Positions 1-64,000 are shown, counted from the stretch's first letter. The stretch is DNA of 64,000 nucleotides from an uncultured Pseudomonadota bacterium (GCA_963843375.1 CAWJKT010000010.1:1-64000); one strand, 5' to 3'. Numbers and translations are program-made. Notes: generated from the sequence alone by a model not told the origin.

Positions 1-78
1 GGGGCGCAGCAAGGCCGGTTGGTGGTCCGACACCGCCCCACTGCCGCTCCCCCGCAGGTCGAGAACCGAAAGAGACAC

Positions 79-1557
79 GTGGCCGTCGTCCGTATGAATC
101 AGAAGATCGCCGTGGGCATCGTGTTCGTGTCGGCCATGTTCATGAACATCATGGACATCACGATCGTGAACGTCGCGCTGCCCACCATCGGACGCGACTT
201 CAACATCCCGCCCACCGCGGTCGACGGGGTCGTGATCGCCTACCTGGTCAGCCTGGCCGTCTTCATCCCGGCGTCGGGCTGGCTGGGCGACCGCTTCGGC
301 GGGAAGCGGGTCCTCCTCACCGCCATCGTCGTCTTCACCATCGGCTCGGCGCTGTGCGGCATGGCGCAGAACATGACCGAGCTGGTGCTCTTCCGCGTCA
401 TTCAGGGTGCGGGCGGCGGCATGATGGCCCCGGTCGGGATGGCCATGCTCTACCGGGTCTTCCCGCCGGCCGAACGGGTGCGGGCGGCCAGCATCCTGAC
501 CCTCGGCACCACCGTGGCCCCCGCCGTCGGACCGGTGCTGGGTGGCTTCCTGGTCACCAATTTCTCGTGGCGCTGGGTCTTCTTCGTCAACGTGCCGATC
601 GGCATTGTGGCCGTCCTCTTCGGCGCGCTCGTCCTGGAGAAGGTCGAGGCCATCGACGCCGGCCGCTTCGACGTGCCCGGGTTCGTCCTGGGCGGCGCCG
701 GGCTGGGGCTGCTTGATGTACGGCATCTCCGAGGGCCCGCTCCAGGGGTGGTCGTCGGTCGACGGTGATCGCGACCTGCGTCGAGCGGCGCCGCGCTGCT
801 GCTGGCGTTCGTCCTGGTGGAGCTGCGCACCACCCGGCCGATGGTGGACCTGCACCTGCTCCGGGAGCGCCTGTTCCGCTCGACCAACTGCGTGATGTTC
901 CTCGCCGCCGCCGCGTTCCTGGGCCTGCTCTACCTCATTCCGCTCTACTTCCAGGACGCCGGGGACTGTCGGCGCTGCAGTCCGGTCTCTCCACCTTCCC
1001 CGAGGCGTTCGGCGTGATGATCGGCGCCCAGTTCGCCAGCCGCTTCATCTATCCGCGCATCGGGCCCCGTCGCCACATCACCGGCGGGCTGCTCGGGCTC
1101 GCCGCTCTGCATGCTCGCTGCTGACCCAGATCACGCGTGACCACCAATCTCTGGCTCATCCGTGGCCTCATGTTCGTCCTGGGCTGGATGATGGCCCAGG
1201 TGATGGTGCCGAACCAGGCGGCGGCCTTCGCCATGATCACGCCGGACTCCATGGGACGAGCCTCGACCTTCTTCAACACCATGCGCCAGGTCGGGAGCGC
1301 GACCGGTGTCGCCGTCCTCTCCACCGTCTTGATCAGCGTGGGCGCGGCGCATGGCCAGCGGCGAGCACGTCGTCCCCCGACATCACGGGCTACCGCTTCG
1401 CCTTCCTCGTCGCGGCGATCTTCGCCCTGGCCGCCGCGGCCTTCTCCCTCACCATCCACGACAGCGACGCGGCGGCAGACCATCGTCCGGCGCGTCCGGC
1501 GACCCGCCGCCGTGCCGACGCCAGCAGATCCCGGTCCCCGAAGGCAGCCCCGCATGA
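79..1557 (+). CDS. DHA2 (EmrB/QacA-type) MFS efflux transporter, frameshifted
   Basis: MDITIVNVALPTI, GWLGDRFGGKR (motif A) and GPVLGGFL..SWRWVFFVNVPIG; continues through ORFs 817, 765 and 1137; probable stop overlaps LOG start (ATGA). Confidence 0.9.
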
Positions 1558-2127
1558 CGACCGTCGAGACCCTCTGCGTGTTCTGCGGCTCGAGCCCCGG
1601 GGTCGATCCGGCCTTCACGGCGGCCGCCGAGCGATTCGGCGCCGCCGTCGCCGGGCGCGGCATCGAGCTCGTCTACGGCGGCGCCTCGGTCGGCCTGATG
1701 GGCGTGGTGGCCGATGCCGCACTGGCGGCGGGCGGACGGGCGACCGGCGTCATCACCGAGTCCCTGGCCGGCCACGAGATCGCCCACGAGCACCTTGAGC
1801 GACCTGCACGTGGTGAGCACCATGCACGAGCGCAAGGCGCTCATGTCCGAGCTGTCGGACGCCTTCGTCATGCTGCCGGGCGGGTTCGGGACCTACGAGG
1901 AGTTCATGGAGTCCGTGACCTGGGCGCAACTGGGCATCCACGACAAGCCGTGCGGCATCCTCAATGTCGACGGCTTCTTCGACAACCTGCTCGGCTTCGT
2001 GCGCCACGCCGTCGCCCAGGGCTTCATCAAGGCCCGCCAGGTCGACGCGCTGGTGATCTCCGACGACGTCGACGAGCTGCTCACCGCGCTGGTGGGCTCG
2101 ACCCGGGATCCGATCGCGGCCCGATAG
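1554..2127 (+). CDS. LOG-family phosphoribohydrolase (Rossmann fold), one frameshift near 1795
   Basis: LCVFCGSS, LVYGGASVGLMG, MHERKALM, PGGFGTYEE signature. Confidence 0.93.
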
Positions 2128-2141
2128 ACGAGCCGCAGCGC

Positions 2142-3181
2142 TCAGGCCGGACCAGGGAGCAACAGCACGTCGCGGAGCTCGTCGGTCTCGCCCCAGTCGG
2201 CCAGGAGCTCGGCCACCGAGGCGTACGGCTTCTCGGCACCGGTGGCCTTCTCCAGGAGCGACGGCGTGTAGCCCAACTTCTCGAAGGAGCCCAGGTACTC
2301 CGCGACCGTGGTGCCCGACACGCGGCGCAGCATCTCGTCCTTGAGCTCGGTGGTGACGATGGGGCGGTCACGCGCGATGAGGCGCGTGGCGCCCTCCACC
2401 ACGCGGCCCTCCGCCCCCTCGACGTCCATCTTCAAGAATCCCACCGGCCCCTCCACGAGATCGTCGAGGCGGAAGGTGGGGACGACGGTGCCCGGGTGCG
2501 ACAGGAGGTCCCCGTCGTCGATCAGGCCGCCGTTGGAGCCGACGTGCGTCGAGTAGTAGGCCCACCCGTCGCCCTGTCCGCCGCCACGGGCAGCAGCTGC
2601 ACGTTCGTGATGTCGTTCAGGCGCAGCGACGACAACAGGAGACGGCAATTCTCCGAGTTCGGCTCCAGGGCGACGACCCGCCGGCGGGCCCACCAGCCGG
2701 GAGGCCGAACAGCGAGTAGTACCCGAGGTTGGCGCCGACGTCGACCACCGTCATCCCGCTCGTGCAGTACTTCTCGAACACGGCGGACAGATGCGCTTCG
2801 TAGTGGCCCGAGAGCAATCCGGGGGTGACGGCGGCGTCGGCGGCGTCGCACAGCAGCTCCACGCCGCCGACGGTGCAGCGCACGGCGTCCTCCTCGGCCA
2901 GCTGCACCGAGAACGCGGTCGGTGCCACCTGGTGCTCAATCGTCCCGAGCATGCGGCGGATGGTCGAGACCCGGGCCAGATCGCCCGCGGCCGCCTCGGT
3001 CGACATCCGGCCGGAGGTCGTCGGGCAGCGTCGGGTACAACAGATCGACGAGCTGGTCGTAGGTGAGGCCCCGCGGCGGCGGCTCCGGCATGGTGCCGCC
3101 CAGCCCCTGCACGACGCGGTCCCGCAACGGCTTCAGCTTCTCCTTGACGGCGTGCTCCCAGGTCTCGTGCGCCTCGCCCAT
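2142..3181 (-). CDS. FkbM-family methyltransferase, frameshifted
   Basis: VVDVGANLGYYSL, VVALEPNSEN and FLKMDVEGAE across ORFs 3190, 3006, 2851 and 2693. Confidence 0.88.
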
Positions 3182-3258
3182 TTCGGGCAACGGTATCCGC
3201 TGGCCAGAAGGCCTGGTCGCTAGTGTCGTCCTGCAACCGAGGCAACGGAGGGACCACC

Positions 3259-3750
3259 GTGTCGAGCGAAGAGCGAATCGCCGCCAGCCGGACCGTGACG
3301 GCCAGTCCGGCCGAGGTCTTCCTGATCGTCACGGACCCCGCCATGCACGTCGAGATCGACGGCTCGGGCATGCTCGAGGCAGCCCCGGGGTCCCGGCGTG
3401 TCGAGGCGCCCGGCGACACCTTCGTGATGGACATGGACCGCGAGTCCCTGGGTGACCAGCCGATGGGCAAGTACAAGTCCGTCAACACGGTGACCAGGAT
3501 CGTTCCCGACGAGCTTCTCGAGTGGAACGTCGGCCTGCCCGGACAGGGCCCGTTCGGCCACGTCTACGGGTGGGAGATCACCGCGGTCGGCCCGGGCGAG
3601 ACGAGGGTGACCAACTACTGCGAGTGGCCGGACATCCCCGAGTTCGCCCGCCCGCACTTCCCGATCGTGCCGTTGGCCATGCTGGAGAAGTCGGTCGACA
3701 ACCTGGCCGCGCTCCTGGCGCGCACAGTCCTCGGGACCTTGAGCCGCTGA
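3259..3750 (+). CDS. SRPBCC/polyketide cyclase-like protein
   Basis: SRTVTASPAEVF..DPAMHVEIDGSG..LEW..YGWEI..TRVT pattern; GGAGG RBS before GTG at 3259. Confidence 0.8.
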   Translation: MSSEERIAASRTVTASPAEVFLIVTDPAMHVEIDGSGMLEAAPGSRRVEAPGDTFVMDMDRESLGDQPMGKYKSVNTVTRIVPDELLEWNVGLPGQGPFGHVYGWEITAVGPGETRVTNYCEWPDIPEFARPHFPIVPLAMLEKSVDNLAALLARTVLGTLSR

Positions 3751-3777
3751 ATCAGTCCGAGGACGGCCGTTTCGGTT

Positions 3778-4065
3778 TCAGACAGGAGAGCGATTGATGC
3801 CGACTGACGCAGCTCCACCCGCCAGGGGCTCGACTCGCCTCACCTCACCGGCCAAGCGAAGAAAGACAGAACCGTTGGAGTCGAGCATGAACACGAGCCG
3901 TGTCCCAATTCCGATGTCACGTGCGCCCTCAAGGAGCTCGAGGGCTGCCCCATTGAGAGTGACGTCGACCACCCGGCATTCGGCCCAATAGGTACTCCCT
4001 TCGACGGAACAACGACCCACCCAGCCGGGCGTCTGGACGCGGGGGTCCCTTCGGAGTTCGTCCAC
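3778..4065 (-). CDS. PilZ domain protein (c-di-GMP receptor)
   Basis: RxxxR (RRDPR) and D-x-[S/T]-x-x-G (DVTLNG) motifs, GEVRR; GAAGGAG RBS. Confidence 0.78.
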   Translation of the reverse strand: MDELRRDPRVQTPGWVGRCSVEGSTYWAECRVVDVTLNGAALELLEGARDIGIGTRLVFMLDSNGSVFLRLAGEVRRVEPLAGGAASVGINRSPV

Positions 4066-4267
4066 CTACTTCTTCTCCTTCGTTCGGTCCGGCGACTCCA
4101 GCTCGCACCGCCTGGTCTCCGCGAGCTGCGTCCGAGTCACTTCTGGCTCGAAGATTGTCCAAGGCCCCGACCGCCGTCCTAGTAGGCGGCCGTCACCTCT
4201 CACTAGGCAGAGATCCCGATATCGTTCTGCAAGGTCCGTGCCACAACATCTGTCACGGGGGTGACAC

Positions 4268-5292
4268 ATGGCCTCGGCGGAACTAGACGAACTCGTACGG
4301 TCGTGTCAGGAGCTTCCGGTCCCGGCCATCCTGACGACCCTTGAGACCCACAAGTACGTCGGGGTGAACGACGGGGCGGCCGCAGTTTTTTGGCGCCCCC
4401 GCAGCGGACCTCATCGGTGACGACGTCTTGTGCCACATTGATGCCCGCGACCGTGAGGCATCCAGGCTCGCCTACGCGGCCTTGGCTGCTCGTGTGATCG
4501 ACGGCTACCAGGTGCATCGCCGGATCGTCACACCAGACGGAACGGTCGTAAGTCTCAGCGTCTGGGGACGCCGAGTGGAGGCCGGTGGCCAGCTCTACGG
4601 TATGTGGGTCCTCGGCCCGGCATCAGCACCGGCGATCGCCGTCGAGACGCTCGTGGCAGGCGCTTCCGATGTCGTCCTGGCCGTAACCGATCACGACTGG
4701 CTGATCGAATATATGAACGCCGATGCGCACATTCTCGGCGTCACCGGCTCAGAGCTTCGAGGCTTTCCGCTGCTGGGTTTGGTTCATCCGTCCGCGGCGA
4801 GTGAGTTCTTGGCCGTGGCGCGCCGAGCGGCAGTCGACCACCTTGGTGTCACTGTGTTCACTCGCATGCGGGTAGGACAAGACGGCTGGGCCGAGCGCCA
4901 TTGCTACCTGGTTCCCGTTTGCGAACACGAACCGCCACGACTGGGCGTCGTCATAAGCCCCGGAACGCTGCCGACCGCAGATGGTTCTTCGGGGGGTCAG
5001 CTCGACGAGCAGGTTCGCCATGCCGCTCTCGAGGCGAGAGCAAACCGGGCGCTCAGCGCCCTACCAGCGCTCGCACACTTGCCGAGGGGCAGCGAGCTCT
5101 CAGTTCGCCAAACCGAGATCGTGGCTCGGCTCGTTGCCGGTGAGAGCACCTCCGACATCGCGGCAGGCGATGTTTCTCAGCCCCAGCACCGTGCGAAATC
5201 ACCTCGTCGCCGTCTACCGCAAGTTCGGTGTCCACTCCCAGGCTGAACTTTTGGCTGCGCTCCTCCGAGGCTTCGTTGACTTCAGGGGATGA
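4268..5292 (+). CDS. PAS-PAS-LuxR HTH transcriptional regulator, frameshifted
   Basis: Manual reading from ATG 4268 gives a PAS segment (VGVNDGAAAVFG..LIG..HIDARD); second PAS (IEYMNADAHILG..LVHP); LuxR HTH LSVRQTEIV..FLSPSTVRNHLVAVYRKFGVHSQAEL. Confidence 0.82.
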
Positions 5293-5436
5293 GGCCGTGC
5301 GATCCCCGGTTCATCGCCAGCAATGAGCCATCACATCCCCGGTAGGCTCAGCCGGCACAGCAAATCTTCCGTGAGTGCCCACTCGCACTTCGGGATGTCA
5401 TTCGACTGAACATCGGAGAAGGGAGGTGCTCGCCAG

Positions 5437-6016
5437 ATGAGTCGACACGCGGCATGGCTAGGGAGTGGCGTGCTCCTGCTGGGCCTCTCGGTGGCCCTCG
5501 TCCCGCGACGGCGACGGCGGCCTCGGCCGGTAGCCACAATTCCAAGTCGTCACACCACAAGCCGAAGCGGGGATCGTCCAAGGGCGGCTCGAGCTCGGAG
5601 TTCGTCAAGGTGGGTCCCCTCAAATGCCCGAAGTCGTCGATCATCACCACCGCCACCGGCTCGACGTTCAAGGGCCCGAACTCTCAGAATGGCGGCACGG
5701 CGGCCTGCATCTACCAGGATCAAGCGGGTGACGAGCTGAACGTGATCTACGAGCTCGCCCGGCGAATCCAAGAGCAAGTGGGTCGCGACCGATCCGTCAA
5801 ACATCGGCCAGCCGGCTCCGGCCGTGTCGGGGCTGGGCGAGGCAGCCTTCGACACGACGACCCTACGGGCACGCCGAGGTTGATATCTACGAGTCGTCCT
5901 CAAAGGAAGTCGCCGTGACCCTCGACCCCGCCAATGGGGCCAGTGTCACACCGGCGGAGCTGACCGAGGTCTTAGCGGTGGGCCATTCCTTGGTCAGGTT
6001 GCCCTACCCGGGCTGA
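5437..6016 (+). CDS. Secreted hypothetical protein, frameshifted
   Basis: Signal-peptide-like N-terminus, Ser/Lys/His-rich linker, two Cys, VSGLGEAAF segment; GGGAGGT RBS. Confidence 0.55.
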
Positions 6017-6131
6017 CCGGGCCAGCGTGTCGATCCGCCACCTCGAACTCGATCCGTCGGTCGACTCCCAAGGCAGGTCGCGGATCATCCTCTGAGGGTT
6101 CACCTGTCCCAGAAAATCTGACACGTCACAA

Positions 6132-6208
6132 TGGCGCCCTCGGCAGGACTCGAACCTGCGACCCGCTGATTAGAAGTCAGCCGCTCTGTCCAGCTGAGCT
6201 ACGAGGGC
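6132..6208 (-). tRNA. tRNA-Arg (anticodon UCU)
   Basis: Reverse complement GCCCTCGTAGCTCAGCTGGACAGAGCGGCTGACTTCTAATCAGCGGGTCGCAGGTTCGAGTCCTGCCGAGGGCGCCA: full cloverleaf, GTTCGA T-loop, encoded CCA. Confidence 0.97.
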
Positions 6209-6325
6209 AGCGCTCCAGCCTGACATAGCTGGTCGGAGCCACGTGAGCATCCCGCCACAGCCGCCCCGGCACCCCCGTGAGGCATACCGAAGGGCGCCGG
6301 GAGGTGTGCCACACTTGTGCCCCTC

Positions 6326-6403
6326 GGTGGGCGTAGCTCAGTCGGTTAGAGCGCCAGGTTGTGGTCCTGGAGGTCGGGGGTTCGAGACCCCTCGCTCACC
6401 CCC
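6326..6403 (+). tRNA. tRNA-His (anticodon GUG)
   Basis: G-1 plus GTGGGCG/CGCTCAC acceptor stem, CCAGG-TTGTGGT-CCTGG anticodon arm, GGTTCGA, C73 discriminator. Confidence 0.97.
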
Positions 6404-6475
6404 AAGCAGTCGCGTTCCCTCTCCCGGAGGGCGTGCGGCAGACAGAAGTCGGCGCGGCCAGGGGAGGTTCGCAGG

Positions 6476-7270
6476 GTGAGTGCTGCGCAGAGTGGACGGA
6501 CGGTCCTCGTCACCGGCGCGTCGTCGGGCATCGGCGCCGCCCTGGCCCGCACCCTCGCCGCCCGGGGCGACACCGTGGCGCTGGTGGCCCGGCGGGCCGA
6601 CCGGCTCGAGGCGGTGCGTGGCGGATTGCCTCGCCACCTCGCCCGCCTCCGAAGTCTGGGCGGCCGACCTGTCGGAGCCGGAGGCGGCCGCGCACCTGGC
6701 CCTGCAGATCTGGGACTTCTACGGCGGGCTCGACGTGCTCGTCAACAACGCCGCCGTCCCGATGCGCCGGCACGTCACCCGCCTGACCATGGACGAGGTC
6801 GAGCGGACCATGCGCATCAACTACTTCTCCCCCGTCGCCATGTCGCTGGCGCGTCCTGCCCCGCATGCTCGAGCGCAGCTCCGGCACGATCGTGAACGTC
6901 TCGAGCCTCGGCGGGCGGTTGGGCATCACGGCCGAAGCCGCCTATTCGGGGTCGAAGTTCGCGCTCGCCGGCTGGAGCGAGTCCATGGTGGTCGACCTCG
7001 ACGGCACGGGCGTCTCGGTCAAGCTGATCATCCCGGGCGCCATCGACACCGAAATCTGGGACCAGCCCGACAACGACGCCCCGCTCTACGACGGGCCCAA
7101 GGAGCCGCCGGAAGACGATCGCCGAGGGCATCGCCGACGCCATCGACAGCGACCAGTTCGAGCACTACCTGCCCGACATGAAGGCGATCATCGAGGCCAA
7201 GACGTCCGACATCGACAGCTTCATCGTGGGCATGCGCGCCTTGGGCGGCCCGGAAGGGACGGGACAGTGA
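6476..7270 (+). CDS. Short-chain dehydrogenase/reductase, frameshifted
   Basis: TGASSGIG, VLVNNA, VSS, YSGSK (YxxxK), PGAIDT. Confidence 0.92.
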
Positions 7271-8507
7271 AGGCGTTGCTCTTCGGCGCACCACCGGACA
7301 AGGAAGAGGTCCGGCCCACCCCCGAGGACGAGCTGGAGACCATGCTCGCCGGCATCCCCTTCGGCCTGCACGACATCGACGACGCCCGCCTCGTCCGCCC
7401 CGACTGGGTGGTGACCCGGCCGATCCTCTCGGGCATCTGCGGCTCCGACGCCAAGCTCGTGCTGGGCGACTTCAACACGGGCGACATCGACAACCCGATG
7501 GCCGCCTTCTCCTCGCTGCCCCACGTGCCCGGGCACGAGGTGGTGGCCGAGGTCGTCGCGCTCGGACCGGAGGCCCGCGGGCTCGACGTCGGCCAGCGCG
7601 TCGTCCTCAACCCGTGGCTGACCTGCGCGCCCCGCGGCATCGCCCCGCTGTGCCCGCCCTGCCAGGCCGGCGACCTCAGCCTGTGCTGGAGCTTCACGAA
7701 AGGCGACCTGGGCCCCGGCGTGCACGTCGGCGTCATCACCGGCGCGCCCGGCGCCTGGGCCGAGCAGCTGGCGGCGCACGACTCCATGCTGATCCCGGTG
7801 CCCGACGGCATCTCCGACGAGGCCGCCGTCCTGGCCGATCCCTTCTCCGTGTCCTTCCACGCCATCGTGCGCCACCCGCCGCCGCGCGTCGGGGCGGGTG
7901 CTCGTCTACGGCGCCGGCGCCCTCGGCCTCACCAGCGTGGCCATCCTCAAGGCGCTCTACCCGGGCGTCGAGGTCGGGGTGGTCGCCCGCTTCGAGGCCC
8001 AGCGCGACATGGCGGCGCGCTTCGGGGCCGACGCCGTCTTCGCCCACGAGCCGCGGCTCGCAGCTCGTCGAGGAGCTGGCCGCGTGGTCGGGCGCCGTCC
8101 TGCACCAGCCGCTCGACGGGCTCCCCGTGACGCATCCCGGGCACATCGACGTCGTCTACGACTCCATCGCCAAGGCCGAGACGCTCGAGGTGGGCGTGCG
8201 CGTCCTGGCCGAGCGGGGCCGGCTCGTCTACACGGGCGTCGCCACGCCCGAGCGGTGGGAGTCGACCCCGATCTACTTCAAGGAGATCACCATCGCCGGG
8301 TCGAACGCCTTCGGCATGGAGGACTTCGAGGGTCGCCGCCTCCACGCCATCGCGCTCTACCTCGAGCTGGTCCGCGACGGCCGGCTCGACATCACGCCCA
8401 TGCTCACGCACCGCTTCGGGCTCCAGGAGTGGTGGCCCGCCCTCAAGGCCCTGGCCCGCCAGGACCGCAGCGGCGCGCTGAAGGTGGCCTTCACCCCCAA
8501 CGGATAG
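7267..8507 (+). CDS. Zn-dependent (MDR) alcohol dehydrogenase, frameshifted
   Basis: GICGSD, GHEVV, structural Cys cluster, YGAGALG Rossmann motif, LTHRF..KV. Confidence 0.9.
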
Positions 8508-8513
8508 GCCCGG

Positions 8514-9919
8514 CTACGCGCCCGTGCCCAGGTCGCTGAACTTCTCGTAGCGCACGTCGGCGGCGCGCACCCAGGCCGGGTCCGGTTCGATCGTCCGGCC
8601 CACGGCGGACCAGCGCGTCGAGTCGTCCAGCGACGTCTCGAGCCCGGCGGCCAGGCGGGCGAAGTACGCCGCGCCGAGCGCGGCGCCCTCGGGAACGGCG
8701 ACGGTGTCGACCGGCAGGTTGGTGGCGTCGGCCACCGCGGCCATCCACGCCGTCACCCGCGAGCCGCCGCCGCTGGCCACGATCCGGGTGGGCTTGACGC
8801 CGGCGCGCTCGATCATGCGCCGCACCACGAACCCGCTCGCCTCGTAGGCGGCCCGCTCGAGCGCCTCGGCACCCGACCCGATGTCGAGCCCGTAGATGTT
8901 CGAGCGCAGCGTGTGGTCCTCGAAGGGCGTGCGCTCGCCCCGCACGTAGGGCAGCCAGACCGGGACCCGACCCGGCTGTCCGAGCCGGGGCTCGAGCTGC
9001 TCGCGCTCGGGGCCCGGGCCGCGGCGTCCCGCGCAGCAGGTGGCGGGCCCAGTCCACGAAGAGGGCGCCGGCGTTGCTCGGGCCGCCGACGAGGAAGCGG
9101 TCCGGCGTGGTGCTGGGGTAGCTGATGAGGCCGTCGACGGTCAGCCACTCGTCGCACACCACCCAGCAGATGAGCGTGGCCCCGAAGATCACCAGGACGT
9201 CGCCCGGGTGGACGGCGCCCGACACGATCTGGTCGCACAGGGCGTCGATGGTCCCGCCCGTGAATGACGGCGTCGCTCCCGGGCAGCGTGCCGGCGGCCT
9301 GGCCCATGGGCACGACCGCCGGCATCTGCTGCTCGGCCACGCCCATCGAGCCCAGCAGCTCGGTGTTCCAGCGCCCGTGGGTGTGGAGCAGGCCCGAGCG
9401 AGGCGGTGACACCGGTGTCGATCGGCCGGCAGTGCCCGAGATGGCGTGGGTGGCCACGGCCTGGCAGGGCCAGTAGCCCCGGGCATCGGGCACCTCGGTG
9501 GAGGCCCAGCGGAGGAAGCCCTCGGCGTCGGGCATCGTTCCCGGCAACAGGACGGCAGTCGCCGGAAGCGGTCGCCGACGGCCCGGCCCTCGCGGTCCCC
9601 GTAGAGGAGGCCCGGCAGCACCGGCACACCCTGCTTGTTGACGGCGGTGAGCGACGGGACCATGGAGGCCACCGCGACGCCGGCCAGCGAGTTCCCCTCC
9701 GCCTGCGAGCTGCGCGGTCACCTGCTCGAAGGCCTTGCGCGGCCCGGACCGCCAGGCCCGCTTGGCGTCGTGGCGCAGGATGTCGGGCTCGGGCGCCACG
9801 ACGCTGTGGGCCACCCTGCTGCGCGCCACGACCTGGCCGTTCTCGTCGACGGCCAGCGCCTTCACCGACGTGGTGCCCACGTCGACGCCGACAGTGACCG
9901 GTCGCCCGGACGACTTCAT
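8514..9919 (-). CDS. FGGY-family carbohydrate kinase, frameshifted
   Basis: VGVDVGTTSVK, GGTIDALCDQ, PYVRGERTP, ASGGGSR, GAALGAA. Confidence 0.9.
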
Positions 9920-9924
9920 GAATC

Positions 9925-9938
9925 TGACACGCGTGTCA
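9925..9938. promoter_or_regulatory. Operator-like palindrome TGACACGCGTGTCA
   Basis: Perfect 14-bp palindrome between the divergent FGGY kinase and 2-hydroxyacid dehydrogenase. Confidence 0.75.
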
Positions 9939-9988
9939 TGATCCGCCATTATGGACGACGCCCGCCCCCGAAGGAGAGTTCAACCGAC

Positions 9989-10973
9989 ATGACAGGTTCC
10001 CGCCCGAAGGCTCTGGTGACGGCCGCTGTAAGCGGTCCCGGCCTCGACCTGCTGCACCAGCTGGCGGATCTCGTCCTCGATTCGTGGCTGGACCAGCCCT
10101 CTCTCCGCATCTACAACGCCGCCCAGCTGGCCGAGCGGGCGGCGGCGGAGGGCGCCAACATCGTCATCGTCGAGAGCGACGTCTGCGGCGCCGACCTCTA
10201 CGAGCAGCCCATTCTCGCCGTGTGCAGCTGCCGCGGTGATCCCACCAACGTCGACGTGGCGGCCGCGACCGCGGCCGGGGTGCCCGTGCTGCGTGCCCCG
10301 GGACGCAACGCGGACGCCGTGGCCGAGCTGGCCGTGGCCCTTCTCTTCGCCGCCACCCGCGGCGTCGTCCCGGCCGATCGCGACGTGCGGGAAGGCGAGA
10401 TCTACCGCGACGGGAAGATCCCCTACCAGCGCTACCGGGCCTGGGAGCTGGCCGGCCAGACGGTCGGCCTGGTCGGGCTCGGCGCGGTGGGGCGCGCGCT
10501 GCGCTGGCGCCTGCGCGGCCTCGGCATGGACGTCCTCGCCTACGACCCCTACGCCCCCGACGCCACCAGCTCGCTTCGACGAGCTGCTGGCCAAGTCCGA
10601 CGTGATCTCGGTGCACGCGCCGGTGACGGAGGAGACGACCGGCATGATCAACGCCGATGCGTTCGCCAAAATGCGCGACGGCGTCGTCTACCTGAACACC
10701 GCCCGGGCCAAGATCCACGACACCGACGCGCTGGTGGCCGCGCTGGCCTCGGGCAAGGTCCGCGCGGCCGGGCTGGACCACTTCGAGGGCGAGCACCTGG
10801 CGACGGACCACCCGCTGACGACGTTCCCCCAGGTCGTGCTGACGCCCCACATCGGCGGCGCCACCTACGACACCGAGTCCAACCACACGTCCATGATCGC
10901 CGAGGACCTGTGCCGGCTCATGGCCGGGGCGCGGCCGCTGCACATCGTCAACCCCGAGGTCCTTCCTTCCTGA
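9989..10973 (+). CDS. D-isomer-specific 2-hydroxyacid dehydrogenase, one frameshift
   Basis: PGRNADAVAE, GLVGLGAVG, AYDPY, LNTARA, LTPHIGG. Confidence 0.92.
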
Positions 10974-10974
10974 C

Positions 10975-11704
10975 GTGGCGGCGCGCCAGCCGACCATCAT
11001 CGCCACCTCCATCGGCTTCCTGGCCGAAGGGCCCGATCCGGCCAACCTGCGGCCGGGGCCCTCCTATCGACTGGCGGCCGAGCTGGCGCGGCGCGGGCAC
11101 GCACCCCCGCCTCTGCATCATCGCCACCGCCATGGGGGACGACTCCACCCGGCTGGCGGCCGTTCACAACGCGTTCTCCAAGCTGGGCTTCATCAGCTCG
11201 CACCTGACCCTCTTCCCGATGCCCAACGTGCCCGACGTGCGCGCCCACCTGCTGGCCCAGGACGTCATCTGGGTCGGGGGAGGCAGCACGGCCAACCTGC
11301 TGGCGCTGTGGCGGCTGCACGGGCTCGACGTCGTCCTCCGCGAATGCTGGGAGGCCGGCGTCGTCCTCAAGGGGGTCTCGGCCGGCTCGCTGTGCTGGCA
11401 CGTGGGCGGCACGACCGACTCCTTCGGCCCCACCCTGGTGCCGATCACCAACGGGCTGGCCTTCCTGCCCTACTCCAACAGCCCGCACCACGACGCCGAG
11501 GAGCAGCGCCGGCCGCTCATCCACCGCCTCATCGCCGAGGGCACGCTGCCCGACGGCTACGCCACGGAGAACGGCACCGGCCTCGTCTTCTTCGGGACCG
11601 AGCTGGTGGACGCCTTCACCGAGGTCGAGGGCAAGCTGGCCTACTCGCTCACCCGGGAAGGCGCGATGACCCGCGAGCGGGCGCTCGACACGCGGCTGCT
11701 CTGA
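10975..11704 (+). CDS. Peptidase E (family S51), frameshifted
   Basis: VIWVGGGSTANLL, GVSAG nucleophile, TTDSFG, PHHD. Confidence 0.88.
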
Positions 11705-11749
11705 CCCACCGGCTCCGCGGGACCGGCACGACTCTCGGGATCTGCCGCC

Positions 11750-13496
11750 TCAGGCGGGAGCGCCGGCCCAATTCGACCCCGCGTGCACCGTGTCGGTGTC
11801 GCGGCCCGAACGCAACACGCTTCCGGGCACGGCGCCGGTGAAGTCCCCGTCGCGCACGATCTCGGTTCCGTTCACCAGCACGTGCCCGACGCCCACCGCG
11901 TCGGCGTAGAGGCGGCTCGCCCCCCCGGGCAGGTCGTCACGGGTCCGCACGACGCCGTGGCCGATGGTCGCCGGGTCGAAGACCACGACGTCGGCGAAGC
12001 CGCCCGCGACGAGGCGGCCGCGGTCGCGCAGCCCGTAGAGCCGGGCCGGGACGTCGGTGAGCAGCCGCACCGCCTGCTCCCAGCTGAGCAGGCCGCGCGC
12101 CCGGACCCCGTCGCCCAGCATGGACGTGGAATAGATGGCGCCGCACATGGTGTCGAGGTGGGCGCCGGCGTCGGAACCGCCGACGATGGCCCGCGGGTCC
12201 TGCCAGACCTCGGCGCGCAAGACCCAGTCCTCCTCGGACTCGGGGATGGGCGGCCGGAGGCCCGTGCGCAGGCCATCGGCGACCACGACGTCGAGCAGGG
12301 CATCGAAGGGCGTCAGGCCACGCTCTCGCGCCACCTCCCCGACGCTCCGGCCCTCGATGCCGGCGTTCTCCGGGGCGAAGGTCTCGTCGATGATCAGGCG
12401 CTCCCATACCGCGAGGTGCCGCAGTATGCCTGCCTCGTCCGACTGCGCACCGGCGTCGAGCCGACGCCGGGTCTCCGGGTCCGACAGCGCCTTCATGCGT
12501 TCGGGTGGGGCGAGCGCGAAGACCTCCCGCCACCCCGGGAGGCCGTCGAGGATGGCGCCGTGCTCGAAGCTCAGGCGCAGCTGCATGGTGTGGGGCAGCG
12601 TCAACGCGAGGACGGTCGCCCCGCGCTCCGAGGCGGCGCTGCCGGCGGCCAGCTGGCTCCAGGCGCCCTCGGCGTTCATGGCCGAGACGCCCAGGACGTT
12701 CCAGTTGACCGGTCGATCCGCCAGCAGCGACATGGTGGCCAGGAAGTCGATGTCCTCCGCGCTGAAGCCGTTGAGGCAGCCGGCGACGATCAGCTCGACC
12801 GTGGTGCCCTCGTGCGCACGCACGGCGGCCGCCAGGCGCTCCATCTCCTCGCGGGCCGCCGCGCGCGACGGAACGGGCTGGCCGTCGCCGTCGTTGTGCG
12901 TGTGCACCTGCGAGGTCGAGAAGCCGAGCGCTCCCTCCGCCAGCGCCGCGTGGAGCGCCGCCTCCATGGCGTCGAGGTCCTGCGCCGTGGCGGCGCCGCC
13001 GACGGCGCGCTCGCCCATGACGAGCCGGCGCAGCGTCGAGTGACCGACGAGGAAGCCGGCGTTCACCGCGATGCGGCCGTCGAGGCGGCCCAGCCAGTCG
13101 CCGAAGGAGCTCCAGTCCCAGGGCACGCCGGCGCGCAGCGCGGCGAGCGGCATGCCCTCGACCCGCGCCATCATCCGCGAGATGTAGTCGACGTGCTCCG
13201 GGGCCATGGGTGCCAGCGAAAAGCCGCAGTTGCCGCCGAGCACGGTGGTCACGCCGTGCAGCGGCGACGGGCTGGCGTTGGGGTCCCAGAAGAGCTGCGC
13301 GTCGTAGTGCGTGTGCAGGTCGACGAAGCCCGGGGTGACCAACATGCCGGTGGCGTCGATCACGGTGTCCGCACCGGCGCCACCGGCGCCGGACCCGATG
13401 TCGGTGATCCGTTCGACCCTCGATCACGACGTCCGCCCGGACCGGCGGCGCACCGGTCCCGTCGACCACGGTCCCCCCGCGGATGATCACGGTCAT
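11750..13496 (-). CDS. N-acyl-D-amino-acid deacylase-family amidohydrolase
   Basis: IRGGTVVDGTG, PGFVDLHTHYD, GNCGF, SDAGAH, ADVVVFD; frameshift near N-terminus. Confidence 0.92.
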
Positions 13497-14986
13497 GCCT
13501 CTCCTCCCTGCTCCCCGGGCCCCGGCCGGCGCACCCGCACCCGCTGGCGGGCGAAGGCCTGCATGCCCTCGGTCCCGAGCTCGACCCCGAATCCGGACTG
13601 CTTCCACCCACCCATGGGTGCGTACATGTCGATGGCGGACATGCCGTGCGCGTTGACGAACACCGTTCCGGCCGACAGCCGTGACGCCACGTCGGCCGCG
13701 AGCGCGTCGTCGTTGCTCCAGACCGACGCGCACAGGCCGAACGTGGTGTCGTTGGCCGCGTCGACCGCCTCGTCGATGTCGTCGTAGGGGATCACGGGCA
13801 GCGCGGGGGCGAATTGCTCCTGGCGCACGATGCCCGCATCCGCCGGCGGCGCCACCACGAGCGCCGGCGAGACGAAGTAGCCCCCGGATCCCTCGTCCTC
13901 CATCCGCACGCGGCCCGGGCGGACGAGCACGGCCCCCGCCGCGGCGGCCTCGGAGAGCAACGCCTCGACCCGGTCGCGTGCGTCGGCCGTGTGCACCGGG
14001 CCCATGGTCACGCCGTCGGCCAGGCCGTCGCCGACCACCTCCGTCGCCAGGCGGCCCGCCAGCGCATCCACCGTCTCGTCCAACCGATCCCGGTGCACGT
14101 AGAGCCGCTTGATCGCCATGCAGACCTGCCCGCTGGTGACGAAGGTCGCCTCGACGAGGCGATCGGCCAGCGCGGCGTCGCCGGCGACGTCGGGAGCGAG
14201 GATGGCGGCGTCGTTGCCGCCGAGTTCCAGCACGACGGGCCGGGTCGTGGCGGCCGCCGCGGCCATGACGGCCTGCCCGGTGCCGACGCCACCGGTGAAG
14301 GAGACCATGTCGACGCCGGGATGGCCCACCAGCGCGGCACCGAGCGCGGCAGAAGGGCCGTTCACGACGTTCAGGACGCCGGGCGGCAGCACCTCGGCCA
14401 TCGCCGCGGCGACGAGCAGCACGGTGCCCGGGCACGACGGCGGGGCCTTGACCACCACCGTGTCGCCCGCCAGCAGGGCGGGCAGCACCTTGTTGCCCAT
14501 GACCGACACCGGCCAGTTGAAGGGCAGCACGGCGGCGACGACACCGTGGGGGACCCACTCGATCCGGGTGGCCCCGCCACTGACGTCACGCGCCGCGAGC
14601 GCCTCGGCCACCAAGGGCGCGAAGGCCGCCGCCATGCCGCCCATGGTGGCGGTGTCGAAGATCGCCTCGAGGTGGGTCTTGCCGTGCTCCCGGGTCAGGA
14701 GGCGGGCCAGGTCGTGGCGCTCCACCGCCGCGACGCCCGCCTCCGCCGCGGCCACGACGATCGCCGCGCGCTCGGCGGGCTCCAGCGCGGCCCAGGCTCG
14801 CTGGGACCGGCGGGCGGCGCCCACGGCCAGGTCGAGCTGGGCCGGCGAGGTGGACGGGGCGTCGAGCACGACCTCGGCCGGGCGGGCGGGATTCGTGACC
14901 GGGTAGGTGCCCTCGCCCCCGGCGACCAGGTCGCCGTCGATGAGCAGGCCCACGCGGGTGCTGACGTCATCGACGTATGTGGTCAT
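13493..14986 (-). CDS. Aldehyde dehydrogenase
   Basis: PFNWP, SFTGG, LELGGND, GQVC, EQFAP, PMGGWKQSGFG. Confidence 0.95.
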   Translation of the reverse strand: MTTYVDDVSTRVGLLIDGDLVAGGEGTYPVTNPARPAEVVLDAPSTSPAQLDLAVGAARRSQRAWAALEPAERAAIVVAAAEAGVAAVERHDLARLLTREHGKTHLEAIFDTATMGGMAAAFAPLVAEALAARDVSGGATRIEWVPHGVVAAVLPFNWPVSVMGNKVLPALLAGDTVVVKAPPSCPGTVLLVAAAMAEVLPPGVLNVVNGPSAALGAALVGHPGVDMVSFTGGVGTGQAVMAAAAATTRPVVLELGGNDAAILAPDVAGDAALADRLVEATFVTSGQVCMAIKRLYVHRDRLDETVDALAGRLATEVVGDGLADGVTMGPVHTADARDRVEALLSEAAAAGAVLVRPGRVRMEDEGSGGYFVSPALVVAPPADAGIVRQEQFAPALPVIPYDDIDEAVDAANDTTFGLCASVWSNDDALAADVASRLSAGTVFVNAHGMSAIDMYAPMGGWKQSGFGVELGTEGMQAFARQRVRVRRPGPGEQGGEA

Positions 14987-15013
14987 GCGCACCCCCGAGC
15001 CGGACAACTTCAC

Positions 15014-15027
15014 TGACGATAGTGTCA
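15014..15027. promoter_or_regulatory. Operator-like site TGACGATAGTGTCA
   Basis: TGAC-N6-GTCA between the divergent ALDH and amidohydrolase. Confidence 0.68.
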
Positions 15028-15034
15028 CCTTCTC

Positions 15035-16267
15035 GTGGGAACCGTCGACACAGGGCCCGCACCGGGCCGGGCCACCCTGCTGCCCGACCCTGAGCCCAGG
15101 CCGATCCTGATGCCGGTGATCTCGGTCGACGACCACCTGATCGAGCCCCCGGACCTCTTCGAGCAGCGTCTGCCCGCCGCCCTCGCCCCGGGGGCGCCCC
15201 GCGTCGTCGAGCAAGAAGACGGGACCCAGAGCTGGGTCTTCGAGGGGAACCTCTATCCCAACGTCGGGCTCAACGCCGTCGTGGGTCGACCGCGGGCGGA
15301 GTGGAGCATGGAGCCGGCCCGCTTCGACGAAATGCGGCCCGGCTGCTTCGACATCGACGCCCGCATTCTGGACATGGACCGCGCCGGCATCTGGGCCTCG
15401 CTGTGCTTTCCTTCGCTCGTCTCGGGTTTCTGCGGTGCGGTCTACTCGCGGGCGACGGACAAGGATCTCGGGCTCGCCTGCATGCGGGCCTTCAACGATT
15501 GGCACCTCGAGGTGTGGGCGGGAACGTACCCGGATCGCATCATCCCCCTGCAGCTGCCCTGGTTGGCCGACGTGGAGGTCGCCGCGGCCGAGGTCCGGGC
15601 CAACGCAGCCCGCGGCTTCAAGGCGGTCAGCTTCCCCGAGTTCCCCGCCCAGTTGCAGCTGCCCTCCATCTTCAGCGGCCGATGGGATCCCTTCTTCGCC
15701 GCCTGCGAGGAGACCGCGACCGTCGTGTGCCTCCACACCGGCGCATCGTCGTGGGCCCCCCTCCCCTCGCCGGATCCGCCGTTCGAGCTGTTGCCCACCG
15801 TGTTCCCCGTGAACGCCCTCCTCGCCGCCGGCGAATGGCTGTGGTCCGGCGTGGCGCTCCGCTTCCCGGACCTGCAGGTCGCGCTGTCCGAGGGCGGCAT
15901 CGGCTGGGTCCCGATGCTGATGGACCGGGCCGACTACGTCCTGGGTCACTCGGCGTCGGGCAGCGAGAGCACCGCCTGGCCCTCGGACCTCCTGCCGAGC
16001 GAGGTGCTCCGGCGCAACTTCTGGTTCTGCTCCATCGACGACCCGTCCGCCGTCGCGCAGCGCCACATCATCGGCGTCGACCACATCATGGTGGAGAGCG
16101 ACTACCCGCACGCCGACTCGTCCTGGCCCGACACCCAACGGGTGCTGGCCGCGACCTGGGGCGCGCTCCCCGACGACGAGCTGCGCGCGGTGGCCGGCGG
16201 CAACGCCAGCCGTCTTTTCCGCCATCGGCTCCCATTGGTCGACGACTGGCGCAACCCGCCGCCGTGA
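15035..16267 (+). CDS. Amidohydrolase_2-family protein
   Basis: ISVDDHLIEP, AFNDW, CLHTG, SEGGIGW, ESDYPH. Confidence 0.92.
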   Translation: MGTVDTGPAPGRATLLPDPEPRPILMPVISVDDHLIEPPDLFEQRLPAALAPGAPRVVEQEDGTQSWVFEGNLYPNVGLNAVVGRPRAEWSMEPARFDEMRPGCFDIDARILDMDRAGIWASLCFPSLVSGFCGAVYSRATDKDLGLACMRAFNDWHLEVWAGTYPDRIIPLQLPWLADVEVAAAEVRANAARGFKAVSFPEFPAQLQLPSIFSGRWDPFFAACEETATVVCLHTGASSWAPLPSPDPPFELLPTVFPVNALLAAGEWLWSGVALRFPDLQVALSEGGIGWVPMLMDRADYVLGHSASGSESTAWPSDLLPSEVLRRNFWFCSIDDPSAVAQRHIIGVDHIMVESDYPHADSSWPDTQRVLAATWGALPDDELRAVAGGNASRLFRHRLPLVDDWRNPPP

Positions 16268-17752
16268 CCGGCCGCGGAGACCTTCCGCTCCCACCGCGCG
16301 CCGGCCCCGTCGTCGACGCCGACGGGCATGTCGTCGAGCCCGAGTCGGCCTGGGCGGCCCTGCCCGAGCGGTACCGGCCGCACATCACAGCCGACCGTTC
16401 GGGGTACGAACACGTGGTCGTCGGCGACACCGAGATCCTGGCCGTGCCGCTCGGCACGCTCGCCCGCCCGGGTTCGACGTTCGACGACCCCGCCGCCTTC
16501 CGGCCCCTGGCCGACGCCATGCCGGGCGGATCGGACCCGAGTGGCCCGCCTGCGCGACATGGACAGCGAGGGCATCGACCAGGCGGTGTTGTTCCCGACC
16601 ATCGGGCTGTACTTCTCGGTGGTGGAGGACCCGGCGGCGGCGGTCGCCCTGGCCGCCGCCTACAACGACTGGCTGGCGCAGTACTGCGCCGCCGATCCCC
16701 GCCGGCTCTTCGGAGCGGCCATGCTCCCGCTGCAGGACCCGGCGGCGGCGGCACGCGAGCTGCGGCGCGCCGTCACCGAGCTCGGCCTCGTGGCCGGATT
16801 CGTCCGCCCCAACCCCTGCCTGGGACGCGCCCTGTCCGACCGCGCCTACGACGTGGTGTGGGACGCGGCCGAGGAGCTCGGCGTGCCCATCGGCATCCAC
16901 GAGGGCAGCTCGGTCATCGTGCCGACGCTCGGGGCGGACCGCCCGTTCAACCCGCTGCTCCTGCACGCCGTGTCCCATGCGTTCGAGGCGATGCTCGCCT
17001 GCGCCGAGCTCATCGCATTCGGCATGCTGGAGCGCCACCCCGGCCTGCGCCTCCTCTTCTTGGAGTCCTCCGGGGGCTGGGCCCCGTTCTGGCTCGAGCG
17101 CCTGGACGAGCAGGCGGAATCCTTCGGCGGCTTCTGCCCGGACATGGCGCTGCGCCCGTCGGAGTACTTCGCCCGCCAGTGCGCCATCAGCTTCGAGGTC
17201 GACGAGCGCACCCTGCCCGCGCTGGCGCCCTTCGTCGGCGAGGACCGCATCGTCTGGGGCAGCGACTACCCGCATCACGACGCCACGTTCCCCGGGGCGG
17301 TCGACGCCATCCGCGCCACCGTGGCCCCCTGCCCCACCGCGGCGCAGGTGCACGTGCTCGGGCTCAACGCCCGGCGGCTCTACTGGCTCCCGTCGCGGCG
17401 TGCCGGGCTGCCCGGCCTCATCGACGACTACTTCACCGCCGTCACGGCGCAGGAGATCGACCTCGTGCGCGCGCTGTTCACGCCCGACGCCGTCTTCGAG
17501 AGCGGCGACGTCCGGCTGCAGGGCCTCGACGCCATCTGCGGGTACTACACCGACCACACCTTCGCCTTCGAGGACTTCCGGCCCGCTCCCGGGACTCCGA
17601 CCTTCGACGGCACGCGGGTCCAGGTGGACATCGACGTCCACCTGGGCGGGGCCCAGAGCTCGGTGCGCGACGTCTTCGAGACGGACGGCACGCGCATCAC
17701 GGCGCTCCGCGTCCGCGGGTTCGCCGACGCGCTGCGCGCCGCCGCGCGCTGA
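16264..17752 (+). CDS. Amidohydrolase_2 protein fused to a C-terminal SnoaL/NTF2-like domain
   Basis: DADGHVVEP, YNDW, IHEG, GSDYPH; in-frame tail IDDYFTAV..LFTPDAVF..GLDAI..DVF; one frameshift near 16540. Confidence 0.85.
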
Positions 17753-17770
17753 GCCGACCGGCGGGCTGCC

Positions 17771-19480
17771 TCAGGCGGGCTGGGGCTGCGGACCGCGCAG
17801 GAGGCGGCCCGGCCGCTCCCCCGTCGCCTCGTCGTGCTCGCGCACGACCGTGCCCGACTTGACCGTCGCCACGTACCCCCGGGCGCGCTGGACGAGCCGC
17901 TTGCCCGACGCCGGGAGGTCGTAGACCATCTCGGGCGGCTCGAGGGCCAGCGCGTCGTGGTCGATGACGTTCAGGTCCGCCAGGTGGCCCGGTGCGAGCA
18001 GGCCCCGGTCGCGGAACCCGTAGAGCTCCGCCGTGCGGCGGGTCTGGAGGTGCACGACCGTCTCGACCGGCAGCCCCTCGCCCCGCTGCCTGTCGCGGGC
18101 CCAGTGGGTCAGCATGAAGGTGGGCAGGCTGGCGTCGCACAGCACGCCGCAGTGGGCGCCGCCGTCGCCGAGCCCGAGGACCGTGGCCGGGTGCGTGAGC
18201 ATCTCGCGCACGGCGTCGAGGTTGCCCGCCGAGTAGTCGAGCAGCGGGAGGTAGAGGAGCTCCTTGCCGTCGCGCTCGAGCATCAGGTCGTAGAGGACCT
18301 CGTCGGTCGTCCTGCCCTGTGCGGCGGCCAGGGCGGTCACGCTGCGCTCGGGCGCCGGCTCGTAGTCGGGCGGGTCGCCCAACGGGAACAGCTTGTGGAG
18401 GTTGCCCCGCAGCAGCTCGACGAAGCCGCCCGGGCGCGCCTCTTCCGACAGGATGGCGGCGCGCACCTCGGGCGTGCGCAGCCGGGCCACCCGCTCGGGC
18501 AGCGGCAGGTGGGCGATCTCCTGGTAGGCCCGGTGGTGCGCGAAGGGATGCGTCACCGACTGGAAGCCGACCATCAGCGAGGTCGGCTTGCCCGCGACCT
18601 GGGGCACCAGCCAGGCGCCGCGCCGGTTGGCGGCCACGCCGCGGTCGATCCACTCCCGCCAGAGGTCGGGCGCGAAGTCGGCCTGCAGCACCTGGTAGGT
18701 CACGGGCACGCCGGCCCGGATGGAGATCTCCGACATCCAGGCGAACTCGTGGTCGAGGTCCCGCATGTCGCTGGCCAGCGAGAAGACCCGGTGCCCCGCC
18801 TTGCCCAGCGCCTCGCCGATGGCGATGAGCTCGTCGGCCGCGGCGGTGGTCCCCGCCGCCAGCTCGCCGTCCTTGGCCCGGTGCAGGATCGTGCGGGTCG
18901 TCGACGCTCCGATGGCGCCGGCCTGCACGGCCTCGCGCACGAGCGCCGCCATCTCGGCGATCTCCTCGCCGTTGGCCACGTCGTTGGCCCGGCCCTCGCC
19001 GAGGACGTAGGCCCGCAGCGCGCCGTGCGGGACGAGCGACGCCACGTCGAGCACACGGGCCGTCCGCTCCACCTCGTCGAGGTACTCGCCGAAGGTCTCC
19101 CAGTTCCAGTTCATGCCCTCGGCGAGCGCGGTCCCCGGGATGTCCTCCACGCCCTCCATCAGCTGGATGAGCCAGGCGCGGTCGGACTCGCGGGCCGGAG
19201 CGAACCCCACGCCGCAGTTGCCCATGACGACGGTGGTCACCCCGTGCCAGCCCGACGGCGAGACCTCCGGGTCCCAGGTGGCCTGGCCGTCGTAGTGGGT
19301 GTGGATGTCGACCCAGCCCGGCGTGACGAGAAGGCCGTCGGCGTCGATGACGCGCCGGGCCGGGCCCTCGACCTCGCCCACCGCGGTGACGATGCTGCCG
19401 TCGACGGCGACGTCGCCGGTCCGGGTCGGCTGCCCCGATCCGTCGGCGATGGTGCCGCCGCGGATGATCAGGTCGTGCAT
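17771..19480 (-). CDS. N-acyl-D-amino-acid deacylase-family amidohydrolase
   Basis: Intact 569-aa ORF; PGWVDIHTHYD, GNCGVG, GDGGAH, ADLNVID. Confidence 0.93.
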   Translation of the reverse strand: MHDLIIRGGTIADGSGQPTRTGDVAVDGSIVTAVGEVEGPARRVIDADGLLVTPGWVDIHTHYDGQATWDPEVSPSGWHGVTTVVMGNCGVGFAPARESDRAWLIQLMEGVEDIPGTALAEGMNWNWETFGEYLDEVERTARVLDVASLVPHGALRAYVLGEGRANDVANGEEIAEMAALVREAVQAGAIGASTTRTILHRAKDGELAAGTTAAADELIAIGEALGKAGHRVFSLASDMRDLDHEFAWMSEISIRAGVPVTYQVLQADFAPDLWREWIDRGVAANRRGAWLVPQVAGKPTSLMVGFQSVTHPFAHHRAYQEIAHLPLPERVARLRTPEVRAAILSEEARPGGFVELLRGNLHKLFPLGDPPDYEPAPERSVTALAAAQGRTTDEVLYDLMLERDGKELLYLPLLDYSAGNLDAVREMLTHPATVLGLGDGGAHCGVLCDASLPTFMLTHWARDRQRGEGLPVETVVHLQTRRTAELYGFRDRGLLAPGHLADLNVIDHDALALEPPEMVYDLPASGKRLVQRARGYVATVKSGTVVREHDEATGERPGRLLRGPQPQPA

Positions 19481-19514
19481 GAGTGCTCCTCCCCGACGCG
19501 CTCCGGCGCGCCAA

Positions 19515-20554
19515 CTACACCCAGCTTCGCAGCTTTTCGATCATGGCGACGGGATCGGGGCCGACCGGCGTCACGTTGAGGTGGGTCACGCCGACCTCGG
19601 CCAGGGCGGCCACGCGCTCCTTGATGTAGGACTCGGGGCCGCACAGCGACGTCGCCTCGAGCAGCTCGGCCGGCACCAGCGCCGCCGCCTCCTTCTTCTT
19701 GCCCGACAGGTAGAGGTCCTGGATCTCGGCCGCCTCCTTCTCGTAGCCGTAGCGGCAGGCCAGCGCGTTGTAGAAGTTCTTCCCCTTGGCGCCCATGCCG
19801 CCGATGTAGAGCGCGGCCGCGCCCCGGCCCAGGTCGCGGATGGGGGCCACCTCGGACTCCTCGCCGATGGCCAGGATGCCGCCGGCGGCGATCTGCAGCG
19901 TGTCGAGCGACGGAGTCCCGCTTGGCCGCGCCGGCCGCGAGCGAGGGGCCGAAGACCTCCTTGGCCTTCTCGGGCACGAAGAAGATGGGGAGCCAGCCGT
20001 CGGCCACCTCGGCCGTCATGGCCACGTTCTTCTCACCCAGCGCGGCGACCCAGATCGGGATGCGGGACGCGCACGGGGTGGTTGATGAGCTTCAGCGGCT
20101 TGCCCAGCCCCGTTCCCTCACCGGGCGGCAGGGGGATGTGGTACGCCGCGCCGTCGTGGGTCAGCGGCGCCTCGCGGGCCCACACGTCGCGGCAGATCTC
20201 GATGATCTCGCGGGTGCGGGTGAGCGGGCGGTCGTAGGGGACGCCGTGGAAGCCCTCGATCACCTGGGGGCCCGAGGCGCCGAGGCCGAGGTGGCAGCGG
20301 CCGCCCGAGATGGCATCGACGCCGGCGGCCGTCATGGCGATCAGCGTGGGCGTGCGGCTGTAGATGGGCAGGATGGCCGAGCCGATCTCCACCCGCTCGG
20401 TCTTGGCGGCCAGGTACCCCATGAAGCTCGGGGCGTCGAAGCTGTAGGCCTCGGCCACCCAGACGACGTCGAGCCCCACCTTCTCCAGCTCCACCGCCTG
20501 CTGGGCGGATTCGGCGAACCCGCCGGCGTAGTTCAACGTCATGGACAGCTTCAC
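19515..20554 (-). CDS. LLM-class (probably F420-dependent) oxidoreductase, frameshifted
   Basis: VWVAEAYSFDA, IGSAILPIYSRTP, LGLGASGPQVIEGFHG, AEVADGW, LYIGGMG. Confidence 0.9.
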
Positions 20555-20681
20555 GCGGTCCTCCCTTTCCTCGGTCTGGGAGCGGGGCGTCGTGCCCGCC
20601 ACCGCTCGTTTCGTTGCGCCCATCCTGCCGCAGAAAAGAGTGTACTCAACTCCGCTCCGGGCGACCCTTAGCATCGCAGCC

Positions 20682-21299
20682 ATGACAGCAGACCGGATCG
20701 AGCTCGTCCTCTTCGACCTGGGCGGGGTGCTCATCCAGCCCGGCGGGGTGGCCTCCATGCGGGCCTTGACCGGCATCGGCAGCGACGAGGCGCTCTGGAC
20801 CCGCTGGCTCGAGCTGCCGCTGGGTGCGCCGCTTCGAGGCCGGGCGGTGCTCGCCCGAGGAGTTCGCCGCCGGGGTGGTGGACGACTGGGAGCTCGACCT
20901 GGAGCCGGCCGCCTTCCTCCAGGCATTCGGCGGCTGGCCCGAGCCCCCCTTCGACGGCGCCGCTGGAGCTCGTCGCCGCCGTGCAGGCGACGGTCCCGGC
21001 GGCTTCCTCTCCAACATGAACTCCTTCCAGTGGGCGGCCAACTACGAGGCGATCCCGCTGACCGAGGCCTTCGCCTTCCGCTTCCTCTCCTTCGAGCTCG
21101 GCTTGGTCAAGCCCGACGCCGCCGTCTTCGACGCCGTGGCGGCACGGCTCCCGGTCCCCCGCCACCGGGTGCTCTTCCTCGACGACAACGCCGTCAACGT
21201 GGAGGCGGCCGCGGCAACCGGCTTCGCCGCCCGGCACGTGCGCGGCGTGTCGACGCCGCCCGGGCGGCACTCGTCGAGGCCGGGGTGCTCGCGGTCTGA
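20682..21299 (+). CDS. HAD-family phosphatase, frameshifted
   Basis: LFDLGGVL, LSN, KPD, FLDDNAVNV. Confidence 0.88.
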   Translation: MTADRIELVLFDLGGVLIQPGGVASMRALTGIGSDEALWTRWLELPLGAPLRGRAVLARGVRRRGGGRLGARPGAGRLPPGIRRLARAPLRRRRWSSSPPCRRRSRRLPLQHELLPVGGQLRGDPADRGLRLPLPLLRARLGQARRRRLRRRGGTAPGPPPPGALPRRQRRQRGGGRGNRLRRPARARRVDAARAALVEAGVLAV

Positions 21300-21353
21300 G
21301 AGCCCCGACACGCCGGAGCACGGGTTGGGGCCGGCCGCCGCGCCTGTGCCAAC

Positions 21354-21785
21354 ATGCCGCCCATGGTTGCCAACGGCCCGATGCTGCGTCTCCTGCCGCG
21401 CCTCAGCGACGACGTCGCCTTCTTCTGGACCTCCGGCGAGGACGGCGTCCTGCGCTTCCTGCGCTGCAACGCCTGCGGGTTCTACATCCACCCGCCGGGC
21501 CCGGTCTGCCCCCGCTGCCTCTCCCGCGACGTCGCGCCCCAGGCGGTCAGCGGGCGGGGCCACGTCGAGACGTTCACCGTCAACTACCAGCAGTGGATCC
21601 CCGGCAGCGACCCCTACATCATCGCCTGGGTGTCGATCGACGAGCAGCCCGACGTCCGCCTGACGACGAACCTGGTCGACGTCGAGCCCGACGACGTGCG
21701 CATCGGCATGCCGGTGCGCGTGCTCTTCGAGCACGTCGAGGACGTCTGGCTCCCGCTCTTCACGCCGGCGGAGGACGCGTCGTGA
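21354..21785 (+). CDS. DUF35 Zn-ribbon/OB-fold protein (ChsH2 C-terminal-like)
   Basis: FFW..LRCNACG..PPGPVCPRC..SGRGHVETFTV..IGMPVRV. Confidence 0.9.
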   Translation: MPPMVANGPMLRLLPRLSDDVAFFWTSGEDGVLRFLRCNACGFYIHPPGPVCPRCLSRDVAPQAVSGRGHVETFTVNYQQWIPGSDPYIIAWVSIDEQPDVRLTTNLVDVEPDDVRIGMPVRVLFEHVEDVWLPLFTPAEDAS

Positions 21786-23016
21786 GCCCGCGGCCGACCG
21801 AGGAGCCGCTGGAGCGGCGGGCCATCATCTCGGGCATCGGGCAGTCGGACGTCGGGCCGCCGGCTGGGGCGCTCCGAGCTCGACCTGACGGTGGAGGCGG
21901 CGCCTGGCCGCCATCGCCGACGCCGGGCTGACCCGCGACGACATCGACGGGCTCTCGACCTATCCCGGCATGGGGGCCGGGACGCCGGGGTTCGGCGGCC
22001 CCCCGACGCCCGAGGTCCAGGACGCGCTCGGCCTGTCCCTGAACTGGCACGACGGCGGCGGCGAAGGGCCGGCGCAGATGCGCGCCGTCATGGCGGCGTC
22101 GCTGGCCGTCGCGGCCGGCCTGGCCCGGCACGTCCTCGTCTACCGCACCGTCACCGAGGGCACGGCCCAGGGCACCGGCGGCCGGCAGCCCATGGGCGGC
22201 TCGGGCGGCGGGGGCTCGGTCCCGCGCTTCGGCAGCTTCATGCAGTGGTCGCTCCCCTACGGCGCCGTCTCGGCGGCCAACTGGATCGCCATGGTGGGCC
22301 AGCGCCGCATGCACGAGTTCGGGCTGACCCGCGAGCAGCTGGGCCAGATCGCCATCAACGGCCGGCGCAACGCCGCGCTCAACCCCAAGGCCGTCTACAC
22401 GGACCCGATGTCGATGGAGGACTACCTGGCGGCGCGCATGATCACCACGCCGCTCTGCCTCTTCGACTGCGACGCGCCGTGCGACGGCTCGACCGCGGTC
22501 ATCGTGTCGCACCGCGACGTGGCCGGCGACCTCGACCATCCCGCCGTGCAGATCAACGCCCTCGGCACCGCCCTGCGGGGCCGGCCCAGCTGGGACCAGT
22601 TCGACGACATGACGACGATGGCGGCGCGTGACGCGGCGGCCTCCATGTGGGAGCGCACCGACCTCACGCCGGCCGACGTCGACACGGCGCAGCTCTACGA
22701 CGGCTTCAGCGTGCTCACCATCGTCTGGCTCGAGGCCATGGGCTTCTGCGGCCGCGGCGAGAGCGGGCCCTTCATCGAGGGCGGGGCGAACATCGCCCGC
22801 GACGGGCTCCTGCCCCTCAACACGGCAGGGGGCCAGCTCTCGGGCGGCCGCCTGCACGGCTTCTCTCTGATCCACGAGGCCTGCGTGCAGCTCCGCGGCG
22901 AGGGCGGCGAGCGCCAGGTGGTGCGTCCGGGTGGCCGGAACCCCGAGGTGGCCGCGGTGGCCAACGGGGGCGGGCCCATCGCCGGCACCATGCTGCTCAC
23001 CCGCGGCATGCGCTGA
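21782..23016 (+). CDS. Thiolase-like (SCP2-thiolase/Ltp-type) protein
   Basis: AIISGIGQS, NAALNPKA, PLCLFDCDAPCDG, QLYDGFS, NTAGGQLSGGRLHG; coupled to the DUF35 gene by a GTGA overlap. Confidence 0.88.
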
Positions 23017-23047
23017 TCTCAGCGCCCTGACCAGCGCGTACTTCTCC

Positions 23048-23130
23048 GAAGTCTCAACCTGATACCTGAGACGGAGGTTGAGACTTCTGGTCTCGTTGCG
23101 ATACTCACCCTGAAGTCGAAGGTTGAGAGT
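23048..23130. repeat. REP-like inverted-repeat element, possible bidirectional terminator
   Basis: Perfect 13-bp arms GAAGTCTCAACCT (23048-23060) and AGGTTGAGACTTC (23075-23087); further AGGTTGAGA at 23120-23128; lies between convergent genes. Confidence 0.65.
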
Positions 23131-23131
23131 T

Positions 23132-24814
23132 TCAGACCCGGCGACGTGGCCTCGGGCGTCGTCCCCGCCAGGTGGTGCGCCGCCCGGGCGGCCAGGGCGA
23201 CCAGGGTCAGCGTCGGCCCGTAGCCGCTCGAGGTGACGAAGACCGAGGAGTCGGCGACGACGACGTTGTCGAGCGAGTGCACCCTGCCCCAGCGGTCGAC
23301 CACCGAGGTGTCGGGGTTGTCCCCCATGCGCACCGTGCCCATGACGTGGCGGCTCTCGGGGATCGGGCGTGGCGCCCATCCCGTGGTACGAGACGCCCGG
23401 GGACGAGGTGTGGAGCACCCACTCGGCGCCCATCTCCTCCAGCACGGACTGGAGGATCTTGCCGTGGTACTTCGACGCCGCCAGCTCGTGGTGGCCCGGC
23501 TGGTACGTCACCCGGGCCACGGGAAAGCCGCGGGCGTCGCGGATGGACGGGCTCAGGTCGACCGTGTTGGTGGCGTAGGGCAGGTCCTCGCCCTGCATGA
23601 TGAAGGCCCACATGCGCTCGCGCAGGTTCGACTCGCGCATGGCCTGGGCGTGGTCGCGGCCCCAGGGCGAGTGGCGCGCCTCCATGATCGGCAGGCCTCC
23701 CCCGCTGTGCTCGACCAGGCCGCCGCGGAACCACGGGAGGCCGGCTCCGGCCGCGGCCTGCCGCGTGCGGTCGTCCTGGACCATGGCGTCGTCGTGCACG
23801 TGGGTGACGGCGCGGCCCTTGTGCGGGTGCAGCCGCATGGTCGGGAAGTGCCCGACGACGATGGTCTGGAAGTGCACCATCAGGTACTTGCCGAGCGCCG
23901 GGTGGTCCAGCCCCGAGAGGAGGAGGAGGCGCGGCGTCTCGATGGCGCCGCCCGCCACGATGACCAGCTCGGCCTCCCTGGTGTGCGTGTCGCCCGTCCC
24001 GGTCGATGAACTCGACCCCGGTCGCCCGCCGGCCCTCGGTGACGATGCGGCTCACGTAGGTCTCGGCCATCAGCTCCGCCCGCCCGGTGGCCATCGCCTT
24101 GGTCAGCAGCGCCACCGGGTCGCCCTTGGCGTGGATGGGGCAGCCGAAGAAGGCGCAGAAGCCGCAGTTGTTGCAGGCCGGGCGCCCGTCGTAGGCGATG
24201 CTGTTCGCCGCCGTCGGCGCCTCGTAGGGGTGCAGGCCGACCTTCTCGGCGGCGGCCGACGACAGCACGGCGCCGTACATCGGCGCCCCCGGCGGCATCG
24301 GGTAGGGGCCCGACCGCCAGGCGGCGAACGGGTTGGCGCCCGCCCGCGCCCGGCCACGCCGATCGCCCGCTCGACCTCCGCGTAGTACGGCTCGAGCTCG
24401 TCGTAGTCGAGGGGCCAGTCGTCGACCGCGGCGCCCTCCTGCGGCCCGTAGGTGGAGAAGAGGCCGAAGTCCTCCTCCCGAAAGCGCGGCACCTTGCCGT
24501 CGGCGTGGGTCCCGCCACCGCCGACCGTGGTGGGGATGGAGTTCACCTCGCCGACGTGCGTGTGCTCGCCCTCGTCCGCCGAGCGGCGGAAGGCCCGCGG
24601 CTCGACGAGCGGGTCGGGCCCGAGGAAGTAGCGCGAGATGAACTTGATCTCGTCGTTGGAGTAGTCGCCGGCGGGCCGGGTCAGGTCGTCGGGATCGAGC
24701 AGATGGTTGCGGCCCTTCTCCATGATGACGACGGACCAGCCGGCCCGGGTCAGCACCTCGGCCGCCGTGGCGCCCCCGGGGCCGGAGCCGATGATGATGG
24801 CGCTCGGGACTCAC
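23132..24814 (-). CDS. GMC-family oxidoreductase, frameshifted (3' end approximate)
   Basis: IIIGSGPGG, MEKG, TVGGG, YDELEPYY, CNNCGFC..GC, HVMGTVRMG, DSSVF..PTLTLVALA. Confidence 0.9.
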
Positions 24815-25375
24815 GGCTGCGACACCTCGGCGTCGCTGTAGCCGCGTGGCTGCACGTCGCCCTCGTAGTCGATGTAGGCCCACCCGACGGTGTCGCGGTT
24901 GCCCCCGTACTCGGGCGCGCCGTACATGCCCTCGCAGCAGTGCTCCCACAGGAGCTCGCAGAAGGCCTCGTCGGCGCGCAGCCGGCGGCGCTGTTCGCGT
25001 CCGTCGACCTCGGTGAAGTCGGCGCCCAGCGCGGCCAGGCCCTCCCGGTAGCGCTCCTGGAGCCCGACGACCGGCCCGTTGAACTCGCGCTCGGGCCGGC
25101 CCTGCGAGCCCTCGATCCGCATGCGCCAGGCCAGCTCGTCCAGCGGGCGACAGCGGGAGGAAGGTGGCGAAGCCGGCCACGCCGCCCTTGCGCCCCGAGG
25201 TCGGGCCGCCGGCCCAGATGCGGGGCGGGTCGAACGTGAAGGCGCCGAGGAAGCCGTCGATGTAGTCGGCCACGCCGGCCTCCTCCGCTCCCGGCGTGCC
25301 CTCGCCCGAGGGCAGCATCTGGGCGCAGGCGGCCCGCAGCGTGGCGTACTCGTGGTCGCTCAGCCAGACGGGCAT
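24811..25375 (-). CDS. Gluconate 2-dehydrogenase subunit 3-family protein, frameshifted
   Basis: PGAEEAGVADYID, EGMYGAPEYGGNRD..GW..I signature; overlaps GMC start. Confidence 0.85.
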
Positions 25376-25410
25376 CGGGCAAACGTAGCGTGGCGCGCGA
25401 CCCCGATTGC

Positions 25411-25424
25411 TGACGCTGCTGTCA
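25411..25424. promoter_or_regulatory. Operator-like site TGACGCTGCTGTCA
   Basis: TGAC-N6-GTCA (flanked C..G) about 35 bp upstream of the subunit-3/GMC operon. Confidence 0.62.
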
Positions 25425-25472
25425 GGTTCGGTTCGTGGCTGATCCGTCCCTGCCAGGCTGCGGGAACCGGGT

Positions 25473-25766
25473 TCAGGGCTTGAAGGCGCAGCCGTCCCAG
25501 TAGGAGACCAGCCGGCGTCGGAAGTCGTCCCCCGCAGCTCGATGGTCAGGACGTGAGGGCCGGCCTCCGGATCGCCGCAGTAGCGGACCGTCAGGTCACC
25601 GGCGGGCAGCTCCACGAACGCGACCGGCGTCGCGCGGCGCCTCGGTCGTCGTGTCGAGGAGCGTCAGCGGGCCGGCGCAGCAGCGGTGCGAGTGGGAGCG
25701 CACGTAGACGATGCCGCCGCGCCCGGCGGCGAACGTCCTGGCCTCGGGCGATACGACGACGTCCAT
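25473..25766 (-). CDS. Small CC-motif hypothetical protein, frameshifted and not represented as one ORF in the track
   Basis: Manual translation MDVVVSPEARTFAAGRGGIVYVRSHSHRCCAGPL..VELPAGDLTVRYC..LVSYWDGCAFKP*. Confidence 0.6.
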
Positions 25767-25811
25767 CGGCACCAGCGTACGGCGTCCGATCTCCGTGGGC
25801 GCCGTCGGACG

Positions 25812-26931
25812 TCAGGCGCGTCGGGTCGATTCGGAGTCGGGTCCGCGTCCGGGTCGCGCCCGTCGCCGTGGTGGTGCGGCACCGCACCGACCCGGTGGGC
25901 GAACCACAGCAGGGCGCGCTCACTCTCGTCGAGGACCTCGCTGACCAGGTTGCCCGTCTCGCTCGCCCCGAGGTCGACCAGGCGGCACCAGTTGACGAGC
26001 AGCGCGGAACCCGGGGCCCCGGTAGTGGCGCCCCGCCATCCGGAGCGGGACGACGGGCATGCGCAGGGCCCAGGCCACGAGGCCGCCGGCGATCTCGGGG
26101 AAGGCGGCCCGGTGCCGCGAGATGTCCGAGTAGTGCCCGGTGACGACATCGGCCATGTTCTCCAGCGCCTCGGAGCCCGGCTCGAAGTAGCGCGAGTGCG
26201 CCGCCACCGGCGGATGGTCCGGCGCGTTCGTGCTCATCCGGGTGCCGCCGAACTTCGGCGAGGCCGGGGCCGCCCCGAAGACGCCGAGCTCGGCGATGGC
26301 GTCGCCCGGCGCCTGCTCGGCAGAAGAAGTGCGACTGCTCGAGGTGGAGCTGGCGCAGGTCGTCGACCGTCATGCCCGGGCTGCCCGGCCACCACGACGT
26401 CGGTGACCACCAGCCCGGCATCGGCCAAGGCGGCCCCGGTGACGATCGACCCGAAGCTGTGGGCGATCACGGTCAGCGTCTGCTGCGGGCTCCAGGGACA
26501 GCGAGGCGACGAACTCGGTCAGGTCGTGGGCGGCCGTCGCCAGGTCGTCGGTGCACTCGATCGACCCCGCCGCCGCGGCCAGGACGTCGGCCGGGTTGTC
26601 GTAGCCCTTCCACAAGCACGACGGCGGTCGAGGCGCTCGCCTCGTAGAGGTTGCGCGGCATCGGGGATCCAGTCGTCGCACAGGTTCGACCCGTCACCCA
26701 CGCCGGGAACGAACACCGCGACGTGCTCGGCGGTCTCGAGATCGCCGAAGAGGAGCGCGTAGTGCTGCAGCTGGGGGCGGTAGACCAGGATGTCGGCCCC
26801 GCGACGACAGGAGTCGTCTCGAGCAGGGTGATCCGGTCTTCGTCGTCGTCCTCGGTGGCGCCGGCGAGATCCATCTTCGCCGCGGCAAGGTTGCTGGCGG
26901 CCCGACGGGACAACAACTCCTTTCCGCGCAT
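25812..26931 (-). CDS. Alpha/beta hydrolase (DUF1023/Abhydrolase_8-like), frameshifted
   Basis: GDLETAEHVAVFVPG, WKGYDNP, AHSFGS nucleophile elbow, DAIA, AHSRYF. Confidence 0.8.
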
Positions 26932-27016
26932 GGAACAGGTTACGCCGCGCCCACGAGCACCTCGGGCATCGTCGCGCTGCCGGCCCGCGGCGGGCGTGCA
27001 GCGCGACGCCGGTCCG

Positions 27017-28163
27017 CTACCGCGGGCAGGCCCAGGATCCGCCCGGCGATGATGTCGCGCTGCACCTGTGACGTCCCGCCGGCGATGCCGGCCGCCTTGC
27101 TCCACAGCCACTGGCGCGCCCACGGCCCCGCCTCGGCGGACGTCGGGTCGCGTCCGGTGACGAGCAGCGCCGCGTCCGAGAGGCCCTGCGTCATGGTCGT
27201 CCACGTGAGCTTGACCCAGCTCGACTCGGGACCCGGCTCCTCGCCCGCGCCCGAGCCGGGTGAGCGTGCGCAGGTTGTGCAGGCGCAGCACGTTGAGATC
27301 GATGTACGCCTGCGCCAGCGCGTCGGCGACCAGCGGGTCGTCCAGCGAGCCGTTGCGCGCGCGCCTCCTCGTAGAGCCGGGCCAGGTAGGCCTCGTGGAC
27401 GACCTGCTCCTTGAACGGGAAGTTCGTCCCGCGCTCGTGGGCCAGCGTGGAGCCGGCCACGGTCCACCCCTGGCCCTCGATCCCCACCACGTGCTCCGCC
27501 GGCACGAAGACGTCGGTCAGGAAGACCTCGTTGAACTCGGCGTCGCCGGTCATCTGCACCAGCGGGCGCACGTCGACGCCGGGGTCGGACATGTCGACGA
27601 TCAGCGCGGTGATCCCCTGCTGGGGCCGCGGCGCGTCGGCATCGGTGCGCGCCAGGCACAGGCCCCAGGAGGCGAACTGGGCGTAGGACGTCCAGACCTT
27701 GCGGCCCGTGACCTCGAAGCCCCCCTCGACCGGCGTCGGCCCGCGTGGAGAGCGAGGCCAGGTCGCTCCCGGCGTCGGGCTCGCTGAAGAGCTGGCACCA
27801 GATCTCCTCGGCCGAGAGGATCGGCGGCAGGTAGCGCAGGCGCTGGTCCTCGGTGCCGTGGGCCAGCAGCGTCGGGCCCACCAGGTTGATGCCCACCCGG
27901 TTCACCGGCTGGGGGGCCTGGGCGCGGGCGTACTCGCTCTGGTACAGCGCGACCTGCACCGGCGTGGCGCTGCGCCCGCCGTAGGAGCTGGGCCAGTGCA
28001 CACCGACCCAGCGGTCGGCGGCCAGGGTGGCCTGCCACTCCCGGCCCCAGGCCACCTCGTCGGCCAGGTCGACGAAGGCGGGCGGGCGGCGCAGGTGCTC
28101 GGCCAGCCACTCCCGGAAGGAGGCGGCGAACTCCTCGTCCTCTTTCTTCAGCGCGAGATCCAC
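27017..28163 (-). CDS. Acyl-CoA dehydrogenase (catalytic-type subunit), frameshifted
   Basis: WCQLFSEPDAGSDLA, GRKVWTS, FNEVFL, LAHERG, IAGGTSQVQR..ILGLP. Confidence 0.93.
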
Positions 28164-28185
28164 GCCGGCTCCCTGCGACGCACTC

Positions 28186-28199
28186 TGACATCGGCGTCA
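28186..28199. promoter_or_regulatory. Operator-like site TGACATCGGCGTCA
   Basis: TGAC-N6-GTCA between the divergent ACAD and CoA ligase. Confidence 0.7.
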
Positions 28200-28230
28200 C
28201 GTTACCGGGGCCCGGGTATGGTGCCCTGCC

Positions 28231-29783
28231 GTGACGGCCCGCCTCCGACCGACCTGGGTACCCGAGCAGGCCCGCCGCTACCGCCGGCCCGGCGGGCCCT
28301 GGGACGTGCCGACCCTGGACGCCCTGCTCGCCGCGCACGGCGGCGAGGTGGTCGACGGCGCCACCCGGCTCTCGGCGACCGAGGCCGATGCGCTCGTGGC
28401 CACGGTCGCGGGCGGCCTCCGGGAGCGAGGCGTCCGGCGGGGCGAGGCCGTGGCGTGGCAGGTCCCCAACAGCCTGGCCGCCGCCGTCCTGACCCGGGCC
28501 TGCTGGCGCATCGGGGCCGTGGCGGCGCCGGTCCTGCACTCGTTCGGCGCGGCGGACGTCGAGGCGGCCCTCGGCCAGATCGACCCCGCGCTGGTCCTGG
28601 AGCTCGGACCCGAGGCGATCTCCGACCCCGCCGCGCTCGCCGATGCCGTCGGAGGCGCCCCGGTGCCTTCCGGCGCCTTTCCCAGCCGGCCCTCCGACGT
28701 CGCCCTGGTCCTGTTCACCTCGGGCTCGACCGGGGTCCCCAAGGCCGTGCTGCACACGCAGCGCGGCCTGAGCTGGAAGGCCTCGTTGATGGCGCGGGTG
28801 CACGGCCTCGGCCCGGCCGACGCGGTGCTGATGCCGGCGCCGATGGCCCACATCTCGGGGCTGCTCAACGGGGTCCTGGTGCCGGGCGCCGCCGGCCTGC
28901 GCTCGGTCCTCGTCCGCCGCTTCGACCCCGAGCAGGCACTGGCATTGGTGGCGCGCGAGCGCATCTCCTTCCTGGCGGGCCCGCCGACCTTCTTCATCGC
29001 CATGGCCCGCGCCCTGGCCGAGGGGCCGGGCACCGACGTGTCGTCGGTACGTCTGGTGTCCAGCGGCGGCGCCTCGGTGACGCCGGCCTTCGTGGAGGAC
29101 ACGGCGCGCACGTTCGACTGCCGCGTCAAGCGCACGTACGGCTCGACCGAGGCGCCGACGGTCACCACGAGCACCGACGACGACCCGTTCGAGAAGGCCC
29201 GCGACACCGACGGGCGCGCCGTCGGCGCGGTCGAGCTCCGGGTGTCGGACCCCGAGACGGGCGCCCGCTGCGCCACCGGAACGCCGGGCGAGCTGTGGGT
29301 GCGCGGCCCCGAGATGTTCGCCGGCTACGCCGACGCGGCGCAGACCGGCACCGTGATCGCGCGGGGCGGCTGGTTCCGCACGGGCGACCTGGCCACGGTC
29401 GACGCGCGACGGCTGGGTGCGCATCGTCGGCCGGCTCAAGGACGTGATCATCCGCGGCGGCGAGAACATCTCGGCCTCCGAGGTCGAGGCGGCGCTCGAG
29501 GCGCACCCCGACGATCCGCCACGCGGTGGCCGTCGGCTATCCCGACCCGCTGATGGGCGAGCGGGTCGCCGCCTTCGTCGAGTCCGCCGCACCCTTCGAC
29601 CTCGAGGAGTGCCGGCGGTGGTTCGCCGGCCGCGGCATGGCCGTCTTCAAGACGCCCGAGAGGGTCGAACGGCTGGACCATCTGCCGTTGCTCGGCTCGG
29701 GCAAGCCAGACCGCGCCGCGCTGCAGCGCCGGGCCGCCGCCGCTGACCTGGATCCGCTACCCGCGCCGGAGGCCGCGCACTAG
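28231..29783 (+). CDS. Acyl-CoA synthetase (AMP-binding), frameshifted
   Basis: [42 protein letters not shown]. Confidence 0.93.
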
Positions 29784-29791
29784 CTTTGGCC

Positions 29792-30453
29792 GTGCCTCGC
29801 CGCAACCTGATTCCCTTCGTGTTGCTGGCCGTCCTCAGCGTGGGCGCGCTCGGTTTCGCCGTGCTGGGCGCGTCGTCGGCCCCGAGCGGGGCGACGCTCA
29901 CCGTGCAGAACGCGTCGGTCCGGACCTTCGGCACGCCCACCGGGTCGACGTCCTTCGCCATGGACGTCGTCAACGCCGTCACCGCCGGCGGGTCGAGGAG
30001 CGACGAGACAGCCAGGTACGCCAGGTCGACTACAAGCCCCCGGACCGCATGGCCGTGTACCAGGAGGTCGGCTCCAGCTTGAAGCTCATCAGGCGTCCTC
30101 GACCCCGCCGCCATCACCTGCACCCTGAGCACGTACACGGCCATCGTCGGCGGCTCCACGCCGTGGACGGCGAGCGGGCGGCCTACGTGCGGACCGAGAC
30201 GCTGGCGGCCTACGACGCCCGGGTGCCCGTCGCGGCGGGCACCACGTGCGTGCCCCGGCCGACGCACCGTGCAGGGCACGGTCCAGGAGAAGGCCGCCGT
30301 GCGGTGCGGGCTACCTCGTCGGCGTCCGCCTGACCGTCGTCGTGCCGCCCCAGAAGCTGGCCAACGGGCAGCCGGCGCCTCAGCGGGGCCGAGAACCAGG
30401 CGCTGGTCCTGCTCGAGATCGACGGCACCCGTACGGCCGCACTGGGCTCGTAA
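29792..30453 (+). CDS. Membrane-anchored or secreted hypothetical protein, frameshifted
   Basis: N-terminal hydrophobic helix PRRNLIPFVLLAVLSVGALGFAVLGA; GC3-rich frames continue to TAA near 30453. Confidence 0.5.
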
Positions 30454-30469
30454 CGCGCCGGCGGGCTCG

Positions 30470-31633
30470 TCAGGAAAGGGCCTGGCCCGCCTCGAGCCGG
30501 GCGCGCAGCAGCGTGGCGATGCGGTCGCGGTGCGCCGCGGCGTCGCCGTAGCTCACCTGGTCGAGCTGCGCCCGCTTCAGGTAGAGGTGCATGTCGTGCT
30601 CCCAGGTGAAGCCGATGCCGCCGTGCACCTGGAGCCCCGCCGCCATGACGCGGCGCGACGCATCCGAGCACCAGGCCTTGGCCATGCTGGCCGACAGCGA
30701 GCGCTCCGGGTCGCCGGCGGCCGCGCACCAGGCGGCGTAGTACGCGGTCGAGCGCATCCCCTCCACGTCGACCAGCGCGTCGGCCAGCATGTGCTTGACG
30801 GCCTGGAACGAGCCGATGGGCTTGCCGAACTGCACCCGGTCCTTGGCGTACTGGACGGTGTCCGCCAGCACGTGGTCGGCGGCACCGAGCATCTCCGCGC
30901 TGGCCAGCGTGGCGGCCCGGTCGACGAGCAGCGCCGCTGCCTCCTCGCCGCCGAGGAACAGCGCCGGCGTGCCGTCGAAGGCCAGGACGCCGAGCTCGCG
31001 CGTGCGGTCCATGGCGGACAGCGGCGCCGGGCCGGCCCGCGCGTGCGCAGGTCGACCCCGTAGACAGCGCCCGCGGCCAGTACCACGGCGACATCGGCCG
31101 AGGGCGCGTAGGCGACCGGGCGGCGTCTTCGCCGCTCAGGCGCACCTGGCCCTGCGGCCCCGACGACGGTCAGGCTGCTCGGGACCCGGCGCGGCGGCGA
31201 CGCAGCCCACCGCGGCGCCCTCGCCCAGCGCCTCCCGCCAGTCCTTCGTCCCGACGTCGGCCCGCGCCTCGTCCCCGCACAGCGCGCCGAGCGCCACGAT
31301 GGTGGGGAGGAACGGCGCGGCCACCAGCCGGCGCCCGATCTCCTCGCACAGCACGGCCAGCTCCACCATGCCCAGCCCCAGGCCGCCCTCGTCCTCGGGC
31401 AGCTCGATCGCCAGCCACCCCTGCTCCGCCATGGCGGACCACACGGCGTCGTCGTAGCCCCGCGGCGCGTCCGCCGCGGTCTCACCGGAGGCAGCGCCGG
31501 CTCCGGGCAGTGTGCCGACGATCGCCCCGGTCCCGACGCGGGCCCGGAGGGCGTCGGACCCGGCCATCCCGTCGAGGAGGGACGCCGCGGCATCGCGCAG
31601 GGCCTGCTGGTCGGCTGAGAGGTCGAAGTCCAC
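30470..31633 (-). CDS. Acyl-CoA dehydrogenase (partner-type subunit), frameshifted
   Basis: DFDLSADQ, RVQFGKPIGSFQAVKH, QVHGGIGFTWEHDMHLYLKRA. Confidence 0.92.
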
Positions 31634-31657
31634 GGCGGCGCAGTCTACGGTGGCCAC

Positions 31658-31671
31658 TGACACGGGTGTCA
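31658..31671. promoter_or_regulatory. Operator-like palindrome TGACACGGGTGTCA
   Basis: 6-bp perfect arms, located in the 70-bp gap between divergent ACAD genes. Confidence 0.75.
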
Positions 31672-31703
31672 CCTCGCGCGGCGGCTGTGCCATGCTGCGG
31701 CCG

Positions 31704-32882
31704 ATGGATCTGCACGCCACGGCCGAGCAGGAGTCGCTGCGGGCGTCGTTCCGGGCCTGGCTCATGGAGCACCTGCCGTGGCCCTACGGCGTCGGGCTCC
31801 CGCCCCGCTTCGACGACCTGGCCGAGACGGTCGCCTTCGGGCGGCGCTGGCAGGGAGAGCTGGCGGCCGACGGCTGGGTCGGCCTCACCTGGCCCGAGGA
31901 ATACGGCGGCCGCGGCCTGGGGGCGCTCGAGAACTACGTGGTGATCGAGGAGCTGGCCCGGGCCCGGGCGCCCGAGCTGGTGGGCCGCATCGGCATCAAC
32001 CTGGTCGGCCCCACCCTGCTGGCCCACGGGACACCCGAGCAGAAGGAGCGCTTCCTCCCCCGGATCCTCTCGGCGTCCGAGCTGTGGTGCCAGCTCTTCA
32101 GCGAGCCCGACGCCGGGAGCGACCTGGCCTCGCTCACCACCCGCGCCGTTCCCGTCGAGGGCGGCTACCGGGTCAGCGGGCGCAAGGTCTGGACCTCCTA
32201 CGCCCAGTTCGCCGACTGGGGCCTCTGCCTCACGCGGAGCGACCCCACCGCACCGAAGCGCCAGCAGGGCATCACCGCGCTCGTCATCGACATGCACGCC
32301 GAGGGCGTCGTGGTGCACCCGCTCGTGCAGTCGACCGGCGAAGCCGAGTTCAACGAGGTCGAGCTGGACGACGTCTTCGTGCCCGACGACCGACGTGTCG
32401 GCCCCGAGGGCGAGGGGTGGGGCGTCGCCGGGTCCACGCTGGCCCACGAGCGCGGCATCAACCCCCGCCAGCTGGTGATCCACACGCAGCTCATTGAGGA
32501 GCTGCTCCGCCTGGCCGAGGCCAACGGGAGCTTCGACGATTGGCGCCTGCGCCAGTCCCTGGCGCAGGCCGCCACCGAGGTGCGGCTCTTCCAACTGCAC
32601 AATTGGCGCTCGCTGACCCGCCTCTCCAAGGGCGAGGCGCCCGGCCCCGAGGGCAGCGCCCTCAAGCTCTACTGGAGCGAGATGTCCAAGCGGCTGCACC
32701 AGACCGCGCTCGACGTGCTGGGCCCGGCCTCCCCCTTGTGGGAGGGGGCGGAGGGCAACCCCGCCGACGGCGCCTGGCAGCGTTCGTGGCTGTATTACCA
32801 GGCATCGTCCATCTTCGCCGGGACCAACGAGATCCAGCGCACGCTGGTGGGCGAGCGGGTCCTCGGGCTCCCCCGGGGTTGA
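31704..32882 (+). CDS. Acyl-CoA dehydrogenase (catalytic-type subunit)
   Basis: WCQLFSEPDAGSDLAS, FNEV, LAHERG, SIFAGTNEIQR..VLGLP. Confidence 0.95.
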   Translation: MDLHATAEQESLRASFRAWLMEHLPWPYGVGLPPRFDDLAETVAFGRRWQGELAADGWVGLTWPEEYGGRGLGALENYVVIEELARARAPELVGRIGINLVGPTLLAHGTPEQKERFLPRILSASELWCQLFSEPDAGSDLASLTTRAVPVEGGYRVSGRKVWTSYAQFADWGLCLTRSDPTAPKRQQGITALVIDMHAEGVVVHPLVQSTGEAEFNEVELDDVFVPDDRRVGPEGEGWGVAGSTLAHERGINPRQLVIHTQLIEELLRLAEANGSFDDWRLRQSLAQAATEVRLFQLHNWRSLTRLSKGEAPGPEGSALKLYWSEMSKRLHQTALDVLGPASPLWEGAEGNPADGAWQRSWLYYQASSIFAGTNEIQRTLVGERVLGLPRG

Positions 32883-32939
32883 GCGTCACCGGGCGGCGCG
32901 CGGCACGGCAGGATGGGCGACCGAGCAAGGATGGGTGAG

Positions 32940-33783
32940 ATGGCAGAGAACTTCGAGACGATCCTCTACGTGGTCGATGGTGCCGTGGCCACCATCACCA
33001 TGAACCGGCCGGACATGGCCAACGCGCAGGACTCGACGCTCATTGACGAGCTCGATGCCGCCTTCGACCTGGCCGACGCGGACGACGCGGTCCGGGTCGT
33101 GATCCTGGCCGGTGCGGGCAAGCACTTCTCCTCGGGCCATGACCTCAAGGCACTGGTCAGCGGTGACGGGTCCGACCCCTGGGTCGCCCTGCGGGAGACG
33201 CCCGAAGGCAAGTTCCAGCACGAGAAGACGATGTACTACGACCGCTGCATGCGCATCCACGACTTCCGCAAGCCGACCATCGCCGCCGTGCAGGGCAGCT
33301 GCGTTGCGGCCGGTCTGATGCTGGCGGCCATGTGCGACCTCATCGTCGCCGCCGACGACGCCGAGTTCTCCAACCCGGTCCTGCGCCTGACGGGGGCCGG
33401 CGTCGAGCTGCTGGTCGAGCCCTGGGAGCTCGGCATCCGCAAGGCGAAGGAGTTCCTGCTCACCGGCGACACCATCGACGCGCAGGAGGCCTGGCGCCTG
33501 GGGCTGGTCAACCGGGTGGTCCCCCGGCAACGAGCTCGAGACGAAGACGCGGGAGCTGGCGGACAGGATCGCCCTCGTCCCCCCGGTCACGGCCCAGACG
33601 GTCAAGGACAGCCTCAACCAGACCGGCACGCTCATGGGCAAGCGCGACGCGCTCAAGTACCACTTCATGGCCCACCACTGGGTGCACAACTCGGCCACCG
33701 CGCTCAACGCGCTCGCCGCCCGCAAGGCCAAGGGCTCCATGCGCGAGGTCATGGCCGAGCGCGACAAGGGTCACCCGGAATGA
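32940..33783 (+). CDS. Enoyl-CoA hydratase/crotonase family, one frameshift
   Basis: TITMNRP..NA, HFSSGHD, KPTIAAVQG..AAG, CDLIVA, GLVNRVVP. Confidence 0.92.
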
Positions 33784-34992
33784 GCGACCCGTCCCAGGGG
33801 CCGCTGGCCGGCATCCGGGTGATCGATGTCGGGACGCGGATCTCCGCACCGTTCTGCGCCGGGCTGCTCGGCGAGCTCGGCGCCGACGTCATCAAGGTCG
33901 AGCTGCCGGGCGAGGGTGACTTCATGCGCACGATCGGCCCGTTCGTCCCGGTGGAGGACGGCCCCGACTACTCGTTGTTCTGGGCCGTGGAGGGCCGGGG
34001 CCGGCGCGGCGTCACCTGCGACCTGCGCAAGCCCGAGGGCAAGGAGCTCTTCAAGCGCCTGGTGGCGACGGCGGACGTCCTGTGCGAGAACTTCCGCCCC
34101 GGCACCATGGAGCGCTGGGGTCTCGGCCCGGCCGACCTGCCCGACGAGCTCGTCTACGTGCGCATCAGCGTCTTCGGGCAGACCGGGCCCTACGCCCCGC
34201 GCCCGGGGTTGGACCGGCTCGGGCATCGCCTTCGGCGGGCTCCTCAACCTCACGGGCGATCCCGATCGCCCGCCCGTGCGGCCCGGCGTCACCGTCTCGG
34301 ACTACCTCACCGGCACCTTCGCCGCCTTCGCGGCGGTCGCCGCGCTGTACGGCCGGGACCAGGCAGGCCACGGGGGCGACGTCATCGACGCGCCGCTCTA
34401 CGGCTCCATCCTGCGCATTCTGGAGTGGACGCTGGCGGGGTACGACAAGCTGGGCATTGTGCGCCAGCGCGAGGGCAACCGGCTCTCGACCTCGGCCCCG
34501 CTCGACAACTACCCGACGGCGGACGGCCACTTCATCTGCATTGTGGCGGGCTCGGACGCCAACTTCCATCGCCTGTGCACGGCCATGGACCGGCCGGACC
34601 TGATCGAGGACCCCCGTTTTCTCACGCTGGCCGAGCGGGCGTCCCGCAGCGGCGAGATCAACGGCATCGTGGCCGACTGGACCTCGAGCCTTCCCGCCGA
34701 GGAGATCACGGCCCGCTGCGTCGAGCACGACGTCCCGGTCGGCACCGCCTACAGCGCCGCCGACATCTTCGCCGACCCGCACATGGCCGCCCGCGGCGAC
34801 CTCGTGGCCGTCGACGATCCGGTCATCGGGCCGGTCCGCCAGCAGGCGCCGTTTCCCCGCCTCGCCAACAGCCCGGCCGCCGTCCCGCGTGGCGCACCAC
34901 GGCTCGGCGAGCACAACCGCGAGGTCTGGTGCGACCTGGTGGGCCTCAGCGACGACGAGCTGGCCGACCTGGACTCCCGCGGCGTGATCTGA
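33780..34992 (+). CDS. CaiB/BaiF (family III) CoA-transferase, one frameshift
   Basis: GPLAGIRVID, LGADVIKVE, ENFRPG, FGQTGP, SDYLTG, APRLGEHN. Confidence 0.93.
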
Positions 34993-35028
34993 GCCTCGAG
35001 CGGCCACGCAGAGACGTCGGACCGGGTG

Positions 35029-35372
35029 ATGGCCGAACGGAGCACACAAGAGCTTCTCGATGTCGAGCAGGAGAAGACGATGGCCCGCATTGCGGCGCTG
35101 ACCGCCGAGTTGGATGACATCGTCGCGGCGACGGCGGACGCCAACGTTGATGACGAACATGACCCCGAGGGATCGACGATCGCGTTTGAGCGAGCGAGAG
35201 TCTCCACGCTGTTGAGCCAGGGGCGTGCATACCTGGGAGAACTCGCACTCGCACAAGTCGGGTCGAGGACGGCACGTACGGAATGTGTGAGCATTGTGGG
35301 TCTGCAATCCCGCCCGAACGTCTGCGGGCGCGCCCCGTGGCCCGCACGTGCATCCAGTGCCCACCTCCGTAG
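35029..35372 (+). CDS. TraR/DksA C4 zinc-finger protein, frameshifted
   Basis: DDEHDPEGSTIAFER coiled-coil tip; shifted frame GTYGMCEHCG..ERLRARP..CIQC. Confidence 0.85.
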
Positions 35373-35440
35373 GGTCAGACCTCTGACCCCCATGAGGCCT
35401 GGGCCCGTGCCGGCTCCTCCGCCGGATACGTTCTCGGTCC

Positions 35441-35954
35441 ATGGAACAGGCTCTGGCCGACCTCGTCGGTCCTGATCTGCGTGTCCTCTTCTGTGGCATC
35501 AACCCCGGGACGCTGTCGGGCGAGCTCGGCCTGCATTTCGCCCGGACGGGGAACCGATTCTGGAAGTTGCTCGCCGCCGGTGGGTTCACCGAATCGGTCC
35601 TCTCACCGGCGGAGCAGCAGATCCTGCCTGAGCTCGGGATCGGCATCACGAACCTCGTGGGGAGGGTGACTGCCGCCGCGAGCGAGCTCAGCAGCTCCGA
35701 GCTGCGCAAGGGCGCAGCGCAACTCGAAGCCAAGGTGGAGATCCTGCGGCCCCGCTGCGTCGCGGTGCTCGGGCTGCAGGCATACCGGACGGCCTTTCGC
35801 AGACCCGGAGCAACCATCGGTCCCCAGCCCGAACGCCCTCGGGGGCGCTCTGCTGTGGCTCCTCCCCAACCCGAGCGGCCTGCAGGCCCGCTATCAAGTC
35901 CCCGAGATGACCGACATGTTCAGAGCGCTCTTCGACGCCACCGAGGCGACCTGA
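35441..35954 (+). CDS. mug: G/U mismatch-specific DNA glycosylase
   Basis: VLFCGINPG, HFARTGNRFW, GITNLV, shifted-frame LPNPSGL. Confidence 0.88.
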
Positions 35955-35965
35955 CTTCGACATCG

Positions 35966-37328
35966 TCAGGAGGCGAATCGGATGGTGACTGCCTTGGTAT
36001 CAGCCGGATTGGTCGAACTGGCGTTGTTCACCACGACGTAGCAGCTGTGTGCCGCGTCGCACACACCGTTGCCGATCGGTGCCGGTGCCGATGTGGAGGA
36101 GCACCGAGCCCGATCCCGTGGGGTCGGGATGCAGAATCGCCGCGTGGGCGAAGCTGCAGCCGGCTGAGCTGGCCGTCGAGATCTCCACCGTGGAGCACTC
36201 GAGGATGTTGACCACCTTGCCCGCGGTGTAGCCACTCCACCGAACGGTGACAGCCTGGCCGTCGCGGAGGCCGGTGTCGGGACTGACGGTGGCGTGGAGG
36301 TGGACCGCTGCGGCCTTGGGAAGGGGCAACGCGGCGCGCGATCCCTCAGCCCAGGCGGTGTGCACCGTCGACTGGGACGTCCGACCGTCGGTTGCCACGG
36401 CCTGCAGCGCTCCGTGCTGATGCTTGAGGTAGGCGTCGAAGAAGGCCGTCGTCGACGCAATGACTGCTCCCGAGGTCGGTCCGACCACCCCCGAGGCGGC
36501 CATGTGGGCAACCGACCCAGTCGTGTCTGAGCGAGCGTCCCAACTGAGCGCGAGCAACGCCTTGGGCCCACGCGCCTGGTTGAAGACGGCGACAGCATCG
36601 CCGTACGGAATGAGCCCATCGTGGAGATCCTGGACGATGAGCAGCGGCGGTGCCTCGGCCATGTCGTAATCGGCCGCTGCCCAGACCCTCGGTGGTGCCG
36701 GCCATGACGACCGCTGCCTTGACCCTGGTGTCACGGCAGCAGCTGTTCGCAATCAGGCCCAGCGTCGTGATGGCGCCGTTGGAATGGCCTGCGGCCCCGA
36801 TCTCGTTCGGGTCGATCAGGCCCGACAACGGCCCGTTCGGGGTGCTGTCGGCCTTGAGCACCTCGTCTATGACGAAGCTCATGTCACCGGGCTGGTTCCC
36901 GATGTCCCCGGCGTCGGCGCCGCCAGGCGTCTCACTGCTCGACAATGGGAACAACGGGAGCAGCCACCACGTAGCCCGCGGCCGCCCAGGCGGTCAGCAG
37001 TTTGCTGTACCCCTGGGGCGAACCCCCCAGCCCGTGGGCAAAGACGATCAGCGGGTAGGGAGCCTGACCCGACGTGTCTGGCCGATCCCGACCGCGCCGG
37101 ATACCAGATGGTCGTGACGAGCGTTCGGGATGGCCGTGCCGGCATGCCGTCCCAGGGCGGGGTGGACCTCGAGGTGTCGACGAAGGTCATCGTCATCTTC
37201 GCCACGGGCGCCGAGCTGGTTGCTCCGACGGCCTGCGTCGGCGCGGCGACTCCCGCCAAGGCGGTGGCGGGCAGGAGCAGGCCACAGGCAACTGCACCCA
37301 ACAGCGCCGTCCGCTGTATCGGCCTCAT
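35966..37328 (-). CDS. Secreted alpha/beta hydrolase with C-terminal neocarzinostatin-apoprotein-like domain, frameshifted
   Basis: Signal peptide, TFVDTSR..RTLVTTIWYP, NQPGD, GHSNG; C-terminal TVSPDTGLRDGQAVTVRWSG..LEC..C..C..C. Confidence 0.78.
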
Positions 37329-37559
37329 CCCCTTCTCCCTCCCAGACGAGACGCCATCGTGCCACAAGCACTGCTTCGTCTCTCGGCCCGTCCCCTGGGG
37401 AGTTCAAGCCCTGTAGAAGCAGCTCTTGTACCAGCCGGGTGCGGGATCGCCGAGGAATGGCGGCGGGCAGATCAGGACGCCGTCGTAGCTGACGCCGGCG
37501 AGACCAAGTGTGCGTGTGGTGGCACAGCGGGACATCGCTGCGCCGGTCCTCCCCTACCG

Positions 37560-39051
37560 TCAGCCCGGCGTGCTGACGACCCGCCCGAAGTAGGTGGCGC
37601 CGCCGAAGGTGAAGATGCCGCCGTCGGCCGCCGCCATCCAGTACCCGTTGGTGGCATTGTCGGCCGCCATGCCCACGACCGGCGCCGCCAGGCTCAGGCT
37701 TCCGGTGCTGCCGTCGAAGGGCGCTTGCCCGTAGGTGAAGATGCCGCCGTCGGAGGCCACGAAGCGGTACCCCTGCCCGTTCGGCGACGCCTCCATGCCC
37801 ACGATGGGCTGGTTCAGGTGGATGCTCCCGGTGCTGCCGTAGAACGGAGCGTTGTAGCTGAAGATGCCGCCGTCGGTGGCGACCTCCCAGTAGCCGCCGG
37901 TGGCCGGGTCGGCGGCGATCCCGACGATGGGCTGGTTGAGGGGCTTGCCACCCATGGAGCCGAAGAATTCCGCGTCGCCGAAGCTGAAGATGCCGCCGTC
38001 GGAGGCCACCATCCAGTAGCCCTTGCCGTTGGGCGTGGTGGCGATGCCGACGATCGGCTTGTTGAGGCGCAGGGAGCCGGTGGACCCGTAGAACGTCGGC
38101 ATCGCCGAAGCTGAAGATGCCGCCGTCGGACCCGACCAGCCAGTAGCCCTTGCCGTCGGGCGTGGACGCCATGCCGACGATGGGCGAGTTGAGCTGACCG
38201 CTCAGGGAGCCGTAGTTCTGGGCGGAGCCGAAGGCGGCGACCGTGCCGTTCGCCTGCGTCTCCCAGTAGCCGGTGCCGTTGGGGGTCGGCGCGATGGCGA
38301 CCGTCCGCGAGCCGGACTGGACCGCGGAGGCGAGCTGGCTCCAGCTGTCCGTGATGTCAGTCGGCGGCGAGCACGAGCTGACGAAGATGGCGGCGATGGA
38401 GCCGCCCGAGGAGTCAGAGGAGAAGGCCGCCCCCATCGACAGGATCGGCGGGCCGCTCGGGCAGTTGGCGAACTCGTGCAGAATGATGTCGCGGTGGCCC
38501 CAGCAGCCGGACGGGCTCGACAGGCTGCAGGCCGAGTTGGTCGTCGACGAGCCGCTGTAGCCGTCGTCGTACATCCAGTAGTAGTCGGCCTCGAGCACCG
38601 AGGTCAGTCCGCCGGCCCAGATCGACCCGCCGTAGGTGATCGGGGCGCCGCCGGTGAGCGCCGTCGGAAAGCTCGGGTCGGTGCCGCCGTTGGCGCCGCC
38701 CTGCGCGTACCCGTCGAGCTGCGAGGTGATGTAGTCGATCGGCGGGAGGCCACGGTCGACGCGCTCGTCGTTCACCACCGTGAACACCTGCTGGTCGAGC
38801 GGCAGGGCATCGAAGGCCGCCTCCGACAGGTCCATGTCCCCGACGCCTTCCTGGCTGCGCCGCGCCGTCGATCGCGGTGAGCCAGTCGGAGCTGTCCGGC
38901 GGGATGTTGGCCGAAGGGTTGGAGGGCGGCAGAATGCCGGCGGCCGATGCGGGCGCACTGGTGATCACACCGGCGCCGGCCAGACTCAGGAGAGTGGCCG
39001 CGACGGGGAGGAGGAGTGTCGCGCTACGGCGCCTGGCACGCTGCGGTGCAC
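37560..39051 (-). CDS. Secreted CAP-like domain protein with C-terminal GYW..SDGGIF repeats, frameshifted
   Basis: VNDERVDRGL, YYWMYDDG, CWGHRDIIL; five xDGGIF repeats plus one degenerate copy, about 41-42 aa period. Confidence 0.8.
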
Positions 39052-39409
39052 GCTGGGATCCCCCTCTTCGACTGCTCGACGATGGAGTCAGTATCGGAAG
39101 GAATCCGGGCGCGGCGAATAGGACTTTTTGACTAAATATGAACTATTCCCGCAGGTCCAAGCCCTGTGGGCCTCGCCCACACACGTATTGGATCCGGCGC
39201 CGTCGCAACCGGGTCATCCGCTCCCTGCGACCCCCGTGCCGTGCTCAGAAATCCACGCACGCGGCAACCCGTGCAACCGGTCGGCGACGCCGTGGCAATC
39301 ACGACCACAACGGCGGTGGCGGTGACAACGGGGGCGCAATTGACGCACCCGAAATGCAACCCGGTCGTCGGTGATCAGCCCGAGGCGATGAGGCGCTCGA
39401 GCCGGCCCC

Positions 39410-40670
39410 TCAGCCCCGGGGAAGGCCGAGCACACGCTCGGCCACGATGTTGCGCTGGATCTCCGACGTCCCGCCGGCGATGGTGCCGGAGAAGGAACGC
39501 AGGTACTGCAGGGCCAACGCGCCGTCGTAGAACGAGCCGATCGCGCTCTCGCTCCGACCGGGCCGGCTCGAAGTGGGCGAGGTCCCACTCGGTGAAGCGG
39601 TTCGGGCCCGGGCCGTCGAGGTCGAGGCCCTCGAGGCCCAGCGCCTCCTGAGCCAGCAGGCAGGCCCGCTGCTCGGCCTCGCTGGTGAACAGCTTCAGCA
39701 CCATGTGCTCGGGCGACATCTCGCCCCGGGTCGCCTTGGCGAAGCCGCGGTAGCCGAGGCAGCGCATGGCCGCCGTGTCGGTGGCCAGCCGGCCGATGGC
39801 CTCGGCGAGGCGCGGGTCGTCGCCCAGGGTCCCGCCGCGGCCGTCGGGGCGCTGGGCCATGCGCACCAGTCCCTTCAGCGTGCGCTCCATCTTCGACACG
39901 TTCATGATCCAGAGCATGCCCCGCTCGTGGCGCAGCGAGCCCTGGCTCACCGCCCAGCCGTGGTTGCGCTCCCCCAGCAGGTTCTCCTCCGGCACCTCCA
40001 CGTCAGTGAAGAAGACCTCGTTGAAGTCGGCGTGGTGCGGGTCGGTCAGCTCGGGCAGCGGCCGGCAGGTGATGCCCGGCGTGCGCATGTCGATGATGAG
40101 CACGCTGATGCCGCGGTGCTTCGGCGCCTCGGGGTCGGTCCGCACGTAACACATGCAGTAGTCGGCCTCGTGGGCGCCCGACGTCCACACCTTCTGCCCG
40201 TTCACCACGAAGAGGCCGTCGCGCTCCTCGGCCCGCGTGGTCAGCGAGGCCAGGTCGCTCCCCGCGTTGGGCTCGCTCATGCCGAGGCACCACGTGATCT
40301 CGCCCTTCAGCGTCGGGAGGACGAAGCGCTCCTTCTGATCGTCGGTGCCGTACTCGACGATGGAGGCGGCACAGATGGAGAGGCCCTGCGGGTTGAGCGA
40401 ACGCGGCGCCATGCGCTCGGTGATGACCTCGAAGTAGGCCATCTGCTCTTTCGGGGTGGCGTTGCGGCCGCCCAGCTCGGGCGGCCACCCCGGCACGAGG
40501 TAGCCCGCCTCGAACAGCTCGCGCTGGAAGGTGCGGGCCCACTCCGGCAGGTGCGCCGAGGAACGGCGCTGCTCGTCGGCCATCGCCTCGGGTGCGGGCA
40601 GGTGCTCGTCCAGCCATGCTTCGAACTCGCGGCGGAACGCAGTCAGCGAGTCGTCAGGGGCGAGGCGCAT
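39410..40670 (-). CDS. Acyl-CoA dehydrogenase (catalytic-type), frameshift near C-terminus
   Basis: WCLGMSEPNAGSDLAS, GQKVWTS, FNEVFF, LRHERG, TIAGGTSEIQRN..VLGLP. Confidence 0.93.
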
Positions 40671-40679
40671 GGCCAACTA

Positions 40680-40693
40680 TGACACGGGCGTCA
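40680..40693. promoter_or_regulatory. Operator-like site TGACACGGGCGTCA
   Basis: About 10 bp upstream of the ACAD ATG, overlapping the upstream gene's stop codon. Confidence 0.68.
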
Positions 40694-41110
40694 TTCGGCC
40701 AGCGAGTCGCCGTCGTCCTCTTCCTGCGCGCTCGCCGAGCCCTGCTTGTAGCCGCGCCGGGCGGACGGCCACGCCTGAATGGCGAGCGCGATCCCGAAGG
40801 CCGGCTCGGTGAGGAGGATCGACCCGGCGATCTCGTCCCAGGTGGCGCCGACCTCGGCGGCCAGCCGGGCATGGCGCTGCACGCCGCCGGGCTGGCGGGC
40901 GATGACGGTGCACACCATGCGGATCAGCTCGTGCGTCTTGCGGTCGGGCGCGCGCAGCGAGTCGATGGAGGCCATCCATGCGTTCTGGGCCTGCAGGACG
41001 CCCGGGGCCCACTCGTGCAGGAAGCGCTCCGACGGAAAGGGCCACACGTCCTCCTGGACGTTGATGTCGAAGGCCTCGTCGGGTTCGCCTGGCGTCATGG
41101 CGTCGGTCAT
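40691..41110 (-). CDS. Carboxymuconolactone decarboxylase/AhpD-like protein
   Basis: DRKTHELI..RHARLA..GATWDEI motif; no CxxC. Confidence 0.75.
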   Translation of the reverse strand: MTDAMTPGEPDEAFDINVQEDVWPFPSERFLHEWAPGVLQAQNAWMASIDSLRAPDRKTHELIRMVCTVIARQPGGVQRHARLAAEVGATWDEIAGSILLTEPAFGIALAIQAWPSARRGYKQGSASAQEEDDGDSLAE

Positions 41111-41120
41111 CGTACCGGCC

Positions 41121-43388
41121 TCAGGAGCCGGGCTCGGGGTCGCGGGGCTGGCCGAGGATGCGCTCCGCGATCACGTTGCGCTGCACCTCGCTCGTGCCGC
41201 CGGCGATGGTGAGGCAGCGGGTGGAGAGGAAGCCCTCCTCCCAGCGCTGCGCCTTGCCGTCGAGCACCGCGCCGTCGGCGCCGTAGAGCGCCATCCCCAT
41301 CTCCTGCACACGCTGCTCGTGCTCCACGCCGAGCAGCTTGCGCACGCTGGTCCCGCTGCCGGGATCCACGCCCGAGAGCGTGCGCAGCGTGGAGCGGTGG
41401 CCGAGCAGGGCGATCGACTGCGCCTCGGCGATCAGGTGCCCCAGCCGCTCCTCCATGCTGGGCGGGCTCGGCTCGCCGCGCTCGCTCCGGCGCGCCACGG
41501 TCCGGATCAGCGACTCGACGCCGTGGCCGAAGGAGGCGCCCGACGACATGGAGACGCGCTCGTTGGCCAGCGTCGTCCGCCCGATGCGCCAGCCGTCCCC
41601 CGGCGCGCCGACCACGGCGTCGTCGGGGACGAAGACGTCGTTGAAGAAGACCTCGTTGAACATGGCGGCGCCGGTCAGCTCGCGCAGCGGCCGGATGTCG
41701 ATGCCCTCGGCGTGCATGTCGACGATGAAGTAGGTGATGCCGGCGTGCTTGGCCGCGTCGGGGTCCGAGCGGGCCAGGCAGATGCCGAAGTCGGCCATCT
41801 GGGCCAGCGACGTCCACACCTTCTGCCCGTTGAGGACCCAGCCGCCCTCGACGCGTTCGGCCCTGGTGCTCAGGGCGGCGAGGTCGGACCCCGCGCCGGG
41901 CTCGCTGAAGAGCTGGCACCAGTTGAGCCGGCCGTGCAGCGTCGGGCGCACCCAGCGCTCCTGCTGCTCCGCGGTGCCGTGCGCGATGAGCGTCGGCAGC
42001 GCCCACGCCCCGACCGCCAGGTGGGGGCGCGGGACGCCGGCGGCGGCCAGCTCCTCGTCGATGACGAGCTGCTCGAGGGGCGAGGCGCCCCGGCCCCACG
42101 GCGCGGGCCAGTGCGGCATGATCAGCCCCGCCTCGGCGATGGCGGCGCGCCGGTCGGCCTCCCCCGCCGCGGCGACCTCCGCCACGACCGCGCGGATCTC
42201 CTCGCGCAGCGACTCCGCCTCGGGCGGCAGGTCGGCGGCCAGGTTGCGCCGGGACCCGGCGATGGCCAGCGCGGCCACCTCGTGCTCGAGCGCGCCGACG
42301 TCGCCGCCGGCGACCAGCTGCAGGTTGGCCATGGCCCGCTTCAGGTAGAGGTGGGCGTCGTGCTCCCAGGTGAAGCCGATGCCGCCGAGAAGCTGAATGC
42401 ACTCCTTGGCGCAGTGCGCGGCCGCCCCGAGCGCCACGGCGCCGGCGATGCGCGCGCTGAGGTGGCGGTCCCGGGTCTCGTCGTCCGCACCGCTGTCGGC
42501 GTCATCCTCGCTCCAGGCGGCCGCGGCGTCCCAGGCCACCGCGGCGGACTGCTCGACCGCGACCAGCATGTCGGCCAGCGCGTGCTTGACCGCCTGGAAC
42601 TGGCCGATGGGCCGGCCGAACTGGACGCGCACCTTGGCGTACTCCGACGCCGTCTGCAGGCACCAGCGGGCGATCCCCGCGCTCTCGGCCGCGGCCAGCG
42701 TCAGGGCCAGGCCGCGCACGTCGTCGTCGGACACCATGACCTGCTCGTGCCGCGGCACCGTGACCCCGCCGCCGGCGATGGTCAGCTGCCCGACGGCGCG
42801 GGTGCCGTCGAGCGCCGGGAGCGCCTCGACGGAGACGGCGTCGCCGAGGGCCTCCCGGTCGAGCAGGAGCCAGCCGGTGCCGGTGCCGTAGTCGAGCGGC
42901 ACGAGGACCAGGCGGGCGGTGGGCAGCCCGAGCACCGGGCGCACCGTGCCCGCGAGGGAGAGCGCCCCGTCCTGCGCCGGCTGCCAGGGGTGGGCCGCCG
43001 CGCCCAGCGCCACCGCCGCCGTGATGGAGCCGTCGGCCAGGCCGCGGAGCCACTCCGGCGGCACGGCCGCCGGCCCGCGGGGCACGCGGGCCAGGGCGGC
43101 GGAGACCAGCACCGTCGGCAGCAGCGGTCCGGGGAAGAGGGCGTGACCGAGCTCCTCGAGCACGACGGCCAGCTCGGCCAGCGTGAAGCCCTGGCCGCCG
43201 TGCTCCTCGGGCAGGTGGAGGCCGAGCCACCCCTGGGCCGCCATCTTCTCCCAGGCGGCGGGCAGCTCCGCCGATCCGGGCGGGGCCTCGGCCACCTGCC
43301 GCGGCACCGCGGGCGGGCAGTGCGTCTGGGCCCAGCGCAGCGCGGTGGCGCGCAGGGACTCGTGGTCCTCGGTGACGGCGATCGGCAT
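41121..43388 (-). CDS. Two-domain (fused) acyl-CoA dehydrogenase, FadE34/FadE22-like
   Basis: N-half QFGRPIGQFQAVKH..GGIGFTWEHDAH; C-half WCQLFSEPGAGSDL..LANER..TIAGGTSEVQRN; about 755 aa. Confidence 0.93.
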   Translation of the reverse strand: MPIAVTEDHESLRATALRWAQTHCPPAVPRQVAEAPPGSAELPAAWEKMAAQGWLGLHLPEEHGGQGFTLAELAVVLEELGHALFPGPLLPTVLVSAALARVPRGPAAVPPEWLRGLADGSITAAVALGAAAHPWQPAQDGALSLAGTVRPVLGLPTARLVLVPLDYGTGTGWLLLDREALGDAVSVEALPALDGTRAVGQLTIAGGGVTVPRHEQVMVSDDDVRGLALTLAAAESAGIARWCLQTASEYAKVRVQFGRPIGQFQAVKHALADMLVAVEQSAAVAWDAAAAWSEDDADSGADDETRDRHLSARIAGAVALGAAAHCAKECIQLLGGIGFTWEHDAHLYLKRAMANLQLVAGGDVGALEHEVAALAIAGSRRNLAADLPPEAESLREEIRAVVAEVAAAGEADRRAAIAEAGLIMPHWPAPWGRGASPLEQLVIDEELAAAGVPRPHLAVGAWALPTLIAHGTAEQQERWVRPTLHGRLNWCQLFSEPGAGSDLAALSTRAERVEGGWVLNGQKVWTSLAQMADFGICLARSDPDAAKHAGITYFIVDMHAEGIDIRPLRELTGAAMFNEVFFNDVFVPDDAVVGAPGDGWRIGRTTLANERVSMSSGASFGHGVESLIRTVARRSERGEPSPPSMEERLGHLIAEAQSIALLGHRSTLRTLSGVDPGSGTSVRKLLGVEHEQRVQEMGMALYGADGAVLDGKAQRWEEGFLSTRCLTIAGGTSEVQRNVIAERILGQPRDPEPGS

Positions 43389-43636
43389 TACGTACTCTCC
43401 TCGAGCGGGACCTCGGCGCCGTCGCGCCAGAGGGAGATGGCGCCGACCGGGCAGCCCTGCGCCGCGGTGCGGAGCCGCTCCTCGTCGGTGGCCGCGGCAT
43501 CCACGACGACGGCGTGGCCGTCGTCGCTCAGGTCGAAGGTCTCGGGGGCCCAGAAGACGCAGTTGCCCGACCCCATGCAGCGGTCCCAGTCGACCCGCAC
43601 GTCGAGCGGCCGCGGCTCGGCCGCGTCGTCCGCCAT
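43388..43636 (-). CDS. [3Fe-4S]-type ferredoxin
   Basis: VDWDRCMGSGNC..APETF..CPVGAI. Confidence 0.92.
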   Translation of the reverse strand: MADDAAEPRPLDVRVDWDRCMGSGNCVFWAPETFDLSDDGHAVVVDAAATDEERLRTAAQGCPVGAISLWRDGAEVPLEEST

Positions 43637-43717
43637 CAGGCCGACCCCGGCACGACGCCGCTCTCGATGGCCGCTGCGTCCTGCAGCGGGTTGGCTCTGC
43701 CGCCCATGTGCCTGAAA

Positions 43718-44965
43718 CTACCCCCCGGGGGTGAACACCACCGGCAGGGACAGCGGCGAGCGGAAGGCCATCCCCTCGATGTGCGGCGGTTCGGCATCGG
43801 GGTCCAACGTGAAGGGCCCCAGGCGGTCGAGGAGGGTGTTGATGGCGACGCGCGACTCCATGCGGGCGAGATGCATGCCCAGGCAGACATGGACGCCGAA
43901 GCCGAAGCCCACGTGCTGGCGCTGCTCGCGGAACATGTCGTAGCGGTCGGGCTCGGGGTACTTGCGCTCGTCGCGGTTGGCCGCGCCGATCAGGAGGGCG
44001 ATATCGGCCCCGCTCTCGATCTGCACGCCGGCCAGCTCCGTCTCGCGGGTGGCCCGGCGCAGGATCACGCACACCGGCGGCTCCCAGCGCACGACCTCCT
44101 CGAAGGCCTGGGCGAACAGCGAGCGGTCGTTGTAGAGCGCGTCGAACTGCGTCCGGTCGTGCAGCAGCGCGAAGAGCAGGCTGCCCGAGGCGCGGTAGGT
44201 CGTCTCCACCCCGGCCGGCAGGATCAGGCGGAGGAACGAGAAGATCTCCTCGTCGGTGAGGTGCCGGCCCTCGACCTCGGTCCGCACCAGTTCGCTGATG
44301 AGGTCGTCGCCGGGGTGGGCCCGGCGCTCCTCCATGACGTCGGCGAAGTAGTCGCGCAGCGCGTTCGACGCCGCGATGCCGCGCTCCCAGTTGGCGGCGA
44401 CACTCGTGAGCTCCAGCGCCCAGCGCTGGAACTTCGGGTAGTCCTCCCGCGGCAGCCCGAGGATGCGGGCGATCACCTGCACGGGGAAGTTGAAGGTCAC
44501 CGAGCGCACGAGGTCGGTGCGGCCCTCGTCGATGAAGGTGTCGATCAGCTCGTTGACGACGAGGGCGACCAGATCCTCTTCCCAGCGCTCCAGCATCTTG
44601 GAGCGGAAGCTCGATGCGACGAGGGTGCGGATGCTGCGGTGCTCGGGCTCGTCCATCTGCAGGATGGTGCGGCCCATCACCATGCCCATCACTTCCTCGT
44701 AGATGGTCGAGGAGTACGTGTCGTTGTCGCGCAGCACCTGGACGACCTCGTCGTAGCCGAACACGGTGACGGGCGCCGGCTTGGTGGGGTCGGCGATCTC
44801 GGCGCCCTCGCCGAGGTCGATCGGGCCGGAGTGCACCGGGCTGATGCGACGCAGCGCCTGCATCGCGGGGTACGGGTCGCGGATGGTGCCGCCGACCACG
44901 TCTTTCAGCTCGTAGGGATCGAAGGGGACAGCCGCAGAATCAGCCGTCGAATTTAGGCCTGGCAT
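43718..44965 (-). CDS. Cytochrome P450
   Basis: AGVETT (I-helix), EVVR (ExxR), FGFGVHVCLG heme-binding motif. Confidence 0.97.
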   Translation of the reverse strand: MPGLNSTADSAAVPFDPYELKDVVGGTIRDPYPAMQALRRISPVHSGPIDLGEGAEIADPTKPAPVTVFGYDEVVQVLRDNDTYSSTIYEEVMGMVMGRTILQMDEPEHRSIRTLVASSFRSKMLERWEEDLVALVVNELIDTFIDEGRTDLVRSVTFNFPVQVIARILGLPREDYPKFQRWALELTSVAANWERGIAASNALRDYFADVMEERRAHPGDDLISELVRTEVEGRHLTDEEIFSFLRLILPAGVETTYRASGSLLFALLHDRTQFDALYNDRSLFAQAFEEVVRWEPPVCVILRRATRETELAGVQIESGADIALLIGAANRDERKYPEPDRYDMFREQRQHVGFGFGVHVCLGMHLARMESRVAINTLLDRLGPFTLDPDAEPPHIEGMAFRSPLSLPVVFTPGG

Positions 44966-45014
44966 GTCTTTCGCGCAACCCCCTAGATTCCGGGTGTCAC
45001 ACAGGGGTCGGACC

Positions 45015-45028
45015 TGACTCCCCTGTCA
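45015..45028. promoter_or_regulatory. Operator-like site TGACTCCCCTGTCA
   Basis: TGAC-N6-GTCA about 50 bp upstream of P450. Confidence 0.55.
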
Positions 45029-45035
45029 TGTATAG

Positions 45036-45049
45036 CAAACGATCGTTGG
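45036..45049. promoter_or_regulatory. Second palindrome CAAACGATCGTTGG, candidate operator for the local TetR
   Basis: Perfect core AACGATCGTT (45038-45047) in the P450/TetR divergent region. Confidence 0.5.
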
Positions 45050-45229
45050 GGAGTCCACGAACAGGGGTTCCCGGCGCACACGGTGACGCTCTGGTTTGTG
45101 CCGGATCCGACCCGGACAAGGTAAGACGAGCGAGCAAGGGCGGGAGGCCACACGCCAGCGAGGGGACTCATCGGGCAGCGTTTCGTCGTCCCGAGGTCGG
45201 AGAGCGGAGAATGGGACCGAAGATGAGCG

Positions 45230-45878
45230 TTGGCACGCCCCCCAAGGGTGACACGCACGCGCGAGCGAGGAGCAGCCGGCCCCGGAGAGGGGTCGGCGAC
45301 TCGGCGCCGGATCCTGCAGATCGCCCTCACCCTGATGGCCCAGCGCGGCGTCGACGGGACCAGCATGCGGGACCTGGCCTCGGCCGCCGGCCTCAACGTG
45401 GCCTCGCTGTACCACTACTTCCCGAGCAAGCGGACCTCCTGGAGTCGGTGCTCATCGAGCAGGGGTTCCTCCCGATCAGGCCGGCGCACGTCGACCCCGC
45501 AGGGCGAGAGCCCTGCCACCGAGCCCCTGACGCTGGCCCAGCTCCTGGCCGAGATCATGACCTCCATGTTCGAGGTCGAGGACTTCGTCCGCCTGATGGT
45601 CGGCGAGGCGATGCGCGGCGAGGAGACCGCCCGCGCCGTGGGTGTGGACCTCTTCGCCTCGTTCGAGTCGAGCATCGAGGACTGGGTGAAGAACAACCGT
45701 CCCGACCTCAGCGAGCGGGCCGGGCGCCGCCGCGGTGGCCCGCCTCCTCAGCGCCATGGTGGTCGGGATCTTCATCCAGCACGCCGCCGATGTGCTCGGT
45801 GAGGAGGGGGATGACCTCACCGCCCTGTCCCTCGACCGGGCCCGCGAGGCGGCCTCCATCCTCCGGCCGCCGGGTTAA
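45230..45878 (+). CDS. TetR/AcrR-family regulator, frameshifted
   Basis: TRRRILQIALTLMAQRGVDGTSMRDLASAAGLNVASLYHYFPSK HTH. Confidence 0.92.
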
Positions 45879-47603
45879 GAGGCGGGCGACTCCTCGCCCT
45901 CGGGTCCCGGCATCGCATCCGAGGTCCGGGATCCGCACCACGGAAGTCGGCGTGCACCGGAGGGCGGTCGAGCGCGAAGATCCGCCGGCACGGCCCATCC
46001 GGCCAGGGTGTGGATGTCCTTCCCCAGGTCCGGCCGGCCCGTCCACCCAGTCGTCGATGCCGGCCGTCACCCAGGCGACGGCGTCGTGGTCCCAGGTCCC
46101 GTACAACTTGGACTCGGTGATGCAGAGGGGCACGAACTCGCCGCCCAACACCAGCTCCCACACGGCCAGGGCCACACCCGGGTTGTGCGGGGTGGAGATG
46201 TTCCCGAAGGCCACCAGGCCGCCCGGCCCGAGCAGCGTGCGCGCCGTGGCCACGTCCTGGCGCACGACGTCGTAGCGGTGGCCGCCGTCCACGTGGACGA
46301 TCCGGCACGTGCCCGCCCGCTCCTCCGCATCGATCCCCCCCGACGGTCCGACGATGACGTCGGGCGGCTGCTCGTGGAAGCGCTCGTACTCCTGGAGGAA
46401 CCCCTTCTCGCTCACGTCGGCGTACCAGTGGTTGATGATCATGAGGCTCTCGGGGTCGAGCGCCTGCTTGTGCTCGAACACGTCGCACACCGTGAGGCGC
46501 TCGTCGGGCGGGCGGGCCAGATAGCCCAACAGGATGGCGCTCTTGCCGAACGAGGTGCCGATCTCGAAGAGGTCGCCGCGCCCGCCGTGCCCGCGCTGCA
46601 GCCGGTCGAGTTCGACCAGAACGCGGGCGTCGAGGGGGGAGAACCACCCGGGCACCGTGTCCAGGGCGAGGAGGTACGCCGCGCTGCGGGCTCCAGGTCG
46701 TCGGTCGCGTTGGTTGCCTCCGCATCCGTCGTCCGCACCTGCGGTGCGACCGCCTCGACCACGTCCTTGAGCCGGTCGTCATGGACGAGCTCGTGGCGTT
46801 TCCCGCCGACGGTGATGGCACCGTCCTCGTAGCTCAGCGCCTCCCATTCGCGGTCGAGCGTGCCCTCGCGGGCCATCTGCCACCAGCGCTTGAGATGCCA
46901 GGCGGCCTCCGCCGATGACCGCTCTTCGATCGAACGTCTCCCGTGGTCGAGCTTCTGCACCAGCAACGAGCGCGCCCGCAGCGGCGCGTGGAGGCAGGTC
47001 AGCGCGTCCGTGGAGACACCACCCGCGATGCCGGAGAGATGATTGCCGGCCCCGACGAAGACACCCGGGACGGCGCGGTGGACGACCTTGGGGGCGTACG
47101 GCAATTCCAGCCAGCTGACTGCGCCCGTCTGTACCAGGCGAGAGGCCTCTTCGGCCGTTCCGACGACGCGCGTCCGGGCGCATGGTCATGGTGGCCACGA
47201 CACCGGGATGCGCCGCCAGCACGTCGCGCCGCTGCACGAAGTTGATCACGTCCACGAACAGCGCCCGGGCGTCGACCGGCGCCTCTTCCAGGACGGACCG
47301 GAACGGCGCGTCCAGCGCGACCCAGAACTCGTCGGCGTCAATCGGGAGGACCCAATCCGCTCCCTGCTGCGCCGCGAAGCGGGCCATCCGCGTCACCCGG
47401 CCGGACTGGTACACGTGCCCGGTCTCGCTCGCCAGCTGCAGGGGCAGCTCGCCGGCCAGCTCCACCAGGAGCTCGAACGTCCCGTCGGTGGAGCCGTTGT
47501 CGACGACGATGGCCTCGTCGAGAACCGTCGTGAGGTGGTGGCGCAGATTGGTCTCAATGATGTCCACCTCGTTGCGGACCAGGTAGAGACCGACGACCTT
47601 CAC
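45875..47603 (-). CDS. GT2-family glycosyltransferase apparently fused to a class I SAM methyltransferase (Methyltransf_24-like), frameshifted
   Basis: VRNEVDII, VDNGSTDGT, PIDADEFW; C-terminal VPGWF, GDLFEIG..GKSAI, VHVDGGH. Confidence 0.75.
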
Positions 47604-47679
47604 GGAGCGAGTGTAGGGCGCTCCCCCCCGGCTCACTTGCCCGCGCCGGCCGGCCCGGCACACACTGGCGCCGTGCCCG

Positions 47680-48170
47680 ATGCCACCCCCGATCGCCACC
47701 CCGACCGCCGTTGCCACCGCCGTCTTCTCGGTGCCGGCCGAGACCGTGTGGGCCTACCGCCTCGACTTCGCCAACCTTCCGGAGTACAACCCCGACGTGC
47801 AGGACGTGACGCGCGTGGCCGACGGGACCGGCGACGCGGCGGGTGGCGTGCACGGGCCCGGCGCCCGTTACACGTTCGGCTTGGCCGACCCGCGCCGGCC
47901 CGGCGTGTATCAACCGATTGAGTTGTGGACCGTGGAGGCCGTCGCCCCGACGCTCGTGGCCGCCGGGATGTCGGGTGGGAGCGAGGCCTACGAGGAGTTC
48001 GTCGTGGAGCCCCTCGGCGACGGCGGGTGCGAAGCCACGCTCACGCTGTGGGTCACCCTGCCCGAAGGCCTCCCCGAGGACGTGGTCGCCGCTGCCGCGG
48101 CCGGCAGCCTGGACTCCATCAGCAAAGAGCTTCGCCTGATGAAGCAGGTGCTCGACGGCGCTCTGACTGA
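47680..48170 (+). CDS. SRPBCC-family protein (3' end approximate)
   Basis: VPAETVWAYRLDFANLPEYNP..GARY..VEPLGDGG..LRLMKQVLD. Confidence 0.78.
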
Positions 48171-48178
48171 CCGCGCGC

Positions 48179-48610
48179 CTAGTGGCTGTAGTGCGCGTCC
48201 GCGTCGGCGAGACGCTCGGCCAGTCGGGCCAGCATCTTCACGCCGATTCTCGGCGTCGTCATCAACATCGACCTGAACTCACGGGCGTCGAGGACCAGCA
48301 ACTCCATGTCCGTCTCTGCGACCACGTCCGCCGTGCGGATCCCACCGTGGAGGAGTGCCAGTTCGCCGAAGTACCCCCCGGTCGTGAACTCCGCGATCTC
48401 ACGCTTCCCCACGCGGCACGAGGCGATGCCGGAGAGCACGAGGAAGAACTCCCGGCCGACGGAGCCCTGGGCGGTCAGGAGCTCGCCGCTCTCGACACTG
48501 ACGGGGGTGCCGAGCTGCGCAATGGATCGGAGGTCGCTCTGCGAGCACCCCGAGAAGAGCGGGACCGCCTTCAACAGATCGATCTGCTGCTTCGGGATTC
48601 GATGCCGCAT
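48179..48610 (-). CDS. Stand-alone cyclic nucleotide-binding domain protein
   Basis: LKAVPLFSG, GREFFLVLSG, YFGELALL..RTADVVA; no HTH. Confidence 0.88.
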   Translation of the reverse strand: MRHRIPKQQIDLLKAVPLFSGCSQSDLRSIAQLGTPVSVESGELLTAQGSVGREFFLVLSGIASCRVGKREIAEFTTGGYFGELALLHGGIRTADVVAETDMELLVLDAREFRSMLMTTPRIGVKMLARLAERLADADAHYSH

Positions 48611-48714
48611 GTGGCCACCTGTACTGGGCTGGAACTGCTTGGAAACGCCAGTTGGAGCGTACCTCCCCCATCCCCCGAGCGCAGGGTCTTTCGGCAGGCG
48701 GCGCCTCTGGGCGC

Positions 48715-50344
48715 TCACCCGCCTTCCCGCAGGCGCTGGCGCAGCACGAACTTCTGGATCTTCCCCGAGGGCGTCCGCGGCAGCTCGTCGACGATGCGGA
48801 TCTCCTCGGGCCACTTCTGGCGGGTCAGCCCGGCCTCCTGGAGGTGCGCCCGCAGGGCCTCGAGGTCGGGCGGCGCGCTCCCCGGCTGCATGCGGAAGAA
48901 CGCGCAACCGTGCTCGCCGAGCCGTTCGTCGGGCGCCGCCACCACCGCCACCTCGGCCACGCCCTTCATGTGGGCCAGGAGCTGCTCGACCTCGGCCGCG
49001 CTCACGTTCTCGCCGCCGCGGATGATGATGTCCTTCACCCGGTCCGTGATGGTGAGGTAGCCGTCCGCGTCGATCACGCCGATGTCGCCGGTGCTGAACC
49101 AGCCGTCGGCGTCGACCGCCTCCGCCGTCAGCGCGAGGTCCGTGTAGCCCGCAAAGCGGTCCGGCCCCCGGCTCAGGATCTCGCCGGGCTGGCCCACCTC
49201 GACGTCGCGACCGTCCTCGTCGACGGTGCGGATCTCGACCCAGGCCATCGGCCGGCCGTCGGTGTGGATGCGCTTCTCCTTGGGGGCGTCGTGCTGGGAA
49301 CCCGTGATGGAGGGGTGCTCGGTCGACCCGTACGAGCGCACCAGCGAAATCCCGAGCGCGTCCGCCCGCTCCGCCACCGCGTTGGGGATGGGCGAGCCGC
49401 CGAGCCCGACGAACCGCATGAGCTCCACGTGCTCGGGGCCGAAGCCGGGGCTGTCGAGCAGGCTCGTGAAGAAGAACGTGGAGCCGCTCCCGGCGGCGAT
49501 GTGCTCCTCGACCATGGCGTCGAGGACGGTGGGCGGGTCCCAGCCGTCGATCATGTAGATGGGTCGCCCGCTGTAGAGGGGGCAGAGCAGCCCACCGAGC
49601 ATGCCGATGGCATGGCCGACCGGAGCACCCACGAGGCTCGGCAGATCGCGCATGGCCTGGTGATCGGACGAGCTGGCGCACCTCGCAGCCCAGGGTGCGG
49701 TGCGTGTGCACGACGCCCTTGGGGTCGGCCGTCGTGCCCGAGGTGTAGCCGATGACCGCCGCGCCGTCGGGGTCGACGTGCGCCGGGCCGTCGATCGGCT
49801 CCGCCTGGCGCAGGTCGTCGAAGCGAACGTACCCGGACGCGTCGCCGGCGATGTCGCCCACCACCACGACCGTGCTCGAGGCTCTCGCAGCCCGTCGCGC
49901 ACCGTGGCCAGGTCGGCCAGGTAGTCGCGCTGACCGATGCTCGACACGATCACCAGCGCACGGGCGCCGCTCTGGCGGAGGATGAAGCCCAGCTCCTTGG
50001 GGCCGTAGAAGTGCACGATCGGCACCAACGTCACACCGAGCATGCTGCAGGCGTAGAAGGTGATGGCCGCGTCGACCCAGTTGGGCAACTGGAAGGCCAC
50101 CACGTCGCCGGGCCCGAGGCCGAGCGCGCGCAAGCCGCCCGCCACGCGCAGCGACTCCTCGTAGACCTCGCCGACGGTGCCCGAGGTACGGGTGCGTCGG
50201 CGACCAAATGCGGAAGCGCCGCGTCGGGTCCTCCAGGAGGGCGTCGCGCAGGAACTCCCCGAGCGTGCGGTCGTCCCAGGCGCCCTCGGCCAGGTAGCGC
50301 TCGGCCAGCTCGGGCGGCACGGGGCGCAGCTCGAAGGTGGTCAT
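48715..50344 (-). CDS. Acyl-CoA synthetase (AMP-binding, FadK/cyclohexanecarboxylate ligase-like), frameshifted
   Basis: FQLPNW, YTSGTTADPKG, YGSTE, GWFSTGD, DRVKDIIIRGGEN, PSGKIQK. Confidence 0.93.
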
Positions 50345-51438
50345 GCCGATTCGATGAAGAGCGTCGCCAGCCGGTGGCGCTGGGCTGCCGGCGCCGCCCG
50401 CGAGGAGCTCGTTCTGCTTCACCCGCTTGAAGAGGAAATGGGCGTCGTTGGCCCAGGTGAACCCGACGCCGCCGTGCAGCTGAATGTCGTCGCCGGTGAC
50501 CCGCACACCGGCGTCCGCCGCGTAGCTCGAGGCCATGGCCGCGGCCTGTTCCCGCTCGGGCGACTCCGTGTCCGAGGCCCAGGCCGCGAACTGGAAGCCG
50601 GCCCGCGCCATCTCGACCTGCTGGAACATCTCGACGAGCCGGTGACGCACCGTCTGGTAGGTGGCGACCGGCTTGTCGAAGACGATCCGCTCCGACGTGT
50701 AGGCGATGGCCTCGGTCAGGGCCCGGTGCGCCGCGCCGACGGTCTCCGCCGCCAACCCGACGGCGATGTCGTCCTGCACCCGCTGCCACAGGCCCAGCTG
50801 GTTGCCCGACGGGCCCAGCGGAATGACCGGCGTGTCGTCGAGCACGAGCCGGGCCAGCTTGCGCGTGGGGTCGAGCGACGGGACCAAGGTCGCCCTCGGG
50901 CGACTCGAGGAGATACGACCGCACCCCCTCCTCGCTGCGGGCCACCACGATGACCCAGTCCGCCGTGTGCCCGTCGACCACGACCGGCTTCTCGCCGCTG
51001 ACGACCCACTGGGCCGCCTTCCGGCGCGCCCGCGTCCGCACCGTCGAGACGGGGTCGCCGTGGCCCTGCTCCCCCAGCGCCACCGTCCCCCGGCGGGTGC
51101 CGGCGGCCAGGTCGGCCAGCAGCTCGCTCGCGCCCAGGGCACGCGCGGCAAGGGTGGCCGCCACGGAGGAGGAGAAGAAGGGGCCGGGCAGCGGGAATGC
51201 GACCCATCTCTTCGAGGACGACGCACATTTCGAGCAGGCCGGCCCCGCTGCCGCCGTACTCGTCGGGCACCAGCAGGCCGGTCCATCCGAGCTCCACCAG
51301 CGTGGACCACAGCGCCGGAGTGATGCCGTCGGCCTCCTCGGCCAGTTGGCGCACCACGTCAGGCCCGCACTCGCGCTCCAGCGCGCTGCGGGCGACCTCC
51401 TGCAGTGCGAGCTGCTCGTCGTCGTACGTGAAGTCCAC
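50341..51438 (-). CDS. Acyl-CoA dehydrogenase (partner-type subunit), frameshifted
   Basis: DFTYDDEQ, RIVFDKPVATYQTVRH, QLHGGVGFTWANDAHFLFKR. Confidence 0.9.
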
Positions 51439-51476
51439 GGCCTCCCCTACGTCTCGCTCACCGACGCGCCATTCCC

Positions 51477-51490
51477 TGACACCGGCGTCA
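51477..51490. promoter_or_regulatory. Operator-like site TGACACCGGCGTCA
   Basis: Located between divergent ACAD genes. Confidence 0.72.
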
Positions 51491-51520
51491 GAGTACACGG
51501 TGGTCGGGTACCCTTCCCCC

Positions 51521-51673
51521 GTGGATTTTGCCCTTGCACCGGAGGACGAGAAGTTCCGCGACGAGTTGCGCGCCTGGCTCGACGAGCACCTGCCGCCCTT
51601 CCTGGAGGCGGAAGCGTTGGGCGACGACGCCAGCCTCTCGGGAGAGGCGAGCCAACAGCGTCGCCAGAAGTGG
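51521..51673 (+). CDS. N-terminal fragment of an acyl-CoA dehydrogenase, cut at the segment junction
   Basis: VDFALAPEDEKFRDELRAWLDEHLP..RRQKW, then homology stops abruptly. Confidence 0.8.
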
Positions 51674-52064
51674 GAGGTTCCGGTGGTGTTATTGGGACGG
51701 CGGCTGGTGGTGGTGGCAGGACCCTTACGATAGTGTGGTTTATGCTTATGACAACGGCCGGTACGTTCCCGATGGACCTTATGGGTCCCCGGCAGGCGGG
51801 GTAGTTGAATTCCGAAGCAATGACGGAACCCGCACAGTCAAAATGGTCGGGCAAGACGCCTTTCTTTTCGATACATCAGGTTCCAACACATTCAAACCTG
51901 TTTTCTTGGAAAGGGGAGTCGTGCAAGTGTGGTTTTCAAAGCCGAGCGGTGGAAAACCTCCCCGGATTCGGGCTGAACTCAACGACGGCACCTTTGAATT
52001 TTTTGACGAACAAGGGAAACTCATGGAGAGCCCAGCAAAAGAAAATTCAACAATGGATCAATAA
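51674..52064 (+). CDS. C-terminal part of a Trp/Tyr-rich hypothetical protein (5' end missing)
   Basis: RWCYWDGGWWWWQDPYDSVVYAYDNGRY..RSNDGTRTVK..TFEFFDEQG; codon usage of segment B. Confidence 0.65.
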
Positions 52065-52100
52065 CCTCTTCTAAATTATTTTGATTGGTTTGGACGCTCT

Positions 52101-52138
52101 AAGCCTCCGGCTCAAAAGCCGGAGGCTTTTTATTATTT
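52101..52138 (+). terminator. Rho-independent terminator
   Basis: Stem AAGCCTCCGGCT/AGCCGGAGGCTT, 4-nt loop, followed by a T-rich tract. Confidence 0.85.
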
Positions 52139-52225
52139 GCGGTTTTGAACCAACTTTCAGCATGTCCGGGATCATATGTAGCCGTCAGAAAAGGATAGAA
52201 AATATATAGCAGGAAGAGGCAAGCT

Positions 52226-53311
52226 ATGATCCTGCGATTGGATGGAACCATTAAAAGGGTGTTCCTCGTCCTCCAGATCATGTTTGTGGGAGGGTTGAAA
52301 TCTCTGTTTGCCGCCCCGCCCCAGGTCATGGTGTTGGATTGCACCAATTCAATGGTTCCATCCGATCTTACTTCCAAGTCAAGCGTGGTTTATCTTCCCA
52401 ACCATCATTTCGATGGTTCCACTTTCGAGGAAGATGGCACCATCAGTAAGGTTAATTTCAACAACCTTCTAAAGACAGGATTGAAAAAATCCAAGGGCCA
52501 GATTCGTTTTTTCTCAAGGAAAAACGATGAGATCGATGTTTATGTGGTGACCTCCATTCCCGTTAAAACCACCGCACAGATGTTGGACTCGTCCGTACCA
52601 CCGCCTGTTTTAATGGTTAGCGGGCCCCTGACCCTAGCCCTTCCGGCTCCTCAGGGAAAGGAAAAGGCCATCGCCGTCAGCCAGCCAGTGACTCTCTCTA
52701 TTCTTCAAACAGCCCGGTTTCTCTTGGAGGAACGTAAAAGGCCAACCTCGCTGGAAGCGGGGCATTCGGAGGTGGTCTCCAATTTTTTAGGGGTGAGCTT
52801 CAAGGCCATTCCGGCCTCCGATATCGATGGGAATGATTTTTATTACTATCATCTGGAAAAATACAAGTTAAAATCCGATAGCGGCACTCTTAAACTTTCA
52901 TTCCAGAACCAGAATGGAGATCAGCAAAACATTACGACCGTCATAACGGGTCCCTCGGAAAACTGGTTCCTGATGGCGGGCGGCCCGATCCATTCCTATA
53001 CCTTCGGGCCAAACGACTTCGATAATAACCCCGCAGGGCTTTACTTGAGCCTGAACTGGTCCATTCATGATATTTATGATCCTTCGCCCCGCTGGCTGAT
53101 TGTGAACCTACTGGACATCAACACCACTAATCCCACCCAAGCGATCGGGTTGGTGGGATTGGGAGTGGGTTTCCCTAAAATGAATGAATTCGTACCACTG
53201 TCTACCCTCGCCCTAACGGGAAGCTTGTTTTACAATCTCGATTTTTCACAGTTCCAGTTTGTCCTCATGATCAATTATGATCTGGGGGATATCTTTCAGA
53301 TTTTTCACTGA
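52226..53311 (+). CDS. Hypothetical exported protein with a beta-strand-rich C-terminus
   Basis: Intact 361-aa ORF, hydrophobic N-terminus, alternating-hydrophobic C-terminal strands. Confidence 0.6.
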   Translation: MILRLDGTIKRVFLVLQIMFVGGLKSLFAAPPQVMVLDCTNSMVPSDLTSKSSVVYLPNHHFDGSTFEEDGTISKVNFNNLLKTGLKKSKGQIRFFSRKNDEIDVYVVTSIPVKTTAQMLDSSVPPPVLMVSGPLTLALPAPQGKEKAIAVSQPVTLSILQTARFLLEERKRPTSLEAGHSEVVSNFLGVSFKAIPASDIDGNDFYYYHLEKYKLKSDSGTLKLSFQNQNGDQQNITTVITGPSENWFLMAGGPIHSYTFGPNDFDNNPAGLYLSLNWSIHDIYDPSPRWLIVNLLDINTTNPTQAIGLVGLGVGFPKMNEFVPLSTLALTGSLFYNLDFSQFQFVLMINYDLGDIFQIFH

Positions 53312-53347
53312 TACTTGTATTCTTTCATGGAGAAAAGAAAGGTTTTA

Positions 53348-55151
53348 TCATTTGGAAGCAATGATATCCTTGAGACAGCACCCGGGAGGATCCGTTTTGG
53401 TAAAGCGTAGCCCGGCATAATAGAGACGGATGTGCCCGTCTTCCCGGCTGGCGTGGACTGTGTCCCCGTCTGGATAGAAAAGCCCGGAGATCACCGCGTC
53501 CTCGGTCTGAAATGGATTCCAGGGTGATCAAATAGTCCGTATCCGTAATATCGAAAACTTTACTGGTTATTCTGGCATTGACGGTCAAGAGCCCTCCCCG
53601 GTCTTCCAAGGTCATATTTTTAAATTGGGTCTGGCCATCCGGGTTGTCTAACTGATATCGTCCCAAGCATTCCTGCCAGGCCAAGGGGATCGGGATGGGT
53701 TGGATCTTTTCGAAAACCACAGGGTCGCCCAGTCCACTCAGGATGGCTACGTCCTTTCCCTCGACTGTGGTGAATTCAACACCGTATTGGGGAATGTGAA
53801 TTGGAAAGAAGAGGATCATGATCCTCGGAATGAACTTGTTTTCGGCGGTAGGCACCAGGTCGAATTGGTGATCCATCAGGTCTGCTCTCAAATGGGCCCC
53901 CCCTTTGGAGATTTCGGCGGCCTTGCCGATCCCTGAATAAAACCCCACAAATTGATTTATTTTTTCCTCTGGGACACTGATCAACACCGGCATGACGATC
54001 TTGGGTTTCGTGAGGTCCGCAGGGACGCCGTATTTGGCCTCCCGCATCAATTTCAAAGCCCGGAGGGCCAGATCCCTCACTAGGAGACGCGATTCCTCGC
54101 AATTGGAAAAGATCACCACTCCCAGTTTTTCCTTTGTCAATAGGGCGATTCGGCAGAAATGGGGGACGTAGTCTCCGTCATGCCAAGCCAGGTTCTTGGT
54201 GTTGTCCATTCCCAAGCCATTCAGCATCCATCCCAGCCCCATGTGGTGGCCGAAATCCAGGGGTATCCCGGTGTACTGTTCCTGATACATTGAATTTAAA
54301 ATATCAGGTTTCACGAGAGAGGGCTGGTCAGTGAAAATAAATCTTAGGAGCCGAGCCATGTCGTCCGCGCTGGAAACCATCCCGCCGGCGGGAATGTCCC
54401 GTAAATAGAGCTGGGGTCTTTCCTTGCCGCCGCTATAGCCTTTGGCCATTCTTTCACGGACGGAAGGGCTTAGGTCGAAGGTGGAGGAATCCATGCCCAA
54501 TGGCCTCAATAAATGGTCCCGCATAGCGTCGCTAAAGGATTGGCGGTCTTTCAGTTCGATGATCCGGCCCAAAAGACTATAGTCCAAATCGGAGTATTTA
54601 TAAAAACTTTGGGGTGGCGCAACCAGGTAGTCTTGTTTCAAGTCCTCGGCTAGTTGGGCGAGGGATTCGGCTTTTTCCACCCACATGCCCTGGTGGTAAG
54701 CGGCCGGTAGCCCCGAATGGTGCGCCAGAAGGGAACGAATGGTGATTTCCTTCGAATCTTTGAAACGGCTGCGAATGGAGAAGCCCGGAAGGGCTTCAGC
54801 GACCGGTTGGTCCAAAGTGAGTCTGCCTTTTTGCGTCAATCGCATGATTTCCAAAGCCGTGAGAATCTTCGAGACCGAATCAACACGGTAAAGAGTGTCC
54901 GCTGTGGCGGGGATCTTGTTTTTTTCGTCCGCCTCCCCGAAGCCCGTTTTCCAAACTATCTTGCCGCCGTCGACCAGGGCTAGACTGAGCCCTTTTACAT
55001 TATCCCGACCCATGCCCTGTCGGATGAAGTCCTTCAAATTTTCAATAGTAGAGGTGTAGTCAGTCTGAGCGAATAGAACATCATAGGCCCAACCCTTTTG
55101 AACCACGACAGGCACCAAGGGTAGTAAGAATGAAAAAAAGAATATTAACAT
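53348..55151 (-). CDS. Serine hydrolase, class C beta-lactamase/PBP-like, with C-terminal extension; one frameshift near 53505
   Basis: GLSLALVDG, SVSK (SxxK), LLAHHSGL, YSD, PAGGMVSS, WHDG; shifted frame restores the C-terminus seen in the paralog. Confidence 0.9.
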
Positions 55152-55267
55152 TGGAGATAAATGGAATTTGAAAAAACCCTTTTGGATTTTAAATTCCTGA
55201 ATTACTGTTCTTGCCGAGACGAAGGGTTTTATTGTTGCCCTTCGGGGTTTAAATATCTTTGATTGAC

Positions 55268-56887
55268 TCACGCTGGCACCGCTTCCAAGGTTTCCGTGTG
55301 TACCACCTTAAATCGGGGGTCGCCCTCCTTTTCCAGCTTCTCAATGTCCTTTTCAAGTCTCGAGAGCACAATATCCCTGAATTTTTGAAAGTGGAGGTAG
55401 AGAGCCATAAGGGAGAGAGCGTCCCGAAAAGCCATGGGGTTTTTCCATAAAGTAAGGGCTAGGACCCTCCAATAATGATAGCCCGTGGAGGGCTTGGCCA
55501 TCATCCTGGTCGAAAGTTTGAAAAGGGCTTGTAGGTCATTGAAGATATTCAAGGGATTAAAATGCTGGCGACGTTTTTTTGCGTTGAGCATCAGTGAACT
55601 GCGCAAGACCCGGTTGAAATACTTCTTGGGGGTGAGGATTTCCTTCACGATCCGCCCGTAATCCTTCAAGATATCCAGCCGGGGCCGGGTGGTAATGAAG
55701 TTTAATCCGCTCACGCATTGGTCCCCGGTGTCGTCCATAGGGGTTTCGAAATCGGGGTCCAAACGGCCTTCCTTTTTCAGTCGTCGAGTGAGCTGGGTGT
55801 TGGGTACGGCCATCATCAGCCCCACCATGTTGACAGCGATATTGGTTTCCTCGATGTTGTCCAACATTCTCTGGGCCACGTCGTTCTTTTCCCCGTCAAA
55901 TCCGACGATATAGCCCGCCATCACGATCAGCCCGTGTCGGTTGAGCTTGTGGATACTTTCGGCGATGGAACGGTTCGTGTTCTGACGTTTTTGGGTCATC
56001 AGCAGAGTTTCCTTATCCGGAGTCTCAATGCCGGTGAACATCCAGGTGAAACCAGCCTCCTCCATCAGATTCATCAACTCGTCGTCATCAGCCAGATTCA
56101 AGGAGGCCTCCGTGCTGAAATCGAAAGGCCAATCGTGCTGTTTTTGCCACTCAATGAGGGCCGGAAGCAGGATCTTGACCGCTTTTTTATTACCGATGAA
56201 ATTGTCGTCCACGATTCCCACCTGTCCACGGTAGCCCAGGTCGTAGATGGTTTGAAGTTCATTCTGTAATTGAGTGATGGTTTTGCCCCGTGGCACCCGA
56301 CCAAAGAGTTCGATGATGTCGCAGAACTCGCACATAAAAGGACAACCCCGGTTCCATTGGATTCCCAAATTGAGGTAGTTGGAAAATTTCAACAGGTCGA
56401 ATCGGGGAGTGGGAGAGGTTTTCATGTCGGCTTTACGTTCCCCCGGTTCGTAGCGGTGCTTGGCCTCACCCGAGGTGTAATCCGCCAAAAACTCTGGAAA
56501 GGTGACTTCGGCTTCTCCCAGTATCAAGTGGCTGGCGCGGTCGTAAAGATGGGGGCTGGAGGTGGCGTCAGGGCCGCCTATGATGACGGTTTTTCCCAGG
56601 CTGCGGAAATGGTCGATGAGGCGAAGGTGTTCTTTCTGCTGAAAAATTTGTCCGCCAATAAAAATGAGGTCGGCCCACTCCACGCTTTTATCATTGAGTT
56701 TCTCGACGTTCATGTCATTGAGACGGATTTCCCAGGAGGGAGGCAGCATTGCGGCCACGGTGATGAGGCCCAAAGGTGCCTCGGGATACTTGGCGCCGAC
56801 CAGATCGCAGGCGTCGCGGAAATTCCAAAAAGATTGAGAAGTGAAACGGGGATAAACAAACAAACAACATGGAGTGGAAGAAATCAT
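55268..56887 (-). CDS. B12-binding radical SAM protein (DUF4070-type C-terminus)
   Basis: PLGLITVAAMLP, IIGGP, RGCPFMCEFC (CxxxCxxC), VDDNFIGN, GIETP, IVGFD. Confidence 0.93.
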   Translation of the reverse strand: MISSTPCCLFVYPRFTSQSFWNFRDACDLVGAKYPEAPLGLITVAAMLPPSWEIRLNDMNVEKLNDKSVEWADLIFIGGQIFQQKEHLRLIDHFRSLGKTVIIGGPDATSSPHLYDRASHLILGEAEVTFPEFLADYTSGEAKHRYEPGERKADMKTSPTPRFDLLKFSNYLNLGIQWNRGCPFMCEFCDIIELFGRVPRGKTITQLQNELQTIYDLGYRGQVGIVDDNFIGNKKAVKILLPALIEWQKQHDWPFDFSTEASLNLADDDELMNLMEEAGFTWMFTGIETPDKETLLMTQKRQNTNRSIAESIHKLNRHGLIVMAGYIVGFDGEKNDVAQRMLDNIEETNIAVNMVGLMMAVPNTQLTRRLKKEGRLDPDFETPMDDTGDQCVSGLNFITTRPRLDILKDYGRIVKEILTPKKYFNRVLRSSLMLNAKKRRQHFNPLNIFNDLQALFKLSTRMMAKPSTGYHYWRVLALTLWKNPMAFRDALSLMALYLHFQKFRDIVLSRLEKDIEKLEKEGDPRFKVVHTETLEAVPA

Positions 56888-57260
56888 GCGCGGTTCCTTT
56901 TAAGAAGGCTGGAGGAACAATAAGGACCTGGCGCGTAAAAATGGCTCGATCAGAACTCTGCAACCGACTTTTTTTATTTATGTAGCTTTATGTAGTATAA
57001 GAAGATTATTTGGTTTTAATAAGGTGAAAGATAAGAAATGCCGAAAGAAAATGGGACATACCTTTTCCCTATGCATACTTTGAATTGCCATAGGAAATAT
57101 ATCTAAATTGATCCGGCAAATATAAGACCAGGTCACTTTTGAAGTTTCTTCAGGTGATCCTAGTCATATTTAATAAATGTTTTAGAGGTATAATTTACTC
57201 AAGAAGTGATCTCTAAGGATCCCTCGGGGATTTTGGTCAAATAGAGGGTTGAGGTGCGTT

Positions 57261-57677
57261 ATGAAATTTAAAAAAAACACGCTGTTTTGGGTGGTGATTC
57301 TTTTTCCTTTCCTGGTTTGGACGTTAAAAAGTTCAGTGGTTTTGAGTGCACCATCGCCCATCCTGAGCACCGTGACGGGTTCGGATGTGGTGGCCACCCC
57401 CATTGGCACGACCATCGCCGTTACCCCGGTGGGAACACCTTTGGGAATTTTGGTGGGAACACCCATTCCTTATATCCCCATAGCCGTCAATATCTCCACT
57501 CCTATCCAATCCACCCCCTTGGGAATATCGATTGGCACCCCCGTTGGCCAGCCGGTGGTACCCATGACCCCAATTGGCGTGCCTTTTGGAACTATTACCC
57601 CCAAGCCCTCGGTAACACCTGAAATTACCCCGTTGAATGTAGTGGCGTCTCCGGCACCTGTGGTCACGCCGGAGTAA
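57261..57677 (+). CDS. Small secreted Thr-Pro-repeat protein
   Basis: Signal-like N-terminus, then repeated TP(I/V/L)G units; GAGGTG RBS. Confidence 0.65.
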   Translation: MKFKKNTLFWVVILFPFLVWTLKSSVVLSAPSPILSTVTGSDVVATPIGTTIAVTPVGTPLGILVGTPIPYIPIAVNISTPIQSTPLGISIGTPVGQPVVPMTPIGVPFGTITPKPSVTPEITPLNVVASPAPVVTPE

Positions 57678-57802
57678 AAAAAGTTTTTGGGCCAAGAACA
57701 ATTTTGAAAGACTAAATTCTCAGGGTGTGTTGGCCAAGGCTAATTCAGGTGGCCCTTCCGGTGATTTGGACAGTATTACTCGACGGGTTCATGAACTGCT
57801 CT

Positions 57803-58576
57803 TTAATCCAGACCGTAATTGCCATAGGTGTTATGGTGGGTGAAACTTTCCACATCCCGTCGGACTCTCAAGTAGGGGCCGGATTTTGAGGCGGGGTAAC
57901 CTATTCGGCAGGTGAAGGCAATTCGCTTAGTGGCGGGGAAACCGAGAATTTTACGGGCTTCGTTCTCAACACTCTCTCCCACCATGTTCGAGCTCAAGGC
58001 GCTGATGATGTGGAAACCCAGTCCTAAGGATTGGGCTACCAGCCACATGTTTTCCATCACACAGCCTAGGCTAATGAAACCCAGCGCATCGTTTTCCGAA
58101 GCTGGAGCCCGCCGGGTTGAATCGTAAAGTACTACTAGAAGCACCGGACCGCCATGAAGGGTATCCCAGAGGTGGGATCTGCCCTCCGCCCCCTCCACCT
58201 TGCCCTGTGAAGCTTCCTTTGTTCGCCAGGAAGGAGGGAACATTTCAGCCAGGACTCCTCTTTTCTTCTGGAGGAATTCCTCAACTGAAAAGGACATTTG
58301 TTCGTAGTTTTCTTTAATGAAGTCCGAAGAAAGCGCGGACTTGATGTTCCCGAGTTTTCCCAGGGGTGACTTGTCGTCCACGACGATGACATCGTAATTC
58401 TGCATATTGTGGGCCGTGGGAGCCCAGCGGGCAGCCTCAAGGATTTGGAGAATTGAGCGGTTGGGAACGGTCTGGGTGAGGTCAAAAGGCATCCGGGAAG
58501 AATGTCTTTTTTGGATAAGTTGCATCAGGCCATGGGTCTTGTCGGCTTGGGGTTTTTGTCTGGTTTTAGTGGCCAT
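57803..58576 (-). CDS. Nitroreductase-family protein
   Basis: IQKRHSSR, ILEAARWAPTAHNMQ, ENMWLVAQSLGLG, RIGYP; AAGGAGG RBS. Confidence 0.9.
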   Translation of the reverse strand: MATKTRQKPQADKTHGLMQLIQKRHSSRMPFDLTQTVPNRSILQILEAARWAPTAHNMQNYDVIVVDDKSPLGKLGNIKSALSSDFIKENYEQMSFSVEEFLQKKRGVLAEMFPPSWRTKEASQGKVEGAEGRSHLWDTLHGGPVLLVVLYDSTRRAPASENDALGFISLGCVMENMWLVAQSLGLGFHIISALSSNMVGESVENEARKILGFPATKRIAFTCRIGYPASKSGPYLRVRRDVESFTHHNTYGNYGLD

Positions 58577-58756
58577 TTTTCCTCCTTTAAGATTCATAAA
58601 TTGTAATTTTCACTCCCAACCTTTGGTATTTTGCCAAGGCCAGTTAAAACCACATTGTTGACAAGAAAAAAAGATTGGTTTTACAAGTAATTTAAATCTC
58701 CTTTGCCCAATGCTGTTCTTGGCGGACTTTTTTATTGGTGGTGAAATGTTTTTAAT

Positions 58757-58957
58757 TTAATACGAGGCTTTTTCCTCGTGGAACTCCAATATTGGCTCGA
58801 TTTTGGCAAACTCCTCCAACGATATCTGGTGGGGTTCGCCGCCGGAAACCTCGATCAAGCAGATCGATTCCTCCGCTGAACAGGAGATGGCTGAAACTCG
58901 GTCGAGATTCATCCACAAATTCTTGTTGTCGATTGTCTTGACGTGTATGAATGCCAT
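58757..58957 (-). CDS. Small hypothetical protein (66 aa)
   Basis: Intact ORF with AAGGA RBS directly downstream of the SDR. Confidence 0.6.
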   Translation of the reverse strand: MAFIHVKTIDNKNLWMNLDRVSAISCSAEESICLIEVSGGEPHQISLEEFAKIEPILEFHEEKASY

Positions 58958-58969
58958 GTCTGATCCTTC

Positions 58970-59761
58970 TTAAGAAAGTAACATGCCGCCGTCTACGACG
59001 ACCAAGGAACCGGTCATATAGTCGGCAGCTCCGGAAGCCAGGAACAGAACCACTTTGGCGATGTCGTCTGGCAACCCCATACGTTTAAGGGGAATCCGAC
59101 TTGAAAATCCATCCATCATTTCTTTCAATTGGGCCTGGTTCATTCCGCTACCCTGCAGTGGCTGGGCCGTCCCTTCGGTGTTGATTCCTCCAGGAGCGAT
59201 GGCGTTGACCAGGATTCCGTGGGGAGCCACTTCCACTGCGAAGTTCTTGGTGAAACTCAAAACCCCGCCCTTGGAGGAATCATAGGCCGCCAGTCCTATC
59301 ATTGAGGGGTGGACGCTGTCGATGGAGGCGATGTTGATGATCCGCCCACGCTTGTCCTGCTTAATCATCTGAAGTGCGGCCGCCTTGCACAGGAAAGCCA
59401 GGCCCCGCAGATTGACGGCGTAAACCTTGTCGAAAAGAGAAGGCTCCATCTTCAACATAGGCACCTGAGGGTAAATGCCCGCGTTGTTGACCAGGATGTC
59501 CAACTTCCCGAATTCGCTTACACAGGTTTTTACGACCTTTTCCCAACTCTCATCCTTAGAAACGTCCACTGCAAGTGTCCGAACTTTCCCTTTTTTCAGG
59601 CGGTTAGGCACTTCCGCCAAGGCCTTCAAGTTCATGTCGACCACCAGCACTTCTGTTCCGGCATCCACCAGCCGTTCGACGATTCCGAAGCCGATTCCCA
59701 GTGCCCCGCCCGTGACGATGGCGGACTTTCCTGAAACATCAAATGGGTTTGTACTTTCCAT
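58970..59761 (-). CDS. Short-chain dehydrogenase/reductase
   Basis: TGGALGIG, LVNNAG, NIAS, YDSSK, VNAIAPG, VDGG. Confidence 0.95.
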   Translation of the reverse strand: MESTNPFDVSGKSAIVTGGALGIGFGIVERLVDAGTEVLVVDMNLKALAEVPNRLKKGKVRTLAVDVSKDESWEKVVKTCVSEFGKLDILVNNAGIYPQVPMLKMEPSLFDKVYAVNLRGLAFLCKAAALQMIKQDKRGRIINIASIDSVHPSMIGLAAYDSSKGGVLSFTKNFAVEVAPHGILVNAIAPGGINTEGTAQPLQGSGMNQAQLKEMMDGFSSRIPLKRMGLPDDIAKVVLFLASGAADYMTGSLVVVDGGMLLS

Positions 59762-59961
59762 AAACCTTCCTCCGGTTAGAGAGTTTTCAAAGTCATTTAT
59801 AGAATGCAACGGGGAATGAAAAGCCGTTATGACCGGGGTCATGTAAGGGTGAGGATGAAAACTTCGGCCCGATATGACTCTGGTCATGTTTGCCGCCGCT
59901 CTGGATATCCGAACTGCTCCCCCTTATTATTTTCTTTTATCCCCCTTCGGTGAGGAGTCCC

Positions 59962-61752
59962 ATGAAAATCCAAATTCTCTTTTTTCTCTTGGCTTTCCTT
60001 TTGACCGCTTCCCAGGGCTTTCTCCAAACCCCTCCGGACCCGGGTAAACCGGCCATCCCTTCGGTGAATTACGGCGGGGTTGAAAAGGACTTGGCAGAAT
60101 TTATCCGAAAAAAAATGGATCATGCGGACGTCAAGGGTTTAAGCCTCGCCCTGGTTGATGGAACCGGCGTCGTATGGGTGAAAGGTTTTGGTTTTGCCGA
60201 CGTCGCCCAAAAGATTCAGGCGACTGGCGACACTCTTTATTTACTTGGGGCGCCAACCAAGTTGTTCACGGCGGGAGAAATCCTTAAGCTAGCGGGGGAA
60301 GGTAAGGTTCGCCTGGACGATCCGCTCCAAAAGGATCTTCCCGGATTCTCCATCCATAGTCGCTTTAAGGTGGCCAAACCCATCACTCTGCGGGCCCTGC
60401 TGGCAAACCATTCGGGCCTGCCGGGCTTTTTCATCAAGGGGGCAATGGCCGATAAAACCGAAAACCTGGAACACTTTGTCATAGGATTGAGATCCGACTA
60501 CCTGACAGCGCCTCCACAGACACTCTATAAATACTCGTACGTCGATTACGATCTATTGGGTCGAATTATCGAACTAAAGAGAAAAAGTTCATTTGGGGAG
60601 GCCCTGCAAAAGGACTGGCTGGACCCCTTGGGAATGGATAATTCCACCTTCCACCGGAGTCCCGATTTGGAAGACCGGATGTCGAAAGGTTATTTGAGGG
60701 GTAAACCGACCCCCTTGAATCATCTGCGGGATGAACCTGCCGCAGGATTGATCACAAACGCCAGGGACATGTCGCGGTTCCTTTGTTTCGTCCTGGGGGC
60801 ACCCCTATCGAAAAGCGCCTCGCCCCTTTCCCGTGCCGCAATGGAATCCATGTTCGAACCCCAATATGGCGGTGCCGCACTTAATTTCGACCATGAGGTG
60901 GGCATTGGGTGGACCTTGAGCGGGTTGAACGTGGAGGGGTCCGAGGGGACGGCTTGGCACGACGGCGTCTATCCACCCTATGTCTCCGAGATAGCGGTCT
61001 TGGACAAACAAAAATTGGGGGTAGTGCTTTTGGCCAACTCGGAGGAGACCATTAAGATTGCCGATGACATCATCATCCGGGCCCTGAAGGGGATGCTGAA
61101 CGCCAAGTACGGACTAAAACTGGATTTGGAAAAGAAAAAAATAAAAATGCAAAAAATCGTGCAAGTTCCACTGGAAAGGCTGGACCGTTATACCGGTTCC
61201 TATTCCGCAGCGGGCCAACTAACTTCCGTCACTCGGCGGGGAAACCACCTGGCGACCGAACTGCTTCACTACGGGCTGGATCTGAACCCCATATCCCAAG
61301 ATACCTTCGTGCCGCGCTTCACCTTTCTTTTCTTCTTTACTTTTGACTTCCCAGAAAACACCATGACTTTTTCCACAGTTGAAGGGCATGACGTCACGGT
61401 TTTCAACGGGTTCACCTATCCGATCGTGCTGGAGAAAATCAATCCCATTCCCATCCCCGATACTTGGCGCAGGCGCATGGGGAACTATGTCCTGGAAAAC
61501 CCGGACGATTCGATCCAATTCAGGAAAGTTTCCTTAACCCAGAAAGACGGGTTCTTGACTGCGATGATGAAGGTTTCATTTCCCGCTTTTGACATCAGTG
61601 ACCGGGAATACAATGTGGCTCTGGAACCCATTTCAGACGAGGACGCCGTGGAACCGGGCCTTTTTTATGAGGACGGCGGCACATTGCATGCAGTGGAAGA
61701 TGGCGGTGCCACCCGACTCTATTACTCGGGTTATTGGTTCCGGAAGCAGTAA
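59962..61752 (+). CDS. Beta-lactamase-like serine-hydrolase paralog lacking the catalytic Ser (AxxK)
   Basis: Colinear with the 53348-55151 protein, but GAPTK replaces DSVSK and YSY replaces YSD; signal peptide; GAGGAG RBS. Confidence 0.88.
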   Translation: MKIQILFFLLAFLLTASQGFLQTPPDPGKPAIPSVNYGGVEKDLAEFIRKKMDHADVKGLSLALVDGTGVVWVKGFGFADVAQKIQATGDTLYLLGAPTKLFTAGEILKLAGEGKVRLDDPLQKDLPGFSIHSRFKVAKPITLRALLANHSGLPGFFIKGAMADKTENLEHFVIGLRSDYLTAPPQTLYKYSYVDYDLLGRIIELKRKSSFGEALQKDWLDPLGMDNSTFHRSPDLEDRMSKGYLRGKPTPLNHLRDEPAAGLITNARDMSRFLCFVLGAPLSKSASPLSRAAMESMFEPQYGGAALNFDHEVGIGWTLSGLNVEGSEGTAWHDGVYPPYVSEIAVLDKQKLGVVLLANSEETIKIADDIIIRALKGMLNAKYGLKLDLEKKKIKMQKIVQVPLERLDRYTGSYSAAGQLTSVTRRGNHLATELLHYGLDLNPISQDTFVPRFTFLFFFTFDFPENTMTFSTVEGHDVTVFNGFTYPIVLEKINPIPIPDTWRRRMGNYVLENPDDSIQFRKVSLTQKDGFLTAMMKVSFPAFDISDREYNVALEPISDEDAVEPGLFYEDGGTLHAVEDGGATRLYYSGYWFRKQ

Positions 61753-61830
61753 AATCAAAATCGAAGAAAAAGCCTAAGCCATCCTTCTCTGACTATGGTT
61801 ATATTTTATTTTTTTGCTTGATGGGATTAA

Positions 61831-63135
61831 TCAGGCCTGGTGATGAAGACTAAAAATCCGCTTCCGGTCGTCATAGACGAAAATTTCAGCGTAACGGCCC
61901 CAGGCAATAACGGTCTGTAAGGTTCTTTCCGCATCGCTCTGGCTCAGGTGGTCCTCAAACTCAAGTTCGAACCTCCGTCGGGGCGCCTCATGCCCCTCCC
62001 TCTCCTCCAGGATGCGACAAATGTGGGCGGTGAGGGGAACAAAGCGCAACAGATGCTCCTTGAAAATCTTCAGGCGATCCTCCGGGCTGCTTTGGGCGAA
62101 CACCTGCCCGGCGGCGGTCAGCTTGACCTTGTTTTCTTGAAGTTCGGCGAATTCCAGTATATGGAGCGCTTCGGCAACCCCCAAAGGATGCTTGAGGCCT
62201 AGGAATGAGGAGTGGACCAAATCGGTAAATTCCGCCTGCCCTTCATATGGCTTTGCGGCAAGGGCCTCGATGAATGCCACGATTAAAGGGCTTCCCACGG
62301 CCGGCAAGGCCAGGGCCAAGCCGCCATGAAGTTTGCGTTCCGCCTTCAAAGACTCGGCTACACGCGAGGTCAGGATGGAATAGAATTCGTCCACAATATC
62401 GTGAAAAGCCGCGTCCAGACGGTTTCGGGGATGGGGAAGTGTGACGTTGATCTCCGCTTCAATTCGCCCCGGGCCCGAGGAAAGAACCAGTATCCGGTCG
62501 CACATTTGAACCGCCTCCTCAATATTGTGGGTCACGAGCAAGACCGCTTTGGTGGAAAGCTGGTGTTCCATATAGAGGTCCAGGAAATCAGTGCGTAGGG
62601 TTTCGGCAGTCAGGACGTCCAGCGCCGAAAAGGGCTCGTCCATCAACAACACCAAGGGCTGAATCACCGTGGCTCTGGCAAAACCAACCCGCTGGCGCAT
62701 TCCCCCGGACAACTCGCGTGGATAGGCGGATTGAAAACCGCTGAGCCCGATCAGGTCGATGGCGGCTAGAGAGCGGCGTCGGGCCTCCTCGCGGGATACT
62801 CCCATCGCGTCCAGACCGAGTTCAACATTCTCTAGAACCGTCAACCAGGGCATCAGGGCGAAAGTCTGGAATACAATGGCCATGCCGTCAGCGGGGCCCG
62901 TCAGAGGCTTGCCCTGAAAAAGCACTACTCCTGAACTGGGAGGCATCAGACCGCCTCCAATTCGCAGCAGAGTCGACTTTCCAGAACCCGAACGCCCCAG
63001 AAGACCTAGAATCTCACCTTCGCTTATTGAAAGATCGATGCCTTCCAGCGCTGTCAGTGGTTTGGCTGGAGGTCGTTCAAAGGCCTTACTCACCTTGCGC
63101 ATTTCCAGAATGACAGGTTTTTGTATCGATTCCAT
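61831..63135 (-). CDS. NitT/TauT-type ABC ATP-binding protein with C-terminal AAA-associated domain
   Basis: GRSGSGKST, LSGGMRQR, LLMDEPFSALD, VTHNIEEA; long C-terminal extension ending WGRYAE. Confidence 0.93.
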   Translation of the reverse strand: MESIQKPVILEMRKVSKAFERPPAKPLTALEGIDLSISEGEILGLLGRSGSGKSTLLRIGGGLMPPSSGVVLFQGKPLTGPADGMAIVFQTFALMPWLTVLENVELGLDAMGVSREEARRRSLAAIDLIGLSGFQSAYPRELSGGMRQRVGFARATVIQPLVLLMDEPFSALDVLTAETLRTDFLDLYMEHQLSTKAVLLVTHNIEEAVQMCDRILVLSSGPGRIEAEINVTLPHPRNRLDAAFHDIVDEFYSILTSRVAESLKAERKLHGGLALALPAVGSPLIVAFIEALAAKPYEGQAEFTDLVHSSFLGLKHPLGVAEALHILEFAELQENKVKLTAAGQVFAQSSPEDRLKIFKEHLLRFVPLTAHICRILEEREGHEAPRRRFELEFEDHLSQSDAERTLQTVIAWGRYAEIFVYDDRKRIFSLHHQA

Positions 63136-63142
63136 GGGTCCC

Positions 63143-64000
63143 TCAGTCCAGCTTAGTCCGTCGCTCTGCGAATATGTAGAGCGGTCTCCATATCAGCCGG
63201 TTCATCAATACGACAAAAACGGACATGACCGCCACCCCAAGCGCAATGCGGGGATAATCCCCAGCGTCCGTGGCTTGGGCAATATAGGCTCCCAAGCCCG
63301 AGGCGTTGAGTTTGGTATTTCCCCAAGAAACAACTTCCGAAACGATGGAAGCATTCCAGGACCCGCCCGCAGCGGTAATGGCTCCGGTAACGTAATAAGG
63401 AAAAATTCCCGGGAGCATAACTTGGCGCCACCAGCGCCAGCCCCGCACATGGAAGCAATTGGCCGCTTCCCTCAAATCGCTTGGGAATGCGCTGGCGCCA
63501 GCAATCACATTAAATAAGATGTACCACTGAGTTCCAAGGATCATCAAAGGGGTCAACCAGACCTTGGGGCTAAGGTGGAACCGAAGGATTAGGAAGACCG
63601 CGACGGGAAAAAGCAGGTTCGCAGGAAAGGCAGCAAGGAACTGGGCGATAGGCTGAACCTTTTCAGCCAGTTTCGGCCGAAGCCCAACCATGACGCCGAT
63701 GGGAACCCATATCACCGACGCGATGATAATCAGGATGATTACCCGCATTAACGTGAGGAACCCGTTGTTGATTACCGTTGTTAGATCGGCCCAAGCTAGT
63801 GTCGGGGCAGTAAATTCGATCGCTTTCCTTATCAGAAAAGCCAATAGCGCAACCATCGCCCCCACCCAAACAATATCCCCGAGGTGTTTGTGAGAAGAGT
63901 TGGCCCGAAAGGGCCTGGGTCGGAACAAGGAAAAACGGGACCGGGCGATGCCCTGCAGAGCTAGTCCAAACGGTTCCACCAATCGTCGCACCAACTTGGC
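63143..64000 (-). CDS. ABC transporter permease (NitT/TauT type), 5' end outside the window
   Basis: FLAAFPANLLFP, GTQWYILFNVIAG, DLREAA (EAA loop), GGSWNASIVSE. Confidence 0.9.
   Translation of the reverse strand, partial: AKLVRRLVEPFGLALQGIARSRFSLFRPRPFRANSSHKHLGDIVWVGAMVALLAFLIRKAIEFTAPTLAWADLTTVINNGFLTLMRVIILIIIASVIWVPIGVMVGLRPKLAEKVQPIAQFLAAFPANLLFPVAVFLILRFHLSPKVWLTPLMILGTQWYILFNVIAGASAFPSDLREAANCFHVRGWRWWRQVMLPGIFPYYVTGAITAAGGSWNASIVSEVVSWGNTKLNASGLGAYIAQATDAGDYPRIALGVAVMSVFVVLMNRLIWRPLYIFAERRTKLD

Follow-up and report, generated by a model that had tools for sequence, protein, structure and literature searches.

The stretch of DNA analysed here (64,000 nucleotides, hereafter the window) raises a question of gene control: What reads the short symmetric signal that recurs in the promoters of many lipid-type breakdown genes of uncultured actinobacteria from soil? 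Most likely, this signal is the docking site of one repressor. Comparison with related genomes makes us fairly confident that TGAC-N6-GTCA would be the operator of one TetR repressor subfamily of the Acidimicrobiia, controlling a cluster for the breakdown of lipid acids.

Origin of the Window

Positions 46-51676 of the window are Acidimicrobiaceae DNA, and the rest is an unrelated genome of 50% GC. All sites are confined to the former block, which has 71% GC, ends abruptly at 51676 and was probably joined to the other genome by misassembly. A true genomic island was rejected: The gene at the junction is cut in mid-frame and the block lies at a contig end, 52 kb are collinear with the chromosome of a relative, tRNAs included, kin of the assembly that contains the window match strongly only from 51678 on, and similar high-GC ends occur on other contigs. 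In practical terms, the block does not belong to the genome under which it is filed. In view of the mixed GC content and the frameshifts, genes were delimited by frame scoring together with orthologues from a complete relative (G001).

A Palindrome at Predicted Core Promoter Elements

The first-pass annotation of the window had reported eight TGAC-N6-GTCA sites, and all eight 14-mers are present, position and letters alike (Table 1). The pattern TGACNNNNNNGTCA has nine matches in the window: The ninth (36720..36733), overlooked earlier, lies inside a coding frame, scores 14 with the site matrix as opposed to 19.5-25 for the eight promoter sites, can be compared with a single homologous locus and probably arose by chance. 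One hundred dinucleotide shuffles gave a mean of 0.87 matches and at most 4. The original chance estimate of 0.3 was thus too low, whereas the conclusion drawn from it holds, since none of the 100 shuffles reaches nine matches. Across half-site spacers of 0-15 in the window, a spacer of 6 yields 9 matches and the others 0-3.

Each site was also said to lie within about 50 bp of a start codon, which agrees with measured gaps of 5 to 50 nt, and re-examination returned the same number of sites in divergent promoters, six. The consensus first proposed, TGACACnnGYGTCA, is broadly right and slightly too narrow compared with cTGAC(A/G)CSSG(T/C)GTCAg, which was derived from 256 different sites across all loci retrieved, pre-filtered with a matrix itself built from such sites. 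In predicted promoters, the sites cover −10, start-site or −35 positions at varied offsets: At site 45015, the first base is the last base of the P450 −10 element, and the offsets of TANNNT relative to the 256 sites, which are not independent, cluster at −5, −12, +16/17, +24 and +32/33. Owing to this overlap with predicted core promoter elements, the sites are positioned as expected for a repressor.

Table 1. Candidate operators and related features; positions refer to the window, except for C1, which refers to G001.
Feature	Position	Strand	Genes and remarks
Candidate operator	9925..9938		FGGY kinase (−, ATG 9919) / 2-hydroxyacid dehydrogenase (+, ATG 9989); gaps 5 and 50 nt
Candidate operator	15014..15027		Aldehyde dehydrogenase (−, ATG 14986) / two Amidohydro_2 ARO-type genes (+); gaps 27 and about 7 nt (right-hand start uncertain)
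Candidate operator	25411..25424		Gluconate-2-dehydrogenase-subunit-3-like gene and GMC oxidoreductase (−, ATG 25375); gap 35 nt
Candidate operator	28186..28199		Acyl-CoA dehydrogenase (−, GTG 28163) / CoA ligase (+, GTG 28231); gaps 22 and 31 nt
Candidate operator	31658..31671		Two acyl-CoA dehydrogenases (−, GTG 31633; +, ATG 31692); gaps 24 and 20 nt
Candidate operator	40680..40693		Acyl-CoA dehydrogenase (−, ATG 40670); gap 9 nt; overlaps stop codon of preceding gene
Candidate operator	45015..45028		Cytochrome P450 promoter (−, ATG 44965); gap 49 nt
Candidate operator	51477..51490		Two acyl-CoA dehydrogenases (−, GTG 51438; +, GTG 51521); gaps 38 and 30 nt
Amidohydro_2 protein, DitZ-like	15035..16267	+	ARO motifs D-D-H, D-Y-P-H-A-D
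Second Amidohydro_2 protein, PtmU3-like	16268..17752	+	Frameshifted, SnoaL fusion; ARO motifs D-G-H, D-Y-P-H-H-D
Cytochrome P450	43718..44965	−	Followed by ferredoxin and double acyl-CoA dehydrogenase
Second palindrome, AACGnnCGTTT type	45036..45049		Upstream of P450 −10; single copy in window
Local TetR gene	45290..45878	+	PF00440; frameshifted, start uncertain; divergent from P450
Junction of Acidimicrobiaceae DNA and 50%-GC host genome	51676..51680		Cuts acyl-CoA dehydrogenase (+, GTG 51521) after 52 codons
Candidate regulator TetR of G001	C1:4025833-4026465		PF00440 N-terminal helix-turn-helix

Conservation Among Relatives

The motif is kept upstream of orthologous genes: A site is present at 46/46 orthologues for 51477, 65 of the 79 P450 loci for 45015, 19/21 orthologues for 31658, 37/54 for 40680 and 4/6 for 28186, where it is gone in G001. 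An exact site precedes the gene at 9925 in 8 of 12 orthologue rows, in which one genome appears twice, and an upstream site occurs in 7/17 orthologues for 25411, at which G001 has a divergent hydantoinase gene absent from the window, and in 6/17 orthologues and 0/8 paralogues for 15014. The plus-strand operon at 31692 continues from its acyl-CoA dehydrogenase to an enoyl-CoA hydratase and a CoA transferase III. Throughout the 79 P450 loci, a spacer of 6 gives 204 matches as against 3-35 for other spacers. Nor is the motif equally frequent in coding DNA: 41 of 43 cluster sites are intergenic in a region that is 85% coding, both figures resting on our own gene caller. G001 has 15 of its 46 stricter sites within 132 kb that are collinear with the window and extend beyond it. 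RNA runs yielded small shares only (0.05-0.12); the contigs of relatives in this search span 38000-52000 with almost nothing beyond 52028 and say nothing on expression or promoter use. In the openly accessible literature searched, we found no description of the motif or regulon for actinobacteria.

A Candidate TetR Regulator

The sites had been ascribed to a single dimeric regulator, probably TetR-like and possibly encoded elsewhere, an assignment that is supported by the co-occurrence of sites and TetR and by site-bearing TetR genes in the clusters of relatives. The main candidate comprises one TetR unit of about 210-260 aa. In G001, a TetR with the recognition helix SHGTFYLYF is encoded 33 kb past the break point of the window and has a site upstream, and G003 likewise contains a TetR gene with an upstream site, both inside the cluster. 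Since the contig is cut that far short of the repressor gene, the regulator is missing from the assembly of the window, which has no tblastn match to the candidate at E 1e-5 and whose other high-GC contig ends each carry no more than a single exact site and do not match the cluster.

Among 201 Acidimicrobiia genomes, at least three strand-hits were observed in 51/51 TetR-positive versus 15/150 TetR-negative genomes, and among family genomes carrying cluster-gene orthologues, the sites are kept in 8/11 with TetR and 0/8 without; p-values for this co-occurrence are overstated because the genomes are related. Two genomes (G483, G516) possess the TetR, yet their sites are few and the tested genes have none. 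Four others (G081, G492, G032, G496) have 7-17 matches and a cognate TetR was not found in them; in the two inspected, G081 and G492, the sites are scattered in DNA of 57-60% GC outside such a cluster. Any gene travelling with the cluster would likewise co-occur with the sites.

The search for a TetR autoregulated by the same motif, suggested earlier as a check, gives a mixed picture: A site lies upstream at 13/30 class-level and 4/11 family-level loci, and at none of paralogue B. The 13 loci are 12 of paralogue A and the long-branch copy of G001; those lacking a site are 17/30 (paralogue B) and 7/11 at family level. An upstream site also occurs at some distant homologues with a near-identical helix and at 0/8 with the helix GHGTFYAYF. 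In a tree of 33 rows, from which four near-duplicate loci were left out, paralogue A falls on one side with 88/80 support and paralogue B is supported at 99/93, while long branches are placed unsurely. The best 120 of 1667 homologue matches are only close relatives, none with an assigned name.

Known Regulators and Alternative Explanations

The KstR and KstR2 regulons of mycobacteria and rhodococci served as comparison systems. They resemble the present case, with its candidate TetR repressor and putative autoregulation, in these two respects and in the 14-bp palindrome in short divergent promoters (PMC1995591, PMC3068626), as well as in genes for acyl-CoA dehydrogenases, CoA ligases, ChsH2/Ltp2-type and F420 Rv3520c-family proteins. 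They differ in their operator, and the candidate regulator falls outside the KstR model (no match at E 1e-5). Neither the KstR operator TnnAACnnGTTnnA nor the KstR2 operator AnCAAGnnCTTGnT occurs in window positions 1-51676 or in 140 kb of the G001 cluster, in line with the initial claim that the site is distinct from both. Of the Ipd, Cas, FadD3 and EchA19 equivalogs, none reaches its cut-off (IpdE2 136 vs 450 bits, FadD3 at most 297 vs 657 bits). A diverged KstR orthologue might still bind the TGAC site, given that this 14-mer and the KstR box are identical except at positions 4 and 11, that KstR-like proteins exist in 5/5 cluster genomes (up to 157 bits vs a cut-off of 280) and that the cluster gene content resembles sterol side-chain enzymes. 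However, such a protein is also present in 4/5 genomes that lost the sites, and none of the KstR-like loci examined has an upstream TGAC site, one having a canonical KstR box, whereas KstR boxes are absent as described. As the KstR-like protein does not track the sites and stays below the KstR cut-off, we rejected it as the regulator and consider this reading very improbable.

Much the same applies to the local TetR, which adjoins site 45015 in a common intergenic region. It tracks the AACGnnCGTTT palindrome, present in 63/64 loci with the local TetR and 0/13 without, and not the TGAC site (54/64 with vs 9/13 without, p 0.24); moreover, G003 has many TGAC sites and no local-type TetR at its P450. 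It was therefore rejected as the TGAC regulator, a role that it is highly unlikely to play, and the palindrome at 45036 is likely its own operator, so that the P450 promoter would be doubly locked, with the local TetR and its palindrome as second lock. Activation by an OmpR-family response regulator, or by a member of another family, is suggested by the letter pattern TGACA-N4-TGTCA, which is given for CopR/CusR (PMC12428095) and stands upstream of GraR targets (PMC3128592). These boxes share the shape of our sites but belong to OmpR-family regulators with metal or envelope targets in Proteobacteria and Firmicutes, the offsets at which the sites here cover −10 and start positions vary instead of being fixed as for an activator, and no two-component or copper genes were seen among the cluster proteins scanned (part of the genes), which leaves this option improbable. 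Chance matching, or a role as promoter elements without any regulator, is hardly credible as an explanation of the sites: The half-site TGACA does resemble a −35 hexamer and takes the −35 position in some promoters, but the strict spacer, the symmetry, the intergenic bias and the loss together with TetR speak against it.

The TetR candidate is not Mce3R of Mycobacterium tuberculosis either, to which it shows a weak sequence match. Mce3R consists of two fused units, in contrast to the single-domain candidate with its palindromic site, and binds 25-bp non-palindromic sites; its published native probe contains no TGAC-N6-GTCA when read by eye (PMC11667970). Double-TetR relatives of the candidate were seen in G057 and on plasmids of Streptomyces and Rhodococcus, where similar genes lie next to them and the site takes lopsided forms; among the proteins searched, no other fused forms turned up. 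By profile and fold, the nearest structures are EthR, FasR and Bacillus-type FadR, TetR-family proteins of about 20% identity whose entries include acyl-CoA complexes for FasR and FadR; the candidate lies far below all curated cut-offs, and no orthology is implied.

Enzymes and Putative Substrate

Two of the four “amidohydrolases” (genes 15035 and 16268, the latter analysed in part via its G001 orthologue) carry dinuclear-oxygenase signatures, with DitZ and PtmU3 as nearest structures (best solved matches E 8.6e-76, 7e-47 and 2.4e-101). Both have the motifs by which ARO (amidohydrolase-related dinuclear oxygenase) proteins are defined, namely PF04909 with an N-terminal D-x-H and a C-terminal D-x-P-H-x-D/E (PMC13154177), and share this fold and both motifs with DitZ/PtmU3 (PMC13154177; PMC10811679). 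Consequently, the pair behind site 15014 would more likely act as C-H hydroxylases than as hydrolases. Identity to DitZ/PtmU3 is only moderate, and because the ARO family is large, with as many as 11 close paralogues in one genome, their substrate is not transferable. Around ARO genes in Nonomuraea and Rhodococcus WAY2, 41 kb contain 1 and 0 exact sites, respectively, and a cognate TetR was not found.

Rather than hydrolysis of a conjugate, these signatures favour oxidation and CoA-dependent breakdown of a compound that may be a branched or cyclic lipid acid. Hence, while the regulon itself, its outside TetR-like regulator and its distinctness from KstR/KstR2 are supported, the glycosylated or amidated substrate tentatively proposed in the first-pass annotation is not; two Amidohydro_3 proteins, the FGGY kinase and the hydantoinase pair of relatives are compatible with an amide- or sugar-linked branch. 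It is doubtful that a sterol is degraded here through standard ring opening, since G001 has no match to the KshA C-terminal domain or to an HsaC-type dioxygenase; the former likewise gave no match in G002 and is present in G003, G484 and G490, and the latter gave none in G484 and G490.

Proposed Mechanism and Implications

The sites, their conservation, their overlap with predicted promoter elements and their co-occurrence with the TetR are observed. The mechanism that we infer, from binding and repression to ligand and substrate, would run as follows: At many short and frequently divergent promoters, that of its own gene among them, a TetR dimer would occupy the 14-bp palindrome on top of core elements and thereby keep the 130-kb cluster and a few distant loci off. 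Its release would be triggered by a metabolite of the pathway, for which an acyl-CoA or a bulky lipid acid is the likeliest candidate. The derepressed genes would then import a branched or cyclic lipid acid, oxidize it by P450/ferredoxin, dinuclear oxygenases, F420 oxidoreductase and GMC enzymes, activate it with CoA and subject it to β-oxidation by paired acyl-CoA dehydrogenases and ChsH2/Ltp2-type pairs. Rather unlikely, in our estimate, is a bolder reading: A quarter of the sampled Acidimicrobiia might have an undescribed route for breaking down diterpenoid- or hopanoid-like terpenoid acids of plants or microbes, using diiron oxygenases of the DitZ/PtmU3 type, P450s and CoA enzymes akin to those for sterol side chains in the absence of standard sterol ring enzymes, and the two co-occurring TetR paralogues with identical recognition helices might act as a heterodimer, an unfused forerunner of Mce3R-like double TetRs with lopsided operators.

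The type of gene switch is ordinary; what it marks out is a putative breakdown pathway for lipid-type compounds. In soil, Acidimicrobiia form an abundant and largely uncultured group, and no substrate has been assigned to their large clusters of acyl-CoA dehydrogenases, “amidohydrolases” and P450s. The double-TetR version, present in cultured strains of Rhodococcus and Streptomyces, is open to genetic tests there, and the ligand of the purified TetR would provide a direct handle on the substrate. The conserved operator and its candidate repressor indicate which genes belong together, and through the regulon, dinuclear oxygenases not yet characterised gain a catabolic setting.

The Proposed Operator and Its Conservation

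The first-pass annotation had assigned eight TGAC-N6-GTCA 14-mers (TGAC sites) across a catabolic cluster to one regulator, probably TetR-like. Their positions (Table) and letters hold exactly, all eight lie 5–50 nt from a start codon and, as claimed, six are located between divergent genes. The pattern occurs nine times in the window compared to a shuffle mean of 0.87, with at least nine matches in 0 of 100 shuffles; the ninth match, at 36720, falls within a coding frame and scores below the eight. Spacers other than 6 yield 0–3 matches each in the window, and in 79 P450 loci (1.48 Mb) a spacer of 6 yields 204 matches versus 3–35 at other spacers. An exact site precedes the P450 in 65 of these 79 loci, and the other promoters keep it in part or all of their orthologue rows (Table). 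The possibility that it is equally frequent in coding DNA is contradicted by the clusters of the complete collinear relative G001 and the more distant relative G003, where 41 of 43 sites are intergenic though 85% of the DNA is coding according to our own gene calls. Counted over whole genomes, the sites number 94, 98, and 108, whereas the reversed control yields 27, 25, and 10.

Table. Operators and associated features; orthologue counts include only rows with upstream sequence.
Feature	Position	Observation
TGAC site	9925	kept 8/12 rows, one genome entered twice
TGAC site	15014	kept 6/17 orthologues, 0/8 paralogues
TGAC site	25411	kept 7/17
TGAC site	28186	kept 4/6
TGAC site	31658	kept 19/21
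TGAC site	40680	kept 37/54
TGAC site	45015	
TGAC site	51477	kept 46/46
Lone conserved half-site TGACAC (P450 strand)	44993-45001	seen in many orthologues, ~15 nt downstream of 45015; perhaps a weak auxiliary site
Second palindrome AACGnnCGTTT	45036-45049	beside P450 -10; tightly linked to local TetR
Local TetR	45290-45878	
Frameshifted gene (-)	36000-37400	neocarzinostatin-family domain fused behind probable hydrolase domain; not present in G001 cluster
Fused double-TetR relatives	L137/L138, L139/L140; L142:11284-12615; L143:11296-12624	G057 (uncultured); plasmids of cultured Streptomyces and Rhodococcus; accompanied by lopsided operator variants

In G001, 15 of 46 stricter matches fall in one 132-kb cluster, and further promoter sites precede a second P450, a third Amidohydro_2 gene, and a lactate-racemase-like/FGGY operon. 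The operator at L097:3043, 3.6 Mb from the cluster, lies in an operon region that encodes an FGGY kinase together with a LarA-family racemase and an MFS-ABC fusion. A NiFe-hydrogenase-like gene set (L092:17073 to L093:10886; assigned by eye from translations) is apparently inserted mid-cluster and carries no operator sites.

Relative to the site, predicted -10 hexamers take several fixed positions: their ends coincide with its first base, or they lie directly upstream or 2–19 nt downstream. The site thus overlaps the -10, start, spacer, or -35 of predicted promoters, of which the orthologous ones are non-independent. Because this overlap with core promoter elements varies, it fits a repressor.

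Identification of a Candidate Regulator

The local TetR could act on the TGAC sites, but its presence is independent of them: it goes with the second palindrome, which is found in 63 of 64 loci with the local TetR and in 0 of 13 without it (two short loci left out). Consequently, the P450 promoter would have two operators. The pair of palindrome and local TetR is duplicated in some relatives and occurs once more in G001 (L091:1824). A KstR-like protein, as another conceivable regulator, is present in these genomes, yet it remains below the curated cut-off, is still there in four of five genomes that lost the TGAC sites, and is not preceded by such a site at any of its loci examined. KstR and KstR2 bind different 14-mers, as the annotation stated, and their boxes, with motifs confirmed against PMC1995591 and PMC3068626, were found neither in the window nor in the G001 cluster. 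The relevant parts of PMC12428095 and PMC3128592 give the same letters, TGACA-N4-TGTCA, for CopR/CusR and GraR targets, but in other phyla and contexts.

Crossing TGAC sites with TetR genes instead revealed a TetR with the site upstream of its own gene inside the cluster of both G001 and G003, with the recognition helix SHGTFYLYF in both (the candidate cognate TetR). The G001 gene lies 33 kb beyond the position that corresponds to the break in the window, in line with the annotation's suggestion that the regulator is possibly encoded elsewhere. Among 201 genomes of the class, 51 contain the cognate TetR; at least three strand-hits of TGACRYNNGTGTCA occur in all 51 (median 9) versus 15 of the 150 TetR-negative genomes (median 0). 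Across 41 genomes of the family, the median is 10.5 hits with and 2 without the TetR. In a sharper comparison, limited to family genomes carrying window-gene orthologues, the site is kept in 8 of 11 genomes with the TetR versus 0 of 8 without (p 0.003); counting a weak exact match makes the latter 1 of 8 (p 0.02; hand tally). All co-occurrence p-values are inflated by genome relatedness, and many genomes are incomplete. Counter-cases are G483 and G516, with TetR but few sites, and G081, G492, G032, and G496, with 7–17 matches and no cognate TetR found; the sites of G081 and G492 are dispersed through 57–60% GC DNA and lie outside any such cluster. The roughly 12 scattered sites of the 58%-GC genome G081 (L285-L294) possibly represent another regulon.

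Most class genomes hold two TetR paralogues, A and B, sharing the same recognition helix. Of 30 TetR loci, 13 have the site upstream, 12 of them paralogue A and one the long-branch copy of G001, and the B loci lack it. Paralogue B (L110-L136) and a CoA ligase gene are transcribed divergently, and the very short spacer between them contains a conserved ATCGTACAAG element. At the phylum level, the site precedes homologues with helix SHGAFYLYF in 3 of 8, SHGTFYTYF in 2 of 7, and GHGTFYAYF in 0 of 8 cases. The predicted likeness of the fold to EthR, FasR, and FadR (identity ~20%) hints weakly at a hydrophobic or acyl-CoA ligand. Judged by these sequence comparisons, TGAC-N6-GTCA appears to be genuine and conserved, and to serve as the operator of a TetR regulon that is apparently undescribed; published text, with motif logos (PMC4482099) and RegPrecise outside its scope, yielded no description of motif or regulon.

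Genome G057 (21 matches, no cognate TetR) encodes double-TetR relatives; a site precedes each of the two fusions as well as a third TetR. Homologues occur amid similar genes on Streptomyces and Rhodococcus plasmids, where the matrix matches are lopsided and retain a single perfect half-site. These matches fall between annotated genes in 4 of 4 and 4 of 7 cases, the gene tables being incomplete. Mce3R shares the double-TetR architecture, but its operator, as described in part of PMC11667970, is different.

Origin of the DNA Block

GC content is 64–76% from position 1 to ~51,700 and ~50% in the remainder, like most of the assembly (G000). With the P450 (43718-44965) as query, soil Acidimicrobiaceae match with identities reaching 95%. 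Window 46-51676 aligns collinearly to 3,940,184-3,992,856 of the single-contig G001 chromosome (main blocks 82–92% identity), and the alignment breaks off at 51676, after 52 codons of an acyl-CoA dehydrogenase gene; the strong matches of 20 G000 relatives begin no earlier than 51678. The host side of the join (51676-51760) begins in a short sequence present in multiple copies in G000 and related genomes. About 20 of 34 window genes compared with G001 are frameshifted (21 as computed, one being a paralogue match). High-GC ends (60–78% in a 50%-GC assembly) also occur on contigs C1, C3, C4, C23, and C27, despite a stated contamination of 4%. We infer a chimeric, low-depth long-read contig, which accounts for our finding no cognate regulator in G000.

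Genes under the Operator and Possible Substrate

Pfam assigns several acyl-CoA dehydrogenases (mostly paired or fused), two CoA ligases, an enoyl-CoA hydratase, a CoA transferase III, a ChsH2-type/thiolase-like pair, a P450 with ferredoxin, an F420 oxidoreductase, an aldehyde dehydrogenase, a GMC oxidoreductase with small subunit, an FGGY kinase, and four amidohydrolase-fold proteins. The nearest solved structures are 4X28 and 6WY8/9 for one dehydrogenase and 6OK1 for a G001 thiolase-like protein, all of which we take to be sterol side-chain enzymes. No sterol-specific equivalog attains its cut-off, and G001 gave neither a KshA nor an HsaC-type match; KshA-domain proteins are present in G003, G484, and G490.

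The amidohydrolases had been read as a hint that the substrate is amidated or glycosylated. However, the two Amidohydro_2 proteins encoded behind site 15014 match DitZ and PtmU3 best among solved structures and carry D-x-H and D-x-P-H-x-D/E motifs, which, according to PMC13154177, define dinuclear oxygenases and are reported absent from characterised hydrolases of the same fold; DitZ is described there as a diterpenoid hydroxylase. In the first protein, the hydrophilic and non-aromatic residues typical of the diiron class are present as well. As the pair would thus be putative oxygenases, the argument for a conjugate is weakened. The other two proteins are Amidohydro_3 and may be true deacylases. 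A better reading than the conjugate, and a somewhat probable one, is that a branched or cyclic lipid acid is oxidised and shortened in CoA-dependent steps; a terpenoid in particular is a rather doubtful guess. The lipid-acid reading leaves unexplained the sugar kinase, 2-hydroxyacid dehydrogenase, aldolase II, and hydantoinase-like genes under the same operator. The amidohydrolase-related dinuclear oxygenase (ARO)-type protein has 8 (G482) and 11 (G515) close paralogues per genome (E below 1e-100), numbers that would make these putative dinuclear oxygenases a greatly expanded family in Acidimicrobiaceae.
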